From the NCBI GenBank assembly GCA_010093605.1, contig MU004182.1:445502-509501 (forward strand): a DNA stretch of 64,000 nucleotides, given 5' to 3'. Positions 1-64,000 of the stretch are shown in pieces (position 1 is the stretch's first letter; each line of letters begins with the position of its first letter). Source of the stretch: Lophium mytilinum (Eukaryota). The translations under genes were made by a program, and so were the position numbers. Under the pieces are notes generated by a model. The model had not been told where the DNA came from and made no database searches. It saw only the letters and a list, made by a program, of their open reading frames with translations.

Positions 1-357
1 GCTAGGGAACGTTGAAGACGTCATGAGGTTTGAGAAAGGAAACGTGATGATGCAACATGAAAGAAACGGAGGGTGGGGTGGTGTAGTGGCTGGTGCTTTG
101 CTGTTCTCTCCGAGATATCGGGTCCGGGAGGTCGAGGGTAAGGTTCTGCAGCTCTCGGTCTTCGGCGATAGTTGGACGGGTCGATAGCGTTGCGGTTAGT
201 GAGTTTAGAGGGAAGGGGTAGGTGTCACATGATGTCCGTTAGGATTGGCTCGTAGCTTGCACTGTGAAGGAGCTGCTCTCGGCGAGGGTGGTGAGGGTGG
301 GTAACGGCTCCGAGGAGTGATGAGAAAGAGATGGAAAGAACCGGCTCAGCTACCAAC

Positions 358-505
358 TGTCACGTAACAGGAGAGAAGTAGACGTTGTACGTGATGTATT
401 AGATGAATGATGATGTTGTAGAGAAGAGGTCTGGAGGAAGGTGAGGCTATATACAAGAGGTAACACGTGCCTGCCTCCCGTAGCCCTCACCGCTACTCCC
501 TGACA
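358..505. mobile_element. Solo LTR-like element, copy 1 of 3
   Basis: 148 bp bounded by TGTCA...TGACA. Aligns along its length with 10463-10603 and 35551-35709, sharing GAGGTC.GG.GGAAGGT and GTAGCCCTC...CCCTGACA. No target-site duplication seen. Confidence 0.75.
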
Positions 506-773
506 GTAGGGGTTTAGAGCAAAGTGGTCGTTTTTTTTGGTTTAAAAGGTGGGTTGAGGAGACAGATTATCAATGGAGTGATATGGTGGATACTGGTGCA
601 AGGGATGATTTAACAGGGGGGTACCGCGGAGGCGGAGTTGGTGAAGGGGCGGACGGCTGACGAGGGATCGGGGGTGGAGGGATGGAGACAGGTAAGTCAA
701 GGGTAAGCAGATCTAGTAGTTGAGGATATGAAATACATTTATGAGATGGTTCTATATAAGGAAATGAAGCCCC

Positions 774-1070
774 CCAATTTATCGACCCAATGTATTGAAA
801 ATACAGAGATATAGTCCTCCAATTTATCGACCAGTTGTACAGTGGAAGTAAAGGAAATATAGCCATCCAATTTATCGACCCAATGTATTGAAAATACAGG
901 AATATAATCCTCCAATTTATCGACCAATTGTACAGTGGAAGTAAAGGAAATATAGCCATCCAATTTATCGACCCAGTATAGTGAAAGAAGAAATACAGTC
1001 CTCCAGTTTAACGACCCAGTATATTGAAAAAGAAGAAATACAGTATCCATCTATCGACCAGCTGTACAGT
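774..1070. repeat. Minisatellite of 43-48 bp units with a 93-bp higher-order repeat
   Basis: Core CCAATTTATCGACC starts at 774, 819, 867, 912 and 960, with degenerate copies at 1003 and 1047. Two unit types alternate. Confidence 0.92.
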
Positions 1071-1302
1071 GTAGAGAAAGAGAAAAAAAGAAAGGAAGGA
1101 AATATAAGCATCGGTTGCAAGCCGCATGAAGGGCTGGGTCTCTCGGGGTATCTCTTAAGGGTATGGTGAAATTTTTGAAGGGAAGGGAGATCGAGAATAA
1201 AAATGAGTAAGGAAACAACAGGAGAAACACCTAGAAACCTGGTCCGATCTCACGCCGGACTTCAAGCAGCTGAACCAGAATATCGAGGGAGGGTTTTGAT
1301 AC

Positions 1303-2922
1303 TTAGCAAGTATTCTCTTTCCAGCTTTCCCTTTCGAGCTTGATGTTTTCCCAGTACTCATCCATTTGAGCAGCATCATTTTCGTCAATCTGTTTCGTCT
1401 TTCTTAGAATTTTCCTTAGCGCCTTTTCGTCCTTTGTGTCCTGGTCCTCTCCGTCTTGGCTAGCATTGAAATTCGGGTGGTACTCAATGCCGTCCTTCCC
1501 GCTGATTTTGCTGGCGATCGATTCGCCCGAGCAACCCTCTCTGTTATAGGCCCTGTATCTTCCCCATATCAAAGGGAGGGGCCATTCACGTAATCTTACA
1601 GTCTCATCCAATATTGCGTGTGGTCCGCCGTATGGCACAGAGTTGAACCAGAACTTCTTGAGCTTGCCGAGGTTCTCATCGATCTTTTGGAGATAATCTG
1701 CCCATCTAACCCGCGTTGAGTACACTCCATGCGCAACTTTAGTGTAGTGATACGGATATGCATGGTAGGGGTAGATTACATCGGTAGCGATGGCGTGTTC
1801 AACGTCATCTCGCCCGTCCAGATTCTCCATCTTCCGTTCTTCACTTGTACAATAGAAGAGGTAAAGAATTGGACAGATATCAAAGCTTAGTTCTTCCAAG
1901 GTATTCTTGTGGTCGAATATCCAATTGAGCTGGTCTTTATGCCAGAGGCCATAGTTTCCTAGACAAAGAGTCTTGAGGTTCGGAAAGTGGAGGTCGCCCA
2001 GATAGATCAGAGGCTCGATCGGACCAACGCGGTGGAAAGTGGTGACTCGTGGAAAATACAGCGTTAAAGACGTCAGGCATGGAGTCAATGAAGGATTCAT
2101 CCAGAAAATAGGTAGCGCTTCCAGGAAAAAGTACGCCCTCCCGTAGACCGGGTTGACTGGGGAGTTTTCCTGTTGTGGCGCGCACATAATGCCTAGACGC
2201 AGGGTTTTCAACCCCTGGAGAACTGCTTTGAACTCGGGAGAGGTGACGAGAAGGTCATCATGGACATCCTGAAGATTTTCGATGGACAATGCTTTTAATC
2301 GAGAAATCACGGGGGGCGCTGTCGAAGATTCCTGATCCGCTTCTGCCGAAGTCTTTCCTTCGTTTTTCATTAAGGAGAGCCTACGGGTTCTTTCCTGGAG
2401 ATCCCACTCTGCCAACCTAGTCCTTTCATCTTCCATGAATATTCCAAAGATGAGCGTGTGCATCAAACCCTGGCGGAATTCCACACCTTGAGAATGATCG
2501 GTACTCATAAAGCGAATGACAATATCTTTGAGACCAGTCATCCGTTCTGCCACTTGTTCGAAAGCGTTCTGCAGCATTCCGTCCGAAAGAGTGACTCTTG
2601 AGAGCCAGGTGTTGACGTCGATTTTACGCACAGCCTTGGCATATTTGGATTTACCAACGGACTCAAGATGAGCGGCACTTTTGTCGGAGGGCGTCACAAC
2701 TAATGTGGAATACAGACTTTCGGAAGCGGATTGCGTCCAATTTCGGTGGGCTAGTCGCACCTTAGAAGCATCTTTGGGACCTAGGTAGAAGCAGAACCGA
2801 TCCACAATCTCTTTAGGTATCAGACGTTTATTCATTGGCCCAGGACCTCGAGAGAACCCGCCCGGTAGGCCGGGAATTAGGCCCTTTTCCACATGGCCGT
2901 CTTCGCTCGGCTGGCTCGGCAT
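1303..2922 (-). CDS. F-box domain protein with degenerate leucine-rich repeats
   Basis: 539-aa ORF. N-terminal IPKEIVDRFCFYLGPKDASKVRL resembles an F-box, followed by LxxLxL-type repeats (LKTLRL, LTSLTL, FPNLKTLCL, LEELSF). Confidence 0.65.
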   Translation of the reverse strand: MPSQPSEDGHVEKGLIPGLPGGFSRGPGPMNKRLIPKEIVDRFCFYLGPKDASKVRLAHRNWTQSASESLYSTLVVTPSDKSAAHLESVGKSKYAKAVRKIDVNTWLSRVTLSDGMLQNAFEQVAERMTGLKDIVIRFMSTDHSQGVEFRQGLMHTLIFGIFMEDERTRLAEWDLQERTRRLSLMKNEGKTSAEADQESSTAPPVISRLKALSIENLQDVHDDLLVTSPEFKAVLQGLKTLRLGIMCAPQQENSPVNPVYGRAYFFLEALPIFWMNPSLTPCLTSLTLYFPRVTTFHRVGPIEPLIYLGDLHFPNLKTLCLGNYGLWHKDQLNWIFDHKNTLEELSFDICPILYLFYCTSEERKMENLDGRDDVEHAIATDVIYPYHAYPYHYTKVAHGVYSTRVRWADYLQKIDENLGKLKKFWFNSVPYGGPHAILDETVRLREWPLPLIWGRYRAYNREGCSGESIASKISGKDGIEYHPNFNASQDGEDQDTKDEKALRKILRKTKQIDENDAAQMDEYWENIKLERESWKENTC

Positions 2923-5190
2923 TCTATCAAGCGGCGAAGCTGGCGATTGTGTGTATTGAAAGTAGTATTTGACGTAAGAAGCTCACATTCGATGTCAAGT
3001 TCCACCATCGAAAAGTTTATGAAAGAAGAATAGTACGGTTGAAATCGGTATTATATACGCAACAAAGCCTATGACTCTATTCATGGCTCGTGTCTACAGC
3101 AGAGCCCAGCGGTGGCCCATCGTGAGTGATACGTCCCCTTTGATTCTCTGCGAAACGGGCATTTACAGTAATCGGCCACTAGAGGGTATATGCCACCATT
3201 CAGGAACGTTAAAGACGCATGAGATTTGAGAAAGAAACTTGGGGATGCAATATGAAAGAAATGGAGGGTAACATTTGAGGTGTGACAACCACGAGCTCGA
3301 GTCAACAGGCGTCTTTGGGCCGCGCACTGAAGCACATTGCAGAGCTCAGAGCGAAAGATGTCCTGAGAGTGTGGTATTGAGATTGCGGAAGCTGATACCT
3401 GTCATTTATTTCGAGACCAACAGGCTAACGTGAGCGAATTGATGGTAGAACAACTCGTTGGAGCCCTCACGAGAGCCGTGGGTCAAGCCCCTCGTGAGCA
3501 TCTTACCGTCATCAACTAAAATTTGAGGGTGCTCCTAGGCACAACGCAGAACCAAAGGGCAGTCATTGTCTGTGAGTATAACCTTCTCGAGAATACATAC
3601 CTCAATAGCTTAGAACTTGGCAGTGGCTCTTCTTCAGCGCATAAGGCAAGATGCGAAATTCCCTGATGGCTGCAAGCGAAGCATTTCTGGGGGTCCCATT
3701 TCGGGCCTCTTGCGTATGCCAACGGCTCTGTGCACGTGATTCGAGCTGGTAGTACAGACCATCTCCCAGACAGGAAATGCATCGAAGCGTTCCTACGACG
3801 TCAACCACATCGCAATGTTCAAGGCCGGGCGCTTGGCCCACGAGTGATGAGCCATTAGCCATGAACCTGAAACGAATGGTCGGCGTCATAAATATCCTAC
3901 AAGATGTTGACAACGTGGACTGCAACGCGCCGCGCAACGAGGCTCATCATCCCGTTTGCCTGAATGGACCCCAAGGCGGGACCCCAGGCTCAGACGTAGG
4001 TGCAGGTTTCCAAACGGCTCTGAGGATCAGATTGAGGCAGACTGCTGTGCCGCAACGGGGAGAGGGCGCTTATATGGCGATGGAGCAGGTCTGAGTCCTA
4101 CTTTTCTGAAGGGTGCAGGGGATGGTGTTGGTGGAGGTCAGGCCTCAGGCTTCACGTGTGTTTTGAGGGGGCCTCTCAAAGGGGCATAGCGCACTTGGTG
4201 GACAACAACAACAACACCCTCCCCAGCATTCCACCCCCGACACCAAACAATGGCAGATCTCGCCCCCCCAGACTGGCGATCATGTTTCGAGGCGCCGCAC
4301 CGACTTGCCAATCCCGCGCTTATTGTGTGGTTCCTGCCAGCATCTCCCAGCTGCTCTTGGGGCCGCATCGGCTTGGCTGAGCATCGTGAAACGGAGAGGC
4401 TCCGTCCTCAGGCCAAGACGGTCTCAGCCCTACCAGCTGGCTCGAAGTGGCAGCGGGAGGCCGCTTCAAGAGCCTCTCGCCGCTCCCCTGCGTTTTGGTA
4501 GCGGTGGTCTTATTTTGTCGGCCATTCAGAGACATGGCTGGGGGTTAGCCGCCCAGCATCTCTCTATGCGCCGACGCAGCCTATATGGAGACGCAGAGCC
4601 GCACCCCTCCCCGAAATAATCCTCAAACAGGCGCTTCGCCATCGCTGGACCAGGCCGCCGTCCGGGAGGAACGGGTGGCCTCCCGCTGCCGTGCTGAGGC
4701 CACTCACGGGGCCCCGATGCGCTTCCCCTGCCGTCTTTCGACGAAGCGCCAGAAAACGCCCTCGGGCGCGGCTCCATCGTCCAGTTTCAGCCCGCCCAGA
4801 ATGACTTTGTTTGCTCTTCATCGGGCGATTAAAGAAACTGGAACCTGTTTCACCCAATTCTCCGCCCGCCCTGATTGGACCCGTGGCCGTTCGCCGCGCC
4901 CTCTGCAGGTGGCACCATCCTCTATAAAGCTTTGCATGCGGCCTCAATCGGCGCAGCCCAGATGCCTCATACACCACAGTAAACTCGCCTCCTTTCGTTT
5001 CTTTCCTACTGTCTCGTGTCGTCTTTTCCTTGCTCTGTGACTAGATCCCTCGTTCTTAATCCTAATCAACCACCATCAACCACCGGGGTCTCTTTCGTTT
5101 GAACCCCGTCCTCAATCGCTCCCAATACCACCATCGCTTTCTCCTCTCTACCGTCGCTTTACCTCTCCACCCTCGCTCCCACTAGCCCTC

Positions 5191-5869
5191 ATGATCAGCA
5201 TGCCGAAGGAAGTCAGCCACCGACCCTCCTCCTCCATCTCTACCACAGCCGCGGCCGGTGGCGCATCCCGGGCAGCCACAACATGGACCACCAAGGACGA
5301 CGAGACCCTGATGAGCGCCAGAGCCTCAGGGCTGAACTGGCAACCCATTGCTACGAAACACTTCCCTTCCAAAACCGCGAATGCCTGTCGCAAACGCCAC
5401 GAACGATTGATGGAGCGCAAGAACGCCGAGGACTGGGACGGCGTGAAGCTGGAGACTCTTGCCATGGAATACATGAACGTGCGGCGCGAGATGTGGACGG
5501 TCCTGGCCAACCGGGTGGGCGAGAAGTGGACTATGGTTGAAGCCAAGGTATGTTCTCTCGAAAGACACTCACGAAAACAAACACTAACCCTGGCAGTGCA
5601 TGGAAAAAGGCCTCAAGAACCTCCAGCAAGCCCATCGTTCCGCGCAGAGGAAGGAGCGAGGTAATTCAGTCGGCGACAGCGGTATCGGTTGTTCGGACGC
5701 TGAGCACGAATTAGATGAAGGCCACAGCCATACATCGGAGCTGTCAGACGGCTCGCAGCACCATGGGCATGTACAGCAGGGCGGCTACGCGCTCCCAGGT
5801 CAACGTGGCGGCCCCAGCATCCAGTCCATGCTTTCTCTTTCTCCGGCATACCCTCAACCTCCGCAGTAG
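5191..5869 (+). CDS. Small Myb/SANT-like DNA-binding protein (2 exons)
   Basis: WTTKDDETLMSARASGLNWQPIATKHFPSKTANACRKRH is a Myb repeat. Intron 5548-5596 (GTATGT..CTAAC..CAG) joins EAK to CMEKGLKNL. Confidence 0.88.
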
Positions 5870-6309
5870 TCTTGTTATGTATGTACCAGTACACTACTGG
5901 AAGACTATCCGCGCTACGAATTTCTTACTTCTTCATCCGCATTATTTTGTCACCGACGTCGACACGAATCTTCTTTTGCATACTTTAGGGACGGTTGGGC
6001 GGATTTATTTCGTTAGTTAATGTACGATTGCGGCGAAAGGGCGGAGAGCTTCATTCAACAAGCTTGCACTACACCTAGACTGGACTGGATAGGATCATTG
6101 TCACTCCTTGGGTACACCGTCAATACCCCGATATCGATATCATACAGCATAGCAAATTGTATTTTGTACGCGCTATACCAATACTGATATGAGCCTGGTC
6201 ATGTGACTTCAACCCACTCAATGACGATGACAACGATTTTAGCTTCCACCACCTCTAACCGCGCCGCAGCCTCATTCACCACCACCATGCTCTCCAACGC
6301 GCCATTGAC

Positions 6310-7539
6310 ATGCCCTTATTGCGCGTCCCCTATACCGACCCTCTCCCACCACCCCACATAATACCCCGGACTGCAGCGACTGTCTCGGGCGCAATCGGAT
6401 GTCTCACAGACTTCCTAACCGCGCCGCCATCTAAAAACCTCAAACTCGACACCGCCCGTAATGACCGCACGGTCTTGCTGTCCGGCGCAGGCATCTCGGT
6501 AGCATCAGGCCTTGCAGATTATAGAGGCACAAATGGGACGTACACTCTGAACCGGACATATAGACCCGTATATTATAACGAGTTCACCTCCAACCATGAA
6601 GCACGGAAACGATACTGGGCGCGAAGTTACCTAGGCTGGACGAACCTGCACAAGGCGCGGCCAAACATCGCCCACAAAGCCGTCGCTCGACTAGGAGAAT
6701 TGGGCGTGATAAGCAGCTGCATCACACAAAGTACGCCGTGCATCCCCACGCGTCCCTCACACATACACCTACTCTAACAACCATACACAGACGTCGACTC
6801 CTTCCACCCCATCGCCCACCCCGCCCTCCGCACCACCGAGCTCCACGGCTACCTCCGCGCCCTCGTCTGCCTCACCTGCCGCACCGAGTACCCCCGCACC
6901 GCCTTCCAGACCCAGCTCTCCACCCTCAACCCCGCCTGGGCCGCTTTCCTGGCCGAGGTCCTTGCGTCCGGCGCGCTGGATACTGAAGACCCCGCCCAGC
7001 GCCGCGCGCGCGGGCTGAAGACGAACCCGGACGGTGACGTCGATATCCCCGGCGCGCCGTATAGCACGTTCCGCTACCCAGCATGTCCTACCTGCCTTGC
7101 GGCTGGCACCGCGGGCGTGAAGGTTGATAGCGATGGCGGATGGGCGGCAGACTCGACGGGGGGCGTGCTGAAGCCGGCTGTGGTTATGTTTGGGGAGAGT
7201 ATACCGCAGGCGACGAAGATAGCGGCGGAGGAGGCGGTGGATGGGGCGAGTCGGGTGTTGGTGGTGGGTAGTAGTTTGGCGACGTATTCGGCGTGGCGGT
7301 TGGTGAAGCGGGCGAGGGAGAACGGGATGCCGATTGGGGTTCTGAATATTGGGGGTGTGAGGGGGGAGGAGGTGTTTTTTGGAGGGGTGGGCGAGGTGAA
7401 TACGGGGAGGGAGGCGGTGAGGGCGAGTGTGGATGCCGGGGAGGTGTTGCCCGCGGTGGTGAGGATGGTGGAGGAGATGAGGGGGTTTAAAGGGTTGAGG
7501 GAGGAGATGAAGATGGATAGGGAGAAGGGCGTTGCGTAG
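6310..7539 (+). CDS. NAD-dependent sirtuin deacylase, SIRT4-like
   Basis: Motifs GAGISVASGLADYRG, TQNVDSFH (across intron 6731-6790), ELHG, LKPAVVMFGE and GSSLATYSAWRL. Confidence 0.92.
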
Positions 7540-8830
7540 GTAGGTGGGTAGGTAGCTATAACGGCATCTAAAAGATGATTGTGTCTTTTTCTGAGCTTTT
7601 TATTTCACGGCCTCGTGTTTCGGTTGTGGAGAACTTTTCATCTAGATTTCGCATCCTTCAGGTGCGCCGGGAAACCGATGAAGACCAAAGGACGCCGTTG
7701 AACCTACACCATCAAAAAGATCCAGCAAGGTAGTGAGTGAGAAACAGCTATCGTTCCAACCGTAAGAAAATCTTCTATTTCATACTCTCTTCCAGCACAC
7801 GCGGACACCACGTGCTTCCTAGTTCCCAATTACCAACCAAATACAAAAGATCGCACCGCCCGAAAGCATTCTCTTTGCTAGAGGTCAGACACTGTTGGAG
7901 GATTAAAAGGCTTGAATTCGACATCGCATGCGCGTTTGAAAATTCGGACTTGCCGACCTCATGGCTGCTGCGGAGCAAGTTGGCTAAAGGCTGGAGATTA
8001 TGTTGGGGAGCAAACTCGTCTGCGTCCAGCCTCCATGGTGGAGGAGTAGTCGGAGGGTGCTTAGACAGTGATGATGCTGTACACCAAAAGTAGGGTTGGT
8101 GAAAAGTGTTGCTAATGAATAGTGGTAGTTAAGAAAGGCGCGAGTTGGTGTTGAGATGGGGAGCTGGAGATTAGAAAGGGAGTGTGCTGGTGGTGACCAT
8201 CAAAACGGGGTGGGTGGCAGCGACTCCTCCAGTCATCAGCTGTCTCAGAGTCGGCTTCTGACCAGCGTCCGCTGTCTTCAGACCAGACTCTACCACCCAG
8301 TCCAAAGACATCGTAGAAGTCTGTACACTTTGTTGCAAAACCTCCACCCACCCATGAAGAAAAGTTCCATGAGCGATGGGGAGGGAGATTTTATACCCAG
8401 CGGAAGTTAGCCGCACGTGATGGGGAGGCATATCACGCGGTGACACAAACGCCAGCGTGCCTATCTCCATGGGACTCTGCTTTTCTTTTATTTTAACGCC
8501 ATATTCATCTTCCACATCTTCGTGTCTTCACACTTACAACTCAGAAATGACTGCAGGGGAGTGTTTTTCTAAACCCGACTCAAACGACCTATGCCACGTT
8601 GTTTCTGCGTTTACGTATGCTACCTCTTAACAAGCCTTGCATTCTGCGGAACCTTTTCTAGCTACGCTTACTTCTTTTGCTTTGTCTCATATCGCTTTTC
8701 TGTATCTCACTCCGATACTCACTTGCCGGTCAGCCATAGAAGACCGACATCTAAGAACGGTTCAAGCAAAACATAGGTAGACCACCAACCTTCCGAATAC
8801 TAGACCGAAGACGAAGCAGAGGAGAAAAGC

Positions 8831-9412
8831 ATGAATCCCCCGACAACCCCTAATGTCAGTAGGAGGCCGTCCCCAGCCTCGCCAAGCTCCATAATCACAG
8901 TCATCCGATGGAGAGCACCTGCCGTGGTGCCTCAAAACGATGGAACAGAACCCCTCTCGTCGTCCGCGCCTCGCGAAGTTCCCGCAGAAGAAGAACCAAG
9001 AAACGAAAGTCCTCAAACTTCTTCAAGCCCCCACAACGACAACGTCAACCCTGAACACCCTTCTCCCTCAGCTCCCTCAGAGACAGCAAGTTGGTGGGAC
9101 AGCCAGCTTGTCGCATGGCTACAAGCAAAGAAAGCCCTAAAAGAAAAAGTGGAAAAACTGAGAGAGGAAATGGCAAAACTGAGAGATGAAATCGTAAGAT
9201 TGAAAATGGAGAAAGAGGATTTGAAGAGGGAGAATCATGAGTTGGAAGATCATGGTAACTACATGCAGGGGGTAAGAAAGGGATTGTGGAATGATACTAT
9301 AGAGGGGGATTACCAACTCAGAAAAGCGAGGAAGGAGGTAACGGAGTTAAGGGGGAGGCTCGAGAAGATGGAAGGAGAGAGAGAGAAGCAAGCGGAGAGT
9401 CGAGATGCCTAG
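8831..9412 (+). CDS. Hypothetical protein with a P/S-rich N-terminus and coiled-coil C-terminus
   Basis: 193-aa ORF with a heptad pattern (LKEKVEKLREEMAKLRDEIVRLKMEKEDLKRENHELE). No recognisable family. Confidence 0.5.
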   Translation: MNPPTTPNVSRRPSPASPSSIITVIRWRAPAVVPQNDGTEPLSSSAPREVPAEEEPRNESPQTSSSPHNDNVNPEHPSPSAPSETASWWDSQLVAWLQAKKALKEKVEKLREEMAKLRDEIVRLKMEKEDLKRENHELEDHGNYMQGVRKGLWNDTIEGDYQLRKARKEVTELRGRLEKMEGEREKQAESRDA

Positions 9413-9848
9413 ATAATAGGCGGGTTCGTTGGGAGAGGTGGGAAATGGGAGGTTACCACTTTGATGACGAGAGAAGATGTCGAAGTGGCCCGAATTTGGA
9501 GCTATTTCTACGTTTTTACGCACAAAGAAAGTGCCTGTACAGCGATAGGTAAATCTAAAATTGATCGAGAGGTACTATGGCGAGACTAGTAGGTATGAGA
9601 AAGAACATTATAAGAGCAAGCAAGCATTTCAGAACCAAAACGCCCCCCAAAAACATCCGCAGCATCGATGCAATGCAACCCATGCACCGTCTTGTTTAAG
9701 AATCTGAAACCCCTTCTTCTAAATCTTCGTCTCGGTACCTGCTAATACTACGCTCTCTAATGTTAGCTCCCACCTATCCAATCCTGGTCCATCCACCGCA
9801 TTCCTTTCTGAAGTTTGCCGCAATAAGATTGCTGTCGATAGTTATCGT

Positions 9849-10154
9849 TTAAGAGCGGATGTGCACCTCGGTGGTGCCGCCACGATGCCAGGTAGCAAGC
9901 AGCACACCGCAGCGACCGCACTTGTGCTGGACATCCTTGAGCGAGTTCATGAGGTAGGGAATGCAGCCTAAGCAGACGAGACAGCAGAGACCGAGAGCCC
10001 AAGCGCTGAACATTCCGTTAGCTTCTCTCCTCCTCAATTTCGGCTCAGGCATGAACGTACTGGGTGTTTTCGGAGATGCTGGTTGCCCCAAAGAAGACGA
10101 GGCAGTTTGAAATTGACTCGGGACAGACTCTCCGTTGGCGGATATTCCGGCCAA
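9849..10154 (-). pseudogene. LITAF-like zinc-ribbon gene remnant, copy 1
   Basis: LCCLVCLGCIPYLMNSLKDVQHKCGRCG is the C-terminal LITAF half-domain, preceded by CTAAC..CAG. The N-terminal CxxC knuckle is not found. Confidence 0.7.
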
Positions 10155-10270
10155 GCTGCGTTGGCAGTTGGATGTCGGGATGCTCGGCCTTTATTGCAGG
10201 TGTTAGCGCCATTCAGATCAAGTATTCCTAGAGGTATACTCTCAGGAATTACAATTCTGTTAGATTTATA

Positions 10271-10423
10271 TCTAGCAAATCCATTGCCGCCAGTTGCGGA
10301 GGAGGCGTAGGGTCCTCAGGCGGCGACCATGTAGTCGATGGTGGCCATGTAGATGGCGAGGTTGGCCATGCCGATGAGAATGGAGATGGCCAACGGCACG
10401 GCCCAGGGGATTGGCGGGCCCAG
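10271..10423 (-). pseudogene. Internal fragment of a DHA1-type MFS transporter with an in-frame stop
   Basis: Manual translation: LGPPIPWAVPLAISILIGMANLAIYMATIDYMVAA*GPYASSATGGNGFAR, with TGA at 10316-10318. The rest of the gene is absent. Confidence 0.75.
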
Positions 10424-10462
10424 GAGCACTGTCGTCGTTGTCGATTAAGATCAGATCGTTAC

Positions 10463-10603
10463 TGTCACGGAATAAGGAGCTGTAGGCCGTGTACGTGGGG
10501 TATTGGATGAAGATGATGTAGCAAAGAGGGAGGTCTGGAGGAAGGTGAGTTTATATATAAGGTGTCGTGCGCCTGCCGTAGCCCTCATCGCTACTCCCTG
10601 ACA
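10463..10603. mobile_element. Solo LTR-like element, copy 2 of 3
   Basis: 141 bp bounded by TGTCA...TGACA and flanked by GTTAC/GTTGC, a 4/5 match consistent with a 5-bp target-site duplication. Confidence 0.8.
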
Positions 10604-11408
10604 GTTGCGGCAATAGGCGGATTGATAGCGCTACTTTTCAGTTTGCTTGATGCTTTTAAAGAACGAAAGAAGGCTAATATTGGTAGTACATAAGAGATGA
10701 GATAAGAATGATGAGTCGGCGTCTTTACCTTTGTAGGACGATCTTGAGAGCATGCCTGTCTTAAAAATATAACCGACTCAAGACAATCCTATCTTGAAAA
10801 CGTCACTGTCTGGAAACGTCCTCATACCGGGAACATGCTCTTCGGGAAAGCTCGCTTGTCGGGATTTAGGACTGCTCCTTGGTTGAGTGGTGCTGGTTTC
10901 AGTTCTGCTGCGCCGTCGGTGAAATGCCAATAATAATCTTCCTGCCGTCCTCTAGCGTACTTCCAACGGCTCGGAGATTTTGGGAATAAGCAGTTGATGT
11001 AGAGAAGTAGGGATATATGGAATGAGAAACCGATAGATCAAGTTAGCGCTTTTAAGAGTGGAGTCTTAGTGGGAGCAGCTTGAATCACACTTTTGACCAA
11101 AGAGTAGAGATATAGACTTGCAGGAGTGATGAGGACAAACCGAGTAAACGTATATGAGATTCAGGGGATAAATACGAACAGCAGCAGAAGCATCGTGGGA
11201 GTCTATATTAGCCCTCCGCGATGCACTAATATTTTCCTATCATATGGGCGCATCCTAATACAGTTCCTTGATCCGCCAACCATAGCAAACGCCTCGCTGA
11301 AACCGAGGACCCAATAAGCAAGACTCCAACCCAGAGCTGGAGTGTGGTACCCTAACTCCAATTTTAACAAAGGCCGTATGTTAACTCACGATCGAACACG
11401 AGCGCACT

Positions 11409-13156
11409 CTACGGCGGGGCAATGACTCTTCCAGAATCCACAATAACCTGCTCATCGAGCCGCTTCTCCGTCTCTCCGTACTCGACCCTCTTCCAAGTCG
11501 AGATCCTGGCCTCGTTCGCATCGACTTCGAACACGCGGATGCGGCGATGATACCACTCGTCTCGGCCATATCCTCCAAAACCAACGCCACCGGCATAACA
11601 CATCCACAGCTCCGGATCGTCGGACTTGTCGTTCTTGGCAAGGGCACAGTAGTCGTTGACATGATCGTGGCCGCACGAAACCGCCTTGACGCCTTCTTCG
11701 ACTAGAGCATCCTTGAAGTGTGTATTGAAGCGTGGTGCCATAGGGGTTTCTCCCCATTTACCGACTATCATGTTCTTTTCGTTCGTGTACTCAGGCAGGG
11801 GAATATGGATAAAAGCCATATCGAGGTGGATGTGAGTGTACTGCTTGTGGCCATTCGACTTCTTGAGGGTTTGCGCTGTATCCTTGAACCACTGGATTTG
11901 CTTAGGTTTGAGCCAGTCGTAGCCGGGATACAGGCGCTCATCGGGCGAACCGCTGTGAGTATCGAGGAAGTAGAGGGTCAGAGCCGAGTGTTTGTTGTTG
12001 CCGTGGGCGAGGACTTCGACATAGTAGTTACCAATGCCCTCGATAGTATTGGAACCAGTTGCAGCGAGAGAGTAAGGTAGAGACTCGATCAGGGACATAA
12101 GGGCGTCCCGAGGGAGAGAACCTGTATCATCGTGATTCCCCCAAATAGTGGCATAAGGAATGTGGTGTTTGGCGAGAAGTTCGGCGATCTTGAACAAGGC
12201 CTGCATAATGTTAGAGCGTCGGGAAACATGGAGTGGGATAAACTAACAGTTTGAGCGTCTGGAGCCGTCTCCCCGTTTACTATGTCTCCAGAAAGAACTA
12301 CCATGTCAGGCTTTTCGTCAACTATGGCCTTGGCCACGAACTCGAGGGTTCTAGGGTCGGCATCGCATTTTGCAAACTCTTTAGTCTTTGGGTTTGCGTC
12401 TCTGCAGACACCTAATCCAGTGCTGAGATGGAGGTCAGAAACCTGCATGATCTTGAACTTGCCATCTTTTCCGATTCTGGGGACCGGTTTCGAGAATGGC
12501 TTGGGGCTTCCTCGGCGAATGGTCAGTCGGGCCTCGTGAATCTCTCCAGCTGTGTCCAGCTGCAACGCGTTGTCCTTGATTTCCCAGCCCGGGCGCGGTT
12601 CGACAGCATCTGCACCGAATAAAACGTCAACTGCAGTCACGACATTGGTAGAGTCGGCGGCGTGTCGCTTGGCCGTCCGTTTCAGCCAAATTCCAGCAGG
12701 ACGAGCCTCCCATCTATGAGCCGCCTCATCTTTTTCGCCCACTGCAGGATCTAGGCGTCCGATCCTAACGTCCTCAATGACTCGGTCATCCTCCTTCAGC
12801 TCTTCTTCTCGCTTGCGTTTGATGTGGACGTATGCGCCAGAGACCCAGCCGGTGCTGAGGTAGAGATCCTTCTCGATGCGGTGCCATTCGTTGGCGTCAA
12901 GCTTGCAAGATCCTAGCGGGTTGAGGCTTGAACATGTTTGGACGGTTATGTCGGTGATGACGAGACCTTCATGGTGGAGAGGGAGGTGGCTGTGAATGGA
13001 CTGAGGGAGAACGCGGTAACGAGTGTCTAGGAAGAACACCAAGAATAGAATAATGGTGGCGAAGATACCAAGCTGAATGCTAGCGCGAACCTTTGAAGAT
13101 GTTAGCATTCTGGTCTGCTCGGAGAAGTTTGCTCAACATACAATCCGTCGCGTCAT
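11409..13156 (-). CDS. DCR2: Calcineurin-like metallophosphoesterase, Dcr2-like (3 exons)
   Basis: Motifs SDLH, SGD, GNHD, HIPLPEY, CGHDHVND and GFGGYG. Introns 13091-13141 (giving MTRRI-VRASIQ) and 12201-12247. N-terminal membrane anchor. Confidence 0.9.
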
Positions 13157-13718
13157 GGTTGCTGAGGGTGCCCTCGCTCGGGGGTGCCTGCGGGGAATGC
13201 GGAGGTGGTGTTCACTAGCTATGGACTTGTCAGATGCGCTCGTGGAAGCCGCTCGCCATCCTAGTTGATGACTAGGTAGAGATGCAGGTTAGATAGCACG
13301 GTGACGGCACGGTTTGGTGACGGCAACTGGCGAAGGTTGGTGTTTGTCGTTCGAGTGTGGTCGAGGTTGCGTTTCCCTAGAAATCTGGCGTCCTGTCTTC
13401 CGAGTCACGCTAGCGCGAAATGCATGCTGGCGATCATACCAGGGTAACTGGGGAAAAGCTGCGTGGAACAAAAGTGGCAGTCTAAGACCGGGCATGCATA
13501 GTATACTCGCGAGAACTATCAAATTCAAGTTGTGATATTTGAATAGATAACCTAACGCAGTGTGAAGCTACTGCACTTCGTTTATATAAAGTATGTAACG
13601 CAATATAAATATCGAGGTATGAAGTGTGGGATGAAACTTCGTGGACTGCCACTTTTATGTCAAGGAAACCTGACTACATGAGAAATAAATCGAGCCCTCC
13701 AGGTCAACCATCGAGAGC

Positions 13719-15119
13719 ATGAAAGCCTTATTACGAATCCCCACAACAACGCGTAGAAGCCTCCTGGCACAAAGAACGAGGCCGAACGCAGTGTGCCAAC
13801 AATGCTGCCGCCAGCTCACCACCCATGGAAAAGTGTTTGAAGGTCCTGATATACTCCCAATTACCTACGCATCCTGCTAACAGCTTCATAGAAGGCGATA
13901 TCGTCTTGCTGCGCGGCAAGCGCGATGGCCCGTCCGACGGCCTCCTCTCCAAGCCCCTAGATCCCTCCAAGACGATGTCTATAAATACAGGACGCGGCGA
14001 AGTCCCCCACTCCAACATCATCGGCAAGCGTATTCGAGACATTGTCTTAGCAAAAAAGGGCCACGAGTTCCGCGTCTATGAGCCAACGCTTGCAGAGTAC
14101 GTCCGATTGACTCCGCGCGTAGTCACACCCGTGCGTGTTTAGGATCATTCTTCCTACCATACTCTCCCAATCGCAGCTGATTGTAAAATTAGATATATCC
14201 CAGCGATGCGAACATCATCGTGTCCCTCCTGGACATACACGTCACTCCTCCCTCCGGATCTAACGAGGATGCCCCACCGCTCGAGATCCTCGAAGCTGGC
14301 ACTGGACATGGTGCATTGACACTCCACCTTTCGCGAGCAATTCACGCCGCGAATCCTGCACTACCAAACCTACAATCTACTTCCACGGGCCTTAGAGAGG
14401 GAGAAGATCCAGAAAAACTAGCCGAATCAATCGTCGAATCCAACAATGCCAGCCTGGAAGCATGGAAGCAACAACGCCGAGCCGTCGTCCACACCCTAGA
14501 TATCTCGAAGGAGTTCCAGTCGCATGCGCGGAAGGTCGTGCGTAACTTCCGGAAAGGGATATATGCTGGCAATGTCGACTTCCATGTCGGCGATGTCTCC
14601 GCCTGGGTAGCGTCTGAGATGAAGGCGCGCAACACAACGGAGCCCTTCCTGTCGCACATCTTCCTGGACTTGCCCTCAGCCGATTCCCACCTCGCGAATG
14701 TAGCACCAGCGCTGCATGTTGATGGGATACTTGCCGTATTCAATCCGAGTATCACGCAGATTGCGGAGTGCGTTGAGATCATCCGCACCCAGAAGCTGCC
14801 GTATGTGCTAGATCAGGTGGTTGAGCTGGGTGCTACGGCTACAATGCGGCAATGGGACGTTCGGTCTGTTAGACCACGCTCTGTTTTCAAGAAGGCGGCT
14901 TTGTCGCAGGCCAGTGAAACCTCTGAAGCGTCTTCGGACGAGGCGAGTCAAGATGAGGCAGTCGAGGGGCATGCTTCGAGAGATGGGGAGCTCGAGGACA
15001 ATATGGCCAAGACTAAATCCGACTACGCTATGGTGTGTCGTCCGAAGGTTGGGGAAAGGGTTGTTGGTGGCGGCTTTCTTGGCTTGTGGAGACGCATGCG
15101 ATCTTCTGGAGAGGAGTGA
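13719..15119 (+). CDS. tRNA (adenine-N1)-methyltransferase catalytic subunit, Trm61-like, probably mitochondrial (3 exons)
   Basis: PTLAEYVRLTPRVVTP-IYPSD, SAM-binding ILEAGTGHGALT and IFLDLP. Introns 13843-13891 and 14131-14192. Arg-rich N-terminus. Confidence 0.85.
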
Positions 15120-15559
15120 GTGAGGCTTAAGATTTGTATTGTAGTTGTGTGTATCATTGTGTCCCAGCGGCTATCTGGGCATGTACCAATTATGCTTTTC
15201 AAGCATTCGTAAAATATAACGACGTTGACCAGCATCACCTGTGCCTGCAGGCTTGCCCCGTTTCTCTATCTGCCGATTCCCCTACTCTCTCCACATCGGA
15301 TGCTGCGATTCCCATTTTGAGAGTCAAAGCTGTCAACCATGTATAAAAGTTTGCAAAGTAGGACAGGTCAATATTATAAACCGAGGAGATATGGTTGTCC
15401 ACGTGACCTTATAGTACAGCCAATCAACGCGTTCTCCCCGCCGATGCAGACTTCCGCTCGCATGCCCCGCGACGTCAACAAACACCACAACTTCATCTCT
15501 CTCTCTCCAATCCACTACTACCACAACCCCACAACAGAAACACAATCGCAAACCCTATA

Positions 15560-16268
15560 ATGCCCGCCTCAACCTCGCGCACCCCCTCCCCCGCGCCCGC
15601 CCCGCCAACCGCCGACTCCCCCGGGCCCAAAGCCACCCGCCTGATCTCCATCTTCACGCAATCCGTCGACGCGACCCTCGCCAAATGCTCATACAAAAGC
15701 TTCGCCGCCTGCTTCCCCACAGCCGCCAAATACGTGCCGGAGTCGCTGGACGCGCTCTGGCGCAACTTTACGGGCCAATTGGGGAGTGTGTGGAAGGCCG
15801 AGTTTGAGGCGATCTTGAAGGAGAGGGAGGTGGTGAAGAGTCTGAATGGGCTGGATGATGCGGTGGGGGAGGCGAGGAAGAGGATGGAGAGGGAGGGGGG
15901 AGAGGGGGAGGTGCCTGTGCCGTGAGTCGCGTACCCCTACCATTTCAGTTGAAGAGGTGGGACGAAGCTAATTTTGGGTGTTGGATAGGCCGCATACGCT
16001 TCCGCCCTCGACGTTGCATCTTGCGCATCTGATGCCTTTCCTGGAAGAACATACAGCGATTTTGGATACGCAGCTTGCGGAGACACAGACGAAGAATCGG
16101 GAATTAGCCGACGAGGTTATTGGCCAGAGGAAGGAGATTGAGAGCCTGTTGAGGGGACTTGAGAGCGTGATAAGAGATCTGGAGACTTCTGCGCAGTTGA
16201 TGGGGGCGGAGGAGGTGCAGGGGCTTGGCGCGGAGGTTAGGGAGATTGAGGGGGGGATGAAGAAGTGA
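15560..16268 (+). CDS. NNF1: MIND/Mis12 kinetochore complex subunit Nnf1 (2 exons)
   Basis: TLAKCSYKSFAACFPT, EFEAILKEREVVKSLNGLD and PPHTLPP across intron 15922-15988, followed by a coiled coil. Confidence 0.85.
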
Positions 16269-17662
16269 TGAAGATAGCGAGATGAACCCGCATCAAGAAA
16301 GCCTGGAACTCACCCGCCGCGTGGTGCTTTTTCAGCGTATGGTTCTCTCGCTCGGTGTCGCCTTCAGCCTCGCCGACATTCAGCGTGCCTACAAAACCCC
16401 GCACAAAGGGCACAACAAGCAGATTATCGACATCGCAATGCTGCCAAAGACGGACTACCAGTTCACGGACGTGTTGCGGACTGGGTCAGATACGTCAAGC
16501 TTGTTATGCTCGTCATCGACCTGATCCTCGCTATTATAAACCACCGCTGTCCCAAGACCGGCGAGCAAACGCGGCCTTCGACATCTCGATGACGGCGGCC
16601 ATTGTCTATCTTCAAAACGCTCGGAAAGACATTGCGGGTAAGGGGCTTTTGCAACTGGGGGAAGGTCGCGATAATGCACCAGGAGTGTGTGAGAACGAAA
16701 GTAACCGATTGCTCGCCAATTACAAAGACAGACGAAATCAACCTTCTCTTTCGTATTACCTAACGTTACGTATCAATCATGTGAAAATCTCTTAATGTTT
16801 GACTTTCTTTCCTCTCTTGTGACTCCTTCTACCTGTTATCTTCTAAGCTCGAGTTGCGGACCGATTCCCTTCATACAGATTCTTCATTCCACCCTTGGGA
16901 CATTTCCTGGCTCTCTACCTATTTCCGTCCTTTTGCCATGGAAGGTCCTGAGCACTGAACTCGAACAATATTTCGCAGCGTTGCCTGAATTCGTACTCTT
17001 GATGTCTATACCAGATGTAAGTGATCTCCTCTAATCAAACATGACAAACGGCCTTCATGGCTCAGCCTGCATAGCATCAAGACCTCTTCGCTGTAATGGG
17101 CATCATCATCGCCAGCATGCGTACGCCAAGCTTTCAGCCACCCGACTCCATTGGGCATATCCGAACCGTCTGTTAATACTCCCGCTCAGAATGCCCCGAC
17201 TTCTTAGAGAGCACACTCCAGACATGTTTTGATGTCTGGCCGCTTCACATTGAGAACCAGTTTGTATGTTTTGCACCCGCTCTGCCCTTTTTACTGCTGG
17301 AAACCATGGAGCAAAGTCTCGGTAAAGCTTTTATATCCTAGATGTATTGTTTCGAAGCCATCACATGTGAGCACTGGTAAGCTCACGTGCGTACATCCGT
17401 CCGCTGAATGCTGTGCAAGAGTAGCAGAGTCGCTGGGGGCTCTTCGGCCACCTCAAGCTATCTAATGTATCCGATTCTATTCACTGTTGCCCGTCGCCCC
17501 TCCCGACAATCTTTGCCGACTATTTAAACGTCGGTCTCCATACGAACCGCTGCTCCCCAACGACTACACTCACACACTGAGCCACCCACCATATCGAACA
17601 CGTGCGTCTCTCATCAACTCACTAAACACCACCAACCGACATCTTCGAACCTTCTCCTTATC

Positions 17663-18574
17663 ATGGCCGCCTATATTGATTATCTCAAGGCCCTCCTCAG
17701 CCGCGCCGACGCCAATGGCACCCTACTTGCGGAGGGAGCCCATGGCATTCAGTCTCCTCCCAACGACGAACCCGCAACGGCGACGAAGGCGAGCAATCTT
17801 GCCCGCGAGAACCTCAAATCTCTGGAATCTCTCCTAGCAGAGAATGACCGCAGCCTTCCAGATCAAATCAGAGAGAAGCTGCTGCAACATTCCCGCGTGT
17901 CGACACTATCAGGTCGCGCTTTGAACCTGTTCAATCTGTTGATGGAGCATAAGACCGAAACCGTGTACACCACCATAGGCGCCGTCACCGCTAGTGTCTT
18001 AGGCTATCTGGTGGCCCAGTACGTGGCTCGACAGGCTGTGAAAGAAGAGGGCCAAGACCACGAAGTGGCCGGCTCGAGGCATCGCGTCGCCAAATCCCTC
18101 GAAGCCGGGTCCAAGACGGAAACTTTTGAACACGCGAAGGACCGTGAAGGTGGCGTCGCGGCCCTGAACAACGAGCTAGCCAAGCCGGGGAATGAGGTGA
18201 ACGATATCGAGGGTGGTAACGATGGTGCAGTTGCAGAAGCGGATACAGAGAATCATGTGGACTCGGGCTCACTGCTCAAGACCTGGGCGGAGAATTCGAG
18301 CGGCGCGAAGGACGAGGGAAAGCGTGAGGCTGCCGGAGACCACCAGACCGACGTCCGTTTGCCGACAATAACTATCAGCCCCGGACCTTCCAATACGCAG
18401 GAGCTCGAAGTAGTGGACAACAAGGTCTGCTTTGGCACTACGAATGCCAACCTTCCGCTCAATCAGACTATTGAGAGCGTTGATGGTGACTCCGGTGCGG
18501 ACATCTCTTCACTAGACTTGGACTGGGAGGTCATAGATGATGAGCACGAGGTTGGTTGGGTTGGGGAAGACTAG
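17663..18574 (+). CDS. Orphan single-TM family member A, with C-terminal AIM-like DWEVI
   Basis: Intronless, 303 aa. MAAYIDYLKALL..GIQSPP..LPDQIREKL aligns with B, C and D. Hydrophobic segment IGAVTASVLGYLVAQY, then an acidic tail. Confidence 0.8.
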   Translation: MAAYIDYLKALLSRADANGTLLAEGAHGIQSPPNDEPATATKASNLARENLKSLESLLAENDRSLPDQIREKLLQHSRVSTLSGRALNLFNLLMEHKTETVYTTIGAVTASVLGYLVAQYVARQAVKEEGQDHEVAGSRHRVAKSLEAGSKTETFEHAKDREGGVAALNNELAKPGNEVNDIEGGNDGAVAEADTENHVDSGSLLKTWAENSSGAKDEGKREAAGDHQTDVRLPTITISPGPSNTQELEVVDNKVCFGTTNANLPLNQTIESVDGDSGADISSLDLDWEVIDDEHEVGWVGED

Positions 18575-19750
18575 CGGAGGTTTTTGATCGAGCTGTTGGG
18601 GTCTCGATCGGGTGCCCGAGTTGGAGCAGTACTATGGCAGTCGAATATTCAGTAGGTTTGACGGGCCCCTCAAAATCTCTCTCTCGGCAGTGGAGGATGT
18701 CGATGGTCTTGAGCTCCTCATGTACCGGTATTCACTATATTCTAGAGGATATTGCCTGCGCAATGCCTTGTAACCAAGTTTTCCTGTAGTCATGGCCCTT
18801 TCTTACAGGCCCATATCATTGATTATTATCTTTCTCTTCACGAAAAGCTCTTGCAATGCTCGTGTATATCACCCGCCAAGATCGAACCGCGCTGGAAGCT
18901 CGGTTAAGTCGCGTCGATCCAGGGTCTATTCTATTATAAGAGTGGTGAATGATAGTGAGACTATACAGTCAATTTAATTTTCGCAGCCCCCACCAATCTT
19001 AGGGACTGGAACATTTCGCTCGTGATATGCTGGTAGACGTACTGGCGGACTGATGATGTGGTTGCTTCTCTAAGGTATCCTTCCGGGGCGTCCAGGCTTT
19101 AGCCTGGAATCGGATTACGCTCCCTCCCTGAATGTCTAGGCCTAGCCTAGGTTCGAATCTTGCTCGGGTACTTCTTCTTTTCTACTTTTTGCTGCAATTC
19201 CGGCCTCGTACCGATCACGTAGTCGTGAAGCCTCCATGGTGTCACTAACACCTCTCTAGGACGTGTACCCACTCCGTATCTTTGCACGGGCGTGGCATCC
19301 GGGCCTTTCTCTTATTTGCGTGCGACTTCACGCGTCTCTTAACAGTGGCCTGTCGTCATGACCCATCGTTGGGAACTTTGCAAGTTCGGAGGTCTTCCTC
19401 TACGCTCCTTTCGGTCATAATCGCTAATTCTGTACCTCTCTGTAAAGAAATTCATATAGTGTTTAGTACTGGCCTCCTCTAAGCACTGTAAGTGTGAACC
19501 TGTTTGTTATTCCTCTGTTATTCTGATCAGGGTGAATGCTGTGCATACTTCAAACACGAAATATCCAACAGTACTCGATCCATTCACCAATGCCTATGCG
19601 TTGTGTCTATAAAACCTCGAAGTCCCGTCAACAGCTTCTCTTCCACGTAACACCTACAAATCAAAACCACCACCCACCACCTCGTTGCGAACCTTATTTA
19701 CAAGCAACAGAACAACAAATATTCACCTCAACCAAATACTCAAATTCACC

Positions 19751-20173
19751 ATGCCAGACGCCGACTCAGAGGATCTCTGGGTCCTCCTGGAGGCGGTTCT
19801 GCGCCAAGCCCTCCCTCAGCTCGGAGAGGATTTCAAGACGGCCTGTCCGACTACCACGTGGATCCTTAGCCTGATTATGGAGCACCCGGTGACGGCCGTG
19901 GCCCTGGCCGCAGGGGCACTGGCCATCGCGGCTGTGAGACCTCTAGTGATTTGGTGGACATCTCGAGAGCTAAAGGACACCGGTAGGGAAAAGCGTGCGC
20001 TCTTTAGAAAGGCGCGCGATGCAGACAGCCAGGCCGATCAGGAGAAGCTTCTGAAGCTTGAGGACATATTCAGTCAAGCCATTGATGAATATAACACCGG
20101 ACCGAAAGATGTTCTGCTTGGGAAGAAACATCGCGAGGGTATCGGCGCCACTTTAGCGAAGTGGATAGTCTGA
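19751..20173 (+). CDS. Orphan single-TM family member F (short; lacks the first ~50 aa and the AIM-like tail)
   Basis: 140 aa. EDLWVLLEAVLRQALP..C.TTTWILSLIMEH..AAGALAIA matches B (DELKILLEDVARNLP..CSTTGRVL), A (LLMEH) and D (TAGALAIT). TATAAAA at 19608. Confidence 0.65.
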   Translation: MPDADSEDLWVLLEAVLRQALPQLGEDFKTACPTTTWILSLIMEHPVTAVALAAGALAIAAVRPLVIWWTSRELKDTGREKRALFRKARDADSQADQEKLLKLEDIFSQAIDEYNTGPKDVLLGKKHREGIGATLAKWIV

Positions 20174-20920
20174 GAGTATCAATGACAGGGAACATAACAA
20201 GGTCTAGGACAGCGGCAACAGGGTATAGCTCCTGAATACCTCTTCGCTGATAACAATGGCATATCAAGCATATTGTTTCTGACAAGTGACGTGAGCGACT
20301 TTCCGTTCTGGCTTTACTTTTGCAGGGCTAATTGTACTAGGGCCTGGCATGGGCAGAGATGCGAGCTATCTTGGCTCGACTGATCTGGCACTTCGATATA
20401 GAACTCGATGAGAGCTCGTTGTATTAGGACCGCGAGAAGGTTTCGGCGTGTGAGAGACGTCGCGTTTGACAGTTAGACTCAAGCTGAGGGACTCCTGATT
20501 CTGAGTAGAGCAAGGCTCAGAAGGTAGAGGATATATCTCATCACGGTGACCAGCATATGACGGCTTGGAATGAGATTCATGGCCTGTGGTATATAATCAC
20601 TAACTAAGAATATGTACAGCCGAGAGCTAGCTTCGTGGCAAGTCGCATCTACAGCAATTCACAGCAGTGCACCTGGCAATCCTTGCATAATATATACAGA
20701 AGTTGCGTAAAATCACCTCCATGGATTCACCGCTGGCTTTTGGTGGCATATCAAGCCTATTTAAACCTCCCCTTCCTACAACTTACTCCTTTTCAACTCA
20801 AACACCCCACACCGCGCACCAACCACCACTTCGTCATCCACAGCAACCACCACTTCTTCATCTTCCACAGCATCCGCTAACATCACAACCCCAGCAAGCA
20901 CTTTCAGCTCCTCAATCAGT

Positions 20921-21661
20921 ATGGCTAATTGCATAATCTTCCTCAAGTCTCTCTTGACCCGCAGCGATGCCAATAATACCCTTTCCGCTGAAGTCTACAA
21001 CGGAATCAAGTGGTTGCCTAACGAAGAAGACTTCTACTGGCAGGTTTCTGCCAACAAGACCTGCGGCCTTTCGAAAGAAGCCCAAGACGAGCTGAAGATT
21101 CTGTTGGAAGATGTCGCGCGGAACCTTCCCAATCCTATCAAGAAGGAGTTGATGCAGGTTTGCACGTGCTCGACGACCGGTCGTGTCCTGTACTTCCTGA
21201 CAGGATCCAAGATGAGACTTGTTGGTACGGCTGTGGCAGTGGGACTAGCATATCTGGCTATAAAGTATGTGGTTCGGCATGGAAAGAAGATCCGCAAGGA
21301 GGAGCGGGAGATGTGCGAGATGAAGCTTGCTGAGTTGAAGCGCCAACTGGGAATCAATCTCAACGAAGAAGTCAATGAGCTCAAGGGGACTCTAGTCCAC
21401 GCTGAAGATCTCAAGGGAGCAGTTGCAGGATTGGCCAAGCAGAAAGATCTCGACAAGCTTCAGGATCGGGTCGATACCATCAATAGCGGTGTTGAAGGGG
21501 AACAACTCCAGCAATCTCCCAAGGTGATAGCCGTAGACATGGAGGAGGGAGTCACGGATGATCAGGAGGATGTCACTGCTGAATTCGATGGCGATTCCAA
21601 CGGGTCAATTATTTCTGAGTGGATCGAGCTCGATGAGGAGTTGTGGAAGGAGGCGAAGTAG
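20921..21661 (+). CDS. Orphan single-TM family member B, with C-terminal AIM-like EWIEL
   Basis: Intronless, 246 aa. MANCIIFLKSLL..GIKWLP..TCGLS..LPNPIKKEL..C, hydrophobic LVGTAVAVGLAYLAIKY, then KIRKEER and a coiled coil. Confidence 0.8.
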   Translation: MANCIIFLKSLLTRSDANNTLSAEVYNGIKWLPNEEDFYWQVSANKTCGLSKEAQDELKILLEDVARNLPNPIKKELMQVCTCSTTGRVLYFLTGSKMRLVGTAVAVGLAYLAIKYVVRHGKKIRKEEREMCEMKLAELKRQLGINLNEEVNELKGTLVHAEDLKGAVAGLAKQKDLDKLQDRVDTINSGVEGEQLQQSPKVIAVDMEEGVTDDQEDVTAEFDGDSNGSIISEWIELDEELWKEAK

Positions 21662-22501
21662 GCTGGCGGGACTCTGGAGTGAGTGGAGTGCTGTATCGAG
21701 ATAAGTCCCGTAGCCCTTCATGTGTTAGACGAGCTTTCTGCAGCATTGCGATGGCTTGGGGAGCTCGAGTGTAGTACACCAGCTAATGGAAGCTTCGCAG
21801 ACTATGTATCGTAAAGGGAGGTCATGGTTATCTCTACTTGATTCATGGTACTTTCTCGTGATGTCCTACTATGAACGCCGTTCTGCTTCACTTAGATTTC
21901 ACAGTGACGCAAAAGAACAGAGCAGTGTTGACTTCAAGTGAATGAGTGGCCACTGATTAAAGAGGGGAAGAAAGTGCGGTATTCGTTTTCGAGGGCGCTG
22001 ATTATACCTCGGGAACAAGCTAGAATACAAGCTGAAAAAACCTACTCGTGAAACAACTAGCGGTTTGTCTGAGAGCTCACTCGCAGAATTTCGCAGGCTT
22101 AATGGCCATCACATGCTCCTGTACCTACGATCACAAGCTTCGTGTACCAGGGTATAGTAGCTCGGCGAACCAATGTGTGAGTGTATCTGGAAACGTAGGC
22201 AGTCCTAGCTGTGCACCCTATTTGTCCGTGACCAAATCCAACGCGCACTATGGACAGAAGCGATCACGTCCACGACAGCTGCAATGGCCAAGAACATTTT
22301 AGATTTGGTCACATACGCGCGATATGGCGATAAAATGGCCCACCAAGCCAATTGTGTGATTGAACATCCGATCTACCGCGGAACTATCTTCATAACACTT
22401 TGCGTAGGTGCCGAGCCCGCCCTAATGAGTCTACCACTCTAGCGCTGGCGACGTACAGGATCTATAACAAAGAAACACGTCACAGTCAAGTCCGTGGCTG
22501 T

Positions 22502-24847
22502 CTAGGAGATTCCTGATATAATATCCTCCGCAATAAGCTCCGATAGGGCATCTGTTATTTATCAGCGAATGCATAATTAAATCTGACATGACGCGGAAGT
22601 GAAAGGAGTTGAGCTTACAAATAGTACTCATCGGATGCCCAGCAGGAAGGAGCGGAAAGATGCTCGTATCCACAACTCGCAGCCCTTCAACGCCATAGAC
22701 GCGTCCCCTCGTATCGACGACCGCATTTTTATCACCTTTCTTACCCATGGAGCCTAGAAAACCTCGCCATTAGCATTCTAAATAGTTCAGAGGAATTTCT
22801 TGAGAAATGCGTACATGTAGAGCTTGCATGATATCCGTTATCAGCCTTCTTCCTCACCCATTCGAGAATCTGCGCATCTGTGACAACATCTGGGCCGGGC
22901 TCAACCTCGCTGACCCATACGCCAGTCGCTCTGGCCAGCTCTCTGAGTCGCTTGATAGCGCCGACGATTAACTCCTCTTCGGCCTTTGTACTCATAGCAT
23001 TGACATCGACGATGGGTCGCTCGTGGGGATCAGCGCTACGAAGAGTGACGCTACCGCGGGAGAGGATCGTTTGCACAGCGACGGTGACGGACATGTAGTT
23101 GTTCGCAGCGGGTTTGTCGGGAGGATTAGAGCCAGGGGATAGGCCCAGATATTCGAGCTCGGGAAAGTCGTCGGAGAAGGTCGCGAGTGCTTCTTGTGTC
23201 TCTGGAGAGAGAGACGAGCGGTTGGGGAGTTTCTCCCATCCTATACGTGGGTCAGAGACTAAATCTAGCAGATGCAGTTGCATAAAGTAGGTTACCAATT
23301 ACACCCCCTCCCACACCAGTAAGAGGTCCAGTTTGTTCCGAAAGATAAGCCTCCACGGCCTCTGCATGAAGGGTCTCGTTGGTAGTCACGCCCGAGTTTG
23401 TGGTGACATTTGTTTCGTGGCTCGTGAAGATAAACAGATGGTCCTGAAGGGTGTGTTAAGTCGTTTTCTTGAAGAGAGAAGCGCTCGCGAATACATACCC
23501 ACATGTTCTTGCCGACTCCAGCAAGATCTGAAACAACGGGAATGCTGAAATTCGAAAGCGCGTCGGCTGGACCAATGCCCGAAAGTAAGAGAAGATGAGG
23601 AGAGTGAAACTGTTTTAGGTAAGCAAAGACCTACCAGGTGGGAGCGAGAGTAGTCTTACTACGCCCGAGGAAACGATGACCTCCTCCTTGGCCGAGATGG
23701 TGTACTCTGCACCGTTTGTTTCGACTAGCACACCCGTAGCCTTCTTCCCATCGAATACGATTTTCTTAGCGAGAGTTCTAAGGTATAGTTTGAGAGCTGT
23801 CTTATCAAGAGCCTCTTGCAGGAATGAAGCTTCCGAGGAGCTTCTGGTCTGGAATTCAGCATTGACTGCAAGCGTGCTTGGGGCATAGCCGTCCAGATGG
23901 CCACTGTTCAGTCCCTCGATTGGTTTAAAACCAGTCTTGGCGAATGCCTTTACCATGAATTGATCAAACGCTGGCCTAAAATTGGGGAAGGATGCTTCGA
24001 GTGGCCCTCCGGTCGGGCTATACATCTCGGGTTCATATGGTATGGAGACGTTAAGACCGATCTTTTCGAGGTTCGGAGGAGTGAACTTAACACTCTTCTT
24101 GAGGTATGGGAGGAACTTGTCCCACGTGAAAGACGAGTCGCCTACGAGATTGGACCACGTATCGTATGCGCCTTTGTTCGTTCGATGGAAGATCATGTCA
24201 TTGAGAGCAGAGCTGGGATCTTATTAGCTCTTGTGTAGAGCAGAGCTTATTTAGTCCACGCACCTCCCACCCAAAGTTTTTCCTGTAGAGGGATTAGCTT
24301 TCGCTCATTGGTGATGTCTCGTTCTCTGCTTACCTGCGGAATAATGTATTTGTCGTCCCCCAAAGCCCTAAATGAGAATGAGCACCGTATCTACCTCCCA
24401 CTTATCAAGTCGCCGCGGGCCAGCCACTCACCTTTTGCGGTTCAGTGATGATGCCCCAGTCCACTAACACCGGACTCGGTTCCAAGTCATTGAAACTCAG
24501 ATACTTGGCTCCGTACCCGGGAACTACGCTTGTGTTCCCATTGTCCAGCTCATAAAAGCTGCCCGCCTCGACTACTGCAACCGTGATGTTTGCACTCGAG
24601 GCAGCTAGTCGCGAAGCAGTTGCTAGCCCAGCTGTCCCACCGCCTACTACCTGCTTTCTTTGAGTAATTTGCGTCTGATTGTGAAAGAGAAGGTACGCAC
24701 TACGTAGTCGTATGTCGCGTTCTCGGCGAGGATGCCGAAGGAATTTCCAAATAGTCGTGTCCTGCCGTTCGTGTTGGTGGCGCCAAAGATTGCAGACGCT
24801 CCTGCGCACAAGCTAGATAAAGCGGTAAAAAGATGTGTCCAACGCAT
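22502..24847 (-). CDS. Secreted GMC oxidoreductase, AtC/PatE-like (multi-exon)
   Basis: Signal-peptide-like N-terminus, YDYV-VVGGGTAG FAD-binding motif, VEAG, EVIVSSG, YHASSTC, VVDTRGRVYGVEGLRVVDTSIFP and GHPMST. Several canonical introns; stop at 22502-22504. Confidence 0.9.
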
Positions 24848-26079
24848 GGTTCTTGTTACTCTCCCTTGAGGCTACTGAAAAGTAAAGACCTCATCACGAA
24901 TCGATCGATTTGCTGTTCTTATACGTCTGATCACTCAGTCGCGTCTTTCCGACTCGTTGTTGATTTCTCAGCGTCGTCATAATCCTCCAAAATTTTCTGA
25001 AAGATGTGGGGTCATGCAAGGAACCAAAGCCAGGCCTTGACCTTCACGCGCAAGTTCGCTTCGTTAGTTCAGTACCGCGAGGCCTGTATGGAGGACGGAG
25101 AAGCATATCTTACCCAGTACCGGGGACAGTGGGAGCTGCATGAACCCACGAGCTAGGAAACGAGCTCGGTTCCAGTCCGAGAGCTGTCTCGTTGCGGTGC
25201 GGTTGGAGCCCGTGCTGCTAACATGACGAAAGATGAGACGATACCACAACTACTCGAGATGCCAATTCCGACTTACCGGAGTGGTGCGAAACGCTCGATG
25301 AGGAAATGTTTGGTTCTGCCTAATTGGGAAAGGTGGCGCAACGATCAACGCGGGGATTCCGGAGATCATGGCTGCATGGTGTCAGGGTGTCTCGGGGACC
25401 GAATGGCGGGTACGTTACCACTAGGCCGACAAAATGCGAAGGGAAGAGAGGGATGAGAAACTGTTGGTTTTGAACGTTGGCGCCTTGCCGCGCTCGACAA
25501 TGTAGGAACTTTAAGGCTGTGAGAATGAATTTAATACTTTCACGTCCCGTCAGCACATTGAGGCTAATGCAGCGATATGAAGGGCAATGTGAAGGGCGTT
25601 TTCGAGTACTTCAGGCTTAGCGGCACTCATGAAGTAGTCTGGTGCATTCGAGGTTGTTTATTGGGTCGTGAGACAAGCTGTGGGGTGGCTTTTGAGAGAC
25701 GAAAAAGCAATTCGGACATTCATTGGATAAGCACCGACGCAAGTACTGAAATGTGGTGATTTCAACGCTGAAAGGAAATGAATCGGAATACATAATAATA
25801 ATACAGTGACAGGCCACAAGTTTAGGAACACTGGATCGACACTGTTTGGGGTCCCCCTATAGGATTTTGAAAACCTAAGGGTGATGTCGAGGTTCAAGCG
25901 GTACAGATTGGACTACCTCTGGATTAATGGTCTGCTCTGCAGCTAGGGTACCCCCGACAATGGTGTCAGGTGGGCAAATTGGAACCAAGCTGTAATGAGT
26001 CCGTGTGTCTAGACTTATAGCTTACTACTGTAACATAGTTCACTCATTGAAAATGTATTCTCACATTGACGTAGCTAGT

Positions 26080-26844
26080 TTAGGCACCACCGCCGCCTCC
26101 TGCTGCCCCTGCTCCGCCCCGCCTCCTCTCGGCCTCCATCATTGCTATAAAGCTGACAACGATTTGATCCAGAAACTGCTCATCGAGTCCCTCGATCAGT
26201 ATATTGAGCTGCCCATCCTTAGAAAATCTCAGCGAGCGCGCGAATGCTGCAAAAACTTTACCGGTGGCGGCACCCTCAAGTTTCAAGCCCCCGCCACTCA
26301 GTGAAGAGGTGCCATAGTCGCTTGTGCCCTTCCAGTAAAACTGTCGCTCGGGGCCGGCAGGCAATTCAACGAGAAAGCGGCGTGTGAAGACGCCGTCCTT
26401 GCTCATCTCAGCCTTGTGCTTCCCCCCAAAGGCTAAATCTATGCGCGAGGTGAAGTGGTGGTATTTGACGCTGCCAATGACCGGGCCTGACGAGTTCACG
26501 CGGCGGATAAGGAGGTCTGCGAGGCCTGATCGATAGTCAACAAAGTACGCTGGTGTGCGCTTGTCGGGGAGGGTAAATGTGACGCTCTTGCGGCCTGTGA
26601 AGCCGCCTTCGCTGTAGATGTTGTACTGAGCGGCTACGGCTTGAGGTCCACGAGATGCGTATATTGTGGGCTCATTGGCCCTTGAAGCAGCGACGGCATT
26701 CTGTGATCGGGTACTGTTCTGTAATGTGGGCTGGGCCATGGAGGCCACTGTGCGGTAGGATGGTGGTCGGGACGGGGTGTACTCTGGACGCGTGTCTTCT
26801 TGGACTTGATCAGGTGTATACGTTGGGAGATACGTGGTATCCAT
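26080..26844 (-). CDS. Hypothetical protein with N-terminal PY-like motifs and a possible tubby/LURP-like C-terminal domain
   Basis: Likely start MDTTYLPTY. LPTY and PPSY motifs, beta-rich region (FYWKGT..LKLE..VFAAF..DQIVVSFIAMME) and Gly/Ala tail. Confidence 0.6.
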   Translation of the reverse strand: MDTTYLPTYTPDQVQEDTRPEYTPSRPPSYRTVASMAQPTLQNSTRSQNAVAASRANEPTIYASRGPQAVAAQYNIYSEGGFTGRKSVTFTLPDKRTPAYFVDYRSGLADLLIRRVNSSGPVIGSVKYHHFTSRIDLAFGGKHKAEMSKDGVFTRRFLVELPAGPERQFYWKGTSDYGTSSLSGGGLKLEGAATGKVFAAFARSLRFSKDGQLNILIEGLDEQFLDQIVVSFIAMMEAERRRGGAGAAGGGGGA

Positions 26845-27281
26845 TGCGGCGAGTCGTCGTCGTCGTCGAAGCGCAGGTGCAAATGCCTTCGAGAGAGCAG
26901 TATAATTTGCGATTCTTCGTGGGCGTCGACGCAAATACGAAGGTAGGGCAGAAGAAGTGATGAGACGGTCCCTGTAGCTGCGGTCGTTACTGAAGATATT
27001 AGCAAGGCGGATGGGTTATATCCATTGTGATGCTGGGAGCAGCAGTGTTGGGCAGGTAGGTAGAAGTGCGTCGAGAGAGGCGCAGCGGTTCGGACTTCCG
27101 GGCATCCTGGCGTGCCTAGCAACTCGTAGACATATACTGTAGGCGACTGGCACCAATGTCTCTTGCTTAGGAGAGCTGTGCCGCATTCTTGCAGGTTTAC
27201 GATGTCGAGAGGGTATGTTGGATTGGCGGTGCCGAAGGACGTGTTGGCCTCGCGGTGCGCCTCGCCTGCTCAGCACGCGGG

Positions 27282-27672
27282 GCATGACAAAGGTGGCACT
27301 CTATTCTGCCTGTTGTACCCCTGTCTGCCGCTGCTCGAAGTGCTTTAATAGATTTTATATATATAAACGAGATAGAAACTCTTAGCTTTAGGCTCTCTAA
27401 AAAGCCATTAAGGTACTCTAAACAGTAGTAGACCGGGGCACCTACTATACCTACTGGGTAGAATAGTAATAAGAGAGCGTGGAAGATAAGTAGTAGTAGA
27501 AATTAGCAGTCTATAAATTAATAAGATATACCTACTACTTCTATACTTGTTTAGCACTGTTAGAGGTCCTCTAGTATGCTCTTGCTACTTATTGAAATAC
27601 TAGCTGTGGCAAGCCTGACAGCTCTTCGGGCTAGGTAGTGTTGAACTGCTGTAGTGTGCCACTTTTTCATGC
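27282..27672. mobile_element. AT-rich, RIP-like degraded transposon remnant
   Basis: TpA-rich tract at ~27345-27600 ending in an LTR-like terminus GCTGTGGCAAGCCTGACA (27620). Flanked by an imperfect inverted pair, GCATGACAAAGGTGGCAC (27282-27299) and GTGCCACTTTTTCATGC (27656-27672). Confidence 0.5.
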
Positions 27673-27974
27673 TAGCGTTCTCAGCCCGGTCACGTGTCGC
27701 ATCGGACGTCAACCTAGGTAGTCCCATCGTAAAGCTCTCCTTTCACCCACCGCAGTCCTCACAGCCACCCAGCATCTCGCCCATTCGGTAGTAGCGGCGC
27801 CACCGCAATCTGATCCATTCCTTACGTACCAAGACCTACACATTACTAAGATTGCGCTTTCCTTCGTGCTATGCAATATTCAACATGTAGTACAAGGCCT
27901 ATCAAAAGGCTTTCCCAGTCGACCACACTCGAAACATATCCAAACCAACCCCCACCCTTCGTGGGACCTCAGAT

Positions 27975-29350
27975 TCAATCTCTTGAACTGCTCGCGTCAA
28001 CTCTAAGCCGTTGATTTGCGCTCTCAAACGTACCCAGGATACTTTCAGTGAGAAGGCCTAACGCATCAAAACAATGTTGGGCTAGATCTATCTCCCAAAT
28101 CCAATTCATCCTCTGAGACCATACATCTCTCCATTTCGCTGCATCTCCGTTTACTGACCCATCGGTGAAGCCATACAGTTCCATTGCTTCTCTGCTCGTC
28201 TCAACAATCTTCTGGGATCGAGGTCTTCTAACGGCGTCGTATGCAGCTAGGGCGGGCGCAATGTGCTCCGGATATCTCACGTAGCGAAACAGCGTTGCGA
28301 GAACTAGGGCATCTTCAATTGCTTGTCCACACCCGGCCCCTTGGAAAGGCGTGGTTGCGTGAGCTGCATCTCCCATCATCGCAATATTGCCAACATTATA
28401 GCAGGGAGCGGGGAGGTGATCCATCATCGCCCAAAGTGTTGGGTTCTCAACCAACTTTTCATTTCGTTAGTCAAGTCTAGTAGGCTAATAATAGGGATAT
28501 GGGAGTATAGACGATGGCGTACCTCGAGTACTTTGGTGGGCACTTCACTCCAGCCTTCGAAATCCTCCATTAGCTTTTCGTTGCTCGATGGAACAACGGC
28601 CGAAGGAGCCTGCCAGTCTTTCACCCCACTATGGGCGGCGACAACGTTCAGTGTCTTTCCAAAGTCAATCGGGTATGTCATGACCATGCCTCCATCACCG
28701 CACCACATATATGCGTCGTCAGCAAACTCGCCTAGTTTTGCCTGAGCTTGAATCATCGGAATCAGACCGCGATATGCCACGATACCGGAGAAGACTGGAG
28801 TTGCTGCGGGCTGGGCTTCTCCAACGACATGCTCGCGGGTTGCGCTATGGACGCCATCAGCGCCGATCAAACAATCCGTCGAAGCATTCGTTCCATCGGC
28901 GAAGTGGATCAGGACTTGGTCTCCAGACTCGTTGATGTCGACAAGTTCTTTACCAAAATGCGCCATGCCCTGTGGTATCAACTTGACCAGCTCTGCTAGG
29001 AACTTCGCCCGATGTACTGTCTGCTGGCCAGTAGCGTTTTCACACTTTCCCAGTACCTCATCGGCGCCCTGGAGGCCATTTCGGAATTCAAACCATGTCT
29101 TCTCGAAGTCGGCCGACGTGTTGGAGGTCGCATGTCGTCGAAATGCCTCTGCGGCGGTGGGCGAGATGCAAGCCAAAGCTCTCTGCGCATTTGGCCCCAG
29201 CGCTAGTCCAGCTCCGATTTCTCTAAATTCAGGTGCGGCTTCGTAAATAGAGACGTTGAGGTGTGGGTATTGTAGTAGACCAATGGCAAGGCAAAGGCCC
29301 CCAATGCCACCGCCGGCAATGGCAACCGATACGGGCATGCAATGAGCCAT
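27975..29350 (-). CDS. FAD-dependent monooxygenase, salicylate-hydroxylase/AtA-like (2 exons)
   Basis: Motifs GGGIGG, EIGAGL, LIGADGVHS and GDAAHATTPFQGAGCGQAIED. Intron 28455-28522. Confidence 0.9.
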
Positions 29351-30138
29351 GGGTATGAACAGGGGAGGATGGATCAAGAGCAGGGAAGTATCGTGCAAGA
29401 CGCAGTAGAACGAGTCAATTAGGGCTAGGAATGAGTTGGTTTGGGGGCCGGGCTTCCGCGTTTTATCCATTCAGACTGCTTTCCCAACGCCACAACCGCC
29501 AGATCATGAAGACGTAGGCCTAGACTTTTTTTAGATTGCTATTGTATACCGCAGTCCAGCCGCCTCCCTCAGTAGGTCATTTCTCCAGCATATCTATCAC
29601 TTTCGCTACGAAGTATCCGCATTGCGAGACCCGAACGATGGTAGTACTGGATTGATGACGAGATGGTATAGGACTGTGTACATCAAGCTGTAGATGGCGA
29701 CGATTGAAGTGCCCTGCCCAATTAAGAGACTGTCCAAAACAGTCGAGATGTGGATTACCGCATTCAGCATTACCGCATTTGGGGGTCCGAGATCGACAGA
29801 AAGAGTTCCTAACACAAGAGTCATGTGACTCGCTAAACCCAATCGACGCTCCGACATTCACAAAGAAAGCTATTATGACGTTGCATGGTTTGCAAGGCTG
29901 CGCTCTTCGTTCTCTCCAAATCACCAAAGCATATGCTCCTCCGAGTCACGAACAATGATTGCTAAGCTCTGCGGCGTAGCGGCTGTAGCAAAAATCCGAG
30001 TACGAAATCTTAAAACTTCAATGTGCCCACGCCGAGCAGTCCACGACACACATACGCCAATTCCGGCAGCTGCAATCCACCACTTGTGAAACCCCCTGCA
30101 TCTGCATTTATACCCGAAAACTGCCACGGACTACTATC

Positions 30139-31871
30139 ATGGCTACCACGCACAGCCAAGACGAGGCTGCATCGTTCGACGATGTCGAGAAGGCTTCATC
30201 GCATCTATCTGATCCAAAGCCAGAAGCGGACGCACCTGCCACAGACTTCATCGTTTCATTCACCGGCGACGATGACCCTCGTAGCCCGAAGAGCATGTCT
30301 ACTGCGCGAAAATGGTTGATAACCATCATTGTGTCGACCACCAGTTTGTGTGTGGCATGTACGAGTTCGCTCTACGTCGGCACTTACAATCAACTTGAGA
30401 AAGAGTTTCATTCGAGTGAAGTCGTAGTCACACTAGGTCTCAGTCTTTTCGTGGTTGGACTCGGTATCAGTCCCATGCTACTTGCCCCGTTGAGTGAGGT
30501 AAGCTACGATCTCCCGCCCCGCAAGTTTACCATCTACTACGGATTCTGACATCTGTAGTTCTATGGCAGGAAACCCGTCTACATTGGCTCTCTTTTCTTT
30601 TTCGTTGTCTTCATCATCCCCTCCGCGGTTGCTCAGAATCTAGCGACGATCATTGTCACTCGTTTCCTCGATGGATTCGCTGGAGCGGCTTTCTTGAGCG
30701 TAGCAGGAGGTACCGTCTCCGACCTGTTCCCGAAGGCTAAGTTGGCATTCCCAATGATGATCTACACTCTGAGTCCCTTGTAAGTTCTCCTCACCTCGGC
30801 ACTAAACACAACCATACTTACATTTCCGCAGCCTTGGACCGCAGTTGGGACCGCTCGTTGCAGACTTCATCAACTACAATACTAGCTGGCGATGGACATT
30901 CTGGGTGGCTCTCATATGGGCATTTGTGCAGTGGGCAGCTATCATCCTCCTCGTCCCCGAGACGTACATGCCAGTTCTCCTCCGCAGAGAAGCAATCAAA
31001 ACGCGCAAAGAGACTGGAGACGATCGATGGTACGCGCCAATCGAGAAGATGGACCGCTCTATTGCTCAGGTTCGTAGTTTCACCAAACACGTATCACTCT
31101 TCTGAAGCTCACACTTCGCAGACCGTCCTTAGATCCTGCTACCGACCGTTCCTCCTGCTTACCCTCGAACCCATGTGCCTCTGTCTCTGCCTCTACTGCT
31201 CCGTTCTCCTTGGCGTACTGTACCTCTTCTTTGGTGCGTTCGGCCTGGTATTCCGCGAGAATCACGGCTTCAAGCTATGGCAAGTTGGTCTTACCTTCCT
31301 CGGCATCACCGTGGGTATGATCCTCGGCTCCGCGTCGAACCCGTTCTGGAACAAAAACTACATGCGCCTTCTCAAGAAGCATGAAGAGGAACATGGCGAG
31401 AAAGGAGGGTCAGAGCCAGAGTACCGTCTCCCGCCAGCCATTGGAGGATCGCCGCTCGTAGTCATCGGGTTGCTTTGGTTTGGATGGACGACGTACGCCT
31501 CGGTCCACTGGATCGTTCCTATCATCGGCAGCGCATTCTTTGGCGCTGGTGTGATCATGATCTTTTCCGGCGTCTTCACGTTCCTGGTGGATGCTTACCC
31601 GCTCTATGGTGCGAGTGCGCTCGCGGCAAATAGCTTCGCGAGGAGTATGTTTGCCGCTGCATTCCCACTTTTCGGTCCAGCTAGTAAGTGCTATTGCTTC
31701 AGCGAGGAGACGAAGTGCTAACGCGGCTGTCTAGTGTATAATAATCTCGGCTACCAATGGGCAACATTCTTGCTAGCCATGCTTACGCTAGTCATGGCTC
31801 CGTTCCCATATATATTCTACCGCTACGGCAAGGAAATTCGGAAACGGAGTAAATACGCTGGCTCCAGGTAG
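30139..31871 (+). CDS. MFS transporter, DHA1 family, AtB-like (multi-exon)
   Basis: DDPRSPKSMSTARKW, APLSE-FYGRK, WRWTFW, VPETY, EPEYRLPPA and YGASALAANSFARS. Divergent from the FAD monooxygenase. Confidence 0.9.
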
Positions 31872-32675
31872 ATTGGAATAGCTCATCATTGAGTTCAAGC
31901 ATTGCATGGGACGGCCTCGGATAACCCTACTTCTTAACTGGAACAAATTGGACGGTGATCCGGGTTTAAGAGCCAGGCGGCATGAATTGATTAGGGCCAA
32001 GTAAGCCGTTGAGACGGCAAAGGCGCATTGGGATTCATTTTGGCGGTTTAGTGCTAACAGCCGGGGGAACGCTGGGTCTTTGAGACAAAGGTTCTATGAT
32101 CCATAGTGTTGAGCCAAAAACATGTATTTGTAGACATCATCAAACTACTTCAAAGGATGCCTAGCTAAGCTTTGTGATGATGCCTCATTCGTTCTTTCCG
32201 CAATGACCTCTTTCCCCCCTCTTCCCTACGCCAAGTGTGCTTGTGCAGTGACCTTATATAAGATACTAGATTTTGGACGGATAAAATCTGGGACGGTATC
32301 TTGATTAGAACTTAGTGTGATCTTAAATCTGAGCTATGAAGGGGGATTAAATTTCTTTAGGAGCTGAAACACTCTTGGAAAGTTCACTTTCATCGGATTG
32401 CATTAGTGAGGATTGAGAATCTGTAGATAAGATTGAGTGACTGTGCAGGAACCTTACTGCGCAATTACCCCTTGGGGTTTTCAAGGTACGGTTAAGAGGG
32501 AGACCGTCGCGTCTGTTAATTAGATCTAATTGACCTGATCGAGCGTATTGCCTGTATGCGCAAGTGGGCCATGCCACGATGGGTTGCCTGAAAGTACTGT
32601 ACAGATAGCAACCCGCTAAGCAGCAAACCCCGGATGGAACAACGAGTCCAGAAAAGATAGGCCAAGTACTGAGCA

Positions 32676-33632
32676 CTAAGCTAATTTAGACTCCTTCCCC
32701 TCTGTATTCTCCACCAGCTCCCAATTAGAGGAGATATCCTCGGCCTTCAGTCTAGCTTCTCTCTTAGCCCTATAGGCTGCATCTGAGACCATCCAACCCT
32801 CGCTCTCTAGCCTGCCTTGGTCTTTCAGCCAATTGGAGAGAGGAATAAGGAGTTCGGGTATATCTTCCTTCATAGGGCATTCTCCCGTTGTTCCTTCATT
32901 TGCCTCCCCAGATTCAGGCCCAGGTTTTCCAGCGTGATCCGTCGCCACTGACGACTCCTCCTGTTCGACGGTACGTTCCGGCGTCTCGAGTGCTGCGCTC
33001 TCCGTTCTAGCCTTTGCGCTGTCCAAAGAGAGCCTCTTCACCTGCACCTCCTCGGTCTTCTCAGCAAAATCGGACAGAGTTTCAGGCCATTGGTAGGTCA
33101 GCTTCTCAAGCAGTTGGCCGTATCGTTCACGTTCCTTTACTCGGACATCTTTGACATGACGCACAAGCTGCCTATCGTACTTTTCTCGCTCCTCTGCTTG
33201 GACAATTCCGGAAAGTCGCGCAAGTTGTTGAAAGGACCACTCCCGCTCCTCCATTCGAACCTTCTCGACATAACGGTTGAAGTGTTGTACGGCTAAGTAT
33301 CCAACGACTGTCAGGCTGAGGGCGCCTGTCGTAGCGTAGGCGATGTGTTCTTTACGTGCGAAAAGGAAGGCGATAATCGTACTGAATGCTGACTTCTGAA
33401 AGGTGCAGTGCTTGGCTAATTGTCGTTGAATGTGGTCAGGAAGACGAGACAGATACTCGGTAAGGATCGTCTTCAGGTCTTGCTGCTTCTCTGCAGAGAG
33501 ATCACAGACTGTAGCACCATTGAAGAGGCTGCCACTAGGAAGCGACTTGATCCCGGCGGCGACTGCGGGTGGCAGCGCGTTCTCACCAGTGGCACCGAGG
33601 AGAGTCTTGAGATAGTCCACACAAGCGGCCAT
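32676..33632 (-). CDS. Orphan single-TM family member C, with C-terminal AIM-like NWELV
   Basis: Intronless, 318 aa. MAACVDYLKTLL..GIKSLP..VCDLS..LPDHIQRQL..C, hydrophobic TGALSLTVVGYLAVQH, then EKVRMEER. Confidence 0.8.
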   Translation of the reverse strand: MAACVDYLKTLLGATGENALPPAVAAGIKSLPSGSLFNGATVCDLSAEKQQDLKTILTEYLSRLPDHIQRQLAKHCTFQKSAFSTIIAFLFARKEHIAYATTGALSLTVVGYLAVQHFNRYVEKVRMEEREWSFQQLARLSGIVQAEEREKYDRQLVRHVKDVRVKERERYGQLLEKLTYQWPETLSDFAEKTEEVQVKRLSLDSAKARTESAALETPERTVEQEESSVATDHAGKPGPESGEANEGTTGECPMKEDIPELLIPLSNWLKDQGRLESEGWMVSDAAYRAKREARLKAEDISSNWELVENTEGKESKLA

Positions 33633-34463
33633 TTTGGTGTATGAATACTTTAAGAGCTAAGAATGTAGAAATAGGTCTGCGTGAAGGAGTGGTATGATTG
33701 ACCAGGGGTATGAACTAGTGTGGTGTGGTGTTGTGGTTTGCGTGGTGGTTGCCGTGGTTGGTGAGATGGGCGAGCGAGTGTGGTTTTAAGGACAGCTGCT
33801 TCAGGGAAAGTCGAGGAATTTATGGGCGTGTCATGAGCAGCCAGAGACTGGCAGCAGTGAATTGATGGCACAAGGTTTGATATAGCTGTATAAGCCGCTG
33901 CCATGCTTAGTAAACGTCATCGCCGTAAAAGTTACGGTGAATTGTAGTTATCAATACAAGAAAATCTTTACAAACACTCCCCGTGGCGATGGAAAGCTTA
34001 TGTGCACCGCTAGATATCAAGAGCTGGCGGCTGATAATCTTTCAAAGGACTGACACTCAGCACTGTCCCTCAAACCAAGCGTAGTAAGTTATTTTGTGAC
34101 TTTTCGGGGTAAAGTACAAAATCGGGATATGAAAAGGCGATGCAGTACCTTGAAGTGAGTGAGTTGTGGCTTATAATTCAATGGGTAAGATGTAGGGGGT
34201 GGCATACAACGACCTCACGGAGATAGCCCTGGCTGATGGCTAGATTTATTGCTCCTATTGCTCCGCTTGCTAAAATGCTAACAAGTTCGTAATACTTGGA
34301 TGTGCAATAGGCCGCAACATCTCAGATCACCTTCATAAAGGCTGTAGCCGATAAGCTACTAAACGGCAGCTCCGAAAACCCATCTACCAGCCACCCGTGT
34401 TGATTTTCGTTCGGCAGTCCGGCTCATTCGACCCCGGAACCAATTCTAAACCTCTTCGTAGAT

Positions 34464-35144
34464 TCAAACCCCATTAACAGCTTCCACAATCTCCCACTCT
34501 CCGTCGGAAAGAAGCTCAGTTCTACGTCTCGAAGAAGAACCTTCGGTGCCAACAGTGGAGGAAGCATCATTGAAGAGAGGCCCTTTGGCCGCCGCTTTCA
34601 TACCTTCGTCGATATGTCCATCGGCCGTTGCATCCTCTTCAGTCTCCTTCACAATGCTCTCTGTAGCGTTAGCGTTCCTTCCTGCGTCTGATGCCACAAT
34701 GAAGTCCTCGCACTGCATCGATATGACGCTCTTGCTACCCTTCAACCATTTCTTGATTCGGCTAGAAACTGAACGGCCTTCCCCATCGTCTTTTCCAGTA
34801 GCCCCGTTCCATACCGCTTCGGTGCTCCGCTCGGATCGAGCCGGCTCATTCTCGCTCAACAAACCTGATAGGTGGGCCACTGTGTCTTGTAACGCTTGGT
34901 TCTGCGCCTTCATGGAAGCTTGAAGATCCCTGGACACGTCGACCAAAGACTGATTGAACGCCTGAGAATCAGCCAGCTTCTGTTCGTAGCCCTTGCGCAC
35001 CTCTCTCCGCATGCGCTCCATTGTTTGGTTCATATATTGCATAGCCGCGAATGCGATCAACGTGGTTACGAGTATGCCCGTAGCAAGGTAAGCCATAGCT
35101 GTCTTGTTGTCAAGGATGTCAAAGATGCTCTTGCAGCGAGCCAT
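34464..35144 (-). CDS. Orphan single-TM family member E (N-truncated), with C-terminal AIM-like EWEIV
   Basis: 226 aa from MARCKS. ATGILVTTLIAFAAMQY..ERMRRE..GYEQKL aligns with D (TAGALAITLIGYATVQY..EKVRKE..GYETQL). TATAAAA begins at 35328 on the minus strand. Confidence 0.7.
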   Translation of the reverse strand: MARCKSIFDILDNKTAMAYLATGILVTTLIAFAAMQYMNQTMERMRREVRKGYEQKLADSQAFNQSLVDVSRDLQASMKAQNQALQDTVAHLSGLLSENEPARSERSTEAVWNGATGKDDGEGRSVSSRIKKWLKGSKSVISMQCEDFIVASDAGRNANATESIVKETEEDATADGHIDEGMKAAAKGPLFNDASSTVGTEGSSSRRRTELLSDGEWEIVEAVNGV

Positions 35145-35550
35145 TCTAATGTGGGGACCTGCAAGGGGTATGTGCCTTTTTGACTGTTGTATGAACGGAG
35201 GCAACGGGTCGATTGGTAAGATAAGTGTTTGTGTGTGGATTTTCCGGCTGTGGTGAGCGGATGCGTGGTGGGTTGGTGGGTGTGGATGTGTAAGAATGGC
35301 TACGAGGAGGAAGATTGAAGGTTTTATAGGCCTCTCAAGGTGACCCAAAGGGGCCATCATTGGGGTGAATGAGGCAGACACAAATTGACACACCAATTTT
35401 CCTGAGATTTCCCTGGCCCAGTAGTCTACGCCATAGTCTCGGGGCAAAAGTGCATGGTCAATATATAGAACACGACAATCATAAGACTTCGGAGGAAAGA
35501 GAACACGTTTGCTTCTATAGCCCTGCTGCTGTAGATTAATGTAGAAGACG

Positions 35551-35709
35551 TGGCACGGAACAAGGAGTGATAGGCTGTACACGTGATGTATAGGATGATG
35601 ATGATGATGATGATGCAGCAGAAGAGATAGAGGTCGGGGGGAAGGTCAGGCTGTGTACATACAAGAGGCGATGTGCAGCTGTCGTAGCCCTCGCTACTAT
35701 CCCCTGACA
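35551..35709. mobile_element. Solo LTR-like element, copy 3 of 3
   Basis: 159 bp bounded by TGGCA...TGACA. Homologous to copies 1 and 2, with an internal (GAT)n expansion. Confidence 0.7.
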
Positions 35710-35861
35710 AGATTTGACTAAATCTAAAAGTTATCTTTGCACTATATGAACGCTACTTCATCGCAACATAGATAGGAAAGACGCGTGGTAAAGACTGTAA
35801 AGACAGTCACAACGTTATTTTCGCGACTACATAGCTCCGACAACCACCGTCAAGTACCATC

Positions 35862-37699
35862 CTATTCAAACCTCGCAAAAACGTCCTGGCTCGCATCCAA
35901 CTCCCTCAAAATCGTCTGCTTCTTCTCCTCCCCTCTCACAACAATATTCGCATCATAGTCCTTCACGCAATGCATAAAGCCCTGTGAGCTTCCCGTCTCC
36001 GCGCTCACATCATTCACACCCACCGGCTTCTTCTCGAACTCAAACGCCCAAAGCAGCTTCGAGACCGCAATAAACAGGTTCCGCTCCGCAAGATGAATGC
36101 CAGGGCAAATGCGCCTCGACGCCCCGTAGCCGAAATGGTCACGCGCCTCCCAGTCCTTGGAGGAGGCATAGAAAGGCGCGAGTTGCGGGTGGTTCGAGTA
36201 CCGTTCCGGGATAAAGTCTTCCGGGTGGCTGAACTTCTCGGCGTCCATGTGCATGCCCCAGACGTTGAGGATGACGGTGCTGTTCTTGGGGAGACGCATG
36301 CCGTTCACGTGGTCGTCTTCTGCGAGGCCGTGAACGACGCCGAGTGGTAGGACGGGTCGCCAGCGGTGGGCTTCTTTGATGATCATGTTGATGTATGGGA
36401 GTTTGGAGAAGTCGGCCCATTGTGGGGAACGATCGGGGCCGACGACTGAATCGATCTCTGCTTGTGCTCTGCCGACGCGTTAGTAGGTATTGACATGGTA
36501 TCGTATCGAAGGAAAGGAGGCTCCTCGCGTACTTCTTTTGAACCTCTGGGTATTCCGTCATCGCCTGTAAGATGGCTAGGATGATAGAAGAAGACGTATC
36601 AGATCCACCTTCCATCAGTGTACCACCGAGATACGCAAGCTGATGTTCGTTGAACTGGTTCTTCTCTTGTTGGTCGAGAACAAGATCCATCAATGACTTC
36701 ATCTCGACGCCCTTGCTGCGACGATCTTCAACTCGATGCAATGCTTCAGTATACAGGCCAGTCATCAAGTCGCCGACCTCGGTCGCTCGCTTCTTCCAGT
36801 AACCCATGAATCTCTCCGGAATCAATTGGAGAATAGTCCAAGAATCAACGGGGGGAGTGGCGCCGGTTTCAAGAACGAGCGACCATTTCTCCATGAGGCG
36901 GTATAAGCGGTTCAAGTATTCGTCTTGAATACTCTTGGTACGGATGCCAAAGACTGAGTAGAATCAGAAGACTATAATCTTGGAATGTTTAACAAGAAAA
37001 CCCACCCAATGACATCGTAATGCTGTTACTGAACCGCTTTGGGTGCATCATATGCCCCGCCGGGTCCGTCAAGAAATCGTACAACATTTGACTAGCCTCA
37101 GCTTCTTGAACTTCCCAATGCTCTTTCTCACACCTAGACTCCATGAAGAACTGGTGGATTAATTTCCTCATTGTCCTCCAGGTATCGCCATATTGCATCA
37201 TGAGGATATGGTCTCCTCCCGTAATGAGATGGGCGACTGCAGAGGGCGGCCGATAGCTGTAGAGAGTAGATTTCTTGTCAAGAAGGTCCTTCACGAGTTT
37301 CCAGTCGGAGATGACGATGGTGGTATTGCGGAAGCGCTTGAGAGAGAAGATCCCGCCGTATTTCTTAGCCCACTTGGACATGCTGTACTTGGGAATCAGC
37401 TATTCATTTCCTCTAGTTATGAAGCTAGAGATAGCGTACAGGAAGTGCCCATCGGCTTTGGGTATTTGGTGCTCATTTCCCCACACTGGAATAGTCGGGG
37501 GTCCTGTCAGTTGTCAGCCCAACTCTTACGGATACCGTTCAAGATCTCAAGACCATAGATACGTACCAGGGGGAAGGTCCCTTTCGCGTCGTCCAACAGA
37601 AAGGAGAGACCAAAGTGTGAAAAGTAAGCCAGACACCGCAACGGCGGCGGCGACTGCTCTTGGAGTGAGCTCAGTTCCAAAGAGGAGTGTATCTAGCAT
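35862..37699 (-). CDS. Cytochrome P450, CYP619-like (AtE/PatH/PatI type, multi-exon)
   Basis: N-terminal TM segment followed by LPPG-P, I-helix EGGSDT, EAHRWRP, PERY and heme-binding FGYGASRRICPG. Confidence 0.92.
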
Positions 37700-38831
37700 T
37701 TTGGCGGGGTTGAATTCGAGCCGTAGGGGTGTCTGGTTCATTAATCATGTGAGGTCGGCAACTATAATACTTCAGAATGAAACGCCTTCAATGCAGCTCG
37801 AATCCTACTACATCATAGCTACCAATATCATTCCTTCAATGGTGCTCCGCAAACCGTGCCATCTCTCCTTCCATTGGTACAGAGCTTGTGGCTAAATGCG
37901 GCATCGGACTACGTTCACTTCCTTTCCATCATTCGCTTACTCCCGTGTGTAGTCAAATCGACGATCCTAGCTACCTTCCCCAAGGAGCGATCCGAGTGCC
38001 ATGTGTGGGTGGAGACAGCGCATTGACTAGATCCGTATCTTTGGCACATTGGTGGCAACTTGGCATGGATGATCTTACAGTCAGGGGTCAGGGTGTGGCG
38101 CATTCGAAGCGTTACATCTCGATGTCGTGCAGAGGTGAGGTCTTTGCTATCACGTATCACGTGAGCGTCACATGACTAAGATCCTTGAATGGCACGCTAT
38201 CTGACCCCAATTTCTCTATTGAGCTCTCCAATACGGCGCCATTAGTTCAGTTTGTCATTAGAATGACAAGGGTCTTGCTTTTTGATATCTTGTCCTGTCC
38301 TTCGGTAGTTGGGTAGGTTCCCAAGCTTCGGTGACCGAACGTAGGCGACAGGCAACCCGGGAACATCCCGATCAAGGGCAAATATACCCGAGGAATAAGT
38401 GTACCAGAACTTCTTAGAGCCGAGGCAAGGTGCGCTAAAAGATATGTCTCTCACGCACGTGCGCTTTGAGTTGTCAACGTTCAAGTGATCCAAAAGGTCA
38501 GGCCAACTTCTTAGGAAACCCTTAGCAAAGAGGTGGACTCTCAATTAGATTTCTCTTGAATCAACTTCCCTGGTATACTTGAGAGTGATCTGTGAGCACT
38601 AAAAGGCGACTGCACAAAATAGTAAATTTATACCTAGCAGATCAAAACACATAAGTTTCCAAAAGGCACATTCGGAATATCAGATTCAACTTCTGGTACT
38701 GGACAGTGGAGAATGTTTGGTGCATTTTGAGTTATATCTTCTTCTGCCTCGGAAGAAAGCGCAACCTATCAACGCTATTACCGTTTAAAACCACATTTCT
38801 GGTATATGATCACTGAAACATCTTTAATCCA

Positions 38832-39921
38832 TCACACCCTCTTACGAAGAGGGGTTACCGTATCACCATTCAAGGCGCCATTGACTTCCCCTTTGACGTG
38901 AACCTTCGCCTTCCTCGACGTAGGAGACTCATCTCCATACATAACCTCGTTGACGCCATTGGTACTCTGCGAGCTCCGAAACGTCTCAGTCATATCGGTG
39001 ACCAACTCCTCGTACTCCGCATTCGTAGGCTTGGGATGGCTAGACATCTCTACCTGCTTCTCCCACGACGGCTTGTCGGCATAGCTCTCATGCACATTCC
39101 ACCTTGTGAAGAAGTTCCCTTTCATCTTCGAGACCGCAAAGTCCCAGTCTGTCGTGTACTCCTTGAAGAAAGGTTTGTAGCCTAGTAGTCCGCCGAGCCA
39201 GCGGCCGATGATCACGCAGGCCCAATAACCAAAGAAGGTGCGGAAGGGCATCCAAGCGGGTGCAGGTGTGTAGTGATCGCCTGCGTCGTGAATCTGTAGT
39301 GTTCAGATCAGTACCCATAGTACCAGGGATATGAATGTACTTACCTGAAGCGTCTGGATCAAGTCCAAGCCTCCACGATAAAGCAAAGCATCATGCCAAT
39401 AGCCGTACCAATTCTCGAAGAACACGCGATCGAGCTGATAATCCATCCCCGTATCACTTGCGCTCAACAAAATGGTCATTTTTTCGGGACTGTCTGGATG
39501 AATGTAGAACGCGTGCACATTCCCCGGCTTACAGCTAATCTCTTCATCGTCGGGGGTTACATTGCGTGGCACACCATTGATTTCGACGATGCAGATCCCC
39601 TCCTCGACTTTAAAGTACTCGGTCTGGAACTGGTGGAAGTGGGTTGGTGGGCCTTTTGGCTTTCTGGGGTCTGCGATCAATCTGCGGAGGTTATCGGGGA
39701 TGGGTCCTTCGACGTTATGGCGGTAAGTTTGACGCATCTGAAAACTGCGGCCAATGGGAGCAGGCATGAACTCTGAAGTCAAGAGACCCCCGAATCTTGT
39801 GATGATGTTAGAGCCGCACCTTCAATGAAGAGATCATGAAAGCTCACTTCTTGACCTCCGTCTGCCCCACCGAGTTGTGGTAGGGGATGATCGGGTTTGG
39901 AGAGTACAGAGTGTGCCCCAT
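38832..39921 (-). CDS. atD: Cupin-domain oxidoreductase/epoxidase, AtD/PatJ-like (3 exons)
   Basis: [37 protein letters not shown] and HDAGDHY. Introns 39796-39847 and 39294-39344. Divergent from the PKS. Confidence 0.82.
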
Positions 39922-41156
39922 TTTCGTGTACTTAATGATTGGCCCTTCAAAATAGCCGAATGCTCGATATTTCGTTGTGTAAGAAAAAAGTCGTTGAAAT
40001 GCAGTACTATACCGTCCGTAGTCTTGACAGAAGGGCTCAGCTTACTCTCATGGCTCTGGCAAATGATATATTCCAGAGTCGTTCATTACGCATTTGCGGA
40101 TTGCAAAGTATGGAATGAAGCCGCCCCACACTAGATAGTAAAGACGTCTCAAAAGCTTAATTCTCGGACGACTCCTACTATACATGATCCCGAGTACCTG
40201 CATGGGTAATGATCATCGCATGGCTATCCGGAACCTCAACCGGGAAGGGATCGTCTCTGACGGCAGTCAGCATCTGCATCAAGCAGGGAGTAAATCGATC
40301 TTTTCGCTCTTGCCTAGTACCTTGTTGCAATCCCTATACATGACAGCATGCGATGTACCTCAAATGGATGAACCTACTGAACGGAGGGTTCGCGAACTAC
40401 GTTTCCAGGTCGGTTACGCGAGGATCCCCGGCTCGGCCCGCACAGCCACAGCCGTGCTATCAAGCCACAAGCATGCTGCCGTTCGTGACGTAGTACAGCC
40501 CGATCATAATCGCTGAAGATGCCGTGATGTCGAGTATCTCGATTCACGGGAACCTCTCTACATTTCCGCAAACGAGCTTGCATCTCAAGTTTGACTACCG
40601 CCTGAGACAGTTCCACGTAGTCGCCCCCACTCAAGCGTGTAGATACTACATCGGAAAGATTATCAAGCCCGATCGAGTAGCAGTCTCTGGTATTCATTCG
40701 TGTTCATGCGGGCCGAATGCACCTAACAGAGCCTCGGACTACTAGCAAAGTTGCGGATGAGGCTATTCGGGGCTTCTCATGGCTCGCATCTTCCTTGCAA
40801 TGATGCGAACTAAGCTTAAAATGTCAAGCCCGAAGGTTTTGAGAGCGGTTCGGAGCTATCCAAGCTGTTTCAGGAATGTGGGTGGTGTTGAGGCATGAGA
40901 AAGACGACTGACGTCGATGTAGAAACTCCAAGCGATGTTTGAACGCTCAGCTCTTGTTATAAGAAGGGACTGTAGCACGACTAGGCCAGATCAACTTGCT
41001 GTAATAGCATTACTTTTCAGATCAGGACTGAACATTTCTTCAATGTACTGATAGATTCTTGTTTCTCATCTATCCTAGCCGCCATAGACTTCTACTATTC
41101 GCCCATCTTAGACCCCATTATTCTAGATCTTTGTCTTTCCAGCACCCAGACTCAAC

Positions 41157-44100
41157 ATGCCTGCCACATCCACCCCCCAATCCCCGTCATCCACTGTCTC
41201 GTCTACCCCGTCGTGGGACAGCAGCAGACAGCGAGCAGGGAATGAGACTCCCTGGACAGAAGTCAGCGAAGATGTTAGTGATCGTCCTACTCCTCATCTA
41301 AATCCTCCCAAGTCCGCCTTATCGCCACTATATACCCCCCCCACCCCCATCAGCTTTTCTTAGTACACTCCCTTCTCTCATCGGCACATCCCCACTGACA
41401 CCACCGCAAAGGGCTCCACCACCAACGTCGCCATCGTCGGCCTCGGCTGCCGCGTCTCCGGCAACAACAACTCCCCCGAGGAACTCTGGTCCACTATCCT
41501 CCAGAAACTCGATACGTCTTCAGAAATCCCCGCCGCACGATGGGAGCCCTATCTCCGCCGCGACGCACGCAATGCCAAAACCCTCGCCAACGTCACAAAA
41601 CGCGGCTACTTCCTCTCCAACCTACCTGCCTTCGACGCCGCCTTCTTCGGTATCTCTCCCAAGGAAGCCGAGCAAATGGATCCGCAGCAGCGCCTCTCCC
41701 TCGAAGTAACGTGGGAAGCGCTCGAGAACGCCGGAATCCCGCCACAGAGTCTATCTGGGTCGGATACTGCCGTGTTTATGGGCGTGAACAGTGATGACTA
41801 TTCGAAGCTGTTGCTGGAAGATATCCCAAACGTGGAGCCATGGATGGGGATTGGAACCGCGTATTGCGGCGTTCCCAATCGGATTTCTTACCATATGAAT
41901 CTGATGGGCCCGAGTACGGCGGTTGATGCGGCGTGTGCGAGCTCGTTGGTTGCGATCCATCACGGTGCCCGAGCTATCCTGGACGGAGAATCGAAGGTCG
42001 CGATAGCTGGCGGTGTCAATGCGCTGTGTGGTCCTGGCCTGACCAGTGTTCTGGATAAGGCCGGGGCTACGTGCAAGGAGGGGTCTTGCAAGTCTTTCGA
42101 CGACTCGGCGAATGGGTATGGGAGAGGGGAGGGTGCTACGGTGGTTATCCTGAAGCGCATGGAGGATGCTGTCAAGGACGACGACAACATCATCGCCGTC
42201 CTTCGGGGCTCTGCTGTCGGTCAAGATGGTAAGACCAACGGCATCATGGCGCCGAATGCCAAAGCCCAGGAACGCGTCGCCAGGAAAGCTCTCTCTGTCG
42301 CCGATATCGATCCCTCAACCGTGGGCTACGTTGAAGCACACGCCACGTCCACCTCTCTCGGCGACCCCACCGAAGTAGCTGCTATCTCTGCCGTCTACGG
42401 GCAAGGCCGACAAAATGACCCTTGCTTCATTGGTTCCGTGAAACCCAACATCGGTCATCTCGAAGCTGGTGCTGGCGCTGCAGGCTTCATCAAAGCAGCC
42501 CTGGCGGTCAATAAGGGAATTCTTGCACCGCAAGCTAACCTCACCACGCTTAACTCCAAGGTCGATTGGAAGAAAGCTGGAGTACAAGTCGTCCAAAATA
42601 CAACTGCATGGCCAGAATCTGAGGAGGTTCGACGAGCTGGCATCTGCTCCTACGGATATGGCGGCACCGTTTCCCACGCAGTCATCGAGCAGTACATTAA
42701 GCCGCAGCATCCCCTAGCTGAAGACAGGGAAACGAGTGGTCCTCGGATCCTGCTCCTCTCTGCGCCTCAAGAGAAGCGTCTCGCCATCCAGGCTGGCACC
42801 CTACAGGAATGGATCGCTTCGGACGACGGGAAGCAGGACGACCTTACCTCCATCGCCAATACCTTGAGCACTCGTCGAGGCCATCACGACTACCGCGTCG
42901 CCTTCGTCGTCGACAGCCACGATGATGCTGCTGCAACCCTCAAAGCCTTCGCCGAAGATTCTGCAAACGAGTGGACCACATCAAGCCGATCCCTTGGTGC
43001 CAACAAGCCAGTCGTGTGGGTATTCTCAGGGCATGGCGCTCAGTGGAAGAACATGGCGAAGGAGCTCATCGGCAACCCCGTCTTCTACCGTGCCGTCAGC
43101 GCCCTCGACCCGATCGTACAAACTGAGATGGGCTTCTCCGCCCTGGAAGCGCTCAAGGCCGGAGACTTCGAGACCTCAACCCAGGTGCAGGTCTTGACTT
43201 ACATTATGCAGGTCGGGCTCACGGCTGTCCTCCGATCCAAGGGCATCAAGCCTGACGCAGTGATCGGCCATTCCGTTGGTGAGATTGCTGCAACGGTGGC
43301 GGCGGGCTCGCTATCTCCTGAAGAGGGCGCCCTCATCGTCACTCGCCGCGCGAACCTCTACAGCCGTGTTGCAGGCTCAGGGGCAATGATTCTCGTCAAC
43401 AAACCCTTCGCAGAGATGCAAGAGAAGCTAAGTGGTCGTTCTGACCTGGCTCCCGCTATCGATTCTTCGCCATCATCTTGCGTAGTATCTGGAGAGAAGA
43501 AGTCAGTCGAGGAGTTCACCGAAGAGCTGAAGACACAAGGTGTGAAGGCATTCCGTGTCAATACTGACATTGCCTTCCACCATCCCATGCTCGAGACTCT
43601 TCGCAAGGACCTCACCACCGCTCTTACAGGTGCTATCAAACCGCAAGCGCCTAAAGTGCCACTCTACTCCACCTCGCTCTCCGATCCTCGCGGCGACGCT
43701 CTTCGCGATGTCAGTTACTGGCTGGAGAACATGATCCACCCTGTCCGCCTCACCTCCGCGGTTGGTGCAGCGCTTGAAGACGGTCTCAGAGTCTTCCTCG
43801 AAGTCTCCACGCACCCTATCATTGCGCACTCGATCAGCGAAACCATCATGGACAAGGGCATCGAAGACTTCAAAGTCGCCAACACCATGACGCGGAACAA
43901 GCCCTCGGAGAAATCGATCCTCTCCAGTATCGCTCAACTGCATTGCAACGGTGCTGCTGTAGATTGGAAGAAGCAGATGGGGACTCAATGGTCGACCGCT
44001 GTGCCTCTTACGACATGGAGCCACAAAGATATCTGGCGGAGCATTGAGACCGGCCCTTTGAATGCCTCTACGACGCATGATGTAGATAAGCATACTCTCC

Positions 44101-46637
44101 TGGGCGAACGGTCTGCAATTGCGGGCGAGAGCACAGTTGTATACCGCACCGTCATCGACGACCAGACGAAGCCGTTTCCTGGAAGCCATCCGCTACACGG
44201 CTCAGAGATCGTGCCAGCAGCTGCCCTTTGCAACACTTTCTTGCATAGCACCGGAGCGACCACGCTCTCCAACATCATTCTCCGTGTCCCAGTCGCAATC
44301 AGCCAGAAGCGCGATATTCAAGTCGTGGTTCACCCAGGCCAAGTCAAGATTTGCTCGCGCCTAACCCAAGACAAGGGGGAGCAGCAAGATGACGCCTCTT
44401 GGCTTACCCACACAACCGGTCGATGGGCCTTGGACACTACACCCGTGGAGCCCGAGGTGTTCGACGTTGAAGCTATCAAGTCGCGCATCGGAGCGAAGCT
44501 CGCGGACAACTTCTCCATCGACTACCTCGACAAGGTCGGCGTCTCTGCCATGGGATTTCCATGGGCTGTGACCGAGCACTACGGCAACCTGAAAGAGATG
44601 ATTGCACGTGTGGACGTCTCTCCTGAGACTGCTGCTGGCGAGGCTTTGCCGTGGGACGAGTATTCGTGGGCCCCCATTTTGGATGCTGCGACGTCCGTTG
44701 GCTCTACGATCTTCATGGACAAGCCTGCTCTTCGCATGCCGGCGCAGATTGTGAAGGTGTTCAAGTACACGAGCCAGCCACCACCAAAAGTAGGCTATCT
44801 ATACGTTGAAGAAGCTACGGATACCTCTCTAGCCGTGCACGTTACCGTTCTCAACGAAGAAGGGGTAGCAGTCGCCAAGTTCCAGTCGATGCGATTCTCC
44901 GAAATCGAAGGGACTCCTGGTGTCAGTGGCAGTGTGGAAAGCCTAGTCCACCAGCTTGCTTGGCCCCCGGCTACATACAGCGAAGAAGCACTCCCTATCG
45001 ACCATGTAGTGCTCATCTCTCGCGACCTCGAGCTCTCAGAGAAATACGCCATCTACCTCAGCGACCGAGTGAGCTCCGTCACCACCTTGACGTCTGCCAA
45101 CCAGCTCTCTGCACAGGGAGTGAGCGAGAAGGGCACTGCCATCGTATACGTTCCCGGCCGCGTCACTTCGCAAGAGCCGCTCGCAGCCGTCTCGCAGTCC
45201 TTCATCTTCGAGCTCCTCGACATCGTCAAGTTCGTCGTCAACTCCGAGCTCTCGGCCAAGGTCTTTGCCTTAACCGACCGCGTCTCTACGAGCGAAACGA
45301 TCACAGGTCTCACACAGTCGCCTCTCCACGGTCTCACTCGGATCATCGCGTCCGAGCACCCCGAAGCCTGGGGCGGATTGATCGACCTAGAAGCCCCCAT
45401 CTTCCCACTAGAAACAATGAAATACGTCCGTGATGCCGACAACATCCGAATCGTTGACGGTATTCCACGAGTAGCTCGACTACGCTCGCTCCCCAGGGAG
45501 AAGCTCCTGCCAGCCGCCGAACAAACAGGCCTCACCATCCGGCCTGAAGGCACATACCTCGTCACGGGAGGCCTTGGAGCACTCGGTTTCGAAGTCGCCG
45601 AATTCCTCGTCGAAAAGGGTGCTCGCCGCCTCATTCTCGTGTCTCGCCGCGGCATGCCCGCACGCAGCCAATGGCCTTCACTGCTGAAATCAGACTCGCC
45701 CCTCGCGCCAGCCCTAAAGCGTATCCAGCTTCTCGAGTCCCACGGCGCAGTCGTCTACACCCTCGCGGTCGACATGTCCGCCCCCGACGCCGAATCCCGC
45801 CTCCGCTCCGCCATCGACACCCTCCCTTTCCCCCCCGTCACCGGCGTTGTCCACGCCGCTGGCGTGCTAGAAGACGAGTTGGTGCTCAACACAACCGCCC
45901 CCTCCTTCCAACGCGTCCTCGCCCCCAAAATCACCGGCGCGCTCGCCCTAAACTCCCTCTTCCCCATCGGTTCCCTCGACTTCCTCACCCTCTTCTCCTC
46001 CTGCGGCCAGCTCTTCGGCTTCCCGGGCCAAGCCTCCTACGCCTCAGGCAACGCCTTCCTCGACGCGCTCGCCACGCACCGCCGCAAACTCGGCGACAAC
46101 GCCATCGCGCTGCAATGGACCAGCTGGCGCGGGCTGGGCATGGCCGCCAGCACCGACTTCATCAGCGCCGAGCTCGCATCCAAAGGCATCACCGACATCA
46201 CGCGCGACGAGGCCTTCCGCGCCTGGCAGCACGCCGCCAAGTACGACATGGACCACGCCGTCGTGCTCCGCGCGCTGCAGCTCGAAGCCACCGAGCCGCT
46301 GCCCAGCGTGATGCTCGCGGATATCGCGCCGCGGAAGCAGGCGGAGGCGGGGGCTGCGGCGCCCGCGGCGAGTGCGGAGGCGGTGCCGACGGATGCGGCG
46401 GGGAAGAAGGCGTATCTGGATGCGAAGATTCGGGAGTGTGTGGCGAAGGTGCTGCATAGCAGTGCTGATGAGGTGGATTCGAAGGCGCCGTTGAGCGATT
46501 TGGGGGTGGATAGCGTGATGACGGTGAGTTTGAGGAGTCAGTTGCAGAAGACGTTGGGGGTCAAGGTGCCGCCGACGCTAACGTGGAGTTGTCCTACTGT
46601 GGGGCATTTGGTTGGGTGGTTTGGGGAGAAGGTTTGA
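41157..46637 (+). CDS. atX: 6-methylsalicylic acid synthase (partially reducing PKS, KS-AT-TH-KR-ACP), ~1780 aa
   Basis: KS DAACASS, AT GHSVG, thioester hydrolase [25 protein letters not shown] and YASGN, ACP GVDSV. Intron 41274-41411 joins a 39-aa first exon in frame. Confidence 0.96.
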
Positions 46638-47109
46638 GGGGGGTGGAGAAGGGGGGGAAGAGGGAGAGGGTTTGGTGGGTGAGATAAATTGAGGCGACTG
46701 TTTTCCTTTTCGTTGTAATTTGTTGTATATCTCATTTTGTCGCTAGAACGTTACTGTAGATTGGAGGTGGAGTTCTTCTTTGGAAATGGAAAGTGTTATT
46801 TTACCTGTACTGCAGCTCGCAAGTCAAAAGTCCGTAAACTCCTGCTCGCCGTCGTCTGAGGTCCTTCAATGCATCATCAGAAATTTGAAAAAGATGTATA
46901 ACTTAAAACAACGCAGATTAGAGAGGCCGTAACCCCGTGCAGTCGGCCTGTTCCACTGGTGTCTTCAGGGTGGCTCAGCGTCTTGTCTCATCCGGATCCG
47001 GGAACAAGACTTGAAGTGATTGCAAGTAGACAGACTTATATAGTAGTCCTGTAAAATAATTTACCATTGATAAACGCCAGAAAATGCATCGTGATATAGA
47101 GCTCAAGCG

Positions 47110-49730
47110 TTACGCTCCACTGCCAGTATCTCCCGGCCAAACGCTGAAATCCTGATCCCAATCCATGTTCTGAACGGCATTCTGCATATCAACCGACGCC
47201 AGCATATCCGCTGAGAAATCCATCGACATGGGCGCGGAGGTGAACGGAAGGGGTTCCGCAAAGACCGCGTTCATGTCGCCCGAAGGAAAAGTAGCACCAA
47301 ATGTTGAAGCGTAATCGGAATCTAGGTTTGAAGGATTATTTGAAGGGATACTTGAAGGGAAATCTGAAGGGATATTTGAAGAAGAGAGATCGGGTGGGAA
47401 GCTCATCAATGAGGACGTGGGTATGAACGCGGCATTTTGGGGTGGTTGTGCTTGCGTCATCCATGACATCGAACCTCTAGGCTGCGCGATCGACTGCTGG
47501 GTGACTGGGGTGCTATTGCTTGATCCTCGGGAGTGGGAGATCTGGGGCGATGTGGAGAAGCTGCCGCTGCTCGTCCGCGCCGCAGACTGTTGCGTCACAG
47601 GCGTGTTGTTCCCGGATCCCCTCGGGTTTTGTATTGGGGCGGGTGCGGGACTCGGAAAGTTGCTGCGGAAGGTACCCAAAGCATCGCCACTCGTACTGCT
47701 CAGTTCCCGCAAAATCCTTGCTGCGTTATTTGCTGGTGATATTCCATGCGCAGCAAAAACCCCAAATGCACGTATTGCAGTTGAAACCGCCTTGCGGGCG
47801 GAGGCTGTGTGAGGACATAGAGGCCTTGCGAAGGTGAAGCCCACAACCGTAACAGAGGCTTCCCATAAGAACTGGTATGCTCGATGCCAGGATGTCAGCA
47901 GGTCAGTTTCGATCATCGCCTGATCAATGATATAAATGGTCGCTATCCCGTGATTGAGAGCTGAGACAGCGTTTCCAACCGATAACGTAGAGATACTGGG
48001 CCCAAGAGATTCGGGGTCCGCATTTGGAGTTGGATATTTGATGAAAGTGCGGCAGAGGCAGAGAAGAGCATTGTGGTATAGCAGCTCCAGAAGGAGGCGC
48101 TGACGTTGTAGCCAGATGGGCGCAAACGCGTCAAATTGGACTTGATATCGCGTTGCAGAAAAGGCTTCTCCGCCATCTTTACGAGATAATTTGAGTGCTG
48201 GAGGGACACCGCTGATCCAAGGCTGGAGCGATGCGAGACTTTGCCGCAGCGAAGAGGCAGATGCCTCGAGTACGCCGGGGTTCGAGTATAGAGAAGCAGT
48301 AGGCTGCACCGCTAACAGCTGATCGCATTTGGCGGAAAAGGAGACTGAGATGGTGCGAATCACGCCCATTAGCTTCACATATTGGTTGTGGCAGGTAAGC
48401 CAATTGATTCCCTCGTAATTGGTGTTGCTGGTGTCAACCAAGGCCACAGCGTGCGGATCGTTTTCCCACGGCTCGGTGGTGCCACCTGGCCCGGGCCAGG
48501 GAATCAAAAACGGCCGGCCGAGATCGAGACTGCATTTTGAATCTAGGTAGAAGAGCATCAACCACAGCCGTCGCAAAAGCGACCTTTGGGAGGCCGGGAG
48601 CTCTTCTGGAAGTTCATGATGCAAGCCCAGGGCACAAGCTACATGTACAGCAGCTGATAGCACCCCGTGGGCTTGCGGTAGTAACGAGCAGTTGATGAGG
48701 AAGATTATCGAATAAATGTGGACTTGCAGCGTCGAAATAGACGGGCCGTCCTGCTCACTTCGTACTAGGTTCTGGCTTCGATCGTACAACCATCTGCCCA
48801 GCTGGGTTGCACCACCAAAGTCAACCTCGGTGGCGGGAACACTGGACGCCAGAGCAGCAGTGCTGAACTGGATGCATAGGGCAAGGATTATGTCCACCAG
48901 CGCGGAGGGTTGCCGCGCCGTCTCGATTGGAGACGACCCTTGCGAAAGCCACAGGGTATTGTAGTGGTTACGAAACTCAGCTTCGTCCAGCACGGGGAAC
49001 ATGCTGTGATACGACTGCCAAAACATGTCTATGAGACCTTCTTCTTGGGGTCGGGACAGCAATACTGCTGTGCCACCCTCGGCAGTTGGGTGAGAAGAAG
49101 GGGTGGTGATCGCCTGCATGGCTTCTGCAAGCCGCGGTTGGTTGCAGCTTGAAGCCAGATACCCGCCTAGTCGGTACAGGAAGAAATTGAACGATGTGGG
49201 CCCATAGTATTGTGCCTGCTTTGTATTGGGGTCCGTCTTCCAAAACCCTACCCAGCTCTTGGCGGAGCGTCTGTCGAAAGAATGCTGGCTCTCTGGACTT
49301 GTCGTGTCTACCGAGTCTGGCGGCGATGGCAGAGCACCCGTTGCGGTAGAAGCAGCTGGACTCGATAGAGCACTCTTCTGCTGCAGCTGGGCCTCTAGCT
49401 CGTTGACCCGAGATCTCAGAGTTTCCACATCCCTAGCGTGCCGACGCGTTAGTTGCGTGTTCAACCCCGCAAAAAGTACACTGTATAAAGTCTGAAATCA
49501 GGTATATACACTCACCTATCGGGGTGCTCTCCCGGGCGGCCCTTGCAGCACTCCACACCTTTCACGCGGCAGTGCTTGCAGGGCTGGCCGTCGTCGCACT
49601 TGATTCGGTTTGCCCTGCAACGGTCGCAAGCTCGAGCGGCGACATTCCTCCTGGGACGCGAGGAGGTCGGTGCGCCATTGGTTTGACTCTTGCTCCGGGC
49701 GTCCATGGACGAGGTGAAGGTCGCAAACAT
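47110..49730 (-). CDS. Zn(II)2Cys6 cluster-specific transcription factor, AtF/PatL-like (2 exons)
   Basis: ACDRCRANRIKCDDGQPCKHCRVKGVEC. Intron 49433-49515. Fungal-TF middle region (ACALGLH..RRLWLMLFYLD..LGRP). Confidence 0.9.
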
Positions 49731-52700
49731 GACGACGGCGATGGTTGCTCGATTCAGAGGCACGGGAAGAGGCGGTAGTAGAGGTAGTGGCAGGTGGTGC
49801 GGTGGGGTTGTGGGGTGTGTCACAGGTTCTTTATTACGGCGTGAGGCACCAGGCGTGGGCGCGGCAGGGGGCTTGGCATCAGATTCAGCCCTTGCTGAGA
49901 GCAGACAGTGCACCACCACCACTACCCAGCCCGATACGAGTCGGGATCGCGATTCCCATGGACCAGGTGCTGCCATCAGAGCCGCCAATGTGCGGCCAGC
50001 AAAGAAGCCCGCCGCGACGCCCGCGAACCAGCCCCTGAGACAACACCAGCCTAAAGGAGTATCCCTAGCCTAATCGTAGCCACCGGCCTGTCAAGCTTTC
50101 TGGGGCGTCGGGAGGCGGGAACGTTACTAACGGGCCATCCCGTCCGCGAGACGGCTCCTCGATGGCGCCATCGGCCCTGCTGCATGCGCTACGGAACTGG
50201 CTAGCAACGTTGTCTGCCGGTCTCGCCGCTCGCGTGTAGCAGAATCGTAGAAATGGGACGCCAGCCCGGTTCTCTCCAGCTCGGCATGCCGCGCGAGGAT
50301 GGATTCGAGGCAGCAGTGGTGACGACCTGCCCTGTGCGACCATGGTGCCGTCTTCTGCAACAACAGCTGCATGGCACGTCCAGCGTACCGCGCATCCGCC
50401 TACGAATCAGGCCAAGTTCTCCTATGCACGTCAACCGAGCTGCACGATACGGGCTAGGATGTCCGATAAGTGCCATGGGTGGGGCGGTTCTCTTCCGCCC
50501 GAGGGAAACCTCCCCATAAAACACGAAATCTTCGCTTATAGTGCCGTACAAACGTCTCGAAAAGCATCAATTAGCTCGCTTTGTCTTACAGCCTGAGTTA
50601 TCTCTTGGCCTCTGTTCGAAACCGGCAATTGCATTCGGCCCAAGAAAGTTGCACAGCTTTTCATCGCTCCAGACATCGGTTCAACACGAGCATGATACAG
50701 AGTCTGAACGTAAGTGGTTCAGCATTGTCGTCTCTTAGCCACAACCATCACCACGAAAGATTGAAAAACACATGTATTCTTTCTGCGCGGTTTCTCCCGG
50801 CATGGCGGAACTTGGCCGCTGCGAACTGCACTCGCAGTGCCGATCCCGTTTCAGACCCAATGGCATTCTGGGAGTGACGCAGAATCCCACACGAATCCCA
50901 CGCGAAATTGTTCTCAGGCTCGGGCCGAACGCCGACCGTTTCAATCCTTCCCGCCAACGGCCGGCAGTGGCGTGCAGGTGGCAAGTCGGCCATGCCATTT
51001 CTGACTTCCGGTGAACCCGCGCCAAACTCTAGCTACACAGCACCTAGCTACATCTAGCATCTATCATTGAAAGCCGACTGTCCGCTAGACAGTCGTCGAT
51101 ACTAAGTATCCGCGGATCGAGGTCTACATTCCTGAGAACGAGAGCGCGGGACAAGGATTCGACTACTATCAACATTACTCCCTCGGCAAAGAAGCTTTAA
51201 AAATGAAGTACCACGTGGCACGCCCCTGTATTGGCTAAGCTAAATATGTATAGCTCTCAAAATTCGTACGAGTCCACCGTACGACACGCAGCACTTTGCA
51301 TGCTTCAAAACCGAAGATCCAACCCTCTATGAACCTCTCCCACATGGCAACACTCCGCCATGACGTAGGCGGCGCACGCAGGTGTCTTGCAAAACCCCGG
51401 GATCACGCTATATTAGAACGTTTTAACCAAAGGCGTACGTCCCAATGTCTCACATTCGCATCATAGCTAATCTATATGTGCTGTCTTATCAGCTCTAGAT
51501 GTAAGGTCCCCGAACTCGGGTCTTGCGCTGTACGTAATAATGGGAGATTTTATTATTTTCCAAAACTGGGTCCCATACCTACTCACTTACCTAACGGCCA
51601 AGGAATACACGACAGCGACTGGTGTTCCATCCTCTCTCAACGTGGAAATGGTCATGATATCAGCCATCTCGAAGAGTTGCTAGCTTTTTAGCCGATGTGC
51701 AGATACTTCACAGCTTCTTTCGTTTTCACCGTCCTCATTACTCACATATGGTGTAAGCCTCATTCGCACACACTGCCTTCTTAGGAATAGCCATGATAGG
51801 ATGCCACTAGATCCATCCTTTAGAGCTGGATGCACGCTTCGGACGCTGACGTATCAATTCTAGGAAGACGCGACTTGCGGAGCGTCGAGTCGAAAACAGT
51901 CGACACCAATTCGGCTCTAAGCTTCTGCTCTGGTCATCTCGAATCTTGCCTCTGGCTTAGAGATCAATGGCCGGCAATAAAAGCGCAAGGAAGAGTTGTT
52001 GGTTATCGAGAGCACGAGCCGGCAAGAACACGAGGTTGATGCGTGGCTAGATGGCGCTAGAGGAGCCATTCCCATACTCTCGGGTATCCAAAGCTCCACT
52101 TAATCACGTCTAGTGTTCCAGTACGAAGTACCCTGTGGACTTTCACATGCTTCAAAAAATATGTCGCCATCTGCCTTGCTCCCAGATTTCAGTCCCGGCT
52201 TCAAAAGCGTATCTGACTTTATGGAAGACTAAACATAGTCCTGGGCCTCCTTAACCTACGTACCTCACCGAGTTTTCGAACGTTTAAGCGACATCATACA
52301 ACCCAAGTGTACCCTCCACTGTTTCGTACTCGCATTCCCCCTAGCTACTCTCTCCAAGACCCATTCGTCCGCCTACCTAGATAACGCGGCCAAGATGCAC
52401 CTGCACAAATCAGCTCACTTTCCCTCCGCCACTTCTCTCAAAATCTATCACCAAGCCGACTCCCCTCTAGCTTACAGCCTAAGCTTAAGCGAAATGATCT
52501 GGAATAGGAATGTGCTTACACGCGCCCATGGCTATCTCAAACTCCGATCCGCCAACTCAGATCTCCCATATTCCACAGTACACCAAGGCATACCCTCGAC
52601 GGAAAGAACGGACACGCAGAGCAGCCGTATTACGCCCGTGGGATTACGGCCGTCATGAGCTTACGTGATAACCCTTTTTTCCAATCAACTGAGGATGGTT

Positions 52701-53185
52701 GGGACCAATCCTTGTACTCCGTAAACGAGATCACATGCGTAGCAAGAGCCCAGACTCGAGGAAGAGCGTGCTGACTCACACAGAGCTGAGAATAAGCACC
52801 AACTACGCATGCCTGCTCAACTCGTCTTATATGCTCTCTGCATCGTGAATAGGCGAGCCGTAGGATATCCCGTTCACACGTGCGAAAGTGTCGGATACGA
52901 GAATTGCGGTGACGGGGGCGTGCCGAGTACGAGCAAACACGCATCAGCTAATCTAAGAAGGCTTGCCAAAGCATCGTCAAGAGTAATCCTAAAACACGAC
53001 CATTAAAACGGCGCGAAGTTAAGCCGTGGTTTCACGTTACCTAGGATGTCTCTGAAGAGGGCCTGACATGCTATAAACACATTGGTAGTACTAGTAGGAG
53101 AATCTATATATTTACAATAAATACAACACGATGCGGAAGAGAGGTGAGTCTAGTGGCGCCGGGAAGCAGTCTCATCTGCGTTATG

Positions 53186-55351
53186 TCAAGTAATCCAATT
53201 ATCACAATTGACATCATCGAGAAAAAGATCCCAGTCCATCCAAGGCGAAGGGTCAGTGAAGTGACCCAGACTGTCCAAGGCAGCGACAAGATCTTTGTCC
53301 TCGAAGGGCCCAGGATATAAGTTCTGGTCGACGTGTGGAAGTTCGCCGGGTTGCAAGACCTCACCCATTGACCCCTCGGGCTTTATCGGAAAGTCTGACG
53401 GGAAATCTGACACCGCACTCGTCTGGACGGACGTATTCTCTAAGGCATAACTCGTGGGAATTTCGGCAGTCTTGTATCGATTATGAAGAACCATTCGAGT
53501 CTTCTTCATCAGCTTCACAATCGGCCTCCACAGCATGCCTGTGTACGCATCGGCTATTTGCTGGGAGTATTGCTCGAACGCGCTCTCCGCGGCAGTCCAA
53601 GCTCGACCAACACTTGGGTGGTCCGGCTGGGTGCATATCTCCGCCAGGACAACGGCAAGAGCGTACCATGGCACCCAGATAAACCAGGCCCAAGGAAACA
53701 ACGCCGGGGATCGATTTGTGAAAAGCGAGCGCTCGACGACTCCAGTTGCCGCAATCAAAACATCAAAGTCATCATCCGGCGGGGGTCTTGAGTCTTGCGG
53801 AGCGCGATGCATTGGTCGATAGAGCAGCACTCTCATCGACGCAGCAACATGCGATGCGGTCATTGTGGCGTTGATATGGAGGGGATCAGATTCGCCGCAA
53901 TATCTGACGACGCGCTCTTGCATCTCCCTTTCGAATTGCGTGAGAACATCAAGTCGGTCTTGCCAGGTTTGGAGGCTATCGCGCGATTGACTCCCACGGC
54001 TCGTGAAATCGTATCCGAGTCGGCGGTAGTTGACCATGGCTAGATGCGTTACTAGAGAGGGCGACATGTCTGTGAAACCGCCGGATGTCGTTGATAAACC
54101 TGCCAATTCGGCGTCGTTGACGTAGGCAGGCGGTCTGTCGAATTCCTCGGGGCGGAGCAACGGTACAGAGCCTCGATCTAGAGAGGTTTGTATGTCTAAA
54201 AGGCCAATACAATACCACAGTCTGCGCTTCGATTCCTTCTCCAAGGGCGACGAACGCGGGTCTTCGACAGAAGGAATCCCTTGGCCATTTGCGAGACGAA
54301 TTGCTAGAGCTACAAGAGCCCAAGTAGTGGACCGATTGGTACGAGTACGAAGCGCTACCTATACGATGGCTTGTAATTAGCGATTGCGACATGTTGTAGC
54401 TCAGGCGAGCAAGATGGAAAGGCGCTAGAATGTCGGAAAGGGTATTCGCCTTACGAGGTATATCACAAAAGCTTGCAAGACAACGTGGTCTCTGCTCGTG
54501 ATAAGGTCAACACGTGAGAAAGCAGCCTCAGCAGCCGTCTGAAAGTGTTTATTCAGCGATTCTTTTCCTTGGCGTAGTATTTGCATCGACTCCGCTTCAG
54601 ACAAGGTGCACAAGGCGGCGAAATAGATGGCATATTCCAAAGCCTCGACGCTCAGAGACACTGGCCGTGATGGGTCTGAGTACTTCTCGGTCACTGCAGC
54701 ACACATTGTTGGCCAGTGGCCGACCTTGAATATCATATCAACTCGAAACTTGAATATGGCGAGCAATTTGTCTCTCAAATCTTGAGGAGGTGGCTGCAAG
54801 TCCCGGTTGGGTGTACCTTCCGACAGGCTCGTAAAGAAAACTGCGTTCGCGTGAAAACTGTGGCCGGGTGACGGTTCGCTGGTGGTGTTTTGGCTTTCCG
54901 GGGACTCGCCTTCGTCGTCGGACGGCTCTTCCAAAACATCGCGTAGTCCCGTGACCTGCAGATGAGTTGATCAGCTCGGCTAGCTCTCATGACAATGGAG
55001 TTATGTCAATACCTCTGCAGCAAGGCCTGCCCAGAAGTCCGGCGCGACAAACCTCTTCGCATTGACAGCTATAGTTGGATCTTCAAGGGTATTTCTCGAG
55101 GAGGTTAGAACCTCAGAACCAGACTCTTGCTTTGGGGACGATGCGGTTGCTTCTAGCTGTCGCACCATGTCCTCCAATCGCAGGATTCTGTTATTGAGAG
55201 CATCTTTCCGTGGTCGACGCTTGCGCTTGTGCTGAACAGCGGTGCATTCGAGTTTTGTCTTTTGGCACGGACCACAAGGCAACGTCTTATCGCACTTGAC
55301 CTTGCGTTGTCGGCATTGTTCGCAGCTCAGCTTCGTTGTAGGGGGAGCCAT
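53186..55351 (-). CDS. Second Zn(II)2Cys6 fungal transcription factor (3 exons)
   Basis: SCEQCRQRKVKCDKTLPCGPCQKTKLEC, VLQAFVIYL, RRLWYCIGLLD and WAWFIWVPWYALAVVLAE. Confidence 0.9.
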
Positions 55352-56668
55352 CACACGTGAGATAGGTATAGAGGATCTACCTTTCGGGAGAAGATAAGAT
55401 GAAGATGAAGGTGTCGAAGCGGTCAAATTCGTGGTGACGTTGACATAAGCCCAGTGCACTAGGGGCTAGATCGGTGCCTATAATTAGCGGAAAACTTTAA
55501 ATGACCCTGCCGTCTCAGATAAGACTAGTTCTCGATATTGATCTCTTGTTTGGATGAGGCAGGCATTTGCAGTGGGATGTTCTGATTGTGCTGTTGCGAT
55601 TTAATCCGAAGACGGAGAGTAAGAGCCTTTAAGAAGATCACATTCATTGAAACATCAGCGGCCAAGGCAAGAAGCGATGATTCGTTGCGCCCTACGGAGT
55701 ACTAGAGAAGTGCAATAGTGTTCTGGTCCGGTCCTGGAGTTCTGTGTTAATAACCAGGCCATTGCTCAGCAGCCAAGGTGATGACTCAGTGAGCGGGCCT
55801 AGCCCTACGGTGCCTGACGAGAGGATCAGTCCACTTTCTAGGGCACGCGAGTCCAGGTCTAGTCACGAAATTCTCACCATTAGACTCTGTCTCTTTTTAG
55901 ACTATGCGAGCTCCTCTATAATAGTGGTAGCCTTGCATTTAAACTCCACAGTGCCATGCACAGGCACAGATGTAGTACCTTGATCATCTAAAGGGGAATA
56001 GTATAGGCCGAATCAGGTAAGAGGCGCTTCTGACTACAAATCTACCTGCCCACAATCCTCTATACTACACCAGCTTCGACAAGACCTTTATCACAACCAA
56101 GGCATCGTTAGAAGCAGTTCTAATCACTAATCCAGCATACTTGAACATCAAGAACGGACAATTACTGGAATACGAGCATCCAACCAATCAGAAGCCGAAG
56201 ATTGCGGACTTCCGAGAGGGGAAAACCTCCCGAACTCGGAACCTCAACACTGTACTATTCGGCCTTTCGTTGTGATAGAATACATTCTACGAAATCAAGG
56301 GCCATGAGCTCCAGTGTCTGGTTTAAAAAGTTGAGCATCAGTGAAAGCCAAGAGAAGGTCGCCGGGTAGTCGAGTACAAGCCATCAATGAACGCCAGCTT
56401 CTCGGCAACTATAGCTAGGATCCCTGCTCTAGTAGAACAGACTGGGTTTTTGAGGTACGCAGCTCTTCTCAAAAGAGATGATCGTGATGATCTTGAAAAA
56501 CTAGTGGGGACAGGGACAGGGAGATATTATTCATGTCGGTTCATTGGCTACAACTAGCTACCATACCCTTAACTCGTGTATGCAGGTTATAAGAATGCAA
56601 TATATCTCCAAAACAATAGAAAGCCGCGACAGAAAACAACATCCACGGCTCTCCCAATTGTAGTGTGC

Positions 56669-58387
56669 CTACTGGTCAAATACGGCGCCCTCCCAACCTT
56701 CTGACTCTGCTGTATTCAGCTCATCCCACTCAGACAAAATATTCGATTCGGCGGTCTTGTCGTTAGAAGAGTTTTGAGTATCAGCTGAAGGTAGCTCGAC
56801 CGGGTCCCACTCCGAAGAAACAGACTTGGGAGACTCATTGCTGTCCTCAATGATGTTCGGGCATGGAGCTGAAGCCGCGTCGGCAAGTGCTACTTCGAGT
56901 TCGACCTCCCGTTTCAGAGCTTCATTTTTATTTTCATTTCCATGAAGCAGTGCCAATTCTGCATCGGTCCACGTGGCATGATCTTCAGTCGTCTTTGCTT
57001 CAGGGAAATCGTGTAGGGACTCGGCCATATCCTCAACAGTCGATAAATCCCCCTCAGGGCCTTCGGTGTCTCCAACAGCCTGTTCAATCACCACCTTGAT
57101 AGCGGCGAGAATGGGGTCAACTTTCGACGGGTTGTTATGGATCAGGGCCTGCTCAAGCAAGGCCTGAGAGATGAAGCGCAGTGCAGTGCGAACATCATTG
57201 GTATTCACAACTTCCTCGTGATACTTCCTTAGATGATCTGACTCGGCCTTGAAAATCATCTCCGAGAATTTCTTCTTGATCTGCACCAAGACGTAGTCAT
57301 GATGCTCCCGGTCGGCCGTGCAAACGTCAAACAGAGAGCGGATCTTAGGAGCCTGGTCGGAAATCCAACTGCTAACATTTTCGGTGGTCGTATTGCCATC
57401 CAGGAAAGCAGCGTTTTGTGGAAGCGTGTCAACCAGCCTGTCTGCAGCTGTATGGTGTTCATCAGCTGCCGCAGAGCTGGACTCCGAGCCCTCTATCATC
57501 TCATCTTTCTTGGGATTCAAATTCTCGGACTCATACTTGGAAGATCCAGGTTTTGGGATCTGCGCTTTTTCTTCGCCCTCGTCATCGCTTTCCTCGGCAA
57601 TCCGGGTCATCACTTTCGTAATGATGGCCTCAAGCTCGTCTGCTTGCACCAGCGTTTGCTGCCTTTTTGCCAGACCCTCGACAAGCGTTACAATTCTCCC
57701 TAGAAGATTCGTTTGCACATTCTCATCTTCAGCTCCCTCGATTCTAGCCTTGACCAACTCTAAAATCTGCGCTTTAGTGCTCTCCCTATCCTTCTCCAAT
57801 TCATCGACTCGCATGTCCGTAGCTTTCTTTGCGGCGTTGAGTTCTCCGATCTGAGTGATCAGCTCATCTCGAGCTTCTTCAACTTTCCGATCGAGAGACT
57901 CAGTGAAGCGGCGTTCGAGGGCAGCAAGCTTGACGTGGTACACGGCTTGTTTTTCCAGGAGTTGGGTCTCGTAGCCAGCTGTTTCCTTCGCGAGGAACGC
58001 CCGCTCCTCCTTCCGAACCTTCTCAATGTGTTTCATCGCGTACTGGACCGTGGCATATCCGATCAGAGTAATGGCCAGTGCACCTGCAGTGATACTGGCT
58101 ACATTAGACGGCTTGTATTCGATGAGGAACTTAAGAACACCGGTGGGCTTCTTGCACTGGCAGTATACTTGAAGCTCGTTCTTGATCCGGTCGGGTAGGG
58201 CATAGCTATGATCCGCAAGGATTGCTTTTATATGTTGTTGAACCTCTTGGGGGAGGTCGCACGTTGCAGCGGTGTATAGGGAACTGCCGGTAGGAAGGAA
58301 TTTGATGGCAGTGGTGAATGATTTCGGCAGTACACGTTTGTCCTGGCTATTGATAAGAGTCTTTAGGTACTCAAAGCACGACGCCAT
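56669..58387 (-). CDS. Orphan single-TM family member D (longest), with two AIM-like motifs EWDPV and EWDEL
   Basis: 572 aa from MASCFEYLKTLI..AIKFLP..TCDLP..LPDRIKNEL..C. Hydrophobic segment, EKVRKEER, long coiled coil and acidic tail. Confidence 0.8.
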   Translation of the reverse strand: MASCFEYLKTLINSQDKRVLPKSFTTAIKFLPTGSSLYTAATCDLPQEVQQHIKAILADHSYALPDRIKNELQVYCQCKKPTGVLKFLIEYKPSNVASITAGALAITLIGYATVQYAMKHIEKVRKEERAFLAKETAGYETQLLEKQAVYHVKLAALERRFTESLDRKVEEARDELITQIGELNAAKKATDMRVDELEKDRESTKAQILELVKARIEGAEDENVQTNLLGRIVTLVEGLAKRQQTLVQADELEAIITKVMTRIAEESDDEGEEKAQIPKPGSSKYESENLNPKKDEMIEGSESSSAAADEHHTAADRLVDTLPQNAAFLDGNTTTENVSSWISDQAPKIRSLFDVCTADREHHDYVLVQIKKKFSEMIFKAESDHLRKYHEEVVNTNDVRTALRFISQALLEQALIHNNPSKVDPILAAIKVVIEQAVGDTEGPEGDLSTVEDMAESLHDFPEAKTTEDHATWTDAELALLHGNENKNEALKREVELEVALADAASAPCPNIIEDSNESPKSVSSEWDPVELPSADTQNSSNDKTAESNILSEWDELNTAESEGWEGAVFDQ

Positions 58388-58858
58388 CGTAGCGAGGAAT
58401 GTAGTTGGCACAGGCTGTAGTGTTATAGTTGTGTTGATGAGTGGTGGTGGGTTGAATGGGGAGGCGTTTGGCAATAGCTGCTTAAAGAACAGTAGAGGCC
58501 TCTTATATGCATTGCCAAAAGAAAATGAGGGCGCGTACGGTTCTGGATTCACCGTCAGAAGTCTAGCCTACTCCTGAGCTGTTTCTCTAGATAGGACGCG
58601 TAAGTGGAATTTGAAAGTATGAGTAACAATGCACATTCACTACTTCCTGGAGCCAACATCCTGCTAAGCTTTTCTAGGATTTACTGCGGTATCTGCACTC
58701 GTTCAATACAAAGCAAGCCCCCTCCGTCTCCGAGTCCCTTGAACCCTTCTCAAAACTTCACACACCATCAATCCAGCCCACAACATCAACTCAACCCACA
58801 CCATCACATCCTCCAGCACGACGAAACGGATTCCAACTACAAACCTCCACACTGGAAC

Positions 58859-59239
58859 ATGAGCCTCGCTGAGCTTCAACGGCTCCTCCGTCGAGATCCG
58901 ACGATCTGGAACCAGGCATTCACGCTGTTCCTCGACGTTATGGTCTACACTGCTTACTACAAGAGACCCATAATCCCCCAAGAGGAAATCGAAGTCGAGA
59001 TCCTGAACCACGCGCTTGGCTTCCTGAATCCCAACGACATGGAGTACTTCAAGTCTCGCAACTCTTTGAATGATCTCTTGAAAGCTGTGGTGGGATACGC
59101 AGAGGAGGAAGTCATGCGCGAATCGAAGAAGCAAAACTGGCTTTCGCTGATGGGGAAGATGATCGCGGATTACAGTACGCCGTACATCAAGGAGGTATTC
59201 GATGCTCTTGTTGAACAAATACGAGGAGAAAGTGCATGA
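58859..59239 (+). CDS. Small orphan helical protein (126 aa), divergent from member D
   Basis: ATG at 58859 after a CA-rich leader; protein-like composition (MSLAELQRLLRRDPTIWNQ...). No recognisable family. Confidence 0.55.
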   Translation: MSLAELQRLLRRDPTIWNQAFTLFLDVMVYTAYYKRPIIPQEEIEVEILNHALGFLNPNDMEYFKSRNSLNDLLKAVVGYAEEEVMRESKKQNWLSLMGKMIADYSTPYIKEVFDALVEQIRGESA

Positions 59240-61021
59240 ACTACTGCACTTGCGAGTAGAATTGGTACGTGGTCCTGTGGCATGCCTTAGCGTACTTGAA
59301 ACTACACCTTTACATTGATAACCGACAAAGCCTTAGGGGCTGATTGTGGATGCGTCCAAGCTAGAGTAGGACAGCTCTCCGGGCTGTTGGACGGGTATTA
59401 ACGGCATTCGTGGGCAGGAATATGAATTTGTGGGGGACAGTGATCAGCTCTTGTGCTTTTTTGCTCAAATTGAATAATCTACGAGTCTCGGATAGCATTA
59501 TATTCTCTAGTTAGGATAGGGATCAACAAATACACAGTTCCTTTCAAGTAACCCCACACCGCTGTTATACAAGCATTCGTCCCCCATACATCTTAATTTT
59601 CTTATTGCCTTTATAAGGTCACAAGGTTATAACTTTATACAAGATTCCAAGAGATAAATTACGTCAGTATAGTACATGATTAACACAGTTTTGTAGTTAT
59701 ACTTATTAGCACCTTTTGTTGAATGCAGGCCGTAGCGTCTGATATTATGTGGAAGCCGAGCTAATATACAGGAATGGACCCAGGTTTGCTACTGTGATTG
59801 CTAGCTGTGGTGATTGTCATGCTCTAACACGGTGTGTATGAGACTTAAACCCCTATGCGATATCCCTAAAGCCCTAGGCAGCGATAATTCTATGGCCGCG
59901 GGAGCTACTTTTGACCTACCAATAGCAAGATATGCAGCCGGCAATGCACTATCTTACATCAACGAAGAATACAGCTAAAACTTGCCTTATCGTACTGGAA
60001 ATGTAGCCTGGGGCGACAAGAGTTCTGGTATGTCTGGAGAATACCAGATCGCTGCTTACCAGTATGCAGGCCTATACCAAAGAGACCTTTTTCGCATATT
60101 CGCGATTACAAAGCGCATTGTTGGGAGGCTACTCCCACCTGACACTTCGAAGCGTATCATGAATGGAGTACCAGGGAGATAATGGTGCCTAATCTGAATG
60201 CAAAAGGGTGGGCCATCCAGGGCTACCCTTCGCTCACCGAGTTAACCCGTTGATTGAAGCGATGGACGTTAAAGTCAAATACTTCAACCAAGCAGACCGC
60301 CTAAATAAGGCTCACTCAATCAATACGAAGAGGCCCGTTGATTGAGCCGTTAAGGTTCCATTGAAGCTGTTTTAATATCGAGGATTCTAGCTGCTGGATG
60401 CCGGTAACACTGTTATCTATAATGGCGGCGATAGGGTGTAGATTACTTACTACTACGACTAACTATTCCGCTGCCGCGATAACACGCTTAACCTTAGAAG
60501 CACTAAAAAGGATAGTAAAGATGAAGGATCCAAGTAGAATGGGTAAGTGGAAACCTTTACCACGCCTTCCTACTGACCATCAAAGAACAGCAGGCAAGCA
60601 CAAGTTCGCACAACGGTCAATGCCAACACACTCTTTTCCCTTTTCTTATCCATTGAACAACAACAACACAGCATTACGTCTCCCGGTAGATGGTCTTACG
60701 GCGGTCATTGGCACGCGGTGGAACCGATTACGGTCGACATGAAGCCCAACACACTTCACGGTGGATGGTTTTACGGTCGGCATTGGCCCGAGCCTCACAA
60801 AGCCATCAGAAAATCCACCCGTCTTGCTCCATCCGGTCGTCACTGCAGCCTGCCCCTCTCTAAGCTGATCTTGAAGCAGCTCGCTAACTTTCCCCGCCTC
60901 CGCGCCTATTGTCTATGCCTCCTAGGTTTCGCACTCTACCCGAGCCAAACTTATTTCCACTTGCTTCTACCTGTAGGCATCTCGGCTTCCTAGTTGAGGG
61001 GCAGAGAAACTAACTAAATTA

Positions 61022-61372
61022 CAGCGCTTGGGCTTTCGATCTCTGCTGCCTCGTTTGCTTGAGCTGCATTCCCTACCTCATGAACTCGCTCAAGGACGTC
61101 CAGCACAAGTGCGGTCGCTGCGGCATGCTGCTTACTACCTGGCATTGTGGCGGCACCACTAAGGTGCACATCCGCTCTCGACGACGACTGTCGACAGCAC
61201 TCTTGTATACGACAAACCTGACTCTCGGAAAGAAATGCGGTGGATAGATCAGGATTGGATAGGTGGGAGCCAGCAGTGGAGAGCGTATTGTTGGCAGGTG
61301 CCGAGATGGGGATTAGGAGGAAGGCTTCTCAAATTCTTGACAGGACGAAGCATGGGTTGCATTGCATCGATG
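61022..61372 (+). pseudogene. LITAF-like terminal exon plus 3' flank, copy 2 (inverted duplicate of 9662-10008)
   Basis: AWAFDLCCLVCLSCIPYLMNSLKDVQHKCGRCG. The TAA of copy 1 reads CGA here, and the downstream non-coding sequence also aligns. Confidence 0.75.
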
Positions 61373-62198
61373 TCCAATCACTCGGTGTCCCGTAAGTCTT
61401 CGAAATACGTGGGCACACCTCGGTTCGCGGGCACTTCGCTGCCATTAGCATTAGTCCTCTCGAAGAGTATCTCCAAATATAGATCTCCTTCCAGGAAGCT
61501 GTCATTTGAATCTCCATTGTAATGGTGTTCCATCATCTACGAGAGCCCAGACTTCTTCGGTAAATCTATAAGCTGGTCGACATACTCCGGCTCACCAATA
61601 GTAACCTAAAAATACATGTCAACGTCGAGCCGAGTGACCCATCACATAGTTTTCAGCCAAGACTGAGTTTAGACAGGCGAGAATGAATCGTCGTTCCGTG
61701 AACCTCCTGCATTTTCGCCGGTTCCTGGGCCCTAGTTCATAAGCAAAACTTACAGCCGAATCAAGTTCCCCATTATCCACACTTTTTGTTCCACCTTTAT
61801 TGGCAAATCGGGCTAGCATTGAAAAAAGTGGCCCATTGGCTACAAGCTTCGTTCCGAGTGACAAAAAGACCTGCTTTCGAGGGTTGGCAGTGGTCATTAA
61901 AACGACTTCATGAAGGCAACACCCCTGTGTCCGACCCTTATATCCCTATTTTGGAATTACTGGTGCGAATATGCTGCTGGAAGTTTGGATCTATGATCTG
62001 AAAACTAAGTAGCTTCAGGATGATTTTCCAAAGAGGTCCTTGAATATCGTGCGGCCATGTCCTACAACAGCAGTAAGCCCCAGACCCAGACTCCTCGCAT
62101 TATTCTCTGCTGGATTTCTTGCCTTTTATAGTCTGTTTCTAAGAGTCAATCTACCAACTCCCTCAGCCTTCTCAGGGATTTACCCGCCAACCTCCGTC

Positions 62199-64000
62199 AT
62201 GAAGGTCAACGGGTCTCAACACTTCGTGAAGCTCCTTCTCCTCGTTTTTGGGATCCTCGCTTTGGTGTCTGGGAAGTCAACGGAACAGAAGGGCGGATGT
62301 TGTAATGCCTTTTCCCCTTTGCGCTTAAATGCTGACTAGCCCAGTGAAGGAACACTACCGATTCAAGTCGTCCGGAAAGCCAATAAAGGTCTTGCCCTCC
62401 GCCGGCTCCAGATGTAGTACTGCCTTTCTCCCTCTGCGCTTGAGTACTGACTGGTGTAGCGAAAGAGTATTCAGCTCCATCCGAAAAGCTGACGATCGTC
62501 TCGACGATCACCGTCTCAACGTCCGCCGTCTCAACGTCCACCTCGGCGACTCAAACAGGACTTCGAGCCACGGAAACCGCAAAAAGCAACTATATATGTG
62601 ATTCTCTCGGTGACGAATGCAGTTTCGGTCGGTATTCCGCACTCATTTCCAGCGCACATGGGCATGAAGACCAGGAGCCGGATAAGACCTCGACTGCTTT
62701 CAAAAAAGGCTACAAGTTAGGCCAAGCACATTACGTCAAAAACGCCACAGCCCAAAGCGCGAATAATGACGAGGAGTATATCGCCGGTTACCGCTATGGG
62801 AAGTTCAACTTTACTGTAATCGCGACTCTGGATGACTTCCCCAGCCCAAAAAGTGGTTTACACAGTGCAGACTCCAAGTTTCTCAACCAGGAATCCGCAA
62901 AATTCAGAGCAGCGTTCTGGGACGGTCTCGGGGATCGAGTCTTGAAGACACAGGAATTAATTAATGATGAGGAGTGTTATGCCTGGGAGCCACTCACCGA
63001 AGAGGTGTGGGAAGAGTGGAAGGTTACGGATTGGCTGAAAGAAGAAGAATCTGACTACAAGGGCGACAACTTCACATTACATCTGAAACAAAAGTATGCT
63101 CCGACATTGGACAATTCTACTTTCGATTGTACTCGTGAAGCCGGGTATACATGCGCGGTAAATCATGTTCTGTCTTGAAAGTTTGGTCTATCACTGACAC
63201 ATGGTAGCCTTTTAACTGTTCGTACTTCGAAACAGTTCCCCAGAATAGCAGTGCAAATGATCAAAGAAAGGCCTGGTATGCATTCGTCAAGATCGCTAAT
63301 ATGGCAAACGAGCACCAAGACCTATGGGAAGCGAACAAGAACGAATCTTTACTCGATGGAATTATTGAATCCACTTACGAAGACGTCCACCGGTTCACTC
63401 AAGGGGAGAACGGTCAAATCGATGCAATAAAAAGAAACCATGCCGAGAAATCGATATTCTTGAACACGTTTATGGGTCTCATAGCGTTTGACTTTTATTT
63501 TGGGCTTCCCGACGATCAAGTAAACAAGACACTCGAAAGCAGGGCAGGAATCATTGACGCCGTCAAGGATATGCCGGCAAATTATCAGAGTCCCCCGTAA
63601 GCTTTTGGGCTGCCATTGCATGGCCGATGCTAATCAATCTTCATAGAGCTGATTTCGAAGGTTACTTCATGTGGACGAGTATAACGAACGCATCAGCGCA
63701 TATGCATGACTCTCTAATGCAATTGATGCTGAATCTGACCACCCAGGGCCACTCATTCCAACGCCACGCATCTGACAACCACATCACCCTGTCGGAAATG
63801 CTCACAGGGTAAGGCATATGAATTGATTCCTCGCGAGTCTTTGCTCTTGACGGTGTGGTACTCTTCACTGACTGTCAGCGCAGACGCTATGCCACCCGCA
63901 GAGTAAATATGTACCAACACATCCAAGAGGTCATGCGGCACGAATATATGGCTCTTCAAATCAACTTATTTTGGAAGTCCAATAGGGCCTACATTGCAGT
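62199..64000 (+). CDS. Multi-exon, possibly secreted hypothetical protein; runs off the window and may be disrupted
   Basis: MKVNGSQHFVKLLLLVFGILALVSG looks like a signal peptide. An S/T-rich stretch and several same-strand ORF pieces follow, separated by intron-like sequence. The exon structure is not resolved. Confidence 0.4.

Follow-up and report, generated by a model that had tools for sequence, protein, structure and literature searches.

The window, a stretch of 64,000 nucleotides of Lophium mytilinum DNA, contains six open reading frames (A, F, B, C, E and D in order of position), which were taken in a preliminary description, made from the letters alone, for an old local expansion of intronless orphan genes. 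The questions raised by this locus are whether the six frames are genes of a single family, how fast this family evolves, and what its products could do in the cell.

Six protein-coding genes

The positions and strands of all six frames in the preliminary description were right, and every frame is open, with lengths of 140–572 aa. Gene A (17663..18574, plus strand; 303 aa), identical to the deposited protein P0006, is composed of an N-module without Cys (17663-17959), a predicted transmembrane (TM) segment (17960-18016) and an acidic tail (net charge -25). Gene F (19751..20173, plus strand; 140 aa; deposited as P0007) carries half an N-module, a predicted TM segment (19895-19951) and, behind it, a short tail of basic character (net +2) that ends in W-I-V-stop, and nothing recognisable was found beyond its stop codon. 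Gene B (20921..21661, plus strand; 246 aa), identical to the deposited P0004, includes an N-module with four Cys (20921-21217), a predicted TM segment (21218-21274), the sequence KIRKEER and an acidic tail (net charge -14). Gene C (32676..33632, minus strand; 318 aa), identical to the deposited P0001, includes an N-module with three Cys (33345-33632), a predicted TM segment (33288-33344), KVRMEER, a predicted long charged helix and an acidic tail (net -11). Gene E (34464..35144, minus strand), with a predicted TM segment at 35040-35096 and a tail of net charge -8, is deposited in the form of 226 aa starting from the ATG at 35144, and not in the form of 298 aa from an upstream ATG. Gene D (56669..58387, minus strand; 572 aa; deposited as P0128) includes an N-module with four Cys (58103-58387), a predicted TM segment (58046-58102), KVRKEER, a predicted long helical region and an acidic tail (net -46). 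Gene C is flanked by an MFS transporter gene and gene E, within a polyketide gene cluster that contains two copies of the family.

The description as intronless holds for all six genes, each of which corresponds to a deposited single-exon protein model. An RNA contig (run X1; 17075..18840, plus strand) spans the whole of gene A without splicing and carries a poly(A) loose end after 18840; its 5' part runs into the upstream gene across a GT..AG intron (17017-17074), with the 5' loose end mapping to 16987-17016. Gene A is thus transcribed and polyadenylated, and it is the only gene for which RNA support was obtained. In each of the six genes, frame 0 alone shows coding-like codon usage. Based on the RNA contig over gene A, the deposited models and the codon usage, the six genes are real protein-coding genes.

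A family sharing an N-terminal module

Genes A to D are clear paralogues by BLASTP (E 3.7e-11 to 2.1e-30; 22-37% identity over 135-273 columns), with alignments always starting at residue 1, and the common N-terminal module, which had been aligned by eye, is borne out. A total of nine proteins were treated as the family, the six from the window and three relatives from Mytilinidion resinicola (P0002, P0003 and P0005). Among the seven proteins with the N-module, M1, L8, K9, L20, L45, L57, L64, P65, I68 and L88 are invariant, and genes B, C and D carry the sequence K-[VI]-R-x-E-E-R described beforehand.

Two genes had been listed as N-truncated members. This is correct for gene E, which begins with M-A-R-C followed directly by the pre-TM helix and lacks about 85 aa of the N-module in comparison with its M. 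resinicola counterpart P0003; its BLASTP match (E 1.9e-7 to C and 2.8e-7 to D) covers the TM segment and the basic block only, and it was detected by the HMM at E 1.6e-7 over model positions 90-141. The membership of gene F is marginal, with BLASTP E-values of 0.02 to A, 0.89 to D and 1.4 to E, none to B or C, and an HMM E-value of 4.7e-4 over model positions 52-136 in a search of 1340 six-frame open reading frames, in which the next, unrelated frame scored E 2.2. The same search revealed no seventh copy in the window. The expansion is local as proposed, all six copies in the window being confined to 41 kb, and the M. resinicola trio carries near-consecutive accessions.

Narrow distribution and rapid divergence

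When 1.84 billion representatives were scanned exhaustively with phmmer, only five proteins were detected, two from the window and three encoded by neighbouring genes of M. resinicola, so that detection of the family is confined to two closely related species. No member (0/9) reached the Pfam gathering score (best E 0.0086), and no relative was found in the PDB by profile search (best E 0.9), by Foldseek (0 matches at E<=0.001; best 0.7) or by VIA-align over 48161 chains (best Z 5.8, none at Z>=8); the ESM Atlas gave no usable feature hit (TM by query <=0.40). The family thus stays as unrecognised as it was on first reading.

The orthologous pairs are only 46–61% identical, against 94% for the neighbouring phosphatase, in agreement with the rapid divergence noted before: A and P0005 (303 and 308 aa) share 46% identity, and D and P0002 (572 and 568 aa) share 60-61%, including a D-specific conserved middle (aa 321-440) of 60-80% identity. 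The family is therefore lineage-restricted and very fast-evolving. The age attributed to it, however, finds no support as worded, since the two species in which the family was detected share 94% identity in a neighbouring housekeeping protein; from this distribution, the family is young or its evolution is too rapid to be followed back. That the genes are still under selection gains indirect support from the open frames, the codon usage, the retention of three lineages (A, D and E) in both species, the transcription of A, the conserved motif described below, and the excess of pS (0.69-0.80) over pN (0.40-0.49) in the N-module for all six pairs, with synonymous sites saturated among the paralogues.

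Predicted architecture and orientation

The earlier claim of a single TM segment agrees with the finding of one hydrophobic segment in each of the nine proteins (mean of the best 19-aa Kyte-Doolittle window 1.44-2.15). A full member is predicted to consist of an all-helical N-module of about 95 aa, one moderately hydrophobic TM helix, a juxtamembrane basic patch (K-[VI]-R-x-E-E-R) that extends into a long helix of high charge, and a largely disordered tail of 128-458 aa, which is net-acidic in all seven proteins with an intact tail (net charge -8 to -53). Cys residues of the N-module are retained or lost together.

The number of K+R residues on the C-terminal flank of the TM segment is at least that on the N-terminal flank in all nine proteins, higher in eight and equal in A. 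From this bias a cytosolic tail is favoured, and the N-module would probably face the lumen or the outside. No signal peptide was found in the family, and a folded N-domain of 95 aa is long for an N-out signal anchor and awkward to translocate.

The structure models are of low confidence (pLDDT 58.7 and 69.5). In the AlphaFold2 model of C, residues 97-215 form one continuous helix, and tail residues 216-282 and 298-308 are at pLDDT <50. The coiled coil in the label given to the family would be a candidate fold: in a crude heptad test of eight proteins, 12-169 of the 300 shuffles scored at least as high as the real sequence, and given the EKRDQ content of 35-47%, a charged single alpha-helix is equally possible.

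A conserved tryptophan motif near the C-terminus

The middle regions had been described as not aligning by eye. The tails are indeed otherwise unalignable, but short conserved tryptophan motifs had been missed. A motif of the type S-[END]-W-[ED]-x-[LIV], newly found here, closes all seven intact tails (A, B, C, D, E, P0002 and P0005), 6-15 residues before the C-terminus. It is SLDLD-W-EVI in A (18506..18535, plus strand; W288, 12 aa from the C-terminus), followed by GW-x-G (W299); IISE-W-IEL in B (21602..21631, plus strand; W234, 9 aa from the C-terminus); DISSN-W-ELV in C (32712..32741, minus strand; W304, 11 aa from the C-terminus), where a short strand of low confidence appears in the AlphaFold2 model; and LLSDGE-W-EIV in E (34485..34514, minus strand; W217, 6 aa from the C-terminus). 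Two copies, VSSE-W-DPV (W527) and ILSE-W-DEL (W554, 15 aa from the C-terminus), are located in D (56717..56827, minus strand), with EG-W-EG (W565) downstream of this range; a second copy is also present in P0002, to which the last 12 residues of D are 92% identical. The complete motif is absent from gene F.

After the TM segment, W-x-x-[LIV] occurs six times in five of the window proteins, in every case as the acidic terminal motif. The distance of the motif from the TM segment is 116-440 residues. When the tails were shuffled, each yielded such a motif among its final 25 residues in 329-750 out of 20000 trials (1.6-3.8%). The motif persists across five paralogue lineages, with an aliphatic residue at +3 in all nine instances from seven proteins. 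Two further W-centred motifs are present in the tails, the order of the three varying between paralogues, and a second acidic W follows the first by 8-11 residues in A, B, D, P0002 and P0005. An S-x-x-[DE] arrangement, the type of the CK2 consensus, lies beside the motif W in most members.

The published AIM/LIR core reads [W/F/Y]-x-x-[L/I/V], preceded by acidic residues at positions -1 to -4, and the FIR follows the consensus [DEST][DEST][FWYILV]-x-x-[ILV] (PMC7615515). The AIM/LIR core with upstream acidic or phosphorylatable residues is matched in 7/7 intact tails and 9/9 instances, and by its sequence the terminal motif fits the binding consensus for both Atg8 (AIM/LIR) and Atg11/FIP200 (FIR). 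The pattern W-x-x-[LIV] is short, and many of its matches in a proteome are not functional AIMs.

Possible function of the family

As the best explanation, to be held tentatively and at somewhat less than even chances, the family is predicted to be a lineage-specific, membrane-anchored adaptor for Atg8/Atg11. The TM segment would fix the protein to an organelle, the charged helix and the acidic tail would provide the spacing, and in the cytosol the terminal motif would function as AIM/LIR, possibly also as an Atg11/FIP200-claw motif; phosphorylation of the serines just ahead of the tryptophan could regulate it. The motif would then hook the organelle membrane to the forming autophagosome in the manner of an organellophagy receptor. 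The two extra W-centred motifs, which this reading leaves unexplained, the incomplete motif of F and the equal flank charges of A speak against it.

Five or six copies and an evolution many times faster than that of the neighbour are not accounted for by autophagy alone, and families of the conflict type show such multi-copy, fast-evolving behaviour. A doubtful extension of the adaptor model is a previously unknown receptor family in which the motif is fixed and the luminal N-modules and spacers diversify at many times the rate of ordinary genes, the local array reflecting rapid diversification of cargo or compartment. If so, the copies in the polyketide cluster might aid the turnover of biosynthetic compartments.

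Acidic W motifs also serve kinesin light chain, COPI delta-COP, AP appendages and Arp2/3 activators, and the anchored proteins could instead dock another machine (a coat or adaptor appendage, tether, motor or contact-site partner) for trafficking or organelle positioning. The three W-centred motifs of variable order and the closely spaced second acidic W would be in line with this alternative. It is nevertheless judged unlikely, because the aliphatic residue at +3, kept without exception, is the hallmark of the second LIR pocket and is to our knowledge not required by the other classes of acidic W motif, and because the residue at -2 is mostly S, unlike the L/M at this position in the kinesin-light-chain motif.

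A role in conflict (allorecognition, killer/antidote or antiviral defence), for which fast turnover of sequence and changes in copy number would be the very purpose, with the anchor and tail used for self/non-self recognition or control of toxicity, would agree with the divergence of the orthologues relative to the phosphatase and with a tandem array in two species that includes the truncated derivatives E and F. Such a role is improbable in view of the lack of Pfam similarity to known incompatibility, killer or defence families, the pN below pS in the N-module, the one-to-one presence of three lineages in both species, and the terminal motif, of which the conservation argues for one common, conserved partner.

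The orientation could also be the opposite one, that of a type II surface or luminal protein with a cytosolic N-module and a luminal or extracellular tail, in which case the W motif would be unrelated to cytosolic Atg8 and the AIM reading would fail. The lack of a signal peptide, the difficulty of translocating the N-domain, the equal flanks of A and the N-terminal M-A-x-C, conserved even in the truncated E with a Cys that could be acylated in the cytosol, are on its side. This orientation is nonetheless quite improbable: it runs against the flank charges of eight of the nine proteins; the tail is rich in E/D/K/R, helical and then disordered, whereas glycosylated ectodomains are usually S/T/P-rich; and N-module Cys residues kept or lost as a set would fit disulphides in an oxidising compartment.

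Least probable of all are young, decaying orphan genes of little or no function with motifs left over from recent ancestry, as the narrow distribution, the fast divergence, the truncation of E and F and RNA support obtained for A only could suggest, because all copies keep open frames (226-572 codons) with lengths similar across species, frame-specific codon usage and pN<pS, and because retention of the motif in a tail diverged beyond alignment is the opposite of neutral decay.

Comparison with known systems

Organellophagy receptors combine a membrane tether, a net-negative cytosolic disordered region and an LIR, and an LIR 10 residues from the membrane fails while one at 28 works, according to Rudinskiy et al. 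(2025; PMC12431859). The family members with an intact tail resemble this design in the predicted anchor, the net-negative tail and the candidate LIR, the distance of which from the membrane is well beyond the 28 residues sufficient in that study, but differ in that some of the sequence behind the TM segment is predicted to form a long helix and is not all disordered; a common function would be inferred from this likeness.

TEX264, the mammalian ER-phagy receptor, is described in a review (PMC9346472) as having a single TM, a cytoplasmic C-terminal LIR, a long disordered spacer and CK2-phosphorylated LIR serines. The likeness lies in the single TM near the N-terminus, the long spacer and the C-terminal motif in an acidic serine context. 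In TEX264, a gyrase-inhibitor-like domain lies in the cytosol and next to nothing in the lumen, whereas the family has the N-module of about 95 aa before the TM segment and the charged helix after it. The family does not belong with TEX264, as indicated by the absence of Pfam matches at the cut-off in all nine members and of any detected relation in sequence or fold, and by the single long helix modelled after the TM segment of C.

No homologues of Atg39 and Atg40 are found in S. pombe, as stated in the same review (PMC9346472), and the known yeast receptors are poorly conserved, so that a lineage-specific receptor is not implausible. These receptors for nucleophagy and ER-phagy resemble the family in being membrane-embedded with an AIM in a cytoplasmic tail and in being poorly conserved between fungi; the AIM of Atg40 is in the C-terminal tail, and Atg39 is single-spanning with a non-cytosolic domain across the membrane. 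Atg39 differs in its opposite orientation, with AIM and Atg11-binding sequence both N-terminal, and Atg40 in having two hydrophobic segments, one of them reticulon-like, against the single 19-aa segment here; no sequence similarity of the family to Atg39 or Atg40 was detected. With one hydrophobic segment of about 19 aa and no Pfam match, the proteins are also distinct from the receptors with a reticulon-homology domain (Atg40, FAM134 and RTN3L).

Lineage-specific orphan families of filamentous fungi are likewise clustered, uncharacterised paralogues without homologues outside a narrow clade. The family described here differs from them in that its fast-diverging paralogues retain an architecture and short linear motifs, and the conservation of both points to a testable partner.

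Members and distribution of the family

By reading from ATG to stop with the standard code, all six ORFs of the preliminary description were found exactly where it had placed them: gene A (17663-18574, +, 303 aa), gene F (19751-20173, +, 140 aa), gene B (20921-21661, +, 246 aa), gene C (32676-33632, -, 318 aa), gene E (34464-35144, -, 226 aa counted from the second in-frame ATG), and gene D (56669-58387, -, 572 aa). Judged by sequence, A to D are homologous beyond doubt, as had been claimed from their common N-terminal module: pairwise BLASTP gave E values of 3.7e-11 to 2.1e-30 at 22-37% identity with all alignments beginning at residue 1, and ten positions (M1, L8, K9, L20, L45, L57, L64, P65, I68, and L88) are invariant across the seven proteins whose module is complete. 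The sequence K-[VI]-R-x-E-E-R noted after the hydrophobic segment is present in B, C, and D.

A family HMM made from the first 150 residues of A to D was run on 1340 six-frame ORFs (30 aa or longer) of the window. It returned A to D at E values of 2e-61 to 4e-70, E at 1.6e-7 (model positions 90-141 only), and F at 4.7e-4 (model positions 52-136), and the best ORF outside the six stood at E 2.2; E is therefore a solid member, F, the other of the two described as N-truncated, is a marginal one, and no seventh copy exists among these ORFs. Upstream of E and of F, the six-frame HMM scan detected no remnant of the N-terminal module in any other frame, and no remnant of a lost tail was seen past the stop codon of F. 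Protein E starts with M-A-R-C and then aligns straight onto the helix preceding the transmembrane segment (TM), and its counterpart P0003 carries a complete N-terminal module, so that E is a derivative by internal deletion rather than a fragment.

A phmmer search with D against 1.84 billion representative proteins gave five matches at E <= 0.001, namely C and B of the window and three proteins of Mytilinidion resinicola, all annotated as uncharacterised: P0002 (KAF2814515, 568 aa, the counterpart of D, 60-61% identical), P0005 (KAF2814520, 308 aa, the counterpart of A), and P0003 (KAF2814517, 158 aa, the counterpart of E). In these protein collections, through which copies elsewhere in the genome were also judged, the family is restricted to two species. 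A word-index search with C found C alone and its family-profile version found A, C, and F among 8000 candidates scored; this search is lossy, missed known relatives, and has no bearing on absence. None of nine members matched Pfam at the gathering score, a PDB profile scan gave nothing (best E 0.9), and the ESM Atlas gave no usable feature match, with all structural rows below TM 0.5. Neither the accessions nor the locus tags of the M. resinicola proteins are mentioned in the literature searched. The family, unrecognised in the preliminary description, is thus without a confident match to any characterised family in Pfam, PDB-profile, Foldseek, VIA-align (see below for both structural searches), or ESM Atlas.

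The terminal tryptophan motif

All seven intact tails close with a common short motif located 6-15 residues from the C-terminus: LDLD-W-EVI in A, LDSE-W-EVI in P0005, IISE-W-IEL in B, ISSN-W-ELV in C, ILSE-W-DEL in D, ISSD-W-DEL in P0002, and SDGE-W-EIV in E. A second copy is located 27 residues upstream in D and P0002. Downstream of the TM, W-x-x-[LIV] in the proteins of the window is always this terminal motif (six occurrences in five proteins); in shuffled tails such a motif fell within the last 25 residues in 1.6-3.8% (20000 trials each). The motif is kept in five paralogue lineages and the rest of the tails is not alignable; the middle regions, described earlier as not aligning by eye, hold conserved short W motifs that the preliminary description had missed. 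Between D and P0002 the last 12 residues are 92% identical, compared with 30-45% in the blocks spanning 441-500 and 40% in that of 541-560. Protein F ends W-I-V-stop without the full motif, and the 158-aa model of P0003 ends ahead of the tail.

Two further W-centred motifs, [KSN]-W-[LIAM]-x-[DEG] in mid-tail and one of the E-x-[GD]-W-x-G type, are present; whether they precede or follow the terminal motif varies among the paralogues, and no explanation is offered here. These motifs occur in the tails at W208 and W299 of A, W268 and W280 of C, W341 and W565 of D, W133 of E, and W242 of B.

As set out in PMC7615515, the core Atg8-binding motif (LIR/AIM) is [W/F/Y]-x-x-[L/I/V] preceded by acidic residues at positions -1 to -4, and the motif bound by the FIP200/Atg11 claw (FIR) is [DEST][DEST][FWYILV]-x-x-[ILV]. 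The terminal motif fits both alike. Against the consensus sequences of FFAT, the clathrin box, the kinesin-light-chain W-acidic motif, COPI W-x-W, and the Arp2/3 acidic-W motif, AIM and FIR were ranked above all the others, because they require the invariant aliphatic residue at +3, which the others are not known to need. This consensus fit suggests Atg8 or Atg11 as the putative partner of the motif, and autophagy as the putative process. From the fit together with the receptor-like architecture, we tentatively propose, as the best of the possible readings although short of probable, that the family proteins may be membrane-anchored Atg8/Atg11 adaptors. That the W motifs dock another cytosolic machine is a less likely alternative.

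Rate of divergence

The exon of the neighbouring Dcr2-like metallophosphatase (12089-13108, -), used as a yardstick, shares 94% identity with KAF2814524, its orthologue in M. resinicola, and 75% with that of the best other named species. Over the whole length, D and P0002 are 60% and A and P0005 46% identical, and the description of the family as rapidly diverging is therefore well supported. The N-terminal module (about 95 aa) is not spared: per 20-residue block, its identity to the orthologue is 65-75% for D and 45-85% for A. Such a rate would be in keeping with a family driven by genetic conflict, as would the array and its truncated copies; we regard this reading as distinctly unlikely and behind both the proposed adaptors and another cytosolic partner of the W motifs.

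Sequence comparison indicates that three lineages were already separate when these two very close species diverged, and the family is undetectable anywhere else, which does not bear out the word "old" used of this expansion. Among the paralogues pN of the N-terminal module (0.40-0.49) was below pS (0.69-0.80) in all six pairs, with synonymous sites saturated; the dN/dS check suggested in the preliminary description gave ratios for two pairs (0.35 and 0.38, both unreliable), the other four being saturated. These values are compatible with long-term constraint on the module and are not a measure of it.

The N-terminal module and predicted membrane topology

Residues 1-97 of D, modelled from a seven-row alignment, formed a small all-helical domain (pLDDT 69.5, pTM 0.52). 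Foldseek of this model against PDB found no meaningful relative (best E 0.7), and VIA-align against 48161 chains gave none at Z >= 8; the best Z of 5.8 falls, for this predicted model, in the range of generic helical bundles. B, D, and P0003 retain cysteines near positions 4, 43, 76, and 78, to which P0002 adds one more; C has three, and all are missing together in A and P0005. This set of three to five, held in B, C, D, P0002, and P0003 and lost in the A lineage, points to either a disulphide network or a metal site, lost as a unit.

The hydrophobic segment is one stretch of 19 residues in which G, A, and T abound (KD mean 1.44-2.15). Within 15 residues of it, K+R are more abundant on the C-terminal side in eight of nine proteins and equal in A; by the positive-inside rule a cytosolic C-terminus is therefore favoured, and this predicted topology has moderate support. 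The opposite orientation, with an extracellular or luminal tail, would fit the even charge of A and runs against the bias of the other eight; it is improbable, slightly more so than genetic conflict.

A model of the whole of C (pLDDT 58.7) has essentially one long helix at residues 97-215, with disorder after it, and E, K, R, D, and Q make up 35-47% of the 120 residues after the TM. The term "coiled-coil" was not confirmed: in a crude heptad test the observed score was equalled by 12-169 of 300 shuffles, and a predicted homodimer of C residues 92-216 scored 0.01 against a mark of 0.32, which is evidence neither way. A single charged helix is no less possible than a coiled coil.

Gene status and transcription

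All six ORFs are identical letter for letter, with identical boundaries, to deposited proteins of public collections (C, P0001; B, P0004; A, P0006; F, P0007; D, P0128; E, P0129), and the public annotation therefore also treats all six as single-exon genes. The frame of E is open upstream to an ATG at 35360 (34464-35360, -) and, stop to stop, to 35645; this upstream part is of low complexity, rich in proline and histidine, and resembles the C/A-rich leaders of other members. The longer 298-aa reading is not among the deposited proteins of these collections. Measured against the recognisable genes of the window, codon usage was +0.14 to +0.24 bits per codon in frame 0 and negative in both other frames for all six ORFs, and GC3 was 0.55-0.63 against a GC of 0.47-0.48 in the surrounding intergenic DNA. 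The frame retention, this frame-specific codon usage, and the motif islands in the tails disfavour near-neutral young orphans, the least probable explanation.

Contigs of sequencing run X1 over 17000-36500 contain 13 short GT..AG or CT..AC joints in genes adjoining family members, and X1 is therefore RNA. One contig spans 17075-18840 without a joint and has a poly(A) loose end at 18840, 266 bases past the stop codon of A; gene A is transcribed, with its coding region unspliced. The same contig runs on upstream through a 58-base GT..AG intron (17017-17074) into the preceding gene (about 15.5-17.2 kb, +), extending 1448 nt upstream, and represents either overlapping transcripts or read-through into A, so that it does not give the transcript start of A and its depth is not assignable to A. 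The suggested check by RNA showed transcription of A; no X1 contig covers F, B, C, or E within 17000-36500, which is not evidence of silence, and D lies outside that stretch. No promoter words common to the upstream regions of the six genes were found beyond random-window controls.

Neighbouring genes

A secondary-metabolite cluster (22368-49976) is interleaved with the family. It includes a GMC oxidoreductase (22741-24196, -), a DUF6593 protein (26080-26844, -), an FAD monooxygenase (27975-29470, -), an MFS-like transporter (30139-31721, +), a P450 (35862-37381, -), a partially reducing PKS (KS-AT-DH-KR-ACP; 41676-46637, +), and a fungal transcription factor (47110-49976, -); C and E are placed between the transporter and the P450. 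The X1 contigs show splicing and expression of the GMC, monooxygenase, and transporter genes at low depth, and of the DUF6593 gene at high depth. Other long ORFs, for which Pfam gave no match, are located at 1303-2922 (-, 539 aa), 53186-54067 (-, 293 aa), and 58619-59239 (+, 206 aa, divergent beside D).

The order of the M. resinicola accessions, ending in 515 (the counterpart of D), 517 (of E), 520 (of A), and 524 (phosphatase), is collinear with the window and leaves room for one and two gene models between family members, against at least five and at least seven here. Judged by accession numbering alone, the polyketide cluster genes are probably absent from the M. resinicola locus, by insertion here or loss there.

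Comparison with known receptors

The original observation of this family was confirmed and sharpened, and its interpretation found support in part. Fungi commonly carry orphan families, and selective-autophagy receptors, evolving fast and defined by short motifs, are hard to find by homology. To our knowledge, filamentous fungi have few known receptors of the membrane-anchored type, and a literature search for fungal transmembrane receptors with Atg8 motifs showed no such family in the titles or abstract openings of its closest matches. Should the tails prove to bind Atg8 or Atg11, the family would be a new group of receptors that evolved independently, and its paralogue series (full, N-deleted, and motif-less) would be natural for dissecting the role of each module; if not, it is a clean case of orphan genes in which architecture and short motifs persist amid extreme sequence divergence, useful for studying constraint on young genes. 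The conserved terminal motif turns an unrecognised family into a cheap and decisive experiment, and the finding is a modest, testable lead rather than a demonstrated new system.

An organellophagy receptor, as outlined in PMC12431859, combines a membrane tether, a net-negative disordered cytosolic region, and a LIR far from the bilayer. The family is alike in its predicted membrane anchor, in its tails with a net charge of -8 to -53, and in the distance of 116-440 residues between TM and motif. The closest layout among those described is that of TEX264, which has a single TM, a long spacer, and a C-terminal LIR on the cytoplasmic side with serines that CK2 phosphorylates (PMC9346472); the likeness is of design only, homology and the defining domain being absent. 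The family is likewise not homologous to Atg39 and Atg40 and is without their defining domains, having the design alone in common. Provided that the motif is read correctly, these would be non-homologous proteins with the layout of a receptor.

Follow-up and report, generated by a model that had tools for sequence, protein, structure and literature searches.

Putative Atg8-interacting motifs at the C-termini of an orphan family of predicted membrane proteins in Lophium mytilinum

A 64,000-nt stretch of Lophium mytilinum DNA (the window) carries six members of one gene family, A, F, B, C, E and D (Table 1), and raises the question of what function may be served by a tryptophan motif, W-x-x-[ILV] flanked by acidic residues or serine, near the C-termini of most of their products. 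A sequence-only reading of the locus had taken this motif for an Atg8-interacting (AIM/LIR) one and the proteins for membrane-anchored autophagy receptors. The six motif cores that it had placed on the DNA were recovered exactly by ORF translation and by an independent six-frame scan. It had counted five members; all five carry the motif, but the window holds six, with F lacking it at the C-terminus.

In the predicted plan of a member, a helical N-domain of ~95 aa precedes a single hydrophobic segment, behind which come a long helix and then a disordered, acidic tail. The N-domain is common to A, B, C and D (tblastn E of 1e-13 to 3e-28), with 28-39% identity among paralogs and conserved cysteines at positions 4, 43, 76 and 78; it is partial in F and missing from E. 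A Pfam search with the proteins A, B, C, E and D matched no family. An HMM search of 1,835,955,588 representative proteins retrieved seven matches at the cut-off (E of 0.001 or better): three are encoded in the window, and the other four lie on a single contig of Mytilinidion resinicola. As far as is known, the family is an orphan restricted to one fungal lineage, its members being the six clustered in the window and their relatives in M. resinicola. Since no more than two genomes are known to carry the family, few independent lineages underlie the conservation of the motif.

Gene A is transcribed with its motif in frame: an unspliced RNA contig with a loose poly(A) end spans it gap-free (positions 17075-18840), and among family members RNA support is limited to this gene. 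Gene E resembles D and P0008 over the hydrophobic segment and the helix next to it but nowhere else (E of 4e-5), and a search upstream of gene E found no N-domain remnant. The true start of gene E is likely Met73, at 35144, which would place only about 16 residues ahead of the segment. Judged by its sequence, gene F is a diverged or truncated family member: no C-terminal W-x-x-[ILV] was found in it, nor any motif-bearing frame downstream. It is similar to P0009 (tblastn E of 1e-8), its product is listed among the proteins of the same contig, and its ortholog has no canonical motif.

Table 1. Family genes, hydrophobic segments and tail motifs in the window (translations use the standard code)
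Feature	Positions (nt)	Strand	Composition or context	Translation or match
Gene A (P0001, 303 aa)	17663..18574	+	N-domain, hydrophobic segment, acidic tail	contains ...ISSLDLDWEVIDDEHEVGWVGED
A hydrophobic segment, residues 100-118	17960-18016	+		
A motif core WEVI	18524..18535	+	LDLDWEVIDDE	six-frame scan; xLIR match LDWEVI
A second conserved Trp	18557-18559	+	GWVG	
Gene F (P0010, 140 aa)	19751..20173	+	partial N-domain, hydrophobic segment	
F hydrophobic segment, residues 49-67	19895-19951	+		
Gene B (P0002, 246 aa)	20921..21661	+	N-domain with 4 Cys, hydrophobic segment, acidic tail	contains ...SIISEWIELDEELWKEAK
B hydrophobic segment, residues 100-118	21218-21274	+		
B motif core WIEL	21620..21631	+	SIISEWIELDEE	xLIR match SEWIEL
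Gene C (P0003, 318 aa)	32676..33632	-	N-domain, hydrophobic segment, long helix 97-215, disordered tail	contains ...DISSNWELVENTEGKESKLA
C hydrophobic segment, residues 97-115	33288-33344	-		
C motif core WELV	32712..32723	-	DISSNWELVEN	fits W-x-x-V
Gene E (ORF P0004, 298 aa)	34464..35360	-	without N-domain	contains ...LSDGEWEIVEAVNGV
E hydrophobic segment, residues 89-107	35040-35096	-		
E motif core WEIV	34485..34496	-	LSDGEWEIVEA	xLIR match GEWEIV
Gene D (P0005, 572 aa)	56669..58387	-	N-domain with 4 Cys, hydrophobic segment, long helices, acidic two-motif tail	contains ...SVSSEWDPVE...NILSEWDELNTAESEGWEGAVFDQ
D hydrophobic segment, residues 96-114	58046-58102	-		
D motif 1 core WDPV	56798..56809	-	SVSSEWDPVE	xLIR match SEWDPV
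D motif 2 core WDEL	56717..56728	-	NILSEWDELN, then conserved ESEGWEGAVFDQ end	xLIR match SEWDEL

The motif is present in all five long-tailed paralogs and in both full-length orthologs, and the tail around it diverges. When these seven tails were aligned with MAFFT, all fell in register on an invariant tryptophan; position +3 is I, L or V in 7/7, position -1 is D or E in six (N in the remaining one), and position -2 is serine in five. The family consensus reads [IL]-x-S-[DE]-W-[DE/I]-x-[ILV]-[DE]. A second tryptophan follows 8-11 residues past the motif in five of the seven tails (A, B, D and both orthologs), the one in B lying 8 residues downstream (ELWKEAK). Gene A and its ortholog P0007 are 45% identical overall, with DWEVI in the former against EWEVI in the latter, whose tail has SEWEVI...DWVG; W-V-G is found in both. 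D and its ortholog P0006 (60% identity) preserve both motifs and the terminal GW.GAVFDQ, the counterparts in P0006 being SEWHEV for motif 1 and SDWDEL...ESEGWKGAVFDQ for motif 2. The motif blocks of this pair are 65% and 73% identical, compared with 41% and 21% in the flanking disordered stretches.

The tails had been described as unrelated apart from the motif. The distal parts do align poorly among paralogs except at the motif block, but the membrane-proximal part is a long helix shared across members, and an extra helical region of D (about residues 326-440) is 70% identical to that of its ortholog. Loss of the motif in orthologs had been named as evidence that would speak against an AIM/LIR; since the motif is retained in both orthologs that can be judged, as it is in the paralogs, and matches AIM/LIR descriptions, this objection is removed for those two.

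The tail motif exceeds chance expectation. Throughout the six-frame translation of the window (127,996 residues), the acidic/Ser-flanked W-x-x-[ILV] rule is satisfied at 12 places, six of which are the family tail motifs. In composition-preserving shuffles (20,000 per tail, with five window and two ortholog tails), every one of the seven tails gained the motif among its final 45 residues in 1.4-2.8% of trials, figures that do not represent independent trials because the paralogs share ancestry. Among 60 control ORFs outside the family (ATG start, at least 100 aa), one had a W-type xLIR match in its last 45 residues, and it runs antisense to a GMC oxidoreductase gene. The published xLIR pattern is fitted by five of the six window motifs, the exception being C, which fails at position 2 (N); in the 1,877 residues of the family, the pattern matches nowhere other than at these motifs. 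The iLIR authors found xLIR matches to be about equally frequent in shuffled and real sequences, and AIM-like patterns give many false positives.

The proposed fit to the AIM/LIR consensus is borne out by published descriptions. PMC7615515 describes binding as favoured where positions -2 to -4 are acidic and where a phosphorylated serine adjoins the core, as in SSFEEL of TEX264. The FIR consensus that it gives, D/E/S/T-D/E/S/T-[FWYILV]-x-x-[ILV], is matched, by S-E-W or S-D-W, in three of the six window motifs and all three ortholog motifs. ER-phagy receptors are described as binding Atg8 more strongly when the second core residue is acidic and when the residues directly past the core are acidic or hydrophobic (PMC7335187); the second core residue is D or E in five of the six window motifs. 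We consider the family members to be candidate receptors that dock on Atg8, and possibly on Atg11 as well, with a probability of about 0.4.

The motif could also function in the cytosol as a short linear motif but bind some other partner than Atg8: Atg11 alone (Claw-type FIR), kinesin-1 (W-acidic), a coat or adaptor recognizing acidic di-Trp, or a SUMO-type beta-strand site. We regard such a partner as unlikely. In its favour, a plain AIM does not need the second tryptophan, and acidic di-Trp signals bind COPI subunits. The FIR consensus is described as overlapping almost completely with that of LIR (PMC7615515). The kinesin-1 W-acidic motif, as described in PMC5450233, likewise centres on a tryptophan with Asp/Glu neighbours, lies in disordered acidic sequence and often occurs in pairs. 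However, Leu or Met at W-2, a frequent mark in that description, occurs in one of the six window motifs, and the invariant +3 [ILV], the second defining position of an AIM, is foreign to it. Tryptophan is also rare in SUMO-binding cores, and kinesin-1 of filamentous fungi is not known to have light chains.

A single hydrophobic 19-mer occurs in every protein (Kyte-Doolittle mean 1.44-2.15), in agreement with the proposed membrane anchor, and the family proteins are predicted to be single-pass membrane proteins; analysis of hydrophobic segments revealed no reticulon-like double hairpin. The tail starts with a basic, heptad-like helix (KVRKEERE...), and the long helix behind the segment is probably a coiled-coil. 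The AlphaFold2 model of C has a helix at residues 97-215 (pLDDT 75-83) and values below 50 in the tail around the motif; this low confidence is consistent with a disordered tail, as the sequence-only reading had it. The disordered part is Cys-poor and strongly acidic: across the seven long tails, five of them encoded in the window and two belonging to full-length orthologs, net charge ranges from -8 to -53.

The cytosolic tail on which Atg8 docking was premised is weakly favoured by positive-inside counts, K+R being higher on the C-side flank of the segment in nine of ten sequences, with one tie. The net-charge difference (C-side minus N-side), however, is small in these ten (-1, -1, 0, 0, +1 four times, +3 and +4), being near zero in several members, and the N-domain without a signal peptide would on its own favour the opposite orientation. 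The tail would then be lumenal or extracellular (type II), with the Trp block serving, e.g., an intermolecular contact, a secretory sorting signal or cell-wall association, which we find improbable. Proteins with such a predicted helical N-domain ahead of a moderately hydrophobic segment commonly keep the N-terminus cytosolic, and a ~95-aa N-domain without a signal peptide usually remains in the cytosol; the tail would therefore lie in the lumen or outside the cell. The tails contain 0-4 N-x-S/T sequons, and the N-domain cysteines are open to two readings, disulfides in the lumen or metal or acyl sites in the cytosol. Against this orientation, a basic heptad-like helix followed by strongly acidic, Cys-poor disorder appears more typical of cytosolic domains, and the short N-terminus of E, if it starts at Met73, would easily allow an N-out arrangement.

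Quite unlikely, finally, is a reading in which this orphan family is young and evolves fast, has little if any conserved function and keeps its motif by descent from one ancestral tail and by mild compositional bias: the handful of relatives in two genomes, the common ancestry behind the shuffle trials and the degraded look of two of the six window copies (E by its N-domain, F by its tail motif) would suit it, but gene A is transcribed, the motif blocks of the D orthologs are better preserved than the adjoining disorder, and all seven long tails retain the tryptophan, the residue at +3 and the acidic flank despite the low identity of the N-domains.

The likeness to TEX264 and Atg40 that had been drawn extends to layout but not to homology or to a double hairpin. 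TEX264, a mammalian ER-phagy receptor, is described as a single-pass protein whose C-terminal region faces the cytoplasm and includes a long spacer, predicted as disordered in the family as well, and a LIR close to the terminus, in which the serine directly before the core is CK2-phosphorylated (PMC9346472; PMC7615515). In the family, too, a membrane segment is followed by a spacer and by S-S/E-W-x-x-[ILV] at the end; however, it has no sequence relationship to TEX264, Pfam having matched no family to any of the five proteins searched. In TEX264 the segment is N-terminal and followed by a gyrase-inhibitor-like domain, whereas the ~95-aa domain of the family, missing from E, comes before the segment and a long helix after it. 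The aromatic residue is Phe in TEX264 and Trp in the family. The family resembles the helix-assisted AIMs of Atg40, FAM134B, SEC62 and RTN3 in the acidic second core residue and in the acidic stretch with a conserved tryptophan that follows, but Atg40 and FAM134B have reticulon-like hairpin anchors in place of a single 19-mer. Atg19 and Atg34, the budding-yeast Cvt receptors, have an acidic W-x-x-[LI] at their very C-terminal end. Several accessory Atg8 sites are described beside the main one of Atg19 (PMC7615515). The two motifs of D and its further tryptophan resemble these, but Atg19 and Atg34 are soluble cargo binders without a membrane segment and without homology to the family. Atg32, Atg39 and CCPG1 are described as single-pass receptors combining Atg8- and Atg11/FIP200-binding motifs (PMC9346472; PMC7615515). 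Their motifs are in the N-terminal cytosolic part, and the C-terminus lies in the lumen or, for Atg32, in the intermembrane space, whereas the family motif is C-terminal.

In the Atg8-docking reading that we prefer, a cytosolic tail, binding to Atg8 or Atg11 and a receptor role are inferred, and the tail motif would be a functional Atg8-family interacting motif. Its Trp would occupy the W-site of lipidated Atg8 and the +3 Ile/Leu/Val the L-site; the upstream serine and acidic residues would strengthen binding, perhaps once phosphorylated, and the same motif residues may also serve an Atg11 Claw-type (FIR) site. With the motif docked on Atg8, the proteins would therefore tether their own membrane, or material held as cargo by the N-domain or the central domain of D, to the forming autophagosome.

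The N-terminal 130–190 residues were found to be common to the products of genes A, B, C and D when each was compared with the window by tblastn (E-values of 1e-13 to 3e-28), while the product of gene E matches that of D over ca. 100 residues around the hydrophobic segment only (E = 4e-5). A sixth member, gene F (140 aa), was found via its orthologue. Thus, the five carriers of the C-terminal tryptophan motif listed by the sequence-only reading are all related, but the family in the window is larger.

The shared N-terminal domain (N-domain) of ca. 95 aa is predicted to contain five short helices and is 28–39% identical between paralogues. The single hydrophobic 19-mer of each protein has a conserved G-A-L...G-Y pattern, and a basic juxtamembrane stretch, KVRKEERE, continues into a long helix (residues 97–215 in C, pLDDT 75–83 in the AlphaFold2 model). 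The tail that comes after the helix is acidic and is modelled with low confidence. The mean pLDDT was 59.1 for C, with the motif-bearing residues 299–309 below 50, and 45.0 for D, with residues 503–572 below 50; these low values are only a proxy for disorder, the alignments behind them are shallow (10 sequences for C and 2 for D), and the models are too poor for a fold search.

The predicted E protein has no N-domain: the part of its ORF before Met73 is rich in proline and histidine and has no match, and neither an N-domain exon nor a remnant was found upstream of the gene. F has a partial N-domain only and no C-terminal motif, and no motif-bearing exon was found downstream of it. The F protein starts with MPDADSEDLWVLLE, an acidic/Ser-flanked W-x-x-L at the N-terminus, which is probably structural since in alignments this stretch coincides with one of the N-domain helices of the family. 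In D alone, two disordered stretches enclose an extra all-helical region (residues ca. 326–440). This region shares 70% identity with its counterpart in the Mytilinidion resinicola orthologue, which is above the conservation of the coiled coil of D; no relative of it was detectable, and it is a candidate partner-binding domain. Inspection of A–E by eye revealed no C-terminal H/KDEL, di-lysine or terminal SKL (C ends with ...SKLA). Coordinates of the family genes and of other features are collected in the table.

Family genes and other features of the window
Feature	Position	Strand	Remark
Overlapping ORFs with internally repeated peptides	570–1050	−	
539-aa ORF	1303–2922	−	unrelated to family; no Pfam match
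Acidic Trp motif near C-terminus of the 539-aa ORF	1342–1353	−	
193-aa ORF	8831–9412	+	no Pfam match; unrelated to family
Gene A	17663–18574	+	family
Gene F	19751–20173	+	family
N-terminal W-x-x-L of F	19778–19789	+	
Gene B	20921–21661	+	family
Secondary-metabolism-like gene set	22368–49976		interleaved with family
GMC oxidoreductase	about 22368–25400	−	spliced in RNA contigs
DUF6593 protein gene	26080–26844	−	within 25774–27223
FAD monooxygenase	27975–29470	−	
Multi-exon membrane protein	29672–31735		spliced
Gene C	32676–33632	−	family
Gene E	34464–35360	−	family
P450	35862–37381	−	
KS-AT-DH-KR-ACP polyketide synthase	41676–46637	+	
Zn2Cys6/fungal transcription factor	47110–49976	−	
Gene D	56669–58387	−	family
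Extra helical region of D	57071–57412	−	

The six tail motifs reported earlier (two of them in D, SEWDPV and SEWDEL, hereafter D1 and D2) were recovered without change, the peptides on translation of the five ORFs and the coordinates in a six-frame scan. The pattern scanned for was a W-x-x-[ILV] core with two or more D/E/S/T at positions −3 to −1 (relative to Trp), two or more D/E among the five residues made up of the two inside the core and the three after it, and neither K nor R between position −3 and the end of the core. It retrieved 12 places in 127,996 residues, half of which are the reported tail motifs. An acidic Trp motif, QMDEYWENIKLE, is also present near the C-terminus of the unrelated 539-aa ORF.

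The last 41–47 residues of seven tails (those of the five long-tailed window paralogues and of two full-length orthologues) were aligned by MAFFT. As can be seen from the alignment, the Trp is invariant, position +3 is always I, L or V, a hydrophobic residue is found at −3 to −5, and a second Trp follows 8–11 residues downstream in 5/7 tails. In composition-preserving shuffles (20,000 per tail), an acidic/Ser-flanked W-x-x-[ILV] appeared in the last 45 residues in 1.4–2.8% of trials, compared to 7/7 for the real tails. The product of these frequencies is ca. 5e-9 if the five window paralogues are treated as independent; given their shared ancestry, it is a measure of retention and not a P-value. 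Contrary to the loss in orthologues that had been considered as an outcome speaking against the proposal, the W-x-x-[ILV] core is present in all three orthologue motifs, as it is in all six from the window. Between the D orthologues, identity amounts to 65% and 73% in the two motif blocks, versus 41% and 21% in the adjoining disordered stretches; between the A orthologues, the last 26 residues are 46% identical, versus 36% mid-tail. Judged from these identities, the motif blocks are conserved islands within a disordered region that is diverging, as is usual for functional short linear motifs.

According to the available part of PMC7615515, LIR motifs require acidic or phosphorylatable residues just before the core and no basic residues in it, and acidic residues at −2 to −4 touch basic residues of the Atg8 N-terminal helix. 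In the family, position −1 is D/E in six of the seven tails and N in one, position −2 is Ser in five, and no K or R is found from −3 to +3. The published AIM/LIR consensus, which the motifs had been said to fit, is matched by the core throughout and, in the form of the xLIR (iLIR) regular expression, by five of the six window motifs, but not by SNWELV of C, which fails at position 2. Two of the three orthologue motifs match xLIR as well, SEWHEV failing at position 4 (H). Across the six window proteins (1,877 residues), xLIR matched five times, each time at a tail motif; 60 non-family ORFs (11,678 residues) gave four Trp-type matches, one of them in the last-45 stretch, in an antisense ORF. The number of matches to this expression is similar in shuffled and in real sequences (PMC5119064, available part).

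In Atg40, FAM134B, SEC62 and RTN3, binding is strengthened by an acidic residue at the second core position and by a short acidic/hydrophobic helix that follows the core (PMC7335187, part available). The second core residue is D/E in 5/6 window motifs, and an acidic stretch with the conserved Trp follows; this Trp may be an accessory Atg8 contact. The FIR consensus bound by the FIP200/Atg11 Claw is D/E/S/T-D/E/S/T-[FWYILV]-x-x-[ILV], and some motifs serve both partners (PMC7615515, same part). It fits three of the six window motifs (B, D1 and D2, all S-E-W) and all three from orthologues (S-E-W or S-D-W), while A (L-D-W), E (G-E-W) and C (S-N-W) each fail one position. Docking of the last 42 residues of A with an Atg8 stand-in (Pezizomycotina-type, from a metagenome contig; Pfam PF02991, E = 2.7e-51) gave scores of 0.06 and 0.09 versus a mark of 0.34; run without controls or alignments, by a method unvalidated for peptides or disordered chains, it counts neither for nor against binding. 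The family motif resembles the C-terminal Trp-type AIMs of yeast Cvt receptors.

The best single reading, to which as a hypothesis we assign a probability of ca. 0.4, is that the family members are membrane-anchored receptors whose tail motif docks Atg8. The conserved terminal block, [IL]-x-S-[DE]-W-x-x-[ILV], is carried on a membrane-anchored stalk made of the helix and the disordered region. The stalk would face the cytosol, and the side chains of Trp and of the +3 residue would fill the W- and L-sites of lipidated Atg8, with the motif as an added β-strand. The upstream Ser would place docking under kinase control; in TEX264, binding of SSFEEL needs CK2 phosphorylation of both Ser (PMC7615515, in the part available). 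Atg11 may be recruited by the motif block or its flank, the long helix may pair proteins and so provide avidity, and D would offer two or three sites per chain.

It is also conceivable, though rather unlikely, that the tail motif binds a cytosolic partner other than Atg8. The kinesin-1 W-acidic motif shares the acidic-flanked Trp with the family, but the invariant +3 residue is not part of it as described in the available text of PMC5450233. The L/M usual there at W-2 is found in only one of the six motifs (A), and the kinesin-1 motif was rejected as a description of the family.

The likeness to TEX264 and Atg40 drawn in the sequence-only reading stands for layout only. The layout is closest to TEX264, a single-pass protein whose spacer is disordered and whose terminal LIR, flanked by Ser, faces the cytoplasm (PMC9346472, available part), the side of the tail being a prediction for the family; there is, however, no homology and no reticulon-like hairpins. 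Membership in the TEX264 family was ruled out: no Pfam match for the five proteins, no match above chance for D among PDB sequences and no gyrase-inhibitor-like domain were found. Reticulon-homology receptors of the Atg40/FAM134 kind were ruled out likewise, with no second 19-residue window above a Kyte-Doolittle mean of 1.5 in any of the 10 family sequences.

Docking of Atg8 by the tail presupposes a cytosolic tail, and the topology prediction that had been called for gave a divided answer. Exactly one hydrophobic window was found in each of the 10 sequences (Kyte-Doolittle mean of 1.44–2.15). In the 15-residue flanks, the number of K+R is higher on the C-terminal side in nine sequences, with one tie, which by the positive-inside rule places the tail on the cytosolic side. 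The net-charge difference (C-side minus N-side) is weak, however (−1, −1, 0, 0, +1 four times, +3 and +4), and a helical N-domain of ca. 95 aa without signal peptide more usually stays cytosolic, which points the opposite way. N-domain cysteines at positions 4, 43, 76 and 78 are present in B, D and the D and E orthologues, three of them in C and none in A and its orthologue; such coordinated presence and absence suits either disulfides in a lumenal N-domain or a metal/acylation site in a cytosolic one. We consider the chances of a cytosolic tail to be roughly two in three; a non-cytosolic tail, on which the motif would be out of reach of Atg8, is the improbable alternative.

Expression was judged from contigs of one run, taken as RNA by guess only. 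In neighbouring genes, the contigs skip 13 stretches that are 47–100 bases long and bounded by GT..AG or CT..AC; together with one contig ending in an A-run, these intron-like stretches indicate that the run is spliced, polyadenylated RNA. One contig spans 17075–18840 without gap or difference; therefore, gene A is transcribed unspliced, with the motif in frame. The transcript ends ca. 265 bases past the stop codon. Genes F, B, C and E have no cover in this run (17000–36000 compared), which says nothing on their expression.

To determine the reach of the family, 1,835,955,588 representative proteins were searched by HMMER with a profile of four N-terminal halves. The search retrieved seven matches at E ≤ 0.001, three of them the window's own and the other four (P0006–P0009; accessions KAF2814515, -517, -519 and -520) from M. 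resinicola (Dothideomycetes, Mytilinidiales). By best matches, one each of these is the orthologue of D (60% identity), A (45%), E and F. All four lie on a contig of one length, and the order of accessions suggests that they probably form a compact cluster too. The public models of the E and F orthologues (P0008 and P0009, respectively) appear truncated or wrongly read towards the 3′ end: the former ends inside the helix at 158 aa, and in the latter an acidic ...EDRIDGEWNLD gives way to residues that are hydrophobic and basic. These models may thus not show the true C-termini of the two proteins, or a motif there.

For A–E, no Pfam family scored above the gathering score (best E = 0.015). Among the candidates listed, a word-index search with protein C (P0003) returned itself alone and one with the 10-sequence profile returned three proteins of the window's own contig alone. 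The ESM Atlas gave no usable match by features and only structures with TM < 0.5; phmmer with D against PDB sequences gave one chance-level match (E = 0.74). Within the collection of papers searched, none joins 'Mytilinidion' and 'autophagy'. By these searches, the family is an orphan known from two genomes, both of non-model species. To judge from the representative library, this genome would have all its copies within the window, although closer paralogues would hide behind one representative. So narrow a distribution could also be that of a young family without function, which is unlikely beside the conserved motif blocks.

The window is eukaryotic, and its long ORFs include, in addition to enzymes listed in the table, Zn2Cys6 regulators, Sir2, Nnf1 and GCD14. 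The interleaving of the family with polyketide-cluster-like genes does not seem to be conserved, since the accessions of the four genes in M. resinicola are almost consecutive. An RNA contig covers the DUF6593 protein gene end to end. In the 193-aa ORF, the N-terminal part is rich in Pro and Ser, and the C-terminal part is strongly charged and resembles a coiled coil. Repeated peptides at the left end of the window (…SINW…FQYIGSINW…, …VDKLDGYISFTSTVQLVDKLEDYI…) indicate that the DNA is tandemly repeated there.

To our knowledge, selective-autophagy receptors are mostly unknown outside yeasts and mammals and, since their sequences are not conserved, are found through motifs only. If the receptor reading is true, the proteins described here are candidates for new, non-homologous members of a known functional class. 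A further-reaching and quite speculative version is that the locus is a lineage-specific array of membrane receptors docking both Atg8 and Atg11, with a constant module of helix and terminal motif, diverged N-domains and an extra cytosolic domain gained by D, each paralogue choosing its own membrane domain or client to be turned over in the vacuole. In that case, a receptor family unrelated to known receptors would have been born and expanded within one small fungal family. With a textbook Trp-type AIM block as the only constant part of its tail, a clustered family of this kind would illustrate cleanly the origin and diversification of receptors, and its members would be the first candidates in filamentous Ascomycetes for membrane-anchored receptors with a TEX264-like layout.
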